NCBI GenBank assembly: GCA_021613535.1
Contig: CP075496.1
Coordinates: 15,066,001-15,130,000 of the forward strand
DNA length: 64,000 nucleotides
From: Adineta vaga
Taxonomy: Eukaryota; Animalia; Rotifera
Reading direction: 5' to 3'
The notes beneath the pieces were generated by a model that was not told the origin of the DNA, ran no database searches, and saw nothing but the letters and a program-made list of their open reading frames with translations. Shown piece by piece: positions 1-64,000 of this stretch (position 1 is the first letter of the stretch; each line of letters opens with the position of its first letter). A program made the position numbers and the translations under genes.

Positions 1-4
1 ATTG

Positions 5-1657
5 TTAACATAAATTTAAAAGAATATTTAAAGTAAATTTTCCATCACCAGTCACAGCAATATCAATCTTTCCATCAAGATTAAAATCTCCTGTTATAAT
101 TGCAACAATATAAGGATCAGTTTGTAATGTTTGATAATGAATAAATGTTCCATCTTGATTATTTAATAAAATATGAATAAAATGATCATAATTATTTGAA
201 ACAATAATATCAATAAATGAATCATTATTTAAATCAGCAACAGCAACTGGTATCGGAAGACCATTAATATAATATGAATGACGTTTATAAAAATTTCCTT
301 GTCCATCATTAAATAAAACTTCGACTGTTGATGAACCATGATTAGCAGTAATAATATCAATAAAAGAATCATTATTTATATCAGCAATTGTTATTCCCCA
401 TGGTGAAATTCCAGTTGAATATGTTTTTCTAGGTTTAAAAAAACCTTTTTTATCATTTATATAAATACTAATTGTATTATCACTATAATCAGTAACAACA
501 AAATCTAAATAAGAATCTTGATTAAAATCTGCAATTGATACAGCTGTACAATCATGACCAGCTTGATACATTATTGAATAATTAAATGATAAATTATGAT
601 AATCATAGAAAATAGTTACAGAAGAATCATGATCATTAACAACAACAATATCTAATAAAGAATTTTTATTAAAATCTTCTATATCAAGCCAATATGGATA
701 ATATTCAATTGGATCATTTCCAACTAAATATTCTTTTATCGAACTAAAACTTCGATTTCCATTATTAATTATAATTCCAATTGTACCAGTATAAAGAAAT
801 GATATTATTATATCAAATTTATTATCATTATTCATATCTTTAATAGTTACATAAACAGGATTTTGAGGAGTTCGATATATAATTGCTGATTGAAATGTTC
901 CATTTCCGATACCATAATAAAATCCAACTGCACTTTCTCCTCGAAAAATAACAGCAATATCAAGATAAAGATCTTCATCTATATAACCAGTACTTAATGA
1001 CCAAGGAGTATTTCCAGTTAAATAACTTGAATAATTTGAAAATTGTATTGGATTACATAAAATAACTAAAAGAATTTTTTGATTTAATTTAATTATTAAA
1101 ATTAAAATTAAATTAATTACTTTGAGATATATTCTTTATTGGAATTGATGGTGTTACTAAAGAAATTTATTTTAATTATTTTCTTTTCGTCTTCACTTAC
1201 TTTCTGTTGAATTTAGTTTAATTTCAGTTGTTTTTTTAGATCTTTTTGAAACAATTGTTGTTTCTAAAAATAATTATCATTATAATACTCTTCTGTTCGA
1301 ATTCTCTCACTATAATTGAGGGTGTGTGAGTATTAGATAGTTAAAATATACACATGTACATCCTCAAGATTGATGTATAATTTTTGAAGAGATTTTAAAA
1401 AAATGAATATTCTTACCGATATTATATTTCGTATTATTGACAAAAAAAACTGCTTGAATACGAAGAAAGATAATGACAATAATAATACTAATAAAGATAA
1501 ATATTGGTATTATAAAACAACTCCAAAGAAGAAATCGAGATCTTTTTGATATAGGATTTTCTCTTCAATAAATTTATATTTTAAAAAAAATATATATTAA
1601 TTCAATAGTTAAGTATTACTTTGAAGACAATATTTCTTCATTTGATAATTGTTCCAT
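5..1657 (-). CDS. Type II membrane protein with C-terminal FG-GAP/VCBS repeats (multi-exon; last exon ~1066..5)
   Basis: Repeated DxNxDxxxDI motifs (DFNQDSYLDF, DINNDSFIDI, DLNNDSFIDI, DFNLDGKIDI). The frame extends upstream of the ORF call (ILCNPIQFSNYSSYLTGNTPW). Small upstream exons encode MEQLSNEE..., a hydrophobic TM and a Thr-rich stalk, separated by GT-AG introns. Confidence 0.8.
1316..1367. repeat. Telomere-repeat-armed palindromic cassette (intronic copy)
   Basis: TTGAGGGTGTGTGAGT-spacer-ACACATGTACATCCTCAA(GAT). Confidence 0.7.
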
Positions 1658-2399
1658 TGATATTCATATACTTATGAAATATATTTTCTTGAAAGTGACG
1701 AAGTATAGATCAGTAAAAACTTAATTACAGAAATTGTTAATAACAAATAAGACTTTCTTTTGCATAGACACTTTTTTTTCTTTTTTAATTTTTAAAATTA
1801 TTTAATATCAGACAAGAAAAAGAAGTGTTATTCACTCAAATAATTGTTTTTCTATTATACTGATGAATATAATCAATGTATTTCTTTATATTTGTCTTTA
1901 TTTAATAATCAATTGATCTTCGAAAAAAGATCTAATAACTTCTTCATTTTGAATAAGAGTCGAAATATTCATTAAATCAAAACAATTTATGATGTACAAA
2001 AGATATTCATATAGTGTTACATTTTTCACTGATAAATAATTTTCTTTTTTCTATAATTTAGTAAAATCTTTTTCAATAAACATTTTACTCACTCATTTCT
2101 CTTATTTTAATTAATATTTCTTTTTCTTTTTTTCCAACAAAAAAGACTAAAATACTATATATATATATATAGATCCGATAGTTTCTTTTGTTCCATTTTC
2201 AGATTGTTGTTTATTGTTATTATGATCAATTTACAGAAACTTATTAAACATTTTGCTCTATTTATTTAATATTTCCTTTTAAATTAGTTCGATTATGTTT
2301 ATCAAATGAATAAATGTTTATTAAACATGTAAATAAATGAGAGTGTGTACAAAACGAATATTACATAACAATATCAATTTATATTAATTATATTTTCGA

Positions 2400-3365
2400 T
2401 TAAAATAATCTTCTATGTAAAATAATATTTATTAATTCATTTCGAAATGTTTTTGACATTAATAAATGTGCATAAGAAGTTAAACAATATGGAACATAAG
2501 TACAATAAGTTGCTAAACGAAAAATAAATTGTAATATTTGTGTATCTTCAACAGATTTTGAATTATATTGTGTCAATTGTTGATAAATAAGAAAAATTGA
2601 TAAAAATAAACTAAAAGGAACATAAATAATAATATTTATAATTAACATTAAAATAAGTTGACGATCTTTTGCTTGAATAGAAGGTAAACCAGTTCTTGTT
2701 TGTAATGATAAAGGTGTAATTGTAATATGTTTCATACGATGAACATTTTTTATTGCCCATAATCCAAAAAAGATCATTAATAAAGGTACTAAAATTTCTT
2801 TTATAAATGAACCATAACTAATTATTGTTATATAAATATTTGTTTCAGGATAACAAATAAAAGAATTTAATCCTATTTGTAAAATAGTTGAAAAAATCAT
2901 TATAGGACTTGAAGATAATAACCAAAATAATGTTCCAATAATAATTAATATAAAAGCATTTTTAATAGAACTAACTTTTCGTATATGAACATTTGATGAT
3001 GTTATTAAAACACGATCAATTGATGCTAATATTAATATAAATGGACATATACAATTAAATGAAATAGCGACATAAAGTCGTAATCGACATAAATTAAGAT
3101 TATATAAAGAATAATCAATATTAAAACCAAGTTCAAGTACTGGTGGTAATAAACCTCCAAAAATAATAATTATATTTGAAATATTAAATGCCATAAAATA
3201 AATTGAACATGGATTTTTTCGTAAATTTCTTTGAATAAATACAATAAAACTAAATATATTACTTATTATACCTAAGAATATTAAAATTGGACCACCAAAA
3301 CGAAATAAATTTTCTTCTACTGATTTTAATTTAAGAATCAAATCATAATTGATCAATGTCGACAT
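2400..3365 (-). CDS. Rhodopsin-like (class A) GPCR, 321 aa
   Basis: 7 hydrophobic segments, LRKNPCSIYF, C-x-LRLY, ASIDR (DRY-like), SKTFR in helix 8. Confidence 0.88.
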   Translation of the reverse strand: MSTLINYDLILKLKSVEENLFRFGGPILIFLGIISNIFSFIVFIQRNLRKNPCSIYFMAFNISNIIIIFGGLLPPVLELGFNIDYSLYNLNLCRLRLYVAISFNCICPFILILASIDRVLITSSNVHIRKVSSIKNAFILIIIGTLFWLLSSSPIMIFSTILQIGLNSFICYPETNIYITIISYGSFIKEILVPLLMIFFGLWAIKNVHRMKHITITPLSLQTRTGLPSIQAKDRQLILMLIINIIIYVPFSLFLSIFLIYQQLTQYNSKSVEDTQILQFIFRLATYCTYVPYCLTSYAHLLMSKTFRNELINIILHRRLF

Positions 3366-4214
3366 TTTTATTTAAATTTCATAAAAAATAAAATCATTTC
3401 TTATTTCAAACCTTTCTTTATATATGAATTCAAAAGAAAAATGTAATTATATTTATAAACCAGGGAAAAAATTCATTAGAAAAGTTTTAAGATAATCTAT
3501 CAAGGCATTTATAAGTTCATTTATACGATAGTATAAAAAACTAAATATAGTTGGATTATAAATTCAATTATCGAGAAAAAATATCTATTTAATTAATTGC
3601 GCATATTTATTTAAAGATGAATGTAAGTATCTTTTCTTCAATCTTACTTACATTCAAACTCTTAACATCAGATTAAGTGAAGGTATCTAATGTTTAAAAA
3701 TACTTTCAATTTTCTCTTGTTGTTAGCGACATTGGATATTACTTCATGACGCTACCTTCTACATAGTTGTTTTCTTTCATTTCTATACATATATATACAC
3801 ATATATATGTATATCTTCTTTCTCTTTCTTTCCTGTCGTCTTTTGGTTTTCGTTGATTATCATGTCCGTTCTCATGATGATTTCTGTGATTGTATTTCTT
3901 CTTTTTTTTCTTCTCTTTTCTATTTTTTTCTCAGATCATCTCTGATCTATATTTATATTATTGTTTTTCTTTTTCTCTAGTCAGTCTTTTGTTATCATAT
4001 TCTTTAGTGTTTTATTTGATTTCACATCAGATCATACGTTCATATAGTTGTTCAGCTTACGATATATTCGTTAGCTGGAGATTTATCTTCATCCCCTAAT
4101 ATAAGAGACTCACACTTGTCGATTTAAATCGAATAATTTATTTAGAATGATTCAATCTGTTCATCATATAAATAATATCACATCTTCGATAATCTTTTAA
4201 CGAAACATTATCGA

Positions 4215-4269
4215 TTGAGGGTGTGTGTGGATGAAGATACAGTAAGGATCAACGTCATCCACACCCTCA
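4215..4269. repeat. Telomere-repeat-armed palindromic cassette
   Basis: TTGAGGGTGTGTGTGGATGA-20 bp spacer-TCATCCACACCCTCA. Confidence 0.75.
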
Positions 4270-4340
4270 TTTTTGTTTATTAAGATGAATGGAGTAACAA
4301 ATGAAGCTGAACTGCGGACTGTAGTTGTCCCTACTCTCGA

Positions 4341-4410
4341 TTCAGGGTATGGATGTATATGTGAGAGAGTGTAGATAATTCCTTTTAACACTCGTCACAC
4401 CCTCCCTCAA
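4341..4410. repeat. Telomere-repeat-armed cassette (degenerate)
   Basis: TTCAGGGTATGGATG...CACACCCTCCCTCAA. Confidence 0.6.
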
Positions 4411-4479
4411 GAAAAAACAAAATATCGAGAAATTCAATTTTCGAAGGATTTATTTGATCAAATTTGAGTAATTGAAACA

Positions 4480-4740
4480 ATCAAATTTTTGTTTCGTCAT
4501 TGAAATAATCGTTCTTTAACTGTTCGACGAAAGCGACTTGATGAGAATAAAAAAATATTAACAAACAACATAATATAATGTTGATGTTCTATTGATAATT
4601 ACATATGAAAGATATTATTTTAACATTCAATCTTGATCTTCGATAATTTCAAATGTCAATTATTAAATGTCATTTTTAATAATTGATGATTCAGCATGTT
4701 GTTCAGCAAGTGCGTAATTTTAATTGTTATATCTGTGTAT
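4480..4740 (-). pseudogene. Degraded GPCR C-terminal fragment
   Basis: Minus strand reads ...FLFSSSRFRRTVKERLF (helix-8-like) amid stops. Confidence 0.35.
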
Positions 4741-6501
4741 TATTCGAAAAGAAAAATCTTATTATAATAATTCATTAAAATAAATGAAAATACAAATAAA
4801 ATAGATATTTTAAACATTCGACGAATTCAAAAGAAACTATATAAAAACAAATGGCAAGTTTTCTTCTATAACCACATTCTTCGTATTCGCAAATTCCTGT
4901 GCAACAACAAAACAAATCAGAATCATCAATACAACTACCTTTATTAAGAAGTCTGTAAAGAAACGGTTCAAGAAGTTGACGACGACGGCGAATATTAGAA
5001 TCTCAGTGTTTCAGAAAGTTTTTAGCACATTTTTCATCATTATAAGTATTGAGAATATCACAATCAGCGCCACACCATCAGTACAATATTTTTTACAAGA
5101 AGTAATATCCTCAGTAACAATATTAATATCTAATGAGATCATATTATAACTAATATTACAATTGGTACATGTTAGTGAAAGTTAACTAATTATTGTTGAT
5201 GTAATAATCGAAATCAATGTTGTAGTAGTTAGACTTGTTGATATATTATCTAAAAATATTTATTATTTAAAATTTAATCTTTTATTAATTTAAGTAAAAT
5301 TATTGGTTTATTTTCAATATATTTTACATATGTTAAAGTTCGATTACCAATATCATTTTCATAAAATATTAATAAAATAGAGTAATTTCATTCGGAAAAG
5401 ATAATTTTATCATCTAATAACCACATATAGATACAATCAAATGGACATTGAATTGATACATTATATATTTGTTTATTAAAATCAATAGAAAATAATATTG
5501 AATATTCTGATGATAAACGTGGAAAATGAAAAAAAAGATATTTTTTTATTTAAAAATATTTAATATATATCCAAGATTATGAATATTCAATTAAATTTTC
5601 ATTATTATCAATAATAATATTATTATATTCATTATAAAATTTAATTTCTATATCAATAATTGTTTTTATTTCAGATAATTTAATTGATTATGAAAATAAT
5701 TAACAATTTCATATTGAAATTCAAATTTAGAAATATTATCTTCAATTTCAATATTATTTATTATTAATGATAATTCAGAATATAAATAACTACGTAATTC
5801 CTTTATATTGATTAATTAAATCTTTAAGATCATCTAAGAAATATATTTTTTTAAACTGATAATATTTCATTATTATCACAAATAATTATTGACTATTAAA
5901 TAAAATTGAAATATTCCTTTTTTTTTCTTTTTTTATAAAATAATTAACTTACTGAAATAATTAATAAAAAGATAATTAATTTTAAAATAAAATAAAATAA
6001 TTTTTCTTTTATTAATTAAAACTTTCAATTTCTAAATAATAAATAAATATTGAAAATAAAACATTTTTCTTTAAAAATTTTATTTTTATATAAATATATC
6101 AAGATTATTTTCACTATTAACATCGTCAACGTTAAATCTCAATGATTTTCTCTATAAGATATATTTTATTTTCATTTAATTAAATAAATTTTGAATAATT
6201 AACTTTGATAAATGATCTATTATATAGAAATAAAAGAGAAGTGAGATATTTATACAATTGTAATATTCGATTTATTTAATGATAATAAAAATTTAAGAAT
6301 CACGTTAAGTAATTTATTATAAGGAAATAATAGAAAAGATAATTCATTTGTAGAATGTAAGGTGTATCTTCATAATCGAGGATATGTGATATTATTATAT
6401 CTCGAGAATATCAATGTCTCTTGTTCTGTTGACATTTATATCATTTTTTTCTAAATTCTATTTCAATATAATCATCAAATAAAACAAATAGTTCAATTTG
6501 T

Positions 6502-7066
6502 GTACTCAAAAAGTGAGTACACTATTAAAATCGGTCAGTGTATCCGTCCGTCCGTTTATCCGATAACTTTCGAAGGAGAGTCCAATTGAGCTGAAATTTT
6601 CCACACAGAATCTTTATTTAATTTACAAAGTAGATCGAGTTTGTTATAGAAAGATTTGTCGTTTCGTCTTGCATCTTTTGGTATATTTCGTTAATTGATT
6701 TGATCGTGGGCCGATTTGCGGTCTTATAAGTCCTCGCCCACTCTCGAAAAGGAATCTTAGCGTTCGATCCGTCGTTCTCCGAAATCTTCCATCCATTGAC
6801 TTGATTCCAATCGAAGACTTTCTTAACAGCGAAGAGAGTAAACCAATTTGTCATCGATTTCAATGCTGAGATAGACATAAAGAAGAGAAAAATTCCATTT
6901 ATCGTGATAAGCATATTGATAAGACGGTGAACTCTGCCAATAATGAGAAAGAAAGAAAGAAAGAAAAGGAAAGGAAAAAATCGGTGATATTTGAATAGTA
7001 TATCACTAAAATAACAATAGTGACTCATGGTTGGAGATTATCCAATTGAGTATTGCTTGAATACTC
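6502..7066 (+). mobile_element. Helentron-associated non-autonomous element (HINE/DINE-1-like)
   Basis: 5' TACTCAAAAAGTGAGTA hairpin, GTCCGTCCGTCCG microsatellite, GATAACT...GAGCTGAAATTTT core, 3' hairpin GAGTATTGCTTGAATACTC; related copy at ~13247. Confidence 0.55.
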
Positions 7067-7402
7067 CTGACTATAAAGGATCATATTGACACTGACAATT
7101 CTGATAATAATAAACCCAAACACTTTCGTCATATGTATATATATATATGTAGGGATGTCAAAAACTCATATCGTCGCTCGAGACATTTTCTCAAGAGTCT
7201 ATTGTTTACCATTCAGATTCTTCTGTTACTTGATCTTTTTCTTCATTGTCCAACCTCAATCAAAATATCGTTTCCAAACTTCCGATTCATTTTTGAAAGA
7301 GTTTCGAAAGTTTCAGTTTTCGTCTTTCTTCGCTATACTTTTCAAACAAATCTGTTTATTTCTTTAGATATTTTATCTTTACTTCACAGTTCAAGAACAA
7401 AA

Positions 7403-7645
7403 ATGAAATTCTTCTCAATTGGGACATCATTTTTCTTACTGATTATTCAAATGCAGCAAAACGTTTTCGCTGGACCTGTTGCAGGTGCTTCCTGTTGTAC
7501 TGTTTGTTGTGGTGGAGCCGCAGCCATTCTAACTGTTGGTGGACCGGCGGCGTTCGTCGGCTGTTACCCATCATGTATTTTGTCAATGGGTACACTGCTT
7601 CCATGCACATTTTGTGCCGCTGCATTTCTTGCGCCAACACCATGA
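7403..7645 (+). CDS. Small secreted Cys-rich peptide, GP...APTP type (80 aa)
   Basis: Signal peptide MKFFSIG...VFA, mature N-terminus GPVAG, 8 Cys, C-terminal LAPTP, intronless, GC-richer than flanks. Confidence 0.75.
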   Translation: MKFFSIGTSFFLLIIQMQQNVFAGPVAGASCCTVCCGGAAAILTVGGPAAFVGCYPSCILSMGTLLPCTFCAAAFLAPTP

Positions 7646-7950
7646 ATAAGTGACTGCTGAACATAAGTAATCAAATCGAATAGAAATTTTTCAAGTTTTT
7701 ATTGTTGTTCGTTTTTCTTCTATAATGGCACTATATCCGTAATTCCAAATGAAAAACAAACCTAATTCCTTAGACACAGGAGAACGTCAAATTGTACAGA
7801 AATTAGCATAGAATTAGATCATCGAATAGATTTTAAAAGTATTAGAAGAAAGTTCTACATTGAAGATTAACATTTACACGTAAATCTTTAAATTTATTCG
7901 AAATCATTTGACTGCCTTTTAATCGGACCTTTTTTAATGTATTAAGAATC

Positions 7951-8579
7951 GTAAGGTATGTATCAAAAGTTCTCAGAACTTTTGTTTTTGATCTTAAATG
8001 AGAACATTTTGAAAGCTGCTTTCAATGAACTATGCCATTAGATGCAGTGTGAAAAGCTCTATAATCTACATAAGACAATGTATTGGGTGAGCGAGCCTCA
8101 TTGATTCAAAACACACAAAATATGAAATATCGATATGAAAAAAACAAACGCGTCATGTACTAAAACAAGGTTTGTTTTACAGCATTGAGGTTTAGCTCAT
8201 TTTAGTTTTGTTATTCTTGAAAACAAAAAGCACAGTTGTAAGAAAAGCTGTGTCTTATGCAGATTGTAGAGCTTTTCACGCTACATCTTGTGGTCTGTTT
8301 TGTTTTTCTAAGATAACAAATAATTAAAGGATGAAACAACAAAAAGTGAACACATCGGATATTAGAAAAAATCGTAGTTTTCAATCGCCAAAAAATATAG
8401 TTACTAAAAATTTTGCCTCTTTTAAGAAAAAAGATGAAGTTATAAAATAAATGATCTTATGAAAATTGTAGAGCGTCTCATGCTGCATCTAATGGCATAG
8501 TCCATTGAAAGCACCTTTCAAAATATTCTCATTTAATATCAAAAACAAAAGTTCTGAGGACTTTTTATACATACCTTAC
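7951..8579. mobile_element. MITE with ~115-bp imperfect TIRs (Kolobok-like GG...CC ends)
   Basis: GTAAGGTATGTATCAAAAGTTCTCAGAACTTTTGTTTTTGAT... is the reverse complement of ...ATCAAAAACAAAAGTTCTGAGGACTTTTTATACATACCTTAC; internal TGTAGAGC repeats. Confidence 0.75.
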
Positions 8580-9153
8580 TTAAAGAGCCTGACACAATTA
8601 CACATATGTGCCGTATCAATTGTTCTTTGTCGTATACAGACAGGAACGTAAGACAATCGTTCAAATCTACAAATATCTTAAGTCTTTACGCATTGACAGT
8701 CAGAACTATAGTGTCAATTTGAGCACCGAGTCAGACAAATGCGAAATCACCTGTCGCAAATTGATAATCTGCATCAATATTGATAGGACGTACTACCAGT
8801 TATGACTGCAAACTCATTTTCTCTGTTAAAACATTGATGCTTGTCGATTTAGCTGTATTCATAGTCATTTATAACATTCGGATAAAATCCGAAGTTTCCA
8901 CATTTATTATTATTCTCAAAACAGAAAACTATATTTTATTTATTCGAAATAAAATTTTTTGTTATTGAATAAATAATTCAAGTCAAGATTATTTATTCAA
9001 CATGTGTTAGTGTTACCATCCATTTTTTTAAGGTTAATGTAATCTTTATATTTCTTATCTATAAACACATCTCTTTCTCTGTCATTCTTTTCTTTTTAAA
9101 TTTTAGTAAAGATATATGAAGAAAAAAAACTCATTTTCAAGTTTAACGAATAA

Positions 9154-10600
<1,447 letters not shown>

Positions 10601-11271
10601 TTAATTTTTATATCTTTTATTAAAATCTATTTAATGAGTTTAAAAAAAAAAGACTCGTATTACTATAATCACAAATTAAAATATAATACGAAATCAAAAG
10701 AGATATTTTCTAAATAAAAATATTTTGATTTATCGAAAAGTTTTTATTAAAAAATAAATTTAAAACTAATATTTGTTCTGTTTTTTTATTATTCTATTTA
10801 TACAAATTGAAAACACTTTATCTCAATTATAATGATATAGTTAAAAAATACGTATTAACAAGATACTCATATCATTTCTGTAATATTTTAATACGTTCAT
10901 AAGACAAAGATATGTTAGAAAAATATTAAAAAAACAAATTCTATAATTATAACTATACAATTTTTCTATTGATTTCAAAAGATTTGATAATTATCATGTT
11001 TATGTAAATATTATATATTTATAATTATTGGTATAGAACTTTAAATATAGAAAAATATTTATATTAATTTATTTATTATGTTCAATTTTAAATTATTTCT
11101 TTTATATAAAAATCATAATAGAATATATAGATTATAGAAAATTAAATTAAACGAGATTGTTAATAATAAAATTAATTATTTCAATTGATTTATAAAATTA
11201 AAATCTTTATTTCTTTCAAATCATATCATCTTTAATCAATATATATTATTTCTAAAATAATGAATATATTA

Positions 11272-11665
11272 CAGTAAAACCTCTCTATAATGAACACTCT
11301 CAAGTCCGACAGACCGAATTTTTTTTTACTGGAAATGCACCTCTATATAATTGTAAACAGTTCGTCATTCTGTACATGAACACTTCTTTTTCTATTCAGC
11401 TGTTACATAGGTATCTTGTATGTTTGACCTATTTTTTCTAATTAACATCTGTTCTGAATAAAATCAATTCTTATCTCATTTCTTTTTGTTGTTCATTATT
11501 TATAAATAGATGAAGAAACCTTTTGATTTTTTTCTCATTCATCTAATTATCCCTCTTCAATGTATACTTTGTGTTTTCCGAATAAATGCAGTTAATTATT
11601 GATTAAAAATGTCTTCATGACTTTCTCAGTAGAATGTATAACACCTCTCTAAAGTGATGAATACC
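11272..11665 (+). mobile_element. pogo/Tc1-like MITE remnant
   Basis: TA|CAGTAAAACCTCTCTATAA terminus and repeated ACCTCTCTA motifs; right end not identified. Confidence 0.35.
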
Positions 11666-11873
11666 TTTAAAAAGTTCGAATATGGTATTTATAATAATAA
11701 ATATCTATATGAATAATTCTTCTAAATTCAAATTTGAATATATATAATAATTATATTAATTCTATAATCTTTATAGATAATAATATAGTTATATAATAAA
11801 GAAAAGAATTCTAATAATTATATTAATGAAATTTTATTCAAATATATTTAATGATTATATTTTTTTTCTTTTT

Positions 11874-12941
11874 CTATTGAATTTGTCTTCGAACAATTGT
11901 ATTAGTAACAATAAGATTTCTTGTAATCCATGATTGATATAAATTTCTAGGTAATAATATAAAAAAACCTTTGATCATTGTTTGTCGAAATAGACGAGAT
12001 GTTAATGTTGATAAATAAAATGATTTTACATGAATTATATAATAAAAATTATTTGTTAAACTTAATATAAAATAAATAATTCTTTGTTCTTCAATAGTTT
12101 TATTATTATTTAATGTTACCAAAAAATAAGAATATGTTCCAATCCATTGTAATATAAAGAAACTACTTACAAATACTTGAACAAATACCATTATAATAAA
12201 TTGATTTCGAAGACGATTTCTATTTCCTAATGATGTTACACCCTATAAAATATATCATATTTAAAAAAAAAAAGAAAAATAATTCTCAATATTTACAACT
12301 CGTTGTCGATTTTTTATAAATTTTCTATAAGTAATTAATACAAAGATTAACATTATTATTGGTGTCATTATTCCATGTATTGTTATATAAATAATAGTTG
12401 TTATTGTTGAATGTGTTGTACCACATCCAAAAGAAGGAATAATATCATATAAAAGAGGAGAATATAATGACATTATTAAACTTATGATTATTGTAATGAA
12501 AATCATTAATGATACATATTTTAATTGAAGAAGTTGATACATTCGAGATGTTAGACCACATGTACATGCATATCGATCAATAAGAGATATTATTAAAAGA
12601 TTTAATGATAATTGAGGAAAAAATTGTAAAGTAAACATTTTTAATTTACATATTAAACGATCTGTTATAGTTGAAAATGTATTTCCAACAGATGAATTTA
12701 TATATAATGGAAAAAGATTAATAAAAAGATTAAGAATATCAATAAATGATGATGAAAGTGTATAAAGACAAAATGAATTAGTTCGAAGTGTTTTTTGAAG
12801 AAATGTAAATAAATTACCTATAAATCCAATTAAACCAAAAATTGTTATTATTAATGGAAGTTTATTAATAAATCTTTCATCAATTAAATCCAATATATTT
12901 ATAACTGATTTTGTTAATAATGTTTCATTTTTTAAAAACAT
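11874..12941 (-). CDS. Rhodopsin-like GPCR (2 exons, intron ~12297-12244)
   Basis: GLIGFIGN, CKLK, LIDRY, SRLFR; two ORFs joined by a GT-AG intron. Confidence 0.85.
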
Positions 12942-13246
12942 TCTATTCAAAATTATATTATATTAAATCTAATAGACAAAAATAAAATAATCTCTTAGAT
13001 ATACACAATTCTTTATAAATTCTCAAATGAAGATTAATCTTGATAAAAAAAATTATAATTTCAAGAGCATTTATATAGAATCATTAATTATCATTATATT
13101 ATAAATTATCAAAAGAATATTATTTATCTTTTCATCATAAAATTCTTTTGGAAAATTAATTTCATTAAATCTAACAAATAATATTCAATGAAAAGATATG
13201 ATGAAACTCTTTAATTATATAATTACAATTACAAATCTTTTCAGTG

Positions 13247-13450
13247 TATTCAAAAAATGAGTACACTACTACAATCGGTTAGTGTGTCCATTTACACGAT
13301 AACTCTTTACAATTACATTTGATTGAGCTGAAACTGTGTGCACATAATTGTCTCATCAATATCTCGGTCGAGAAATGGCTAAATTATTGAAAAAATTGTC
13401 ATTATTGGCCACACCATCCCTGAGGGGGGGATACAGGGTTCTCTTGAAAA
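13247..13450 (+). mobile_element. HINE/DINE-1-like fragment
   Basis: TATTCAAAAAATGAGTACACTACTACAATCGG...GATAACT...GAGCTGAAA, homologous to the element at 6502. Confidence 0.5.
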
Positions 13451-15414
13451 ATGTCTCAAAATGCGCAAAAACTGTATTTTATCAGGAAATTGCCTAAATA
13501 CATCTCACATGATTTGTAGTTTGGGAGTTTTCTAATTATTTAGAAAGACTATGAAAAGTGAAAAAGCTGATCTCTATATCTATTGATATTGATGATCTAT
13601 TATGAAAATACTGATATGTATATCTATGACAGATCTTTTATAGATTCATGAGATTACTTACAACTGTAATCTCGGTAGATTCAAACACCCAAAATTCATT
13701 AAAAAATTTCTCGTGTTATTTTTGTTCTGTAGACATTCTCGAGTGATTCATCTCTCTCTCTCTCTCTCATACACTTTTTGTAGTACATATAATTGTCGGA
13801 TAAAATTCGAAATTTCCGTATTTATTATTTCTATGATTATAGATAAATGTTTTTATAAACAATATCAAATTATGAAATACATTTTTCATTCAAAGTTTTT
13901 TCTAAAATAATTTAAAATTTTGTTATTATATAATAATAATTCTTATGATATTGTATTTTGTTGATTAAATATATATTTTCTAATAAATTTGTTTTTAATA
14001 TTAAGTTTTGTTGAATATATCTGATAATAAAATTATTCTAAAAACAAATTGAATATGTAAATATTTATTTTCTGTATAATTATTATTTATTTTATAAAAC
14101 TTATTATTATGATCAATTATACATTTATTAAATTATAATATAAATATATTTCATAAAATATAAAAAACTAAATATAATTAATCGTATATTTGTTTAAATA
14201 TCAATTGATGATAATATTTTTTCTATTAATCGATTTGTTTGAAGAACTTTTTTATTTTTATTTCTTAAATCATCAAGTTTTTCATACCAGTTAAAAAAAT
14301 TTACGAATAATTTATAAAGATTTTTCTTGAAATTTATATATTTTTTGAATATATGTTTATCATCATAAATTACACTGAAAATATTAAGAATTTAAATCAT
14401 TATAATATTTCTTTTCAAGCACCAATATAGTACACATTGATATAGCTAAAGTAATATTTGCGATGATGTATCTATGATTTACAATTATTTATGAAGAAAT
14501 TTTTATAATAAAAGAGTTTTTTTTATAAATTTCAATTATCTTATCAATATTTATTATATTAACAAATAAGTGATACGATGAATAAAATTTGAATCATCAA
14601 TTTTATATATATAAATTTGTAAAATATAATATATGTTTTTCTCATCTATTTCCATTTGTTATTATATTTTTCAGTAATTGTTGGTCTTTATGTAACACAC
14701 AAGTGTATAGATATGTCGATGATTAAGTTTTATTTTATTACTTTTATTTGTTTTTCTCTTTATTAAGAATTAAATAATGTCATTTGAAAATAGTTCAATA
14801 TAATATATATTCATTTTGTCTAATCAATTTCCATTGTTTAATATAATAAATAAACTTCTATAAAATGTTTTAAACAATATTTTATTTGTAATTAAATAAA
14901 AGAAAAGGAATACCTCAAATTGATTTCTATGTTTATTCACAATTGTTATCTGCTTTTTATCAAACAACAATAATATTTTATAAAAAGAAAACGATGAATT
15001 CTGAGAATAATAAGTGTTGATGATTATTCTAACCTATTAAATTATGTCAGACTTTGTTCATCTTATAAAACTAATAAATTAATGCATTAATAATATCTTC
15101 AAATTTTCTCAATGAAAATAAAATAATTTATAATGATTTTTGTAGAAAAAGTTTATGAATAATAGTTTATGTTTGTCATCGTTAACAAGCTTTATACTTT
15201 AGTTACATTTAGGCATTTCTCTTTGTTGTTTTTTTCTATAAACTATCATTATTGATGAAAAAAAATACGAAAAATCGATCGTTCTATGCATTTTTTTCCT
15301 TTTTCTTATAGGCTCGTGATTGTCTCTTCCATATACTTGTTTTTGATGTATCAAATTATTTTTTACCTTGTTAATTTCTGTTGAGCAATAATATAGAAAA
15401 AAAACTCGTGCAAG

Positions 15415-15687
15415 ATGAGCAATCCGACTGGTATGCATACAGGAACTGCTCAACATTTGCAGGAAATTCATATACGAATGCTTAATCATATCAATCAAAA
15501 TAATCAACAACATATTCATTCTGTACATGGACATAATCATCAAATTCATCCAATACGTGAAGTTGCACATGCATCTAATACTCCACATCATGTTCAACAA
15601 CGAATAGTTGGATCTTCTGCACCACATCCTTCTACATATGAATTTGCTAGACTTTTCCTACACTATCTAATTCATCCTAAGAAATAA
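15415..15687 (+). CDS. Putative His/Asn/Gln-rich 90-aa protein
   Basis: ATG-started ORF with 16 His, GC-richer than flanks; no recognised domain. Confidence 0.45.
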   Translation: MSNPTGMHTGTAQHLQEIHIRMLNHINQNNQQHIHSVHGHNHQIHPIREVAHASNTPHHVQQRIVGSSAPHPSTYEFARLFLHYLIHPKK

Positions 15688-15899
15688 ACAAATCGAGAAC
15701 GAATGTGTGAGTTTGTTATCAGAATATTTATTGATAAGCAAAAGTTTTTGAAATAAATGGGTAAAAAAACAGACAATTAGAAGCACTATATATAAAATAT
15801 CAGAAATGTTTCTAAAATGATAAAGGATCTGCTTTTTCTTTTATCGAAATAAAATATTAAGATCAAGTTCGAAAGATGAAAAAAGAATATCAGTATGAT

Positions 15900-16145
15900 T
15901 CTCAAAATAATCTGATGGAATTATATCAGCAATGTTTATATTGACTGTGAAGCAGGATCAACTGCAAGAGTAGTTTGCAAAATAAATGATCCATTTTCTA
16001 TACTAATAGTATTTGCATTATAATTAGCCGTAATAATATCTATAGATTGTCATCATTATTCATGTTTATGATCACCATTATTATGACTATGTTTCATAAC
16101 CTGTTGAGTAAGAACGATGATTGTAGAACAAATTGCTGAAATCTA
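15900..16145 (-). pseudogene. FG-GAP repeat gene remnant
   Basis: Fragments RSYSTG, MNNDDNL/DIITANYNANTISI with frameshifts. Confidence 0.45.
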
Positions 16146-16885
16146 ATGAATATAAAATGATATTTCAATAATAATAAATTTCGTTGTAAAATTGTCTTGT
16201 TTCACTGTGCAAATAAAATGTAATAATTATTGTTTTTTTTCCAACAAATATTCGTCGATAAGTAACTGTAAATGTGACTGAAAAGTGTATGTAAAAAATG
16301 TCAAAGAGAAAAAGCAAAATTCTGTGCTTTGAATTTTGTTGCCTTATTCGCTTACATTTATAAGTCCGTATGTTAACATTCACTACTACTTTAAATCAAT
16401 ACTTATATCAAATTTGCATTGCAATGTTCCCCACATAATTCTATAAAATTTCTTAGGATGACTGAATTCGAGTCCAACACGAGCACCGATTATATTAATA
16501 TATTTGGTATATAAAACTTGTCTTGAAAGTATGAATAAAGATAACTAATTTTTCTATGGCACAGGAAATTTAACAAAATTTCCTCGTTGAACATGACTCT
16601 CACAGAGGCTATGATTATCCAACAAAATACAATCATATTTGTACTATTTTGATGTTATTTCATGATTGGTCTGACAAGGGAGGGTCCCCAGGTGTGTCCC
16701 TAGGATTTCAATGAAAATAATGTGGGTTTGTTAAGTCAAGTATACCTATCTCAGGTATCAAACAATTAGCTTATGAGAGAATATTATATAAAACAAGTTG
16801 TAAACTAGGAATACATTAAAATAATCAGATATAATTTACTAACCTTATTTTCAAAAACGTTTTTTATTTATTCCTCAAGAACAGA

Positions 16886-16960
16886 TACAAGTACCAAGTA
16901 CTATTCTTAAAGTACAAGCACAATACTTTTACTTGCTGTACTTGTACTTGTTCTAGCTCT
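16886..16960 (-). mobile_element. hAT-like MITE terminus
   Basis: CAGAGCTAG end on the minus strand followed by clustered AAGTAC subterminal repeats in both orientations. Confidence 0.35.
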
Positions 16961-17524
16961 GAATAGCATATCGGATAGAATATAAGTTTAGATGAAAAAC
17001 GAAGGCGTTAACAACTGGACAAAGCAACTCGAGCTTTGTTTATTCATTATCTATTCAAACAGAATTTTTATACTTAGTATTTACATGTTTGTACTTTGCA
17101 GTCAAATAGATACTCATAGAAATCATACAAACAGCAGTTGCATTTGTATTTTCTTTTGAGGAATAATCAGGTCATTTTTAAATTAACAGTTTGTCAGTCA
17201 TTTTCTTTTATGTTATAGCGAGATAGAAAGAAATTTTTGATGAGATCGTTTTCAATGGTAAGAAAGAAGCTTTTTTGTAAATTGAAATTGTTTCTATGTT
17301 TTGAAAGTAAGAAGCAGATATAACGTTGATGACTTTCATTATGAAACTTTCTCAGGATGCTCAAAAAAACCAAGGTAAAACAACTGTCGTTTGCATTTGA
17401 TAAATGAAAGAATATCTCATGCAAAACATTAAGAGAAAAGAGAAAGAAAGTCTGAATATTATAAAAAAATACGGTATTATTATTTTTTCCTCAGTGAAGT
17501 TACCTGCTAATTTCTTCTTTTTTT

Positions 17525-18647
17525 ATGAATTGGATACAAATTTGTTTCTTATTATTTCGTATATTTGTTATACAATCGATGACACAAAATACACGATCAT
17601 TTCAAATGTCTATTATGAATGGTTGGAAATTTCAATGCTTAAACACAACTTGTTTGCCAACAAATACTTTTATTGAATCAAATATTCGTAGATGTCAAAG
17701 AAATTGTTTAGACGATATCTTTTGTAAAGCAGTTAGTTTTTCTCAACTAATATTTCAATGTAATTTATTTTATAATATACCTAATCCTAATCCAAATATG
17801 TTGGTTGATATAAATACGATCACTATGATTGTTATTAATGGAACAAGAATATCATCTGGTAAGTTTTTCTGTTTAAAATACATGTTCATCTCATCAGAAG
17901 TAATTTATTATTAGTTATTCTGTTTTTTTTCTTTTCTTTTCAAAAAAAGAAATCGAAACGATTTCTACAATATCCAGTCCATCATCCTCGACTTCGTCGT
18001 CAACAACAACAACTGTATCGACCTCGACATCATCAATAACAACAACATCCTTCACCTCAACGTCAACATCAACATCATCAACAACAACAACTACTACTAC
18101 TGCACGTATGTCAATAAATAATATAACTAATGAAATAAAAGACAAATTTTCTTCATTTTCTTCCCATATATTCTATTAATTATCTATTTTAGCTTGTCCA
18201 TCCGGTGGAATTCCACTTACATTTGATGACATTCCAAATCCAACTCCTTCTGAAGCTATTATACCATCCAATTATAGTGGATTTACTTGGACTAATGCAA
18301 GGTACGCGAATGTAAGTGCATATCCTACTAGTGGTTATGCTTATGCTCGTGTTTCTGGTGAGTATGTATTATGGTTCAAAACTACAGTGACAATTGAAAC
18401 AACACCAAATAATAAAACAATAACACTTAATTCAGGTCAAATGTCATCTGGATGGTCAGATGGAAACATTTTATTAGTAATGGGTTATTATACAAGTACA
18501 CACTTATATAATGTTACTATTCCTTTAAATACATATTCACGAGTTTTGAAAGTATTTAATTGGAGTGGATTGAATAAAATTATACTTCAACCATCGGGAT
18601 CAGGATATTGGGATACAGGAATTGATAATTTATGTATTACTTTTTAA
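17525..18647 (+). CDS. Secreted PAN/Apple domain + Ser/Thr stalk + 'TFDD...DNLC' domain (3 exons)
   Basis: Signal peptide, CxxxC...C...C-x-L Apple pattern, Thr-rich exon ~17950-18105, last exon from ~18193 CPSGGIPLTFDDIP...GIDNLCITF. Confidence 0.75.
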
Positions 18648-19632
18648 TATTATCGATAAAATTTTCGTATGATTTTATCTAATACGATTGATATATCTCA
18701 ATGTTTTGAGAAAGACGTTTACAATTTATTGACAAATACTTATTCTTGTATAAAAATTTAGTTTGAGAACAGTATGATCATTCTTTTTTTAAACAAAATT
18801 TTATGATATAAGTAATTAGAATAAATATTCTTCTTTGTTTCTATTTTATGAATTGAAATAAATTTTCTTAAGCTATTATAATTGAAGATATATGAATGAA
18901 TCTTATATTTTACTATACAGTTTTCTAAGTAATCAACAAGTTCTGTTCAATGATTGTAATAATGACTTCATTTTACTTTGATTTTAAATGAATACGAATA
19001 AAGAATCAATGTAACATCAAGATATAAATGACGCTTCAAAGATCGACAATTTCTTTATATTGATGTTTTTTAAGTTAATACTCATTGCTGAACTAGAACA
19101 AGCTTCAACAAAATCATAATTTATTGCTTATTGTAATTTTCAGCTCTTCTTCTTTCATTGATCGAAAACAAATCAATGCTTATAGAGATGATATAACGTA
19201 ATTAATCATTATCAACATTTGTAATGCCGATTGAGACATGATCGTTCTACGCAAAAGAAAAATGAATCAAATAAAGAACAATTCTTATCACATATATTTC
19301 TTCTCTTGATATATCTTAAGCAAATTATTAAAGTTATGATTCATTCGCATAATACATACTGATTCAATAATAAAATAAAATTACAACTATATCCTTTCTT
19401 CTTATCTTGTTGAACATTTTCAAAATTAACGACAACAATATGTTCTCTGTTTTGAAAGATATATTCTAGGCACATACTTGACTTGATTGGTAATCATCCG
19501 TAAATAGAGAAAATTTATATAATAGATATTTTATACTAGAAAAATACTTCATTCTATTATAATATTTTAAAAAAACAAGCTTTCGTCGTATTTTTTCCGC
19601 AGTTATTCAGATAAATTTAATAAAGACACGCA

Positions 19633-20643
19633 ATGAATTTGAATTTCTCTGAACTAACGAATATTACTAATGAGAATAATGAAACCGATAGTTATATACC
19701 GATCTTATCTAACATGGCAAAATATATTATATTGATATCATTGGAGATACCAGCTATTCCTACTTATCTATTAACTTTCGTTTGTATGATTATAAATAAA
19801 AATCTTCGTTCGGCTCCAAATAATTATACAGTTCTTATTGTGTTATTTCTTTCATTTCTCTTAGCTATATTTGATACTCCATTTTATATAGATGCATATT
19901 CACCATATCCATCTATTAAAGTTACCAATGCATTTTGTTTATCTTGGACATTTATTGAATTCATTTTAATGTATGGAACGGGTCTTATACTTAGTTGGGC
20001 TTCATTTGAACGACATCTTCTCATATTTAATTCTCACATATTCAATTATAAATGGAAAAATCTTTGTTTTCATTATTTCCCCCCAATAATTATTCTTATT
20101 TATATTTCGATATTTTATATTTATACTTTATTTATTTATCCATGTGAAAATATTGTAGATTTTGAAAATAATTATTGTTACTCACCATGTTACTATGACA
20201 GTAAACTTCTTGATATATGGGAAACAAGTTTTCATATTATGTTTCCAACATTCTTTGTCACGATATGTAACGGTGCGCTTCTTTATCGAATTTATCGTTC
20301 GAAAATCCTTTTAAGACAATCAATGAATTGGCGAAAATATCGTACAATGATTTTTCAATTTATTTCTATTTCATCTCTTTATTTATTGTTAACTTTACCA
20401 TATTTTATATTTTACATATTTTATTATACTATTTTCGACTTATGGGTATATTCAATCCTTTACTTTTTCGCTTTTCATTATTATCTTATTCCATTATTAT
20501 TTCCTTTTGTTTGTTTATTTTCTATACCAGATCTTAAAACAAATTTAAAAAGATTGATTAAATGTGGAAATAATCGTCGAACAGCAGTTGTATCAATTCA
20601 AGTGGAAACAAGATTTGTTGGACAAAGAACTACTAAAATATAA
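19633..20643 (+). CDS. Rhodopsin-like GPCR, 336 aa
   Basis: 7 TM, N-terminal glycosylation sites, WASFERH motif, PFVCL. Confidence 0.88.
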   Translation: MNLNFSELTNITNENNETDSYIPILSNMAKYIILISLEIPAIPTYLLTFVCMIINKNLRSAPNNYTVLIVLFLSFLLAIFDTPFYIDAYSPYPSIKVTNAFCLSWTFIEFILMYGTGLILSWASFERHLLIFNSHIFNYKWKNLCFHYFPPIIILIYISIFYIYTLFIYPCENIVDFENNYCYSPCYYDSKLLDIWETSFHIMFPTFFVTICNGALLYRIYRSKILLRQSMNWRKYRTMIFQFISISSLYLLLTLPYFIFYIFYYTIFDLWVYSILYFFAFHYYLIPLLFPFVCLFSIPDLKTNLKRLIKCGNNRRTAVVSIQVETRFVGQRTTKI

Positions 20644-21189
20644 GGAAATTGATTTTAATAAAAAAAGAAATTATCAAATGAGAAGATCTTTTCATACGTT
20701 ATTATAATATAACATCAATTAAATTCATAAGTAATATGTTTGCATGAAGAGAGACAGGATGGATATGAAAAAGAAAGATAAATTTGAAAGTAACAAATTG
20801 CAAAAATAAGAAAAAAATTATTTTATAAAAATAGAAAATTTTTATTCATTTTTTTTATGATTTTAGTTTTGTTTAATAAATAAAAACAAATCTTAACTTA
20901 AAAAAGAAGTTTTATAACCGGAAAGATTGTCGGTTTATGTTGAATGATAAACTTGAAAATATGCTTAAATCATTACGTAATTAAAGACACTTCTCTTTTT
21001 ATTACAAACATATTTTGTTTTTATTACTCAGATATCTTTTTTTCTCTTTTATTTTATACGATAAAGTTGGTAAATATTTTTTTGTCAACATAAAAAGAAG
21101 ACACGATATATTATATCTTGAAATATCTCATTAAAATCATTTTTACGTATATCTATTCAAATGAATGAAACATTCACTATTGTTTCGAT

Positions 21190-22470
21190 TGCTATAATAT
21201 AATGAAACAATATCTGAACAGATAAACAACTGATATTAATTATACAAGGACAATTTGTACGAGATCTTCTTCTTCTTCAAATTAATCATCTACAATCAAT
21301 TGTACATATTTATATTTATAATATTGATCGAAATGTTTTCCTCGAATTACAATATCTGAATTTGATCAAATTCAATTACGACATCGAATACGTATAAATG
21401 AACCACTTTCTATTTATATACTGAATACAGATGGACAAATATCAAGATTAATTGATGGTGGTTATCTTGATTTTCATCGTTTTAATGATGTTATTTTATA
21501 AAAAGAAACAAAAGTATCTGAAAAAATGAATTAATTCTTCTTTTTGCATTTTTTATTCGAGACTTTGAGCGACCAACTTCGCTCCTTGTCGCACCAACAA
21601 TCTAAAACAATATAATGAAAGTTTATCGTGGTCAATGGATGTTAAAAATTGAAATAAATCAAATTCAATTAATAAACTTATTTTAATCAATTGATTTTTT
21701 TCTACAAGTTTAAATTCTAATGTTGTTTCTTGATGATATTAATCGTTTTGATGATCGCGAACGAATTCTATCTGAAATAGAAATCTATCATCATCTTCTC
21801 AATACAAAACCATTTGCTAATATTTCTTCAATTTCATCCTATGCGAAGGTTCATTAACACTTCGTGATGTTTTATTTAATATGGCTTAAACAAAGAAAGC
21901 AGATCGATATTGTCGACGAATTCAAAACCAAGTGAATTATCGAGTTATTATAATCAACGTGGAATTATTGCAGGAGAATCAGGATATCATCAGGAAAGTA
22001 TTTAAATACTTTGAAAAAGCATTTTGTCAATACAGACAAAAATGATGTTGTTGTTGTTGGATATGTGCAAATTATTCATAATATGAGTATAGTTTATGAA
22101 GAATTAAATAATTTTGATTTAGCTTTGCATTGTTTTAATGAAACTTTAAAAACATATCTAAGTCTGTAAAATCTGAAATGTTATTCTGATCTTTCATTAT
22201 CCTATATGAATATTTGTAATGCTTATGCTGATCTCGATCAACATAGAAAAGTAATTGAATATTATGATTATAAGCATTGAAATTGTATCAAGATTCGATT
22301 CTGCATGATCATTCCGAGTTTCGTCAATTATATCATAATATGGCTCGAACTTTTGAAGAAATGGAAAATTATTCACAGGCAATTATTTCACTTGAAAATC
22401 TTCGTTTATTGTATCTAAAAAATTCTTCTTCTAACTTACCTTCAAATTGTCAATATTGAAAAAGATATTA
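21190..22470 (+). pseudogene. Degraded ADP-ribosyltransferase + TPR gene
   Basis: KVYRGQ, FFSTSLN and TKPFANISS motifs followed by TPR-like HNMSIVYEEL and YHNMARTF; many stops and frameshifts. Confidence 0.55.
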
Positions 22471-22917
22471 TACGATTAATGTTCTATGTTTTCATCTGCC
22501 TGAAGAAAAACACCATTCGAATGAGGAATAAATCAATGTCATTGTTTATATATAGAAGATAATTAAAATGATTTTTGACTATTTCTATAAACAAATAAAT
22601 ATACTTGTCCATATTTTCTCGACTACTATGCTAGGGTACTATTCGTATGTACTCAGGTGCTTTCCACTGATTACTTGGTAGTCGAAGCAATTTGACAATG
22701 ATCATTACAATCCTTTCTATATCACGACAATAGTATTGAATGATTCTCTTAAAAATCAATCTAACATTATATGATGACTGAAACCTGGTATACATAGTTT
22801 TCTTTTGGAAATATGAAACTATCTTGAATTCGACTTTTATTCACGTTTTGAACAAAGAAAATCAATAACATAAAGTTTATCGGTAATATTAATATTTCTT
22901 ATAGTATAAATTATAAT

Positions 22918-24305
22918 TCATTTTATTAATTTGAAATTGTTTAATATCATTCTTGATTGACATATAATCTTAATTTCATTTAAATACTTTTTCGATGTAT
23001 GTTCTTGTGCATGACGAACTATTGTTTGTAATTCTTGAGCTTTTTTACTAAAAGACATGTTTGGATCGAATAATTGTTGAAGATATTGATTGATTTCATC
23101 TGCTAATATTAGACGTTGATGACCATTTGATTTTGTATTTCGAATAACTCGTCCTATACCAAATTCATTCTCTACTCGTTCTCCATTGAGAAATTGATCA
23201 CCAAACATTGGTAAAATTAACATAGGTTTACCAGCAGACATACTTTCAAGAATACTATTCCATCCACCATGTGAAATAAATAATTTCACAGCAGGATGAG
23301 AAAGAATAAATCGTTGAGGCATCCAATCAAAAACAAGATTTGATGATGATGATAAATATTTATGATAATCATTTTTCAATGACCAAATAGAAGGATAAGA
23401 AGAAATACTTCGACTTATTTCAACAATTTGTTCACCTGTTAAATTAACAATTGAACCAAAAGCAACATAAATAACTGTTGGAAATTGATTTGCCTTGTCC
23501 CATTGCATATCTAACCATTCTTTAACATGTACTATTATATCATTCTATAAAAACAAAGATATTTATGGAAGTTTAAAATTAAAATCTTACTTTGTCTATT
23601 TCATCTTTTTCCGAAAAAAGTGGTCCTATAAATCGAACAGGTAAATTAGAATTAATAATTGATTGTTGATGATATCGATCGAGTGCATTTTGTTCGAAAT
23701 GAGCGATTGAATTGCAAATAATTCCATCAGCAATAGTAAATACTTCAAGAAAATTTTGAACAAACTGTTGACTCATAGGAACAATTAATTCACCAATTGA
23801 TATTTTAATATATCGAAAAAGATTTTCAAAATTACAAGGCATAAAAATTTTAGTAAATATATGATGTTCATGAGCTATTCGAATGGGCAAAGGATTGAAA
23901 ATATCAGATATGATCATATGAACTGGACGAATAAATGATGATGATGATGTAATAAGCATAGTTGAAAGTAATTGTCTAAGTGGTTCATTCATTCGATTTA
24001 TATCATCGTCGAGTTTTGAATCTGATATCTAAGATAATTATTGAAAAACAAAAATCAATTATCGAAAAAGAACTTACTTTATTCTCATTATTTATATTAT
24101 CCAACAATCCAATAAATTCTAATTGATTAGTATTGTTGTTTTTGATTTTGTCAAGTATTGATATTGATACAATAAAAGTTACATGACAATAAAGAGATAA
24201 ATGTTTAGCAAAATCTAACATTGGAATAATATGACCAAGACGAGGTATACTTATTATTACTACATGACCATTAGATGGTTCTATTTGTCGAATTGTTTGC
24301 ATCAT
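22918..24305 (-). CDS. UDP-glycosyltransferase (GT1, plant-like PSPG box), 3 exons 24305-24078, 24028-23591, 23544-22918, ~430 aa
   Basis: HVVIISIPRLGHIIPM, EWLD, VIYVAFGS, WMPQRFILSHPAVKLFISHGGWNSILESMSAGKPMLILPMFGDQ; splices keep the frame. Confidence 0.9.
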
Positions 24306-24490
24306 AATATAGAAGATTAATACATAGAAATATGTTTTATCTTTTTTTTATTTATATTTTTTACATATAAATAACACAACATGTGCCTTTTCTTTTCTCT
24401 TTTTTCCATCAAACTTCATTATTTTACATTTCTTATCTATGTAGTGAAGATCTGATAAAGAATTAGAAAGAAAAAAAGAAGGTTTAAATC

Positions 24491-24541
24491 TTGAAGGTGT
24501 GAGTGTGGATAACAAAATATGAGTACGGTCATCCACACCCA
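24491..24541. repeat. Telomere-repeat-armed palindromic cassette
   Basis: (ATC)TTGAAGGTGTGAGTGTGGAT-20 bp-ATCCACACCC. Confidence 0.65.
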
Positions 24542-25131
24542 ACTTAGTTTTTCAAAGAAGCACTTGTATCATTTGGAAGAACAGCACTTTGAAATGTAAG
24601 TGTTACTGACAACAGTTCATCCGATAGATTTGACTAACTAAAATTAACATAAGTAAAAGTACCTCTATCAACTGTTGCATTTGTAAAATCAACATTGTAT
24701 AAGAGAGAACATAACGGAAGTTAATATATGATAATTTCATCTAAGTAAAACCGACTTGACTAAAATCAGAGAAATCTATTTCAAGGAATCGAAATGATCA
24801 TTTGATTAAAGAAACATTACGAAATTGTATTAGAACTATATCATTTCTTGGATATAAACCTCGCAGCAATCTTAAGTATATTCATATCCAAATTATTGAA
24901 TTCAATAACAAATATATTAATCAGTCAATATTCACTGTTTTTTTTCTATTCATTTTGTTTTACATAAAAATAGAATTAGTTGTCGTTTTTGTCGAATATC
25001 ATCTAGTTGAAGCGATGTTGTTAATGTTTTAGCTCGAATAATAGATGAAATGACACTAAATTCATCACACACGATGTTTTTCTCTAAAAGTAACATTGAT
25101 ATATCATGCAGATATGTAGTTAATATTCATT

Positions 25132-26463
25132 CTATTTCTGAATGATTATAGACATCGTGGTAGCTTTTAAGCAAAAGATTTTTATTAAAATGTCAATTAA
25201 AAATTTTTGAACTCGATGATTCAATTGGTCAACGACATAAAGACTTCCTTCACCATCAAATGATAAACTAGCGGGACCAGAAAATTGATTTGACTCACTT
25301 CCTCGTCCATTTCCACCAACAACAATTTCACCTTCTCTTTTTCCTCTGCACCAACGCATTACTCGACGATTACCCGCATCTGTCACATATATTTGATCTA
25401 AATGGTCAACAATCACTCCGTGGGGAGACCATAATTGGTTGAGATTTTCTCCTATTCCATTTCCACCAGCAACAACAATTCCTTCTTTTGCATCTTTTCT
25501 CCATTTCATCACACGATGATTGTCTTGATCTGCTACATAGACAGATTGATCTTCGTCAATAAAGATAAAATTAGGTATATTAAATTGATTAAGTTGATCT
25601 CCTTTTCCGTTGTCACCAGCAACTATTCTTCCATTTTCATCTCCTTCTTTCCATTGTATCACTTCATCCTTCTTATGATCAGAAATATAAATAAATCCAT
25701 TTTTATCCATTGCAACACCATAACAATCAATATCGGAAATAAGAATTTGTGGTTTTATTTGATTTTGGTGAAACCATCGCATTACTCTTCTGTTTCCAAT
25801 GTCACAAATAACCAAAGAATTGTTTTGTTTGTCTAAAACCACATTTAATGGTAAGTTGAACTGACCGTTTTCATTTCCCTGTCCATTTTCACCTGCAATT
25901 ACTTTGCCATTCTTTGAATCAGGTTTCCATGCAACAATACGATTATTAAAAGTATCAGCAATATAAATCGTTTTTTCGTCATTAATAAAGATCCCTAAAG
26001 GGCTGAAAAGCTGGTTTAATTCACTTCCGCGTCCATTTCCTCCAGCTACAGTTATTCCATTTTGTTTCCATTTAAGACTGACTTTATCTTAAATACATGA
26101 CATTTATAGTTGTCAATATTTTGAGAATGAGGATAAGGATGCTACATTTATCATCCGCTAAATTCACTCACTTTTCATTGGTGGACAGTAGTTTTCATGG
26201 ATCATTGCAGTTGGATAACAAAGCGGACGATTATCGCAGTAAGGATGATGAACACATATTGTATTTGATTGAAAACATGAATAGTCTGAAGCATTGCATG
26301 GTAAAAGATGAGAGCATGTTGGCCACAGAAAACCACAAACACCTGTATCATCATCAGCACTTACCATATGAAAACATCCACAGGCATTATTTGTCGAACA
26401 TTTACCATATTGTGTTGTTTTCTCACATATTTCAGATTTCAGTTGAGCTATGAAAGTGATAAA
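25132..26463 (-). CDS. Cys-rich domain + NHL-repeat beta-propeller protein (5' exon uncertain, ~26590)
   Basis: KWKQNGITVAGGNG and repeated NHL motifs (YVADQDNHRVMKW). The Cys-rich exon (CSTNNACGC...CYP...CPP) joins in frame via a GTGAGT...TAAG intron (~26171-26089). Confidence 0.8.
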
Positions 26464-27519
26464 CTAATATATATATATAATAGAATATGAAATGAATAAA
26501 TGAATGAATGTTAATAAAATCAGTGATCAAAATCAATGGTTATTTACCTGAGAATAATGAAAATGATATGGCACTGAATTTTGTATTGATTCATGGTCGC
26601 TTTTGAAATAAGATGAAATGAAGGGAAAAGTATGATTTTATTTCTAAAAGGCAGATAATATCTTAAGTTAATTTAATTGAGATATAACAGATGCATCTAT
26701 TCACATATCAATAATTGGAAATTTGATCTTTCGTTTCATTTCTTCTAATCGCTCTGATTTTATCCTATAGCAAATACAATAAAAAATACAAGATAGCGCT
26801 CGTCTAGGGTGACTCGCTTGTCGCTCGACTGAAGAATTAACAAAAAGGAAATTTTTGATTATTTCTGCTCGAAAGTGGTTAGTTTTGAAAACGAATTTTT
26901 TATCATTTATGGCATATCAATCGATAGACTATTAAACTATCAGTAATTCTAGTTCCTTCCATTCGCGAAGTCTTCTCTGAAAAAATAAAAGGAGTGTTCT
27001 GAGCGTCCTTACATTCCTACAGTATTATTATTATCATATAGTATGATTTTGCTTTCATCATTTCCTTGTGAATATTTGTTGATACTACTGTAATATTTAT
27101 AAAAACTTTAACTTTGTGAATTTCATGATTTAGACAATTGAGATTCTGATATGGATAAGAAAAGTACAGCAATCCTTATGCAACAAGTTGTCAGAGAAAC
27201 AAGTGAACATATGTATAAATTTATAAGCATATTCATAATCGCTATATCGTTGTTTGTACAAGAAATCGAAAGTAGATCTTTCGAATGCTTCCGTGTGTTT
27301 TTCGCACTGATTGGTGTAGTAGGAGGAATTGCATATAATCGATGTCACATCCAATCGCTATCATAAAGAATTATATCTTTTCAAAACCGCGCATTGCGAA
27401 GTGCCACTTCTAGGTTTTAGATCCGCGCCATCAAACAAATCTCAATAACGAACGTCAGCTTCGCGTTAATCAATAAATTCTATCATGATCAATTTGTTAG
27501 CAAAAATCATATTACACTA

Positions 27520-28089
27520 AGGGTAGGTCTCTCAAATCAACGCTTAGTCTTTCGTCGGTCTCTCTCCCATCGACCACTCATGGCCAATCATTTCTACTGT
27601 TAACTTCAGCATATTAGTTCCTATTCTCCAAATCCTAAAAGAATAATTGAACTTAGCCTCTGCATTATTTCTAAAGTTTATGGTTTTTGTCAACATGGGC
27701 TTGGAAAACCAGAAGGAAAGAGAAAACAATTTCTTGGATATATATGCATAGAATATATTATACGGCGACTCTTCAAAGATCTTTGTCTTTCTTGAATTTT
27801 ACCACAATATTGATCCAAAAGAAGAGTCAACCAAAACGTATGCAGTCACATTTCTTTTACATGTTTCCATCTAAATTCATAAAGTTCCATTCGGTATCAA
27901 TTTTTTTCATTGTACAATGCCAATGTCAAAAACCAAAAAGAAAAGAGAGAGTAGAAGGGAAAAAATATAACTATCGCTGTATATGCCCATGTCACATCTA
28001 TTTCAAAGAAGTGCAACTTTCTCATCATTGCAACTGTTTCGATGAGATCAAAATGATATCTTTCGATTCAAAATAAGACCTACTACCTA
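27520..28089. mobile_element. Possible old non-autonomous DNA element
   Basis: Imperfect inverted ends TAAGGGTAGGTCT / AGACCTACTACCTA. Confidence 0.3.
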
Positions 28090-28777
28090 AAGACTAATTT
28101 CACAGTTCTACATCTATCAAAAGGGAAACGTTAACCATGAAAATCAATCTTATCCTATGTTTCTGATGTATTCCTTGTGTTCGAGTCCACAGTAAGCTGA
28201 AGTGAACCCTTAACAAACTCAAAACAGAAAACCGATTTTCACTTGAAACGAAATGCGGGAGTGAGATCATCTCCCATGTCTTCAAAATCGACCAGGTTTG
28301 GTCGATTAATCGCGATTTTCCAAAATATTAACAATTAATCGCGATTATCCGAAATGTTAACAATTAATCGCGATTGATCGCCGATTTTATAAGCAGAAGT
28401 GATATATCGCGATAGATCGTCGATCATTTTTTGATCAACAAAAAATCGGAATTTCGTAATAAAAGCTCGTCAATTAATCTCGATTGAGCAACAATTTTTA
28501 ATATTTTTACTGAATATCAATAGATCAACGATACATTTAGTTAATTATTTTTTACGTGAAGAAAATCAAATTTAAAATATAAAGTAGACTCTGGGTCGGA
28601 AAACGAACCTCTGAACTAAGTTACCGAACGCCATCTCTTCACGAATATGTTCGTATTATTTTCTGGCTGATTAGTTTCAACCAATAGACAAAGAGAGATG
28701 ATTCTAGAAGTTCTCGTATTCACCGTATGTATTTTCTTTTGTGCGGTATCCTTGTAATATTCATTTCATTTTTGAAA

Positions 28778-31347
28778 ATGTCGAGCATTTTTAATATATA
28801 TTCTAAAAGAGTGCGGCAACAAAAACAAATCAGAAAAACAAAGAAGATCATGCACCACGACACTGCTCATAGGAACCTCGATAGTGATTCAGATTCGACG
28901 ATTGATCAAAAGGATGATATTCATTATCAAGTATTCAACGAAAAGTCACCGACAACAGTGAACATATCTGAAGAAGAAGATTTTGCCCAAGGAGATTATA
29001 TATCAGATGAAGATGAAGATACCAACGCAGATGATAGTGATCCAAGCCAATTAGACGATACACCACCACTATATTCAAAGTCGACTACAAAAACTCGTGA
29101 AGCTGTTCGACGATTAATGACATTTTTTACAAAGTCAAATTTTGACAAACGAAAGATAATCAGAATAATGTGTTTAATAAAATCTATCTTACCTACACCA
29201 AATAATCTTCCAACAACATTTAAACAAATTCTAAAAATATTCGGTAAAACTCCATCATTCATAACGAAATTTTATTGCAATATTTGTTTAACGTTAACAA
29301 CAAAAAAACGTGAACAACATTATTGTAGCAATTCACTTTGTAAACTATTTTGTACACAATTATCGAGACGACAATTAACTGAAGTTGTAACAATGAACAT
29401 AAGAGAAAAATTACAATCAGTCGTTCAACGAAATTTTTCTTTATTTCTCGAACATAAAGAACTTTTTCCAGCTTTCGATATCTCAAGCGGTTCTCGATAT
29501 CAATCAATAACAAAAGATATTCTTCATCCAATTACATTAAATATACATACAGACGGTGCACCGATGGTTCGATCAACGAAGTCCTCATTGTGGCCGTGTT
29601 TTGGTTCAATTGTGGAATTGCCACCACCAGTACGCGAATATCAATCGAATATTTTAATATTGGGATTGTGGGTATCATGTATCAAACCTGATGTTAACCT
29701 TTTTCTGGAAGACATCATCGAGCAATTAACAGAATTATCAGAAAATGGTACAAGTATTTTTGTTAATGAATATGAGTTTAAAATCCACGTCACAGCACAG
29801 ATGTTCGTATCGGACTTGCCGGCAAAATCTTTATTTTTAAAAACAATTCACTTTAATGGATATTACGCCTGTACCAATTGTATTACGGAAGGTAATTGTT
29901 TTTGTTTGTTCTTTTTTTCGCCTTAATATTAAATAATATGCGTTTTGCTTTACTTTCCATTATTTTTTCTTTGTATAGGTACTGTGTATACGAAGCAAGT
30001 GTTTTATCCTTATGAAAAAAACAGTTATGAATCAAGAACACATGAACAATTTTTAGCAACAGCAAACGAAGTCGAAATTAACTTAACACGTGGTCACGGT
30101 CGTTTTAAACCAATTCATGGTATCAAAGGTTTATCATTATTACTGAAAATTTTGCGTTATCCTGTTGATGTTGTTTACGATTATATGCACCTGGTGTGCT
30201 TGAATCATGGACCATCATTGATTAAGCATTTCATCGAAATTTTATCCAATGAACATCTCAGTAAAATTGATTCAATTTTATCATCCATTCATTTGCCACA
30301 TGATGTTAATGTCAAATATAATTATTCAATATTATCAATTAATGATTGGAAAGCAAAAAATAATCGGTTATTTATATTGAATTTAGGTCTACCTATACTT
30401 GCACAATTTTTACCAACTTTATATGTATCTCATTTTGCCATTTATTGTATGTTTGTCACAATTGTTCATTGTCCAACATCAATAGACGAAATTCAATTAG
30501 CTGAAAAATTAATTCATTATTATTGCAAAACAGCGCCGCAAGTATATGACAAAAAGATTGAATTGTATTCCTTACATGCTCATTTGCATCTACCAGCACA
30601 AGTACTTCGTAAGTAAGAACATTCATTTCCAACTTGCCCTGATGTTTTTAAATGTTCCGAATGTAAGAACTATCACATATTGTTTTTTTGTTTGTTTGAG
30701 ATCATGGTGCACTCGCTTTTACATCCGCTTTCTGTTTCGAATCAGCAATTTATCATATTAAAAACATGTCTCATGGAACAAGAGATCTTGCATCGCAAAT
30801 TGCTTACTCTTACGATATACAATCAATTATACTACTGGAAAAGTTAGAGGTATCAATGCCATCACTGGTAAACGAAATACAATTTGATAATGAACTGATG
30901 ATGGCTTATCGTGATATATTAAGAAAAAGGTTAATTGATTTACGACAAAATATTAGTGATACAAAATTATATCTACGTTTTAAAAACAATTTTCAAACAT
31001 ATCATTCATTACTGTATGCTAAACGATTTACGTGCAATAGTTATTTAGTGTCGTACAAAGACAATCTTCAGCATATTCAGTATGGTAATATTATTCTTTT
31101 TTATGTTCTCAACAAAGTATATTATTTATTAATACAACAATATCATCGAGCTGATGTTAAAATTTCTAATTATCTTGAAATACCTGATGAATTAAAACAG
31201 ACAGTCGATACAATTTATCCTGTTTGCTTCTTAAGTGATAGTTATGCTATTATTCCTGTTCGTAGTATTGCAAAGAAATGTGTGTCGATACCTTTTCAAC
31301 AATATCAATGTATCAGTGAAATACGTGTAAACTCTGAGCATGATTGA
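28778..31347 (+). CDS. CACTA/EnSpm transposase (Transposase_21-like), exons 28778-29891, 29979-30608, 30701-31347, ~796 aa
   Basis: HTDGAP, SLWP, ELPP, DLPAKS, FNGYYACTNC, DYMHLVC, HAHLHL, SAFCFES; both introns splice in frame. Confidence 0.88.
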
Positions 31348-31551
31348 ATATCATTTCTACTTCTATATAATTGTCAATATACGAACATCAGCGTTCTTGT
31401 CCGTATAATGAGCCGTATTATAATTAGTTTTGTCTTTGTTATTAAAACTGAATGATTTCTTTTCTATTAAAATTCGTGCTGGGTATATACAAAAAGGTTC
31501 TCTTCTGTTACTAATTACTGTTTACGAGTTGTACTTCTCTTTATGCTCTAG

Positions 31552-33562
31552 ATGACTTCGAAAACAGATAATAATCAACGATCAGGTCAAACACAACGTC
31601 TCTTGAAAGAAAACAAAACTTATTCGTGTATCGTTTATCTTAATGAACCATGTAAATATAGCATTATTGATATAAAACGATTGACAGATATCGATAAACG
31701 TGGTCATTGTGTTATCAAAGAACTTGGCAGATCATATAATGTTCATGTAGAACAAACAGGTAGCTTCATATTTGTCACACTAATACAAATTATATTATAT
31801 TTCTATTCATATTATAGGTACTCAGGAATCTATGGAAAGATATGGTTATTTGTTAGAGAAAGCAATGCAATATCAGATGCACGAAAAGATCCCATCTGAT
31901 AGTGAGAAATGGCTAGAAAAACAACAGAAATCAAATGACACAAAATCTTCAGCAACATCAGTAATACCGACTACAAAATCTTCAGCAAAATCAACAAAAA
32001 CAACTGCAAAATCATCAAACAAACAACAAGAACATAGTAAACATTTGCTATTATTAGAAGAATGCAATTTTTGGTTTTATAGACCATCATTCGACACCAA
32101 AGGATTTTTCACTTAAAAAGGTTGCGTTTGGTTTGTATTTTATCACAAAAATTGGTCCAGTACCTACTGTAACTTTTTCTGTTAATAGGTGAAACACCAT
32201 CCTCATCATTCTCTTCTCAATCTGATTCACATAGTAGTACCCGACGCTCAGGCAAATTTAGTCAAGGTTACGAATATGTTTTTCTTTAGTAAAGTATTTA
32301 CTTTCTTGTATTTTTAGAGCAGGAAATCGGTCGTGATTCTTCATGTTCGAATGATGACGATGAAGAAGATGCCGATCCTAAACTAATAACGAATATTGAT
32401 GAAGATGATTTGCTGCAGAATGAACCAATGAAGTTGACACCATTGCCATCACGTACAACATCGAAAAAACGTCCTTCAAATTCACAAATACAAACACCAG
32501 TTGCAAAACGTTTACGTTTTACAACTGATGATGAGAACCAACAAGATGATGATGAACAGCTGGATTTGCAGCAATTGTTAAATTACTTGAAACAAGTTCA
32601 TGCTAATGTAGCAAAGTTGCAAAAGCAACAAGAGCTTTTAAGAATCACCGTAGAGCGACAAAGCAAATCTTTAAACTTGTTGTACATCAATCAAAAAAAA
32701 ATAGCGAAAAGTTTAACTCGTCGTAAAGTAAGGGTGTGGGTGTGGGTGTATTTTTTAACATTAAATAATGTTTCACTCTAGATTCCAGTTGTGCTAGAAG
32801 ATGAGGATGAAAGCACAGTTACTACGCAACAAGACTCAGCTGATCTTTCATCGGTAAGTGTTTGATCTTAAAGTCATAAAATGAAGTTTACTCGCTAAAT
32901 AAAAATCTTTTTCTTTACACATTTTTCCGATTTTAGTCGTACACTAGACGTGATGGTATTGTTGTTGAGCTACTGAGAATACCTGGTACAAAAGAAAATT
33001 CAGTTAAATATGCTTTAAAAGCAATTGATTGCTTATTTATTGATAAAGAAGATTTACAGAAAGTTAATGTACGAAAACTCGATGAGGATCCAAGAATTCA
33101 AGCAATATATAGTGCGTGGCTTTTGATAATATAAAAGAATATGTTTTTCACCCCTTTTTATGTTCTTTTCTATATTATAGATGCAATTAAAATAAAATTC
33201 CGATTCTCTTTTGAAGAAATGTCGTCTATTTGGCCTCCCGTTCATGATTCCATTCTGAGCAAACGACGTAATCAAAAACGAATATTATTAACGAAAAAAG
33301 TGTTAAGTAGGACAAGATTAAAATCTTATTCTTTTTTAATTTGGATGACTTCCTTTTCATTATTTTTCTAGATGAATCTAATGGAAATTATTCGTTGTCG
33401 ACTTCTATTAATAGCAACAGTGAACAAGCAGATGATAATAGCACCGATTTACCAGGTGAAGAAATTTGTGAACAAACAAATGACATGATCGATGAAATTC
33501 CAGATAATTAATATAATAAACAACCAGATGATATTGACGAGGAAAGCGAGCAATATAATTGA
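31552..33562 (+). CDS. CACTA accessory (TnpA-like) gene, multi-exon, coiled coil + possible BEN-like C-terminal domain
   Basis: Chain of short exons with GT-AG introns, NLS (PVAKRLR), coiled coil (LQQLL...LYINQKKI), DAIK...W..VHDSILSKRRN. Confidence 0.6.
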
Positions 33563-34021
33563 ATTATAAATTAACTTATGTTGTTCATTTCTCGACTTAA
33601 ACTCTTGTTGTTCGCTCATTCATTATTCATTATTTAGAAATTATCTGTATACTTTTATAAGCTCTTCTATGTTTTTATGTTTATTTCAGTCCCTTTTATT
33701 TGGTTTTTATTGTATGTCAGAAAGAATAATCGTTCTACAAGGAAGAAACATGTTTTTCGAGTGCTCAAAATGGCTTCTGCGAATTTACAATAGTTGAGAA
33801 CTAACAAAAATATATTAAAAACTGAGGAAAGTAGCTTGAATAAGTTACTCGGAATAATAAGCGAAAAATCGCATATGGATCGCGATTTGTGCAAAAATCG
33901 CCAAAAAAATCGAGAAAAATCGTTATTTTGGGCGATTTTACACGCGATAGATCTCACAAGCTATCGGCATGGTATATCGCGGTAAATCGTCGATTTTGAG
34001 GCGATTCGGGTGACATGGGAG

Positions 34022-34913
34022 GCAATCTGAGAATTTTGACGACGAGCAAAGTGGTTCAGAAATAGAAAATGATGAAATTGATTTAGAAGATCTTAAATTA
34101 CCAGAAGATTCTACACGAAAAAGCTCATACACTTCCGAGTCCTCGATGATCTGGCCGTCAATTTCGTCTACTTCAACAAAAATAAAATCTTTCAGTGATA
34201 ATATCGAGAAATTTGGACCAACCAAGCTCACTGAAAATATTCTACCTGTCAAAGACGCATTTATTTGTCTTATGTCGGAAAAATCCTACATTAAATTTTG
34301 ATTTATTCAAATATCGAATATGATCGAAACACTGAATTAGGCGAAAAAGAAGAAATAACAATGATAGAATTGAAAGCTTCTATTGGACTATTATTGCTTG
34401 CTGGTTTATTAGGAAGATCAAAGGGAGATTTACCATCCTTATGGAGAACAAGTCCTTTGCAATCTCCAATATTCAAAGCTCCTATTTCAGAAAACTGTTG
34501 TGACAAAATTATTTCTTGTCTAAGATTTGATGATAAAAATATACAAGGGAAGAGAAAAGCAAGCAGATAAATTTGCAGCAATTGGTGAAATTTGATCAGA
34601 TTTTCAAGATAAATTAAAAACATGTTATACGCCGGGACTTGATCTTACCGTCGATAAACAATTACTAGGATTTCGGAGAAAATGTTCATTTCATCAATTT
34701 ATTCCTAAGAAAGCTGACAAATATAGATTCAAATTCTGGCTATGTGCTAAGGCAGAGTCGCGTTATGTGTTGAATAGATTTCCTTACATTGGACGGCAGC
34801 CAGGTCAAGAAAAACAAACACACATAGGTGAAAGTGTAGTTTTAGAATTGCTCAAGCCATTTTATGGTTCAAACAGAAATGTTACAATGGATAATTTCTT
34901 TGCGAGTGTACCA
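34022..34913 (+). pseudogene. piggyBac transposase pseudogene, 5' part
   Basis: ELKASIGLLLLAG, CLRFDD, LTVDKQLLGFRRKC, FIPKKADKY, GSNRNVTMDNFFASVPL; stops and frameshifts. Confidence 0.85.
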
Positions 34914-35176
34914 TTGTGTGCATGATCTGTCCTTTGTTTATTTATATGCAAGTTCGAATAGAATAAACAACCGACTAGTACATAGACACGAAAGAGAATG
35001 AATACGGAAAAGTAAAGACAGAACGAAAGAAATAGATAGATATGATCTTAGTGTATGTATACACAGATCGCAACAACGTTGTCTTTACTTAACACAGGAG
35101 AAAATCGGATAGTTTAATTGGTAGGATAGCCGATCTCCCTTAGCAAAAAAGACGAAATCATGATCACGGTAGCTAT

Positions 35177-35206
35177 ACTCACCCACACCCTTACACACAC
35201 TCTCAA
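35177..35206. repeat. Right arm of telomere-repeat cassette
   Basis: ACTCACCCACACCCTTACACACACTCTCAA. Confidence 0.5.
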
Positions 35207-35904
35207 TGGTTTATATCTAAACTTACGAGATATGAAGAAGTTAGTTTTGAGAATATCGAAGTTTTTCATATTTGTACAAGAATTTGATGTTTACATATGT
35301 TAACCTTGGTTCATATGCTGCTTCGTATAAACAGTGGGATAAATATCAAAGAATTCGAGTATAGTAATTTCGCGAATATGAAGTTTTAACAAAACTATTA
35401 AAAATAACGTAGCCACAAGATTTACAATTAGATTTTTGTATTTCGAGATTAATTTATTTTATTGTTTTACTTTTTCTCCTCCGTTATACATTGTACTTAA
35501 GTATAACAATGTTATGCGAACAAGAAAATAAAACGAGATATTATTTTGAATATAACCATGTTTTTCATTGTGATTAAATCCCGACGCAACTGCGTAAAAA
35601 GACGCGCATTTTTATCTACTTGTTTTGATGATTGGATATAAAACAGAGAAAAACTTGCTTTATGGTAATAAATTGATTGACGGCTTAAATATTTACCTAT
35701 TGATGTACAGAGAGGAATATTCTTCGAGTATTAGTGAATGCTTCTTTATCATTATGTTTCGATCCATCGCACTCAAGTATAAATATATGTAAATATACGT
35801 GTGTTCACATTATTTGAAATAAATACGATTACGGTAAGTAAGAAAAGAAGAATATATTCATTATCAATGAATAAATATTTTATTTTTCATATGTAGATTT
35901 TATT

Positions 35905-36637
35905 ATGATGCAAATAACTGTATTTTTATTCATATTTATCTTATCTTTATCAATAAAATGTACAACAAGTGCTTATCATGATGATGAAGAAAGATCATAT
36001 GCCTTAAGAGATCTATTCATGGATCTTTTAGAAGAAAAACGATATAATTCTGATGATAGTGATGAATTATTCAATAAAAGAGGTATAAATTAATTTTAAA
36101 TAAGAAAAGTATTTTATTTATTTTTTGAAAAGCTGCTGATACTGGTTGTCAAGATACATGTAATTGGTATAATGGTTACAAACGTGCTAATAACGGGAAA
36201 GGTTGGACTTGTTTTGAATATACAACGGTTGGTCCAGATCGAAGCGGTGCACCATGGTGTAAAGATGGAGCTGTTACAAAAGGTTCTGAATGGACATTAG
36301 GTGCTAAATATAATTATCCAGAAAAAAATTGTTGCGCCTGTGGAAAAGGTAAATTAAATTTATTCTTTTTCTCTATTCAAAAAGTTTCAAATCAATATAT
36401 CTGTTGTTTTCTTTTCTAGGTAAATGTCAAGATACACCTAATTGGTATAATGGTTACAAACATGCTAATAATGGAAAAGGTTGGACTTGTTCAGAGTATG
36501 CAACGGTTGGTCCAGATAGAAGCGGTGCACCATGGTGTAAAGATGGAGCTGTTACAAAAGGTTCTGAATGGACATTAGGTGCTAAATATAATTATCCAGA
36601 AAAAAATTGTTGTGTTTGTGGAAAACCATCAAATTAA
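35905..36637 (+). CDS. Secreted prepropeptide with two tandem Cys-rich domains (exons 35905-36082, 36133-36348, 36420-36637)
   Basis: Signal peptide, acidic pro-region with KR sites, two near-identical CQDT.NW...WC...NCC.CGK exons spliced in phase 1. Confidence 0.82.
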
Positions 36638-36959
36638 TATTCAAATTTGATTTTTTTTTTCGTTCTTTTACTTATTCTATTTTAGTTTGATTTTTATTTT
36701 CATTCATTCAATTATTTCATTAACACATCTTTTTTAACAAAAATCATTATACTAAATATGAAAGTAGTTTGTTTTTGTTAGGTAGAAATAAAATAACAAT
36801 TTAATATTTATATAATTTTGTTACTAACAATCCATTTATTCCCTTTTCTGAAAGAACGGATTATAGGCGCGCTAAAAAACGTTAAAGTTTGTTTGTCCAA
36901 GCCAATCAGGTGAAAGCAGCTTATAAATCGATGAAAACCTACCCCGAGTCATCAGACAA

Positions 36960-37425
36960 TGATTCATCAGAGGTAATCGAGGTCGAGGAATACAAATCCG
37001 CTGTTACTTCCTCAAAAATATTTTTCTCTTAATTATTATTAATTAATTATTATTTCTTAGTTCTCTAATCCAATCAGATTGCAGCAATACAAAAACCCAT
37101 GAAAGCTAACCGATGATCATCATGTAAGGATTGACCAAAGGATAATTGAGGTCGCGAATTTCGAATCTGATGTTAGCTTTTAGAAAGTATAATTAGTTAA
37201 TTAACTAATTAGCTAATTATCAATTATTATGCTATCATACAAGGATTGACCGAAGGGCTATCAGGGTCGAGGAGCACGAATCCGGTGTTTGTTTTTTAAA
37301 ACTTTTGTCGGATCAATTTTTTTAAACAGAGGATCATTTTTCCACAAAAAGACATTTTAAGAAATAATGAATTCTAATGTTTCGTATAAAGTTCGACAAA
37401 AAGGTAATCGAGATCGAGAAACTGG
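36960..37425 (+). repeat. Four spaced copies of a ~28-bp motif GGTAATCGAGGTCGAGGAxxxCGAATC (TE-like subterminal repeats)
   Basis: Copies near 36970, 37140, 37255 and 37402. Confidence 0.5.
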
Positions 37426-37518
37426 ACCCTTTATAGTAATACAAAGTCAGTGCCTTTTGAAGAGAAGACCAAAGGAAATTCACTTATTTGTTTTAGAAAT
37501 AAATCAAAAGTAGACGAA

Positions 37519-37971
37519 CACTGAAAAAAATTTTCGTAGAATAATAAACCCTCAAAAAGGGTTTATAACGGAAAAACCAGTTTATCAGCGTGATCTACCC
37601 CTTGATCAACCCTTTTTTCTTGAAAAACCCTCAAAGAGTTTATTATCAGTTGCAAACTGATAAACCCAAGGGTTGATCCTCACTTGATAAACACTTTTTC
37701 CATACATCAATTTAATCAACCCCAAAATGATGATTTCGTTGAAGACAATAATATACTCTGTGTCTAAGGGTTGATTAAATTGATGTATGGAAAAAGTGTT
37801 TATCAAGTGAGGATCAACCCTTGGGTTTATCAGTTTGCAACTGATAATAAACTCTTTGAGGGTTTTTCAAGAAAAAAGGGTTGATCAAGGGGTAGATCAC
37901 GCTGATAAACTGGTTTTTCCGTTATAAACCCTTTTTGAGGGTTTATTATTCTACGAAAATTTTTTTCAGTG
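37519..37971. mobile_element. CACTG-ended MITE (CACTA family): 204-bp TIRs, 45-bp spacer, AA target-site duplication
   Basis: Arms 37519-37722 and 37768-37971 are reverse complements with no mismatch seen; flanked by AA on both sides. Confidence 0.92.
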
Positions 37972-38618
37972 AAACATTGAAGGTGTTCATGTTAATGGCT
38001 ACCCGTGAGTGGCCGACCGACTAGACGTTGATTTAGAGAGTGATACTGCAGAATATGGATTTGAATGACTTTCACGTGCTTTGGACGTTTCTTCGGAGGC
38101 ACTTAATTGATGATCTACAAGAACGAATCCGACAAAATTCTTTTTCCTTAAAAGAAGAAAAGGAGAATAAAACCTACACTGGAAACAACGCGATCATGGA
38201 AATTTTTTAAATCTTCAGTTGTATATTGATCTACTATGATGAGCGAATCTCTCACATCACACTCATATAATTGAAAGAAAAATAGAAAATAGACCATGTG
38301 CGTTAGCGACTAGACGTTTGTTTAAGAGCGTTATAGAAAGGAAAATAAATACGGATAATGCATTTTTTAGAAGTATCAAGCGATCAGATCCATAGATATT
38401 CAAAAACAATACTTGTTTTTGCTTTTCTCTTTGAATAAATGATTTAAAGATAGTTTGAAATGGTGAAAAAATGAAAAGCACTTTAAAAAGCTTTTATGTA
38501 AAAAGTTTGCTTGTATTGGGATTCGGCTAAGTCCAGATCCAGCTTGAGGGCGTTACTTGTCTTATTATGCGATAGTCAACCAGTCGTTCAAAAGAACAGT
38601 TCATTAACATTAATATTC

Positions 38619-39674
38619 TCAACATAGACAGGAAATTTGTTTTCGAAACATTTTACTTGTTAATGTGAATACAAAGAATGTTGCAGTATGACCTATTGCC
38701 GAGGTTGTTCCAAAGATCAACGTAAAAAGCGAATCTTTTTTCATCTGAAGTCTGTCTTTTCTCTGATTTATTGATAGTGAACTATATAACTGAAAGCCAG
38801 CATATATGAGAGTCGTTAAACCAACAAATAAACATTGAACTAAAGCCATACGAAGCAAATGATTATCTCGATTTGATATTTTAATTTGATTTGCTGTTGT
38901 TATGGCTGGTATTTTATGTCGATTACGAACATGACGAATTGTGAGTATAGAAAAATGAAGCATAAGTAAAGGTGGACCTAAGCCATAAAATACTAAATGC
39001 CAAATACCAAGAAGTTTTCCATAAAGAACAGAATTACTGGTGCAAGATTGATTTGAATTAATCTTGTAAAAAATCAATACATGAGAATATCCTATACTAA
39101 CCAAAAAGAATATTATCGGAATTGCACGAGAAGCCATTCGAAAACTGCTCAATCTTCGAATTTTGGATATTGATGAACTATGTAAAAATCTAGTTATAAT
39201 TATTACAGAACTGATCAGTTGCTTTGTTAGCAGAAAAAACCTACATACCGATCAACACATGCTAGAACAAGATACCAGGATATTATTGCTCTAAATATAA
39301 CTTATAAATTTATCTTGAAATTAGTAAAATTCTCACCTCATCGTATAGGTAAAATAGAATTTCATTTTGCAGATTGAAATTGACGATGATGTTGGATCAA
39401 TATTGTATCCATACTGTAGAGTTCGAAGTGGGAAATTAATTAGAGTAAAAACAAGTGCAGCTGTCGATGATGATAAGAAGTACATACAGCATGGATGTCG
39501 CCTTAAGCATGGCCGTGTAAATACGTAAATATTTAATGTATTATTAATCAAGGCGAAGAATGTAATCACAGGAAATAGCCAACGAGCTAAGAACACCATA
39601 ATTTCATTGATTCTCTGAATCTCTGCTTGAATAACATCTGAATGATTGGTATTTGATACTGTAATTTCAATCAT
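38619..39674 (-). CDS. Rhodopsin-like GPCR (3 exons)
   Basis: LRRHPCCMYFL, ICKMK, micro-exon ...LACVDR|F, SKMFRK; GT-AG introns. Confidence 0.82.
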
Positions 39675-40161
39675 ATTCTAAACGAAAGTTTTAAGAAAAA
39701 TAATATTTTCATTTTTCTAATTACAAACTAAATTATCGCTGGAAGATGGAAACGATATTTTAGATATTATATTTACAACACATGAAATGCAGACATAGAT
39801 GTTATCATTGTTGATGGTTTTAGTAAAAATATATATTCCATAATAATCTTATCTTCATGTCAAATGTCAAAATTAACATGATTAAATATTTTTTGATCAT
39901 ATTCCAATGTAATAATCTTGTATTATATTTATTTGAAAGTGGAAATGTATATATAAGGAAAAAATGAAACAAGAACGACGTAGAGAGATGTGCATTAGTA
40001 ATAAAAATATCGAAGAAAAACAAAGTGATCTATCATATGATAATAGATCAAACTTGTTGTCTCGTAACTCTTGCTTTTCAGCAATCAATTATTATTGTCG
40101 AGCAAGACGAACTAATTAATTTTTCAAAAAAATAAATAAAGAAAGAAATGCCCTGTGATTC

Positions 40162-40205
40162 GCCGACGCGTTTCGTATCTATAAGAAGATAGTACTCTTC
40201 AGGGC
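40162..40205 (-). ncRNA. Minimal type I hammerhead ribozyme (Penelope-like element type)
   Basis: Minus strand GCC-CUGAAGA-GUAC UAUCUUCUUAUAGA UAC-GAAAC-GC-GUC-GGC: full catalytic core, stem I GCC/GGC, palindromic minimal stem III. Confidence 0.85.
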
Positions 40206-40662
40206 TTGATGTTTTTTCTAAAAAAAGAAAAGAAATGAAAATTTTTATTTAAGATTTACTTCTAAGTTTTCGTAATGATTAGAATAATGTTAATAAATAT
40301 TCAGGATTAATATGCACACATGACGAACATTCAAGTCAGTGCACTTTTGAATTTGGAGGATCAAAGCTGAAAAATAAGCAAACTGAGAAAAATAAAGAAA
40401 AATAATTAGCGTTTGTTTAATTTATTATCGATTTGTAGCAACTGGACATATTCTGCTTCAAGAGGTAGTTGTGGAGGTGGTTTTTGAAACAACATTGGAT
40501 ATATATTATTCGGTGGATTCGTTGTACGATTTTGAGTAAATAATGGTGGTTGATTAATTGATTGCTGTCTTATAACTTGATATTTCTGATGTTGGTGAAG
40601 AATGCGTGCAATTAAAAAATCACATGGTTTTAATCTAACTTGACAGATACAATAATGTAATA

Positions 40663-41904
40663 TTAGGTTGTCAACAAAGTTTTGGCGTTTTTTTCAAAAA
40701 TTTTATTTTTCTTTTTTCACTTCAAAAGTACAACTAGTTTTCAGATATATATTTACCATTACTATCTACCACTTGTCGCCAACGTTCTGGCACAGAAATG
40801 ATCCCGCGCTCGTAGAAGTCCTGGGATTTTTCATCAAAGAACTTGACAAGCTCCGTTTTGACATCGCTTTCGTCTTTGAACTTTTTATCACGTAAATCAT
40901 TCGAAAGAGAACGAAACAAATGGTAGTCTGTTGGAGCCAAGTCAGGAGAATAAGGTGGATGAGGAACCGTAATCCAACCAACCTTCAATAATTTTTCACG
41001 GGTCAACTTTGCAATGTGTGGTCTTGCGTTATCATGTAAAAAATAAACTCGATCCTGCTTTCCTTTAAGTTTCTCTGCAACCCGATCCAATTGTTCACAG
41101 TACAGATCAGCAGTGATGGTGTAACCATTTCGTAGAATTTCCCGATGAATAACTTCTTTAATACTCCACCAGACACTCAGCATCAACTTCTTAGGATGTG
41201 GATCAGTCTTCGGTGTTGCTACGCCTGCTTGACCAGTGCTCAACCACTGACGTCTACGCGTGTAATTAACATACAACACCCACTTCTCATCGCTAGTAAT
41301 CGGATTGGATAACCATTGACAGTTGCGATGAGATGTGATTAAATCCATACATGTATCAACTCTCTGTTGCAGTTGATGTGACGATAATTCATGAGGTATC
41401 CATATTCCATATCTCCATGTCTTGCCTAATTCTTTCAGATGTTTTTCCACCGTAGTATGAGAACACCCAAGCTGCTCTGCTAAACACCGTAAAGTCGATC
41501 GAGGATCTTGTTCGATAAGCTGCTTTAGAAAATCCACATCCAGTTCCATTGGTCGACCGGATCGAGGTACATCGTCAAGTTCTAAATCCCCATTCTTGAA
41601 ATGATTGAACCAACGTTGCACGGCACGAGTGGAGGCTAGATCCTGACCCGTCGTACCGCATATGTTGTTGGCTGCTTGCGTTGCTTTGTGACCCAAACGA
41701 AATTCATGAAGTAAAAGCACCCGAATCTCTCAATGAGAAAGATTTATTTCTGATTCGACATCAACGTCCATATCGATGATTTTTTTATCATTCGAAAGAC
41801 GTTCATGTCCTATATATATACACTTAGTATGGAAACTTCTAGAACTTTCTAGGTTATTCTACAAGATTTTAGAAAAAAACGACAAAACTTTGTTGACAAC
41901 CCAA
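40663..41904 (-). mobile_element. mariner (D,D34D) transposon, full length, TA TSD
   Basis: TIRs TTAGGTTGTCAACAAAGTTTTGGCGTTTTTTTC / GAAAAAAACGACAAAACTTTGTTGACAACCCAA, flanked by TA. Confidence 0.95.
40734..41771 (-). pseudogene. mariner transposase with an early in-frame TGA (41732-41730)
   Basis: WIPHEL, TSDEKW, HDNARPH, YSPDLAPTDYHLF; ATG at 41771 is followed by MDVDVESEINLSH*. Confidence 0.88.
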
Positions 41905-42490
41905 TATTTGAAAAGCTAAAAAAAATGTAACAAAAATCAGTGCTACGTCACGCCAGTCATTGAGTCGTGGTGCAACATTTGTTTGATTACTACTGGGAAA
42001 ATGTTTTTGAATAGTATTGTTCATAATGCTATTGTTGATGACTTTTGTAATGGCAATTTTGTTCTCTTCTATCATAGTCCTATGATCATTGATTGTCGCT
42101 TGGATTGCACGAATATCATTTGCAGCAGTAAGATCCCGTTTGTTTCGTGATTCATTATTATATGCTGTGTGAGATAAATAGTAAATTGTTGAATGAATCT
42201 TGATAAAAAAAATATTCATATAATAAAACTCACCTTTTTCAGTAACTAAAATTCCAATCGAATAAGAAAGAAAAATATCCGAAATGAAGAATTGGCACAA
42301 CATGACATGAATTCAGTGGAAATACTATGATAAAATCAACCAAAAATAAAGACAATGCAAATAAATATATTGATATTCAATGGAGAATGTTCAATATGTG
42401 TATCGTAACAAAAGACCTTTACGAATGATTCTCAACGATCATGAATCTACATTTATACAATCGTCATAAAAAACAGATGTGATAAAGATA

Positions 42491-42570
42491 TGTGTGTGGG
42501 TGCGGTTGTGGGTGTCGGTATGAATAAGTGTTAGTAATAAGAAAAAACCTACCCACACCCACACCCACCC
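42491..42570. repeat. Telomere-repeat-armed cassette
   Basis: TGTGTGTGGGTGCGGTTGTGGGTG-spacer-ACCCACACCCACACCCACCC. Confidence 0.7.
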
Positions 42571-42574
42571 TTTC

Positions 42575-42785
42575 TTCGAAATATCATGATAATCAGGTGA
42601 ACAATAAGACTGGAAAACTAATTATTGTTTAGGATTATAATAAAACCAAGGGAGGTGTTGATACTGTTGATCAAATGTGTCAGAAATATACATTAAAAAT
42701 TGCTTTTATTTTTTTATCTTTTAAAGCGGTCGGCGCTTTGTATTTTCTACGGTATGATAGATATGGCGGTCCTAAATGCTTTAAT
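42575..42785 (+). pseudogene. piggyBac transposase C-terminal fragment
   Basis: DYNKTKGGVDTVDQMCQKY...FYGMIDMAVLNA. Confidence 0.8.
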
Positions 42786-43579
42786 AGAGCAAATTTTTTG
42801 TATTAATTGTTCGAGATAAAGAACTAATATGCTCTCAGTATTTTTATTCTGTCAGATAGGATATAACACTAGCATCCTTTTGTCAGCATAGTTGTCTTGG
42901 AATGAAGAAAATTATTTTATAGAAGCGTATATTACTACTCTACTGCGTAAAAAAGCACGGGCGGACTACGGTTATTTGATCAACGAGGAATACGAATTAT
43001 TTCAACGACATGGTATTATAACGAAGCAGTATAAGTTTAACGAATTCTTGTGTTTATTCGAAAGGCATCCACACACATAAACTCTGAGCAAAAAAAACGT
43101 CTTATTAATAAAATCTGCATCTTTAAATAGAGTCGTGATATACAAGGGAATCATCATTTTCGATCCTAAAGACAAAACATTTTCGTGATATTACTCAAAT
43201 AACATCGTATCAGTCTAGCAGATTTCGTCATTGTATTTGTCTTAATAATCGTCTCTTTGTTTCATATTAGTTTTTGAAGTTCTCAACAGCAATGATTGAG
43301 TCCTGTAATATGTCTTCGAAAGGAATTTGTCGCTTTCATTCGACTTAATTCAAAAGAACAAATAGCGATAAGCATTCAAGATGAAAATAATCCAAACAAT
43401 AGTCAATTTCCTGTCGATTCACGTACTTTCTCACGTATGATACCGTTACCTGATGATTGTTGGGCTGTGTTAAATGTAGATACAGATTGTGTTTTTATTC
43501 TCAACAAAAAATGTGAATTATTGATTGAAAAAATTGAATATCATGTTAGAAATTGTAGCAGTCAGTATAATAATGAAAG

Positions 43580-46500
43580 TCATGTATTGCAAGTTGAAAT
43601 GACTTCAACACGTCTTGTTTTCCATTTTTGAATAAAATACATAATTATTTTAACTGTATGTGGCACAACGAGCTTAAGAACTGTTGATAAACCACCTACA
43701 ATACCAATCAATATTGTAGTAACATAGATTGGAGAGTTTTTTTTCACAGCTATATAACGACATTGATTTGGTTGACATTCATTATAATATTTCTCGTATA
43801 TTGATGTTCCATTCCATTCTTCAATCATCAATCCATTTAAGAGATCGGCAATTGTTGCTGTTTGTGAATATCGAATTGAAGATAATGCACGAGGAATTAT
43901 CTGATTTGTTGATTGAGATGATGATGATAATAAATAACCATTTAATTCATTAATACATGTTTGATTATAAAAACATTGAAGATTAGACTGAAGTAATGAT
44001 TCTATTGATAAACAACCAAAATAAAATCCAGGTATGTTGAAAACTACTATTGGTATTATATTTGAATATTGATAAATAGAAGATTGAATTATACATTGAA
44101 AACTTTCATCACAACTACAATTTGAATAAGATGATGATCGTGTAGTTATTTCACTATATCCTGGTAAAATAAATAACCAATAATTCATTTCAATTGCCGA
44201 ATATAAAGCATTTGCTTTTGTTGAACTTCGAATTAGATTTAATGATAATAAAAAACTCTTAATTGTTAATAATCGAAAATTATTAATAAATGATTGAGTT
44301 TGTAATTGAAATAATAATTGAGGAATAAGAGATACAGTAACATATTGAGTTGATTTAAATTGTATTAATCGATAAGATATTGTATCTTGAATAAGTTTAC
44401 AAAATGAATTTAATGTTTGAAAAGAATTTAATCCTGATCTTCGAAAATCAGCTATATAATAACTTTCATTATTGTAATGAGCAAAATAAAGAGACCAATT
44501 GTTTGAAAGAAAAATACTATTACATATTTCATGTAATCTATATTGAATATCAAGAAATTTATCATAATTAATTGAAATATGTTTACAAGGACATAAAAGA
44601 CTTTGTGAATACATTGAATATAATTGAATATAATCGTTAATAGTAGGTTTTTCGATAATAATTGTCTGTTGAATATCAATTAATGATGAAAAGAAGAATA
44701 AAATTATTAATATTATAATAAATAAAAGAATATATAATCGTGTAGATATTCTTTGATTATAAAGTTTATGTTCATTAATTGATGGTGGAATAGATGGAAA
44801 AAGATTTAAATTTTTCAAAAAAATTTTCAATTTATATAATAATATTAAAAATTTTTCTTTTTTTCTTATCAATTCTAAAATATAAATATAAACATATTTA
44901 TATAATCTCGAAGAATTTCAATAAACACTTACGAATATTTGTCTGTGAAAGTTGTTTCTTCTTTCGAATAAATCTTATAATTATTGGTATAATAAATTTA
45001 AATACTGTTGTTAAACCACCTATCACACCAATCAATGTTGAAACTATAGAAATTAGATTATTTTTTGTTATAATTATGTAACGACATTCATTCGGTTGAC
45101 ATTGATTAAAGTATTTATCATAATATCCTGATCCATTCCATTTTTCTAACATTAAATTCTTAATAAGATCACTAATAGTTGAATTTGGAAAATATTTACT
45201 TGATAAAGATGTTTTAAGAGCTTTGAATTTTAATGAAATTAAAAATGATGATGATAAATAAACTTGAAATTGATCGATACATGTTTGATTATAAAAACAT
45301 TGAAGATTAGATTGAAGTAATGCTTCAATTATATAACAACCATAATAAATACCTGGTATTGTAATTAATATATTCTTATTCAAATAATCATAAATAGAAG
45401 CTTGTGAAAAACAAGTACCTGATTCACTACAACGACAATCATCATAGAAATATTCTTTAGTATTTACTAAATAAGATTGATTTGAAGCGAATAATAAAGA
45501 ATAGATTTGTAAACCAGAAAATAATCTATTTGCTTGAGTTGTATTACGAATTATATTTAATGTTAATATAAAACTATTTGTTATTGATATTCGAAATTCA
45601 TTAATATATAATTGAATATGTAATTCAAATAATTCTTTAGATACAACATTTGCACTTATATAACGATTTATATTCAATTGAATTAAATTATTTGAAATTG
45701 TGTTTTCAATTAATTTACAAAATCCACGTAATGCATGAAATGTATATTTACCAGTTACTTGAAAATCTTCCATATAATATGAACCTTTACCTTGAAGATA
45801 TTTTATCCATTCATTAGTAATAAATATACTATTACATATTTGATGCATTGTATATTCTATAGATATTAATTTATCATAACTAATAGAAATTTCATTACAT
45901 GGACATATAAGATTTGATGAATATTTATCATATAATTGTAAATATTGTTTAAAAGTTGGTTTTGAAATAATAATTATTTTTTCAATATTAATTAATGATG
46001 TATATAAAATGAGAATAGTTATACTTAAAATAAATATAATGATAAATATTTTTGTTGATATTCTTTGAGTTTGAAGTTCATATTGATCAATTGATGGTGG
46101 AATTGATGGAAATAGATTATATTGAATACAATATCGTTTGAATTTTAAGAATATATTTTTTTTACATAAAATTTCTGAAAAATAATATTTCTAAATAGTT
46201 TAAAATCTTAACTATGTATAATATCTTACTTGTGTATCGTTGTGTTTGATCTTTCTTTTTTCGTATAAATATTATCACATATGGTACAATATATGTTAAA
46301 ACTGTTGTTAAACCACCGACAATACCAATTAATGTTAGAATTATATAAATTATAGAATTTTTTGTTACAATTATATAATAACATTGTTTTGGTTTACATT
46401 CATTATAATATCTATCATATATTAATGTTTCTGTCCATTTTTCAATCATTAATTTATTAATAAGATCATTTATAATTGTTGTTTCTAAATATTGACTTGA

Positions 46501-47469
46501 TAATGTTGAATTTAAAGCTATAAAATTCAATGTAGAAGATGAAGATATATCAAATTTGACTTGATTTATACATGTTTGATTATAAAAACATTGAAGATTC
46601 GATTGAAGTAATGCTTCAATTACAAAACATCCGATATAAAATCCCGATATAGTTATAAATATATCTTCATTTAATGAATAAATTTGAATTTCTTCAATAC
46701 ATTTAGTTGATATTGCACAATCACAATTTCCATATATTTTTGAATCTGAACTAATCCAATTATCTGTTTGTAGATTAAATTCTACATTTGTTTGTAAAGC
46801 TGAAGTTAAATGATTTCCTTGAGTTGTATTTTGAATCATATTAAGAGATAATAAAAAATGATTTGTTGTTGAAATTTTAAATTGATCAAAGAATGATTCA
46901 ATTTGAGATTTAAATAATTCGATTGATGACAAAGTTGATGTTATATATTGTGTTGAATAAAATTCAGTTAAACTATTTAAAATTGTTTTTTCAATAAGTT
47001 CACAAAACATATTTAATGCTTCAAATCCATACGACATTTGTGTTCGATAATCATCATTAACAAATAGAAAATTAGAAGATAACTTCAAAGGTAATATCCA
47101 TTCATTAGTAATAAATATACTATTACATATTTGATGCATTGTATATTCTATAGATATTAATTTATCATAACTAATAGAAATTTCACTACATGGACATGTA
47201 AGATTTGATGAATATTTATCATATAATTGTAAATATTGTTCAAAAGTAAGATTTTCAATAGTTATTATCTTTTGAATATCAATTAATGATGTATATAAAA
47301 TGAAAATACTTATGATTAAAATAAATAAAATAATAAATATTCTTGTTGATATTCGTTGAGTTTGAAGTTCATGTTGATCAATTGATGGGGGAATTGATGG
47401 GAAAAGATTTAGATTTTCAAGAAAATTTCTCATTTTATGAGAAAGCAATAAAATACGATTCATTCTCAA
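43580..47469 (-). CDS. Large membrane protein made of three tandem ~420-aa Cys-rich TM-ectodomain-TM modules (one gene, 2 introns)
   Basis: Each module has NLFPSIPPSI, LxCPC, HxICNS, CxC, GxYxGC..LLQSNLQCFYNQTC, YYNECxPxxC and IG.VGGL. Phase-1 introns at ~46229-46175 and ~44931-44875 join the modules in frame. Confidence 0.78.
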
Positions 47470-47661
47470 ATTATATCAAAACTTCAATAAAAATAAAACA
47501 ATTACTTTTTTTTCTTGTGTTTACAATAAATAGAATACTTTGTATATAGTGTGCGCATGATATAAAATATGAAGAGAAAAAATCTCATTATTTTTCATAT
47601 GAAAATATCGTTTAAATATTATTTTGAATATCTTTTTTAGAAACACTCAAATGTAATTATT

Positions 47662-47750
47662 TTGAGGGTGTGGGTGTGGGTGAGGCTGTGGAAGGGTGCA
47701 AGTCAGTGTCTTTATCCACCCACACCCACACCCACACCCACACCCATCAA
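47662..47750. repeat. Telomere-repeat-armed palindromic cassette (young)
   Basis: TTGAGGGTGTGGGTGTGGGTG-spacer-(CACCCA)5 TCAA. Confidence 0.85.
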
Positions 47751-48520
47751 ACATCGATTGTTAAATTAACTATTGTAATCATAGTAATAATATTTACTAT
47801 TGGTTTAATCAATGCATTTTTATCTATCATAACATTTCGTTCAAAGAAAACACGAGATGTTAGTTGTGGTTTATATTTATTCATATCTTCATGAATTTCA
47901 GTATTTATAATTTCTGTATTATAGTTATTAAATGTTTTTAATTAATATTTTCTCAAAAAAGGTATTCTTATAAATCAATTATGGCTAAATTTAGTATTTC
48001 ATTTTTTTAGATATGATTATTCAAACATTTTTATTTTTAACTTCAAATGATTGGATATATGGAAATGTTTCAATTGAACGAGTTATATATGTTTTTATTA
48101 AAAAAACTTAATTTAATAAATTAAAAAGTAAACATTTTTCAAAATAGATTAATTTAATTATTATTCTTTTTCATTTCTTTATACGATTTGTAATTAATAT
48201 TATTTCAATTATTATATTTATGGCTCGTTCTCATATCATTATTCAACAAGTATTAACATATAAACAACATTTAATGACATTATCTATATTAATCTTATTA
48301 GCTTTACCACGTTTAATCATATATTATATATAAATGATTGTATGAAATTATCACGAAATTTTTGTTTATTTCTATTTCTTTATTTAATTTCATTTTTACT
48401 ATCTAATGATAACCTTTCTTAATTATGTATTATATCATCAGAAAAATATAAAAAAGATTTTTATAGTACTATATGCAACAAACAATACAAAGAGCTCATC
48501 GACGTTTGTTTAACAAATGA
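47751..48520 (+). pseudogene. 5'-truncated degraded GPCR (LDLa/EGF-GPCR family C-terminus)
   Basis: IFTIGLINAFLSIITFRSKKTRDVSCGLYLFISS*, VSIER and LALPRLI motifs with stops. Confidence 0.65.
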
Positions 48521-48639
48521 ATTCATAAATAAAATGAATTGAAAATACATCAATTTACTTTTAATGTTTATTTATGTCTTTTCATTTTATTTGTTAGTTT
48601 TTAAACTGATCTTTTTATTTCTATTCTTTTATTCTCATC

Positions 48640-48696
48640 TTAAGGGTATATGGTAAATGTATAACTATGAATAAGTAACATCCATTCACATCCTCA
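48640..48696. repeat. Telomere-repeat cassette (degenerate)
   Basis: (CATC)TTAAGGGTATATGG...CATCCATTCACATCCTCA. Confidence 0.5.
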
Positions 48697-49821
48697 TCAT
48701 TTTCATTAGGGTTTCGTAACTTATTAATTGGATCTGAACGCAAAGAAGCATAGAACCTTGTGATTATACCTACTGTCCTGATATTTTATTCAATATCCTG
48801 AACAACCTTTATTATAATTTGTTCTTAAAATATTTTACAATAAAGTCAAATATTGTTTTCTTTTATGTCAAGCAGAATTATAAAGATGAATTATTCAAAG
48901 TAATTCGTCATGTTATTTGTCTTAATGAAACATTCATATATACAATGTTACTCTGATAACATCAATCAATAGTATCCGTTAGAGTCTTGAAAATTATCTT
49001 CTACTTACAAATCTGTCATTTATTTCCATTATCATATTTATTTTATTAAATGACAAAAAGCATCAACTAGAGAATATTTCTTCGAAGTAAATTTTAAATT
49101 AATACATAAACATCTTTTTATTTAATGAATTATATAGAGAATATTCCTTCACTAATATATCTCAACTATTAATAATAAATTCATAATCAATTCGTTTGTG
49201 ATGAATTTATTTATCTAATGGTTATATAACGAATCAATGATGGATATGTTGATTGTCTGTTTGATGAAAATGAGAAAAATAATAAATACAATATCACTCT
49301 TTCATATCATTATCGATACTTTGATTTATCGATGATATTTAATATATTAGTTATTAACAATTCGATAACGAAATAGAGAAATGTTTAGATGACAGTGATG
49401 AACTTTCTATTCCATTGAATTGGCATTATTTTCGATGTGATTTCAGTGAAGAATATTCTCGTTGAGTGTTCCGTAATATATATCTCAACAATTATTGATC
49501 GTATTAATAAAAACACATGATTTTTAAATAAATTGTTTTATTTGTCATTAAAATAATAACAATTGAATGTATAAATTCTTAATTAATTATTGGTGAAGAT
49601 TGAATAGAAATATTTAAATAATACTTCATCATTTCTATTGTATTTAAATTGATATAAATCAAAAATGATCGATTGTGATCACCTATACTCTTTTGATCAT
49701 CAATAAAATATATCGAAATATTTTTATTTATTAAATCTATAAGATAAAACAATATTCAATTATCAATTCTATTGATTATACTATTTTCCATATATGAAAA
49801 AATGAATGAATAAACAGAGAA

Positions 49822-49869
49822 TTGAGGATGTGAGTGATATATTTATTCATTAATCCCATACACATCCAA
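49822..49869. repeat. Telomere-repeat cassette (degenerate)
   Basis: TTGAGGATGTGAGTG...CCCATACACATCCAA(GAT). Confidence 0.55.
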
Positions 49870-50053
49870 GATTTTTAATGAAATTTTATTTATATTTGTG
49901 AGGATAAAAAGAATTGTGTGATATATTCTCATGTTTATCTGCGTATGTATGAATTTTCAAAATTTTGAATTTCAAGAGAAAATTAAGTATCATTCATTAT
50001 GATAAAGCAAAAAATAGATTTATGAGAGAGAAAAAAAAAGGTTTTTCCTCTTA

Positions 50054-50547
50054 TCAATATGACACATAAGAATAAAGTTTAATTGTTTTAGTAGCTACAA
50101 GAATAGAAAAAATAACAATAGAAATAATACCAAGAATTGTAGCAAAAATATTAAGAATTTTAGCCGATTTTGATGATTTCAATGCACCTTGAAGATCTCC
50201 AGAACATTTTCTATTTCTTGTTTCTTCAGACTTCATACAAGCAAAAATACCAAGTACGAAAAAACAAAATAAAATATTGAGAATTGACCATGTTCTATAT
50301 TCTGGAACATTTACTATCTGTAATGTCATTCTATTATTAATGATCCTTGTTCTATTGTTAATCATGACAGGAATATTTTGTCCATATTGATAATTGATTA
50401 TTGGTTGACTTGAATGATGATTTAGGATATTGTTAGTATTTAGATGAGTATAAATCGGTGGTGGTTGATGTACGATGACATGGTTTGTTTCAATTTTTTT
50501 TTATCATCATTATTTGAATTAATCATTGATATAACATTCGTCTTCAT
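50054..50547 (-). CDS. CD225/dispanin (IFITM-like) membrane protein; 1-bp frameshift in an A-run near 50500
   Basis: VPEYRTWSILNILFCFFVLGIFACMKS...GDLQGALKSSKSAKILN followed by a TM; Pro-rich N-terminus upstream. Confidence 0.8.
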
Positions 50548-53279
50548 AGTTAATATGAGTATTTTATCAAAAGAAAAACTATAGAAATACTTTCAAAAGA
50601 TGAATTCTGAAGAAAAAAAGTGTTTTTCTAATTGTAAAATATGACTTTTCTATGAGATTAAAAAAGTCTTTTTCTATTAGAAAATGAGTAAATACACTAT
50701 TTCAACATTGACATCAAATCTTTAGAAAATAAATATAAAGAAGAAACAAAAAAACTGTATTTCTTAACAATTATATCTAACTTGTTTTTAATAAAATCAC
50801 AAATTGTCAATGTTTATTTTGTTTATTGAAATAATAATATTTATATTTATATAAAAATATTTCTTTATTCATAATTAAAAGTTATGAACAATTTGTCTAA
50901 TTCATAAAACTACTCATTAATCTTAAGCAATAATATATTAAACACTAAATCATCTATTTAATTTTTAGTTTTTTTTATAAACAAATAGATTACATTTTCA
51001 ATATAAATGATGTTTAAAATGATGATCTAAAAGAATCTTTATAACTTATTTATTTTCTTTTTTTATTAATACAATATTATAAGTAGAAAATGTTTCACAA
51101 TTTCATTCAAGAAGATTAGAGGGATCTGTTTTTTCTAGATAATAGTTTGTTATTATCACTGTTTTATGTTGTAAATTCTCTTAAATTATATATTTGAATT
51201 TTCGTTGTATTCTTGTTTCATCAGAAAAATGAACAATTGTTATTTTATCTTTATTTTCATTTGTATCTTCTATAATATTTACTACAATTCTATGATGAAA
51301 ATAAGTGATTTTATTATTCACAACAGTTGATAGATGAGCATTAAACATATAATCATTTATATTGACTACGTTTATTTAATTCTCGAGCGCTTGGATATTG
51401 AAAATATATACTGAAAACTTTGAACACATACGTACAATAATAACAAAGATGATAAACGCGTCATCATTTTATTCTTATATTATGATGAGATTAATGTCTA
51501 GTAAATAATTTATATAGAACAACTAACGAACTTGGAAAATTCTAGGTGAAAAAAAAGGTTTTATATTTCAGTTGAGTTAAATACTTTCTTTTACCAATCA
51601 AAATCTTTCTGATTAGTTTATCTCATTGAATAAATTATAAAATTAATGATTCATATATATTCTTTTTTCTTTCTTCATTCTTTGTTGGAAATTTCAATAA
51701 ATATCTTAGATAAATATTTTTATTCTCCAACTTTTTCTACGCATCAAATTACAATAAAGGAAAAATCAATATTGTAAAAAGTTTTAAATGATAAAAGAAT
51801 ATAATTTGAGATTAATATTTAAATATCTTATTAGATTGTCATTAAGATTATTTAATTTTGTTTCATATAAACAAATTGTTTGAGTTGTATCTGTCTGTAT
51901 CTATCAATTGTATAACAAAACATCTATATGACGATTTTGAAGGATATATTTATTTTACATTGTAAAATTCTTAATGAAATAATCGATTTGATAAACAATG
52001 AATATATTAAAAAAAAAGTCTAAAATTACGAGGAAAAATAGATTCTTTTCTTATTAAACTTATGGTTTAATTGAATTAATGAAACAATTATTTTAAATGT
52101 AAATCTTTCTTGTAAAACATATGTCATAAAGAATATATAGAAGAGACTTAAGAGAATTTGTGTAATAAAAAAAAAGATAAAAATACTCGATATTAAAAGA
52201 CATATCGTTGATAAAACTATTTAAAGAATTTTTATTAAAATTGCTCAAATCTTAGAAGAAATTTCATCACCAACAACAACATTTATTGATGGTAATACTA
52301 AGTGAGAATTCAGAACACCAGAAACGATCATAATGACACATATTCTAATAGAAAAGTCGTTTTTTGTGTTCAAAGTTTTTTAACTATTGAAATGGAAATC
52401 GAATATGAATTCATCGATCAATTGTTATTCTTAATAAAAGTCAAGCTATGTATAACAGTGAATAAGCGATACGGCACAATTGATTTATTAGATTCTTATT
52501 TGTTGTGTGAATATTAAAATAAATAAATAAATAAATAAACTATTTTTAGATATAATTTACGAAGAGTTTGACAATGAAAGATTGTTATACTTATAGAATG
52601 ACCAAAAGAGAATCACATTTCTTTGTAGATATGTAATAGCAGATGAATCAAATCCTGATGGACGACTCATTTCACCACCAGGAGGAAGTGGTGGGTCCAT
52701 TCTATCGTCACCATCATTTGAAGGATCAGTGTGATTACCGATATTATTATTCATCTAGACGTATTGATATTTTGTAAATATGAAATTAACTTATAATTAC
52801 ATCCGCTTCAGATCTTTTAACCAACGTCGAAGAATATTTTTTAGGATGTAATTATGAAATGTCAGGATTTTTTTCTAAAATCATACAAATCTCTCCATGA
52901 AATCAATTGCCCAATTCATCTCAAAAATAATTCCAATCAGAGGAAGTAAAATATATAATCAAAATAAAATGAAAGTACATATACGTTTTTGACACTTGTG
53001 CCAACATTAGTCATCGAAAACGCGTCTATATAAAAGAGAGAATAAGTAAATGCTTTAGCACTGCAAGAATAACCGTTTAGAAGAAAAATCAACAAGCACC
53101 AGTAAGTGTTACTTTGAATATATTTTTCTTTCAATAAGAAATTGTTCATAGTTGTAAAATATTTTTAATTCAATGCAACGAATTACTGAAAATGTTCATT
53201 AAACTATTTTCAGATTGTTCATTTGATTCAGCAAAAAATCTGTCTTCTTCCATTTGTCAGTGCTTTCATTCATTTATTA

Positions 53280-54452
53280 ATGGCATCGAATGAAATTCAA
53301 TTTACTGATTGGTCGAAAGAAGTACCAACAGAGCATCATGAAGTACAAGTAATCAAAGAGTCTCTTTATCCAGTTTTCGAATTAGATTCACATCGTGTAG
53401 CATCGCCCACTCATTATATAACACAAACAGCGGAGTCTAATGAAAATAAGTAAAGTATTTCTTCTATAGAATATTTCTATTTTCATTTCTATTTTCATGA
53501 TAAAGGACTGAGAAGAAAACTTTTTGTACTGCTTACAAATGGTGGATATTGATTTTGTGTATTGTTTCAATTGGTTTACTAATAATTTGCATAGTTTTAT
53601 CGATTTTGTTTGCAAAGAAATATAATAAAACAAGTATGCATTAGTCAACTTATTATTTCTATCGATTTGTTTTTCTGAAAGAGTGTGGAAGTTTTGAACA
53701 TTGCACTGTCGTATACAACATATTTATCCAATAGATATACTTTGTATTTTTAAGACGCAACACCAGTAACTTCAACAACAACAACAACAACAACCTCAAT
53801 TACTAGAAGCACGTCAGCAACAACTTTACAAACAGCTGATCCAAGTAAATACAATATCTAAAATTGCTCTCATGACTTTCTCTCCCTAAAGAACGTATTC
53901 ATCAAATTTTTTAGTTCTTTTATCAGATACATAGAAATATTGCTTAATTCTTTTCTTTTTAATGTAGTCTGTGGATATGGCGAGACATTGTTAACATTCG
54001 ATGATTTACAATTTCCATTCTACGGAGACATACCAGATGGTTATCAGAACTTCAACTGGGATAATGCTGGAGCTATCCGTATCGATGCTCTTCCAGTAAG
54101 TGGATATCACACGGCTGTTGTCAGTGGAACATATGCATTATACAACACAAATGCTTTTCCAATGAATATGTCACGTGTCAATGGCAGTCGTTTTACTTTA
54201 CATTCTGCTGCACTTACCGCAGCCTGGAATGACAATTTACAATTGAGAGTAATTGGATATCGTTCCAATATCGTCGTTGCAAACAATACTTTTACACTTC
54301 AAGTCTTTACAGTATCCAATTTAACATTTCATGGATATTCTGCATTAGATACCGCTGTATTTTCATCATCAGGTGGAACGAACAATCCATACGTACTTAA
54401 TTTCACTGGTTTTCAGTTTGCGATGGATAATCTTTGTTTGAGTTTTACATAA
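53280..54452 (+). CDS. Type II membrane protein: TM + Thr-rich stalk + 'TFDD...MDNLC' domain (multi-exon)
   Basis: Exons ~53280-53449, 53505-53633 (TM WWILILCIVSIGLLII), ~53755-53844 (Thr-rich), 53968-54452; domain paralogous to 18193-18647. Confidence 0.72.
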
Positions 54453-55163
54453 ATGTGAAAATAAGAAATTTTTCCTGAGAATGTGGTTGTACCGTTTCTC
54501 ATCACTCACACTTGCACTTTCAACCAATCTAAAATACTTCACGAGGTATATGAAATTTTCAAAATGTTCATAATTGCGATCTTTACTGCTTTTTCGTCGT
54601 ATGAAAATGTTGATCATACGTGTTGAATCATTTAGTTATATACGAAACTAAAAGTAGAATGTAAATAGGCAACAGATATTTTCGATTTCTATAACTCTTT
54701 ATAGAATCAGTAAGCTTGAGTATAGTTAGTGTTTGGTCTTGGAATCATTGTTCGGAATCGCTATTAAAATAATCAAAGATCAAATATCACACTAACACCA
54801 TTCAGTTTTTGAGTTGAACTTGGTATTATACTTTTCATCTCTATACTTCCGTCGATATATTTCAGTCTCGCAGATGTCATAGGTATGTTATAAATTATAA
54901 TTAATAATTAATTAAGTAGAGTAATCTAAAAGAAGACGATCAATGATCTGTTAATAATACATGTACTATGAAATGAAAACAACTATATATTAATACTATA
55001 TGATTCAATAGTAAAATCATCATGTTGAAACAGATTATAGCAGTAAAGATAACAGAGAATTGAATAGATTAATTTAGAAAAAATAACCAGTCACTATTCA
55101 AATAGATGATCTTATTTCCGTATTGATCAGAACAATAAAATATTGTCTATTTGCATAATGAAT

Positions 55164-55223
55164 TTGAGGGTGGATGTGGGTGTGGGTGAGAGATAAATAA
55201 AATAAACACATCCACATCCTCAA
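55164..55223. repeat. Telomere-repeat-armed palindromic cassette
   Basis: TTGAGGGTGGATGTGGGTGTGGGTG-spacer-CACATCCACATCCTCAA. Confidence 0.8.
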
Positions 55224-55393
55224 AATATGTCTATGAGTAAACTGAGTTCTCGGTGATTTCTAGTTGGAAATCAGTTTGTTCTCCCTTGATATCGCCTGAT
55301 TTATGCAAGATTTCGTTGATTAGTTAGCTTCATACATGAGTTAGGGTGAATTGAAGCGAACTCATAGGACAAGATATAGACGAGACAAAATGA

Positions 55394-55468
55394 TGTCTTT
55401 CATGGGACTCGAGCCATGTATCTTTTGGAATCCGAGCAGACTTTCCAGTCAGTTAGACTACAAGAGAC
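55394..55468 (-). pseudogene. tRNA-like sequence (degenerate tRNA or SINE head, possibly Arg-derived)
   Basis: 75 nt GTCTCTTGTAGTCTAACTG...CATGGCTCGAGTCCCATGAAAGACA: acceptor stem, A-box, T-arm/B-box; anticodon arm poorly paired. Confidence 0.55.
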
Positions 55469-55557
55469 AATCCTTTTTCAGATTAGCGTCACTAACTTTA
55501 CTCACTGACGCTAGCACTTTTCACATTCAAAGAGAGAGAGAGAGGCGAAGGGAGGAT

Positions 55558-55579
55558 CACCCACACCCACCCTCAAGAT
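55558..55579. repeat. Right arm of telomere-repeat cassette
   Basis: CACCCACACCCACCCTCAAGAT. Confidence 0.65.
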
Positions 55580-55901
55580 GGTGTGCATAACTACTCAAGA
55601 CTTAACTGTAAGATTTTAAATTCAAATGAACTAATAACATTATTATTGACAATGACATTATTTGTAATCTGATTTGATGATATAGAAATCAAGTGATTGA
55701 CATATTGATTATTTTTCGAAATTACAATAGATTAAAGTCATCAAAAAAGAACAATTTCTGTCGTGATTATAGAATTAAAAGTAATTTTCAACGATTTATA
55801 TTTGGAAAAAATCAGCTTTTCAGAGAAACAATCACAAATAGTGCCCTCACAATGAAGATAATCATATTTTCACTGACGTGAGTGACTAAAACATTTGAAG
55901 A

Positions 55902-56433
55902 CTACTTAGGTGTGGGTGTGAGAGCAGCATTCACTAGTTTCTGTGCAACAGATTGAACAATGCCAAAAAATTGTGGGTTCGATTCAAGGTTTTGTTCGAT
56001 CCGTTCTACTAGATGATCGACAGCTGTACTAATATCAGCATTGCCATTGATAATATTGAGAACAACTTGAAGAGCTTGTTGTTCCAGTGAGTTCAATTGA
56101 AATGGAGAGACAGCACTAGGAAGCTGATTAGCAGCGTTGCTCAGTTGGATAAGTAAGTCCTGATCAAACAAACAAATTATTTGTTTAGAAAAAAAGAAGA
56201 AGATAGGTTTCAATTCTAATTACTAAATATTCTGGATATGCATCATACAGATCATCTAAGTTGGTGAGTTGTAATTGATTGAATAATTCAAAGAGACCAG
56301 TACGAGTATCAGGGACTATTACCGAATATTGTGGATACGTAGCATATAAATCATTCAGTTGAAAGTTAACTGGTTTGCTTTGCACGAAAATAATGTGAAC
56401 GAGAAGAAGAGTGAATGCGATTAAAAGACGCAT
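55902..56433 (-). CDS. Secreted helical protein, ~155 aa (exons 56433-56224, 56159-55902)
   Basis: Signal peptide MRLLIAFTLLLVHIIFVQS, internal repeat LxDLYxxYPxY, in-frame phase-0 intron. Confidence 0.72.
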
Positions 56434-57233
56434 GTTTTGTATCAAACGTAATTGAAGAAATTACAGTTTGTCGATGGCTTTTATATTTCTTTTACACTTG
56501 AATTTGATGTATCACCTGGTGATATTTTTCAGCTATCACGTGATGTTTTGTTTTTTTTGAGTATCTAATTTTCTTGTGTGCGTACAAAAGAAAAAGAAAA
56601 TTACACAAGTAATCCACAACGGATAGGACAAACTAATTCCAATCAAACGAGCTTGAGCAAAGAATCAATTAAGAATAAAGCTTTGAATAAAAAGTATAAT
56701 GTTCACATACCTGCATTCAAATATAATTTCTAAGAATATTTATATATTTCCAAGGACATTTTTACACGATCGTTAGCAGAAGAACCTATGAGTATAGTTT
56801 CTCAATCATTTAATCTTCAAGAGTATTAAATTAACCCGGTAGTCTATAACGAGTTAATAAAACTAATCATAACATCAATTCATTTATCGATATTAAAATA
56901 ACAGTTGAGAGACTTACAGCATGGAGGTAGTGATGTGATTATACGATTCGTTTTGCATCCACGTTCCACACCCACCCAGTCTTTCCTATAGAAAATCCAT
57001 GATCTTACTTAGAAGATATTTCACTGGATAATATGTCATTACGAGACAAACAAAGAAAATGATTTCTATACATTTATGATCTTTCTTGACACTCTTCTGT
57101 GTCATAGAAACATATTCTTTTATTATATGATCAAGGTGATGATATACATTAGCACGAACAACAACAGCAACATTTAATTCAACATGGTCTCCTTCGATAA
57201 GCTCTGGTCTATCCTGTTCTATACGTAGCGGAG

Positions 57234-58115
57234 CTATATTCTTACCACATACCATACTTTGTAGATCATTCGTTTTAGTTCATGCCGAAAAACTTTTGAT
57301 ACAACAACAAATATGAAAAAAATAGCACAATAAAGAATACGATAAAGAAAAATACTGAAACTATTAATGAAATTATTCACTGCTTGTTGTGATGGCGTTC
57401 GAATTTTATATTGTGTGGTTGTCATATAAACGTTGTACACGTTTAGAGTAGTAGTAAACGTAATGTAAACAACATCTTGAATGAATAGACAACGAAGCAG
57501 TTGAAAATCTCTCTTTGTCATTGATCGAATTCCATTGCGTTGTTGTCGTGATATAAATTGAATATGACGAACATCTTTAAACATAATAATACACAGAGTG
57601 ACCATAATAAGAGAAAAAAGAGAATTACAAACTAGTGCAATATAAACCTTTGACTGATCATAGTAACGAGTAGAATACGAAGGAGTAAACTGTTGAATGT
57701 TTACCTTGAAAAATAAATGAGAATAGAAAACAAACCAGAAAATTGTACATATACCGATAGAAAAATATGCTAAACGTTTCGAACTATACAAACGTGTATC
57801 AATATTTTGAGAAGAAATTATTAAACGATCAATTGAAACAAGAATAAGAATAGCTGGTGAAAGTGTAGGAAGAAAATATAATATTTAGTAATAGATTTTA
57901 CAGAAAAAATATTTCTATTCAATAGATTAATACGGAGACCGGAAATAAAAATTGATGTACGTATAACTGAATTAATATAACATGTATTCAAAATAAGACA
58001 AATATTAAAATAAAAGACACAAACATTTTTTCTGCAAGCTTTTCTCGTAAACACCAACACACTTAACAATCGTATAATTAAGAGTATTTATGTAAGTAAT
58101 GTCGGAAGAGTTCAT
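57234..58115 (-). pseudogene. GPCR pseudogene
   Basis: RKNVCVFYF, SIDRL, KRDFQLLRCL, SKVFRHELK; frameshift near 57890 and internal deletions. Confidence 0.75.
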
Positions 58116-58560
58116 CGTCAACGACAAAGTATAATTAACAACGTTGGGTACTGCAATCTGTAAAGACAAAATGATATTTCTAATGAAAACACAGAAATAA
58201 TCTTTATAAAAATATAACGGTTTGAAGCACTACGAGTTTAGTCTTTCCTCTAGTCGATGATATAAGAAAGTAATAAGAGGAGATTCACTGAATTATAATC
58301 ATAATGAATACATGAATTTCTTGGTAACTATCACAAAAGAGTACGAGAGAATGGTATGCTTAAGATTATTTATAACTGTGAAAGTTTTTCCTTTTATCTA
58401 GAAAAAAAGATTTCTATAATTAAAGTTCGATTATAATATAGTTATCATTCATAATGCATTTTCATTTATTTGTGTCATAATTTCGCTATAGAAAAGAGGC
58501 AAATTTGATACAATATCTGCTAAGTAGAGAAGCATTCATTTACAATCGTTCATACTCCGA

Positions 58561-58610
58561 TAGAGTGGGTGTGAGTGTTAGATACATGTAATACCCACAC
58601 CCACCCTCAA
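58561..58610. repeat. Telomere-repeat-armed palindromic cassette
   Basis: TAGAGTGGGTGTGAGTGT-spacer-ACCCACACCCACCCTCAA. Confidence 0.8.
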
Positions 58611-58920
58611 TATGATCTAAATATGTTACTGCAAATAATCGATCTTTAACATATGAATGATCACCACCTGCACTCGTAAAATTAGTAGGCTGATGTAATT
58701 AAAATGTTATTGGATAACGTAATGCAATACCATTATCATGAAATTTCTTATAAGTTGCAACGAAAATTGAATATCTAAATAAAAGATTTTGACAAAAATT
58801 TGACCAATGGTGACCATTCTGTACTCCTTGAACAGCAAGTAAATCTTGAATATTATTCTTACGAGTTAATACACTTCGAAATGAATTTACATTAATCGTT
58901 GCTAAACGGAATGCTTTCAT
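58611..58920 (-). pseudogene. Endonuclease/exonuclease/phosphatase (EEP) family N-terminal fragment
   Basis: FRLATINV, LLAVQG(E), NGIALRYPI, FAVTYLDH; truncated at the cassette. Confidence 0.6.
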
Positions 58921-59599
58921 TGTCAATGAACTTTATCGAAACAAAACAATACAAAACTTCTATCAAATCAATGAAAAATTCTACATTTGTTCTACTTTCA
59001 TAAAAAGAAATATCGTTCTTTAACTAAGACATTCACATATTCCGTCATTTTCTTCTTTCTTGCTTTTTGTACGTCATAATCAACATTGTTTTTATTAACG
59101 ACAACAACAAAAAAGTTCTTTTTCTTCCATTCTTTGGCTGTTTGTATTTCTCAACAGAGAATATCCCCAACTGATATAAGTTATTAATTAACAGATATAA
59201 TAATGAATTTTCCATAACGAAAGTTTATATTGAACATCATAGGAGAATAAATATTAAAGGGAGGAGTGAATCATTTAAAGTAATGCGAGTCAATTAACTA
59301 ATTAACGTAGAAACAGCAGTCATATATTGTTTAATCCTTTGATGACGAGTGACTCATTTTCGAACCACCTATCTTTCAGTAAGGAAAATACGTGTTCCTC
59401 ATTCAGCTGTTATCATCTGTACTAGAATCTGAGAATATTAAAGTGAGACATTTTGAGTTAATTTGATAAGGATAATATTAACTTTTATTATTCATTGCTA
59501 TTGATATTGAATATTCTTTTGTGAATAACTCGCTCATTCAAAATTTATTGATCAACATGACTGGTGTATTTTTTCAACAGTAATTCAAATAAACAAAGT

Positions 59600-60090
59600 A
59601 GATTATCTGAGCGTGTTTCGTCTAAGCTGTTGAAAATTATCAATAAGTGTAAATCTTCGATGATTTAATTTGAAATAATTTCATATGTTTGAATTCGATG
59701 ATTCCAACAATCATCAATATAAAGATATTCATATTTATCCATTGTCAAACGAACACAATCAATATTATCAATAAAAATTTGTTGATTTTAAGCAAACCAT
59801 TGAATAATTCTTCTGTTATCTTTATCAGTTATAATAATCAATTCATTTTCTTGATCAATAATCATAATCTGTTGATTATTTTATTTACTTTTTCTTTTCA
59901 TTTTTCTTCACAACAGTATTTCCTTCTTTCAAATTTCATTTCATAATACGATGATTTCCATAGTCAAAAATAAAAATTATTTTTATTTCCACCAATAAAT
60001 ATTCCCAATGGAACATTTAGTTGTTTTAATTGATCACCTTTTTCATTTCCACCACAGCTACTGTAATTGCAATATTGTTGCCATTTATTT
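59600..60090 (-). pseudogene. Degraded NHL-repeat gene
   Basis: KWQQY.ITVA/GGNEKGDQLKQLNVPLGIFI, NHRIMK; frameshifts. Confidence 0.65.
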
Positions 60091-60197
60091 AAATCTAATC
60101 TAAAGAACAAATAACGATAGTTTTATGTAAAGAGAAAGATGTCCATGTTTTTGATTGTGACGCAGTTATCGCAGTTTTTTTTATAAATAGTTGGTTA

Positions 60198-60243
60198 TTC
60201 AGGGTGTGGGTGTGGGTTAAGAGTATAGCTAGACCCAAACCCA
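60198..60243. repeat. Telomere-repeat-armed cassette
   Basis: TTCAGGGTGTGGGTGTGGGT-15 bp-ACCCAAACCCA. Confidence 0.7.
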
Positions 60244-61279
60244 GATCTACGCAAATTTCGGAAGTTTCGTTTCAAGGAAATCTGCATAGTGCTACGTCAG
60301 TTATAGACCCACAAAACCAAATCCAATGAAGTGCCTTTTTACATCGGAAATGACTTCAATTTTGGCTTCTTTAAAATATATTTTCAATATTGTATTCACT
60401 TCCAAAAGCATATATACCTACCTTGTTTATTCATTTACTTGTTAAATGAAAGGAAAGGAAAGGAAAAAACAGCGCTGCTGTTTTTAGAAATTACGTTGAG
60501 AGGTAAAAATAATGTAATGTCGCGTTTTTTTTTGCTTACATCCGAAACAAAAAAATATCTTGATGTATTTTTGTATCGTTCTTTCAACTACAAGTGTATA
60601 TTCAATATCAAGAATATTTTCATTGAAAAAAATACGGAAGATTCTTCATGATCTCTAACTCGTTGATTACATTCAATCTGATAATATGTTATAATAATGA
60701 ATAATATTTTTCGACTAACGAAAATGTTTCATTCTTCATTTCATTTTATGAACAAACTTTGTTTTATTGATACAAAAGTAACTTTCCTCCGAAAAATAAA
60801 AACATCGCAAAAATTCTCAATTATACCTGAAGAAATGATCAAAATTAATGAGACAAAACCGAAATATTTCTCTCGTTTCTTCGTCATTCATTTGTTTTTT
60901 TCTTTCGACAATAGTTTTTATATTCAAACTAGACGTTTAATATAAGACAAGAAACGATAATAAAGGTTCTGTTTTTATTAGAAAAAGAAAAAAAACAAAC
61001 TTGAGAATAATCTTCTTGATATTGTTCAATATTATACCACGTAATTTGAATTCATTCATTATTAATAGATAAGAATAAACAATATGATGTCGAATTTCAT
61101 AATAAGTTTTTAGATTAGAAATGAGGATTGAAAACTTATCTTCAATACAAACAATATCTGCAAATGTGAAAGCTTTATCTATACTGCAGAATTTTCAAAA
61201 ACAGAAATTTCAAAATAGGTATCAAAATATTGCTAACATATGCTTTGTATTTTCCATTATGAATCAACACTACAGCATC

Positions 61280-61327
61280 TTGACGATGTGAGTGACGTTG
61301 AGAAAATAATACTCACTCTCACACTTC
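61280..61327. repeat. Telomere-repeat cassette (degenerate)
   Basis: (CATC)TTGACGATGTGAGTG...ACTCACTCTCACACTTC. Confidence 0.45.
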
Positions 61328-61690
61328 TACATTCGTTTTAGTTTTTTAAAAGGCTCAACGATCAAATCGCTGTGTTTGTTATACTATTGCACCTTTCATA
61401 ATTACTCATAACTTTACTTTTGTCCTTGTCATCGTTAGTTTTTTCTTGAGAATTTTCAATTTAATACATTATATGATACATTTTTGTGATGACGATATTG
61501 CAACATAAACATATAGAATCATCTTGTTGACGTCAATGAACAAAATTCGTAGGCGAGTAGTGTTTCTTCATTCGTTACACGGCTTTCGATGAAAAATACA
61601 TTTAAACGTAGTCTTTATTTAAACTATACTCTCATCGAAAAGATATCAGATACAATCAATATAGAGAAAAAGTATTTGATTTGATTGTTG

Positions 61691-63134
61691 ATGGCACATA
61701 AAGATCATTCTGTTAATGTCCAATGGATGTGGCAATCAAATCCAAATCCATTTTTGCCAAGTGAACGAGAGGAATGGAGTAATTATTCGAAAGAATCCTC
61801 GAAAATAATTGAAAAAGCATACACAAATAGAGAATATTATGTGTCTCTATCGGGTTATATTGTGGATTTAAGAGAATCTATACAGATTAACAAGAATAAT
61901 CCAACAAGAAGAAGACCTATAAAACGAGTTGAATTTAGCAAAGGTAATTCATAAGAAAAACTTTTTTTCGTTAGAACAATAAATATTATATTTTAGAATT
62001 GTCGCTTCAATTGAAAGAAAAACTGGGCAAAGGAGCATTTGGTACAGTGTACAAAGGTACTTATTATGCATTTGAAATAGCTTGTAAAGTTATTGATTCA
62101 CAATTATCGAAAGTAACGACAAAGGAAACAAATATTCTTAAAACACTTCATCATCCAAATATTGTTCGATATATTGATGTTATTTATACATCAAAACAAA
62201 CGTTCGTAGTTATGGAATATATTGATGGAGGTACTTTGTACAATTACATTAAACAAACATCATATTCAAATGGTTATTGGATAAATACTCATAAAATGAT
62301 GATCAATATCGCTTATGCTATGAGTTATTTACATGGAAAACATATTGTTCATGCTGACTTAAAATCTGATAATATTTTATTAAAATCAAATAATGTTGCA
62401 GTTCTTTCGGATTTTGGTCTTTCAAAGATCATCAAAGAAACAGCAATACTATCCAGTAGTGGAAATACAGGTAATAATCATATTTCATAGAAGAAACTAT
62501 TTTTGATTGTATTGAATTTATTTCAGGTGCTATAAGATGGCTTTCGCCTGAACTTTGTGCCAACAATCGAGAACGATCTTCGTATATGTCTGATGTTTGG
62601 GCTTATGGATGCGTTTTATTGGAAATAATAACAAAGAAAGTACCTTGGGAAGATATGTTTGAAAATATGTATGATCTTATGGATGCTCTTGCTCGTGAGA
62701 AGAATGCAAACATATTTGAAAAATTTTGTTATAATCAAAATGCACCTGATAATTTTCATAAAATGCTTCGTTCTTGTTGTGCTTGGTCAAGAAATAATCG
62801 ACCTAATTTCGTAAAAATCATCAAAGATTTTCATGAATATACAAATACAACTAATTATACTCCGATTCAACATGATATGACTTTTCATAAACCTACAGTT
62901 TCACATTTTCAACGACAGCCATCTGCTCATACTCGTCCTCAAACATCTTCAAGAAGAAATTATTATCAAGAAAAAAGTTATCGTTCAAGTAAAATTTTAT
63001 ACGATTCGGAAGAAGATGATACTCCTCATGCACGTTATCCTAGAACGACATCACACTATATATTTTCACGAAAGACATATGATGATGATGATGATGATGA
63101 GGAGGAGGAGGAGGAGGAGGACGATGTTTATTGA
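61691..63134 (+). CDS. WWE domain + protein kinase (TKL-like), 3 exons
   Basis: WMWQSNPNPF...W..YS...IIEKAY...RPIKR (WWE); GKGAFG, IACK, HADLKSDN, DFG, RWLSPE, SDVWAYG; acidic tail. Confidence 0.88.
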
Positions 63135-63377
63135 CAGAAAATGTACAACGAAATAAATGTTGATTGGCATGAAACGTGAAAATAGAAAAAAATAATATAA
63201 AACAAATTTCGTGACAATTTTTATTCTTTTTTGATAAAAAATATAGAAATTCAATTCTTATGTCATTGTCAATGACGTAAAATATGCACTTTTATTTCGA
63301 AAAATTTCGTTACATATTTCACGGATAGGAATACAATGAAATGTTTTGTTGATGCATATTTATTATTTATACTTTAT

Positions 63378-63470
63378 TTAACCCTAGTCCATCCAAGATG
63401 AGTCATTTTTGACCCAGTCATAAAAATTTGGGAATATACTATGATATTTTGGTAGTTTCTAGTTTAAGGG
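63378..63470 (+). mobile_element. piggyBac-like terminus/mini-element
   Basis: TTAA|CCCTAG...GAGTCATTTTTGACCC; similar TTAA|TCCTTT...GACTCATTTT end at ~59332. Confidence 0.4.
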
Positions 63471-63482
63471 ATCTTTATCATC

Positions 63483-63549
63483 TTGAGGGTGTGGGTGTGT
63501 GTGTGTGTGTGTGAATGCAACAGACTCTCATTCACACCCACACCCTCAA
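63483..63549. repeat. Telomere-repeat-armed palindromic cassette (young)
   Basis: (CATC)TTGAGGGTGTGGG(TG)nAATG-spacer-CATTCACACCCACACCCTCAA. Confidence 0.85.
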
Positions 63550-64000
63550 TGATAAATAAATGATGAAACTTCTTTAATTCTGAAAAAGCTTCTTGCGCAC
63601 GTTTATCCGAAGCAGACATACAATTATCTCGTAGACAATTGGTAACAGTATTTAACAACATTTCATATTGTTCCTGAATAATTTGTTTATTTGTTCGATG
63701 TCGAAATCGACTTTGACATGGGATGACATATTGAAGTCCTTTGATAAACATCGCCATTTGAGATGGTGTTAAATTCGATTGAACTTCGATAAATGGCGAT
63801 GATGCAGTGATTTTTGTATAAATAAGGGCAAAGCTCCGACGACGACGAATATAAGACTGATGTTGTTTCTTTATTCGTTGGATGTCGTCGGAGCTCCATC
63901 GAAAAAAGACGTCAATTTATTTTGAAGCATACTATTCAGACGTATTCGCATCGTTTCTATTCGGTTTTCAATTGCCTCATATAATTCTTTGATGGTCAAT
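63550..64000 (-). pseudogene. Probable Penelope-like/Athena RT N-terminal fragment, truncated at the cassette
   Basis: PFIEVQSNLTPSQMAMFIKGLQYVIPCQSRF resembles the 'L.KG..Y.PPCQ' region upstream of bdelloid PLE RT cores; no RT catalytic motifs lie in the window. Confidence 0.45.

Follow-up and report, generated by a model that had tools for sequence, protein, structure and literature searches.

Two arrays of telomere repeats with their G-strands facing each other are known from human 2q13, a relic of a head-to-head telomere fusion which is single, long, degenerate and flanked by subtelomeric sequence, and which marks a karyotype change. MITEs and Foldback elements are small, have inverted ends and lie near genes, and the arms of Foldback elements are composed of variable numbers of short subrepeats. 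Vertebrate genomes contain short internal runs of their own telomere repeat, the short ITS and TERC-ITS, which are inserted at breaks; telomerase working at a double-strand break is taken to be responsible, and some of them include a copied piece of the telomerase RNA from beside its template (Nergadze et al. 2007, PMC2246262; Sola et al. 2021, PMC8537989). A head-to-head arrangement was seen in three of 41 and put down to a second enzyme on the opposite side of the break, and one of these also carries telomerase RNA sequence adjoining the template (PMC8537989). In bdelloid rotifers the published telomere repeats are TGTGGG in Adineta vaga and TGAGGG in Philodina roseola, and for A. vaga the existence of neotelomere 'scars' has been put forward (PMC13564844). 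The work on bdelloid subtelomeric short telomeric repeats and neotelomere scars (PMC2861651; PMC8494291; PMC13564844) concerns the same TGTGGG unit, the same genus and transposon-rich rearranged regions, and it invokes the healing of broken ends. Paired inward arms, a TTGAGGG start and unique spacers are not described in these three papers, the 2007 Athena paper being outside the comparison.

The window (the whole stretch of 64,000 nucleotides analysed here) is bdelloid rotifer DNA, Adineta-like in character, and contains inserts of 50-90 bp, referred to as cassettes, in which two short telomere-repeat runs face each other. Their repeat unit is the published bdelloid telomere repeat, with arms of TGTGGG and an outer TGAGGG, in agreement with the earlier note, which had recognised both hexamers as reported telomeric repeats. 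In comparison to human 2q13, each arm holds one to five repeats and more than ten cassettes occur in 64 kb. Head-to-head orientation is the rule in these bdelloid cassettes, whereas in vertebrates it is an exception and a rare precedent; both arms carry a putative template-edge signature, read as (ATC)TTGAGGG, the host is a bdelloid rotifer, and density reaches one per 2-5 kb locally. Unlike MITEs and Foldback elements, the cassettes lack a target site duplication (TSD), shared internal sequence and a sharp terminus, and no partner transposase was found for them.

Telomere-like 12-mers with at most two mismatches occur 27 times in the window, compared with 0.34 in Markov shuffles, and exact TTGAGGG/CCCTCAA 14 times against 1.9 expected. 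A weight matrix (PWM) trained solely on arms taken from other species' loci recovered eight two-armed cassettes in the window and none in the shuffles. With the addition of a fuzzy-hexamer detector, ten cassettes are robust (Table 1), and their presence at these coordinates is far above chance. At least 13 two-armed copies had been counted previously; those at 48640, 49822 and 61280 are decayed and plausible only, as are the two listed as weaker copies (54476 and 56921). Among the reported single arms, those at 35178 and 55556 are real, but the one at 32728 lies inside sequence reading as a short intron (GTAAG...CTCTAG) and is devoid of the start signature. The literal search pattern proposed with these counts has no match in the window because the arms are degenerate; the two-armed layout is present, but its idealised form was too clean.

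Table 1. Telomere-repeat cassettes, decayed candidates and single arms in the window, with supporting analyses and neighbouring genes
Class	Position	Sequence	Support	Neighbourhood
Robust cassette	1316-1367	G-arm TTGAGGGTGTGTGAG, AT-rich spacer, decayed C-arm with end CATCCTCAA	PWM pair; weak hairpin (z -1.5)	Between FG-GAP gene 8-1135 (minus) and GPCR gene 2403-3365 (minus)
Robust cassette	4215-4269	TTGAGGGTGTGTGTGGATGA, 20-nt spacer, TCATCCACACCCTCA	Hexamer detector, PWM, hairpin, TSD test	850 bp upstream of GPCR ATG at 3365
Robust cassette	4341-4410	TTCAGGGTATGGATG ... CACACCCTCCCTCAA	PWM	70 bp from 4215 cassette
Robust cassette	24491-24543	TTGAAGGTGTGAGTGTGGAT ... ATCCACACCCAAC	Hexamer detector	186 bp upstream of ATG (24305) of UDP-glycosyltransferase gene (minus)
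Robust cassette without TTGA start	42489-42571	GTGTGTGGGTGCGGTTGTGGGTG ... CCCACACCCACACCCACCC	Hexamer detector, PWM	186 bp upstream of minus-strand ORF beginning at 42303
Robust cassette, best preserved	47662-47750	TTGAGGG(TGTGGG)2..., 23-nt spacer, (CCCACA)4-5 CCCATCAA	Hexamer detector, PWM, TSD test; hairpin -29.4 kcal/mol (z -5.1)	199 bp upstream of first of three tandem transmembrane-family genes (43583-47475, minus)
Decayed candidate	48640-48696	TTAAGGGTATATGG ... CCATTCACATCCTCA	No stable hairpin (z +0.9); missed by strict scans	
Decayed candidate	49822-49871	TTGAGGATGTGAGTG ... CATACACATCCAAGA	Hexamer detector, G-arm only	
Weak decayed candidate	54476-54524		Statistically inseparable from background	
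Robust cassette	55164-55223	TTGAGGGTGGATGTGGGTGTGGGTGAGAG, spacer, CACATCCACATCCTCAA	Hexamer detector, PWM, hairpin, TSD test	
Single C-arm	55556-55579	CACCCACACCCACCCTCAAGAT	Full end signature; left side purine-rich, G-arm not clear	
Weak decayed candidate	56921-56978	C-arm CCACACCCACCCA	C-arm clear, G-arm decayed	
Robust cassette	58561-58610	TAGAGTGGGTGTGAGTG ... CCCACACCCACCCTCAA	Hexamer detector, PWM, hairpin	Upstream of GPCR gene 56989-58229 (minus)
Robust cassette	60198-60245	TTCAGGGTGTGGGTGTGGGTTA ... GACCCAAACCCAGA	Hexamer detector, hairpin	
Decayed candidate	61280-61331	TTGACGATGTGAGTGACG ... CTCACTCTCACAC	Hairpin z -0.7	360 bp upstream of protein kinase gene 61691-63131 (plus)
Robust cassette	63483-63549	ATC-TTGAGGGTGTGGGTG(TG)n ... 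CACACCCACACCCTCAA	Hexamer detector, PWM, TSD test; hairpin -23.8 kcal/mol (z -6.0)	350 bp downstream of protein kinase stop codon
Single C-arm	35178-35206	CTCACCCACACCCTTACACACACTCTCAA		About 250 bp past truncated end of piggyBac-like transposase remnant

Other searches were less selective or found little. A relaxed composition-only detector was dropped as noisy, having caught a repeat within paralogous genes at one locus (L125). In a metagenome scan with a single 15-nt arm nearly all matches were bacterial and due to chance, and three further loci, which belong to metagenome assemblies of the human or primate gut (L033, L074, L038), were left out of the analysis. The strict two-armed pattern returned just two GC-rich bacterial hairpins, taken as coincidence, from 596 Gb of bacterial and archaeal genomes, and no match in viral contigs.

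Within the window the distribution is uneven: nine to 11 copies fall between 42 and 64 kb, three between 1 and 4.4 kb, and a single one in the intervening 38 kb. Equivalent cassettes are found in A. steineri and A. vaga loci. They are clustered regionally, with a local density of up to one per 2 kb, and missing from other regions; gene-dense sequence of 21 kb in A. steineri (L125-128) has none, and neither do A. ricciae and Rotaria loci. The spacing of roughly one scar every 4-5 kb, as earlier proposed, does not hold as a uniform rate.

Their position relative to genes raises the question of function. In the gene cluster at 42-64 kb there is about one cassette per intergenic region, and where loci are annotated, half of the cassettes are no more than 200 bp away from a CDS end, compared with 21% expected (p 0.024, n=12), on the 5' side and on the 3' side alike. 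An orthologous GPCR gene has upstream cassettes both in the window and in the A. vaga locus, and orthologous copies are kept across A. steineri lineages; the cassettes are inherited. All of this would suit a selected cis-element of any origin, either paired sites that bind a GT-box zinc-finger protein or one recognising telomere repeats (boundary, insulator or terminator) or a hairpin RNA. However, the arms evolve at the rate of their flanks or faster: divergence among A. steineri lineages is 0.114, 0.298 and 0.083 in arms against 0.057, 0.113 and 0.112, respectively, in flanks, hexamer indels are seen in the arms, and one lineage has lost the start motif by deletion. Hairpin z-scores run from -6 to +0.9 and many copies, the decayed ones among them, have no hairpin stability; arms match their own partner barely better than random partners, Rfam returned no match for the cassettes, and other gene-dense loci do without them. 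With arm divergence at or above that of the flanks and hairpins lost on decay, the cassettes show no selective constraint, and a functional element is unlikely.

The arms follow a strict anatomy. The order is always G-arm then C-arm, by more than 20 to 0 across the window and the A. steineri and A. vaga loci (eight strict cassettes in the window and three to six per locus), and the sole apparent C-then-G case consists of two cassettes side by side. In 20 arms the outermost TGNGGG hexamer is TGAGGG, which takes an internal place in just two, while TGTGGG is internal 20 times. Position -1 is T in 13 of 14 arms, and about 45% have ATC at -4 to -2; conservation at the arm edge therefore tapers, with no sharp end. 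This almost exclusive placing of TGAGGG outermost, preceded by T and often ATC, with TGTGGG inside, is a new point. The outer end itself varies between TGAGGG, TTGAGGG and ATCTTGAGGG, and a wild bdelloid locus contains one-sided arms (TTGAGGGTGAGGG). A palindromic target, TTGA|TCAA, was considered and rejected, the 8-mer being only about two-fold enriched, with no longer palindrome and no common site context.

Arms range from 12 to 47 nt, and the two lengths within a cassette are uncorrelated (rho 0.13), which speaks against a palindrome born as a mirror image, that is, telomere addition on one side of a break, after which snap-back or template-switch synthesis would copy the first arm in reverse. 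Such copying would account for stems that reach into non-telomeric bases (e.g. GGATGA/TCATCC at 4215 and GTGAATG/CATTCAC at 63483) and for the marginal excess of arm similarity within cassettes, 9.37 versus 8.57 between cassettes (p 0.036). However, GGATG recurs as a variant in many arms, so that some sharing of variants should arise by chance. Moreover, the outer start signature stands on both arms, where a mirror copy would place it correctly only if the flank was copied too, and flanks are not inverted copies beyond ATC except at 63483. Snap-back copying is accordingly regarded as improbable.

No consistent direct repeat was present in the 11 cassettes with both ends defined, which bears out the earlier impression that no TSD is visible. 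Spacers are unique and 10-38 nt long, and those of dispersed cassettes are no more similar to one another than shuffled spacers are. The claim that spacers are never shared is true for dispersed copies but fails in A. steineri, where some are shared; transposition was rejected as the cause, these being local tandem duplications of about 600 bp. No copying into spacers from nearby flanks was detected. Four A. steineri assemblies and seven wild contigs were searched for an empty site, as were the duplicate contigs L120/L121 and the window compared with itself, but none was found. Every cassette of the compared A. steineri locus is common to the four assemblies, and the seven wild contigs are identical.

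These data weigh on a tiny non-autonomous DNA transposon (a MITE or mini-foldback), whose terminal inverted repeats (TIRs) would combine a fixed end, ATCTTGAGGG, with telomere-like hexamer subrepeats and which would be moved by a putative transposase. The inverted ends are conserved in three Adineta species, the elements are small, intergenic and near genes, other transposons co-occur in the window, and the variable subrepeat number of Foldback arms offers a parallel. On the other hand, dispersed copies with near-perfect arms carry unrelated spacers, which is unexpected for elements derived by copying, the outer end is variable, and there is no presence/absence polymorphism in the four A. steineri assemblies. 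A longer element bounded by these ends was seen neither in the window nor across the roughly 300 kb of bdelloid sequence that was inspected, and Foldback arms span hundreds of bp and come with a TSD. The earlier note had judged the cassettes unlike a MITE, and that judgement stands: the missing TSD, the dissimilar interiors and the independent arms all disagree with such an element, which is unlikely. A mariner in the window was also considered as a source and discarded, its TIRs being unrelated to the cassette arms.

We give about even chances to the cassettes being scars of double-strand-break repair, in which both ends were capped by telomerase and then rejoined. A reverse transcriptase, most probably telomerase, would extend the 3' end on each side of the break by copying a predicted RNA template 5'-CCCACACCCUCAA-3', at times entered a few bases further 3' (GAU); this template is deduced from its putative product TTGAGGGTGTGGG. 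One full template pass would write (ATC)TTGAGGGTGTGGG, and re-alignment on the terminal GGG would allow only TGTGGG to be added thereafter, so that TGAGGG would stay outermost and repeat number would be independent on each side. The two short caps would then be joined end to end via 10-38 nt of filler, giving G-arm, spacer and C-arm, and the insert would subsequently be inherited and decay neutrally toward A/T.

The outer TGAGGG with inner TGTGGG fits telomerase acting at both 3' ends of a break, and a position-specific TTGAGGG start would be expected of a reverse transcriptase entering a fixed RNA template. The proposal that both broken ends are extended and then fused is supported in part: the inward 3' polarity of the G-strands and the TTGAGGG start are as it would have them, but no empty site was found. 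An Athena 3' end would place its conserved sequence on the spacer side; none is seen there, and nothing points to Athena involvement. A link with desiccation or radiation breaks is speculation.

Several counter-points to break-repair scars should be kept in mind. A conserved terminal sequence is equally expected of a TIR, and enrichment at CDS ends could instead mean function or insertion preference. The local density of cassettes is orders of magnitude above that of vertebrate ITS, and break repair in A. vaga has been described as faithful. No empty orthologous or allelic site was found, and the spacers have no filler templated from nearby DNA.

Scaling from local densities suggests thousands to tens of thousands of cassettes per Adineta genome. 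It is possible, though we hold it at somewhat under even, that Adineta genomes contain very many two-sided telomerase-written scars, each a break capped at both ends and rejoined, whose outer edges spell the telomerase RNA template 5'-CCCACACCCUCAA-3' with its GAU flank, and that a one-base template change turned TGAGGG into TGTGGG telomeres.

Bdelloid rotifers live through massive breakage of their chromosomes, which poses the question of how the ends are protected; neotelomeres of a transient kind, proposed in 2026, are hard to catch. If the cassettes are two-sided healing scars, they would provide a ready-made genomic record of past breaks, which could be mapped in existing assemblies against genes, chromatin and rearrangement breakpoints, together with a sequence tag for new events after irradiation or desiccation. 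From break-repair scars would also follow a precise and refutable prediction for the template and 3' flank of the telomerase RNA, CCCACACCCUCAAGAU for Adineta and CCCUCACCCUCAA for both Philodina and Rotaria. A transposon or boundary element built of telomere repeats would likewise be new for rotifers. Under either reading, the counts of TGTGGG hexamers that stand in for 'telomeric repeats' in papers on bdelloid genomes would need to be re-read.

The inverted telomere-like cassettes, composed of a G-arm (TTGAGGG followed by TGTGGG repeats), a spacer and a C-arm (CCCACA repeats ending in CCCTCAA), are a real feature of the window, although some corrections to the earlier note are required. The search pattern proposed there has no literal match in the window, because the cassette arms are degenerate. 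Allowing two mismatches at most, 27 telomere-like 12-mers were counted, against 0.34 in shuffles, and there are 14 exact occurrences of TTGAGGG or CCCTCAA where 1.9 would be expected. When a weight matrix was trained solely on arms taken from loci of other species, it retrieved eight two-armed cassettes from the window and none from shuffled sequence. Combined with a fuzzy-hexamer detector, it yields ten robust cassettes, starting at 1316, 4215, 4341, 24491, 42489, 47662, 55164, 58561, 60198 and 63483, while five others previously listed (48640, 49822, 61280, 54476 and 56921) are decayed and only plausible. The even spacing initially described was not recovered: cassettes are clustered, with the majority in 42-64 kb and a single copy between 4.4 and 42.4 kb.

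The conserved outer ends extend past the hexamer (TTGAGGG ... CCCTCAA), with a T directly before TGAGGG in 13 of 14 arms and ATC ahead of that T in about 45% of arms. In 20 arms the outermost TGNGGG is TGAGGG, which takes an internal position only twice; the internal positions are occupied by TGTGGG (20 times). Arms measure 12-47 nt, and the two lengths within a cassette are uncorrelated (rho 0.13), which disfavours a one-sided telomere addition followed by a snap-back mirror copy. Arms of the same cassette are only marginally more alike than those of different cassettes (9.37 vs 8.57, p 0.036). Predicted hairpin stability ranges from very strong (47662, 63483) to none (48640, 24491, 61280). 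An origin from a cleaved palindromic target, cut between TTGA and TCAA, was considered and is not supported.

Spacers are 10-38 nt long, with a G+C content of 33%, and resemble each other no more than shuffled spacers do; the claim that they are never shared holds except within local tandem duplications of about 600 bp in A. steineri. No target-site duplication (TSD) was found among the 11 cassettes with both ends defined, as first reported. Small size and inverted, conserved ends would suit a MITE or mini-foldback, but this explanation fails on the absent TSD, on near-perfect arms enclosing unrelated spacers with no internal similarity, on the lack of a sharp terminus and of any partner element in the window or the fetched loci. 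The cassettes are therefore not an ordinary MITE, in line with the initial reading.

The window has a G+C content of 27.5% and encodes FG-GAP, NHL, rhodopsin-type GPCR, UDP-glycosyltransferase and kinase genes, together with fragments of mariner, piggyBac-like and Transposase_21 transposons. The closest relatives of its proteins are found in Adineta steineri, A. vaga and A. ricciae (50-65% identity), which marks the window as DNA of an Adineta-type bdelloid, and neither tRNA genes nor Rfam families were detected in it. The tandem transmembrane-protein family is bdelloid-specific, lacks a Pfam domain and counts well over 100 relatives, in bdelloid proteins as well as in environmental (metagenome) sequences. 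A lone telomere-like C-arm lies about 250 bp past the truncation of the piggyBac-like remnant. The perfect inverted repeat resembles a foldback or MITE-like element of recent origin and has no relation to the cassettes.

Features other than cassettes in the window, and bacterial hairpins matching the rotifer arm start
Feature	Position	Strand	Description
Inverted repeat	7951-8084 / 8446-8579		134 bp, 88% identical, 360 bp between arms; may be another foldback or MITE-like element
Transposase_21/DUF1258-type ORF, then several same-strand ORFs	28727-32778		possibly of KDZ kind
(GGGTGT)3 run	32728-32750		within apparent 54-nt intron (GTAAG...CTCTAG)
piggyBac-like transposase remnant	34014-34922		DDE_Tnp_1_7, profile positions 113-220; abrupt stop
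Two copies of cysteine-rich module	36129-36634		201 bp, 93.5% identical; C..C.W...GKGWTC...GAPWC...CC.CGK; no Pfam match
Perfect inverted repeat	37519-37971		204 nt, 100% complementary, arms 45 nt apart, CACTG...CAGTG ends
mariner element	40659-41908		46-nt TIRs, 91% complementary, TTAGGTTG... type
mariner transposase ORF	40737-41729	minus	HTH_48 and Transposase_1 domains
Three tandem gene copies, transmembrane-protein family	43583-47475		period about 1.3 kb, 73-78% identical
Hairpin	L137 693-732		Azospirillum brasilense
Hairpins	L138 6946-6982, 7801-7850		cyanobacterium LEGE 07170

Comparison loci were fetched around genes homologous to those of the window. Cassettes number 3-6 per ~20 kb in A. 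steineri (L120, L133-L136) and 3-4 per ~21 kb in A. vaga (L122, L123), with the G-arm invariably preceding the C-arm; the sole C-then-G instance consists of two adjacent cassettes. They are specific to (at least) Adineta-type bdelloids. None was found in a different gene-dense locus of A. steineri, for which four assemblies were sampled (L125-L128), in one A. ricciae locus or in one Rotaria locus, and hence they do not mark gene boundaries in general. They cluster where lineage-specific gene families and transposons abound, and lie in intergenic DNA or in introns of doubtful gene models. Bacterial GC-rich hairpins whose 13-nt stems exactly match the start of the rotifer arms (TTGAGGGTGTGGG...CCCACACCCTCAA) are taken to be a coincidence; that of LEGE 07170 occurs twice within 1 kb, resembling a small palindromic repeat family.

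Across A. steineri lineages whose flanks differ by ~6-11%, orthologous cassettes retain the same positions and spacers, and their arms vary through substitutions and indels the size of a hexamer; the TGAGGG start of one cassette has been lost in one lineage. Deviations from the canonical repeat mostly favour A and T. For the three cassettes that could be aligned cleanly, arm divergence was 0.114, 0.298 and 0.083, against 0.057, 0.113 and 0.112 in the respective flanks. The arms are thus not under purifying selection, and the likeness of the family must stem from how each cassette is made. This bears on a selected boundary element or hairpin RNA, for which placement speaks: of 12 cassettes in annotated loci, six are within 200 bp of the end of a CDS, compared with 21% of random intergenic positions (p 0.024), and three window cassettes lie 186-199 bp upstream of an ATG. 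Such an element nevertheless fails as an explanation, given unconstrained arms, a hairpin that is not conserved and gene-dense loci elsewhere that carry no cassette.

The GPCR gene is all that the window has in common with the A. vaga and A. ricciae loci, the genes around it being different. Well-preserved cassettes lie upstream of it in both the window and A. vaga; since arms decay fast, we infer that they arose independently at a favoured place. Comparison of four A. steineri assemblies at one locus, and of seven wild metagenome contigs covering a different one, revealed no presence/absence difference of cassette size. These seven contigs (L139-L145), from different metagenome samples, share their bdelloid locus almost base for base, which suggests a clonal lineage of wide distribution; the short telomere-like runs in this locus are TGAGGG-type. 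In A. steineri, a Kelch-repeat gene lies within a ~3-kb indel between NHL and RING-LRR genes (L133 vs L134/L136); the breakpoint of this indel is ~55 bp from a cassette C-arm, and a 27-bp indel directly adjoins the outer edge of the neighbouring cassette. In this small sample, structural differences therefore sit beside cassettes.

Both hexamers match published bdelloid telomere repeats, as the earlier note stated: TGTGGG in A. vaga, and TGAGGG with the variant TGTGGG in Philodina roseola (supplement to PMC7943196). TTGAGGGTGTGGG is the exact complement of the RNA 5'-CCCACACCCUCAA-3', which, judging from the product, would be the template of Adineta telomerase. A 3' end of non-telomeric sequence would prime at the template's 3' edge and the first pass would write TTGAGGGTGTGGG; the terminal GGG would then re-align on the central CCC, so that later passes add TGTGGG only. 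Under this template TGAGGG would be restricted to the outer edge, because only the first pass writes it, and priming a few bases nearer the 3' end of the RNA could account for the frequent ATC. If both 3' ends of a break were extended, the inward polarity would follow, and two such extensions arranged otherwise could not yield it; joining of the two caps with filler would entail a unique spacer, independent arm lengths and no TSD. A wild bdelloid locus (32% G+C) carries one-sided arms, TTGAGGGTGAGGG, the product expected of a TGAGGG-type template.

Short interstitial telomeric sequences of vertebrates are likewise inserted at break sites, as is proposed for the cassettes, and some carry reverse-transcribed sequence derived from telomerase RNA (PMC8537989). 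Head-to-head repeats occur in 3 of 41 such loci, attributed to a second telomerase across the break, and one Xenopus locus combines them with an RNA segment immediately beside the template (PMC8537989). For A. vaga, a 2026 proposal places telomeric repeats at deletion breakpoints, with transient neotelomeres "leaving only scars" (PMC13564844), and short telomeric stretches are known in bdelloid subtelomeric DNA (PMC2861651; PMC8494291). The searchable literature texts yielded no account of paired arms that point inward from a TTGAGGG start.

The proposal of scars written by telomerase or another reverse transcriptase is thus supported in part, by polarity, unique spacers, independent arms and the lack of a TSD, but no empty site was found. 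The conserved 3' sequence of Athena would fall on the side of the repeats facing the spacer, and there the cassettes show no conservation; nothing implicates this element as their source. We infer the enzyme, the RNA and the break alike from the product. Two-sided telomerase scarring is the best supported explanation, with about an even chance of being correct, and it now offers a sharper, testable prediction in the form of the telomerase template.
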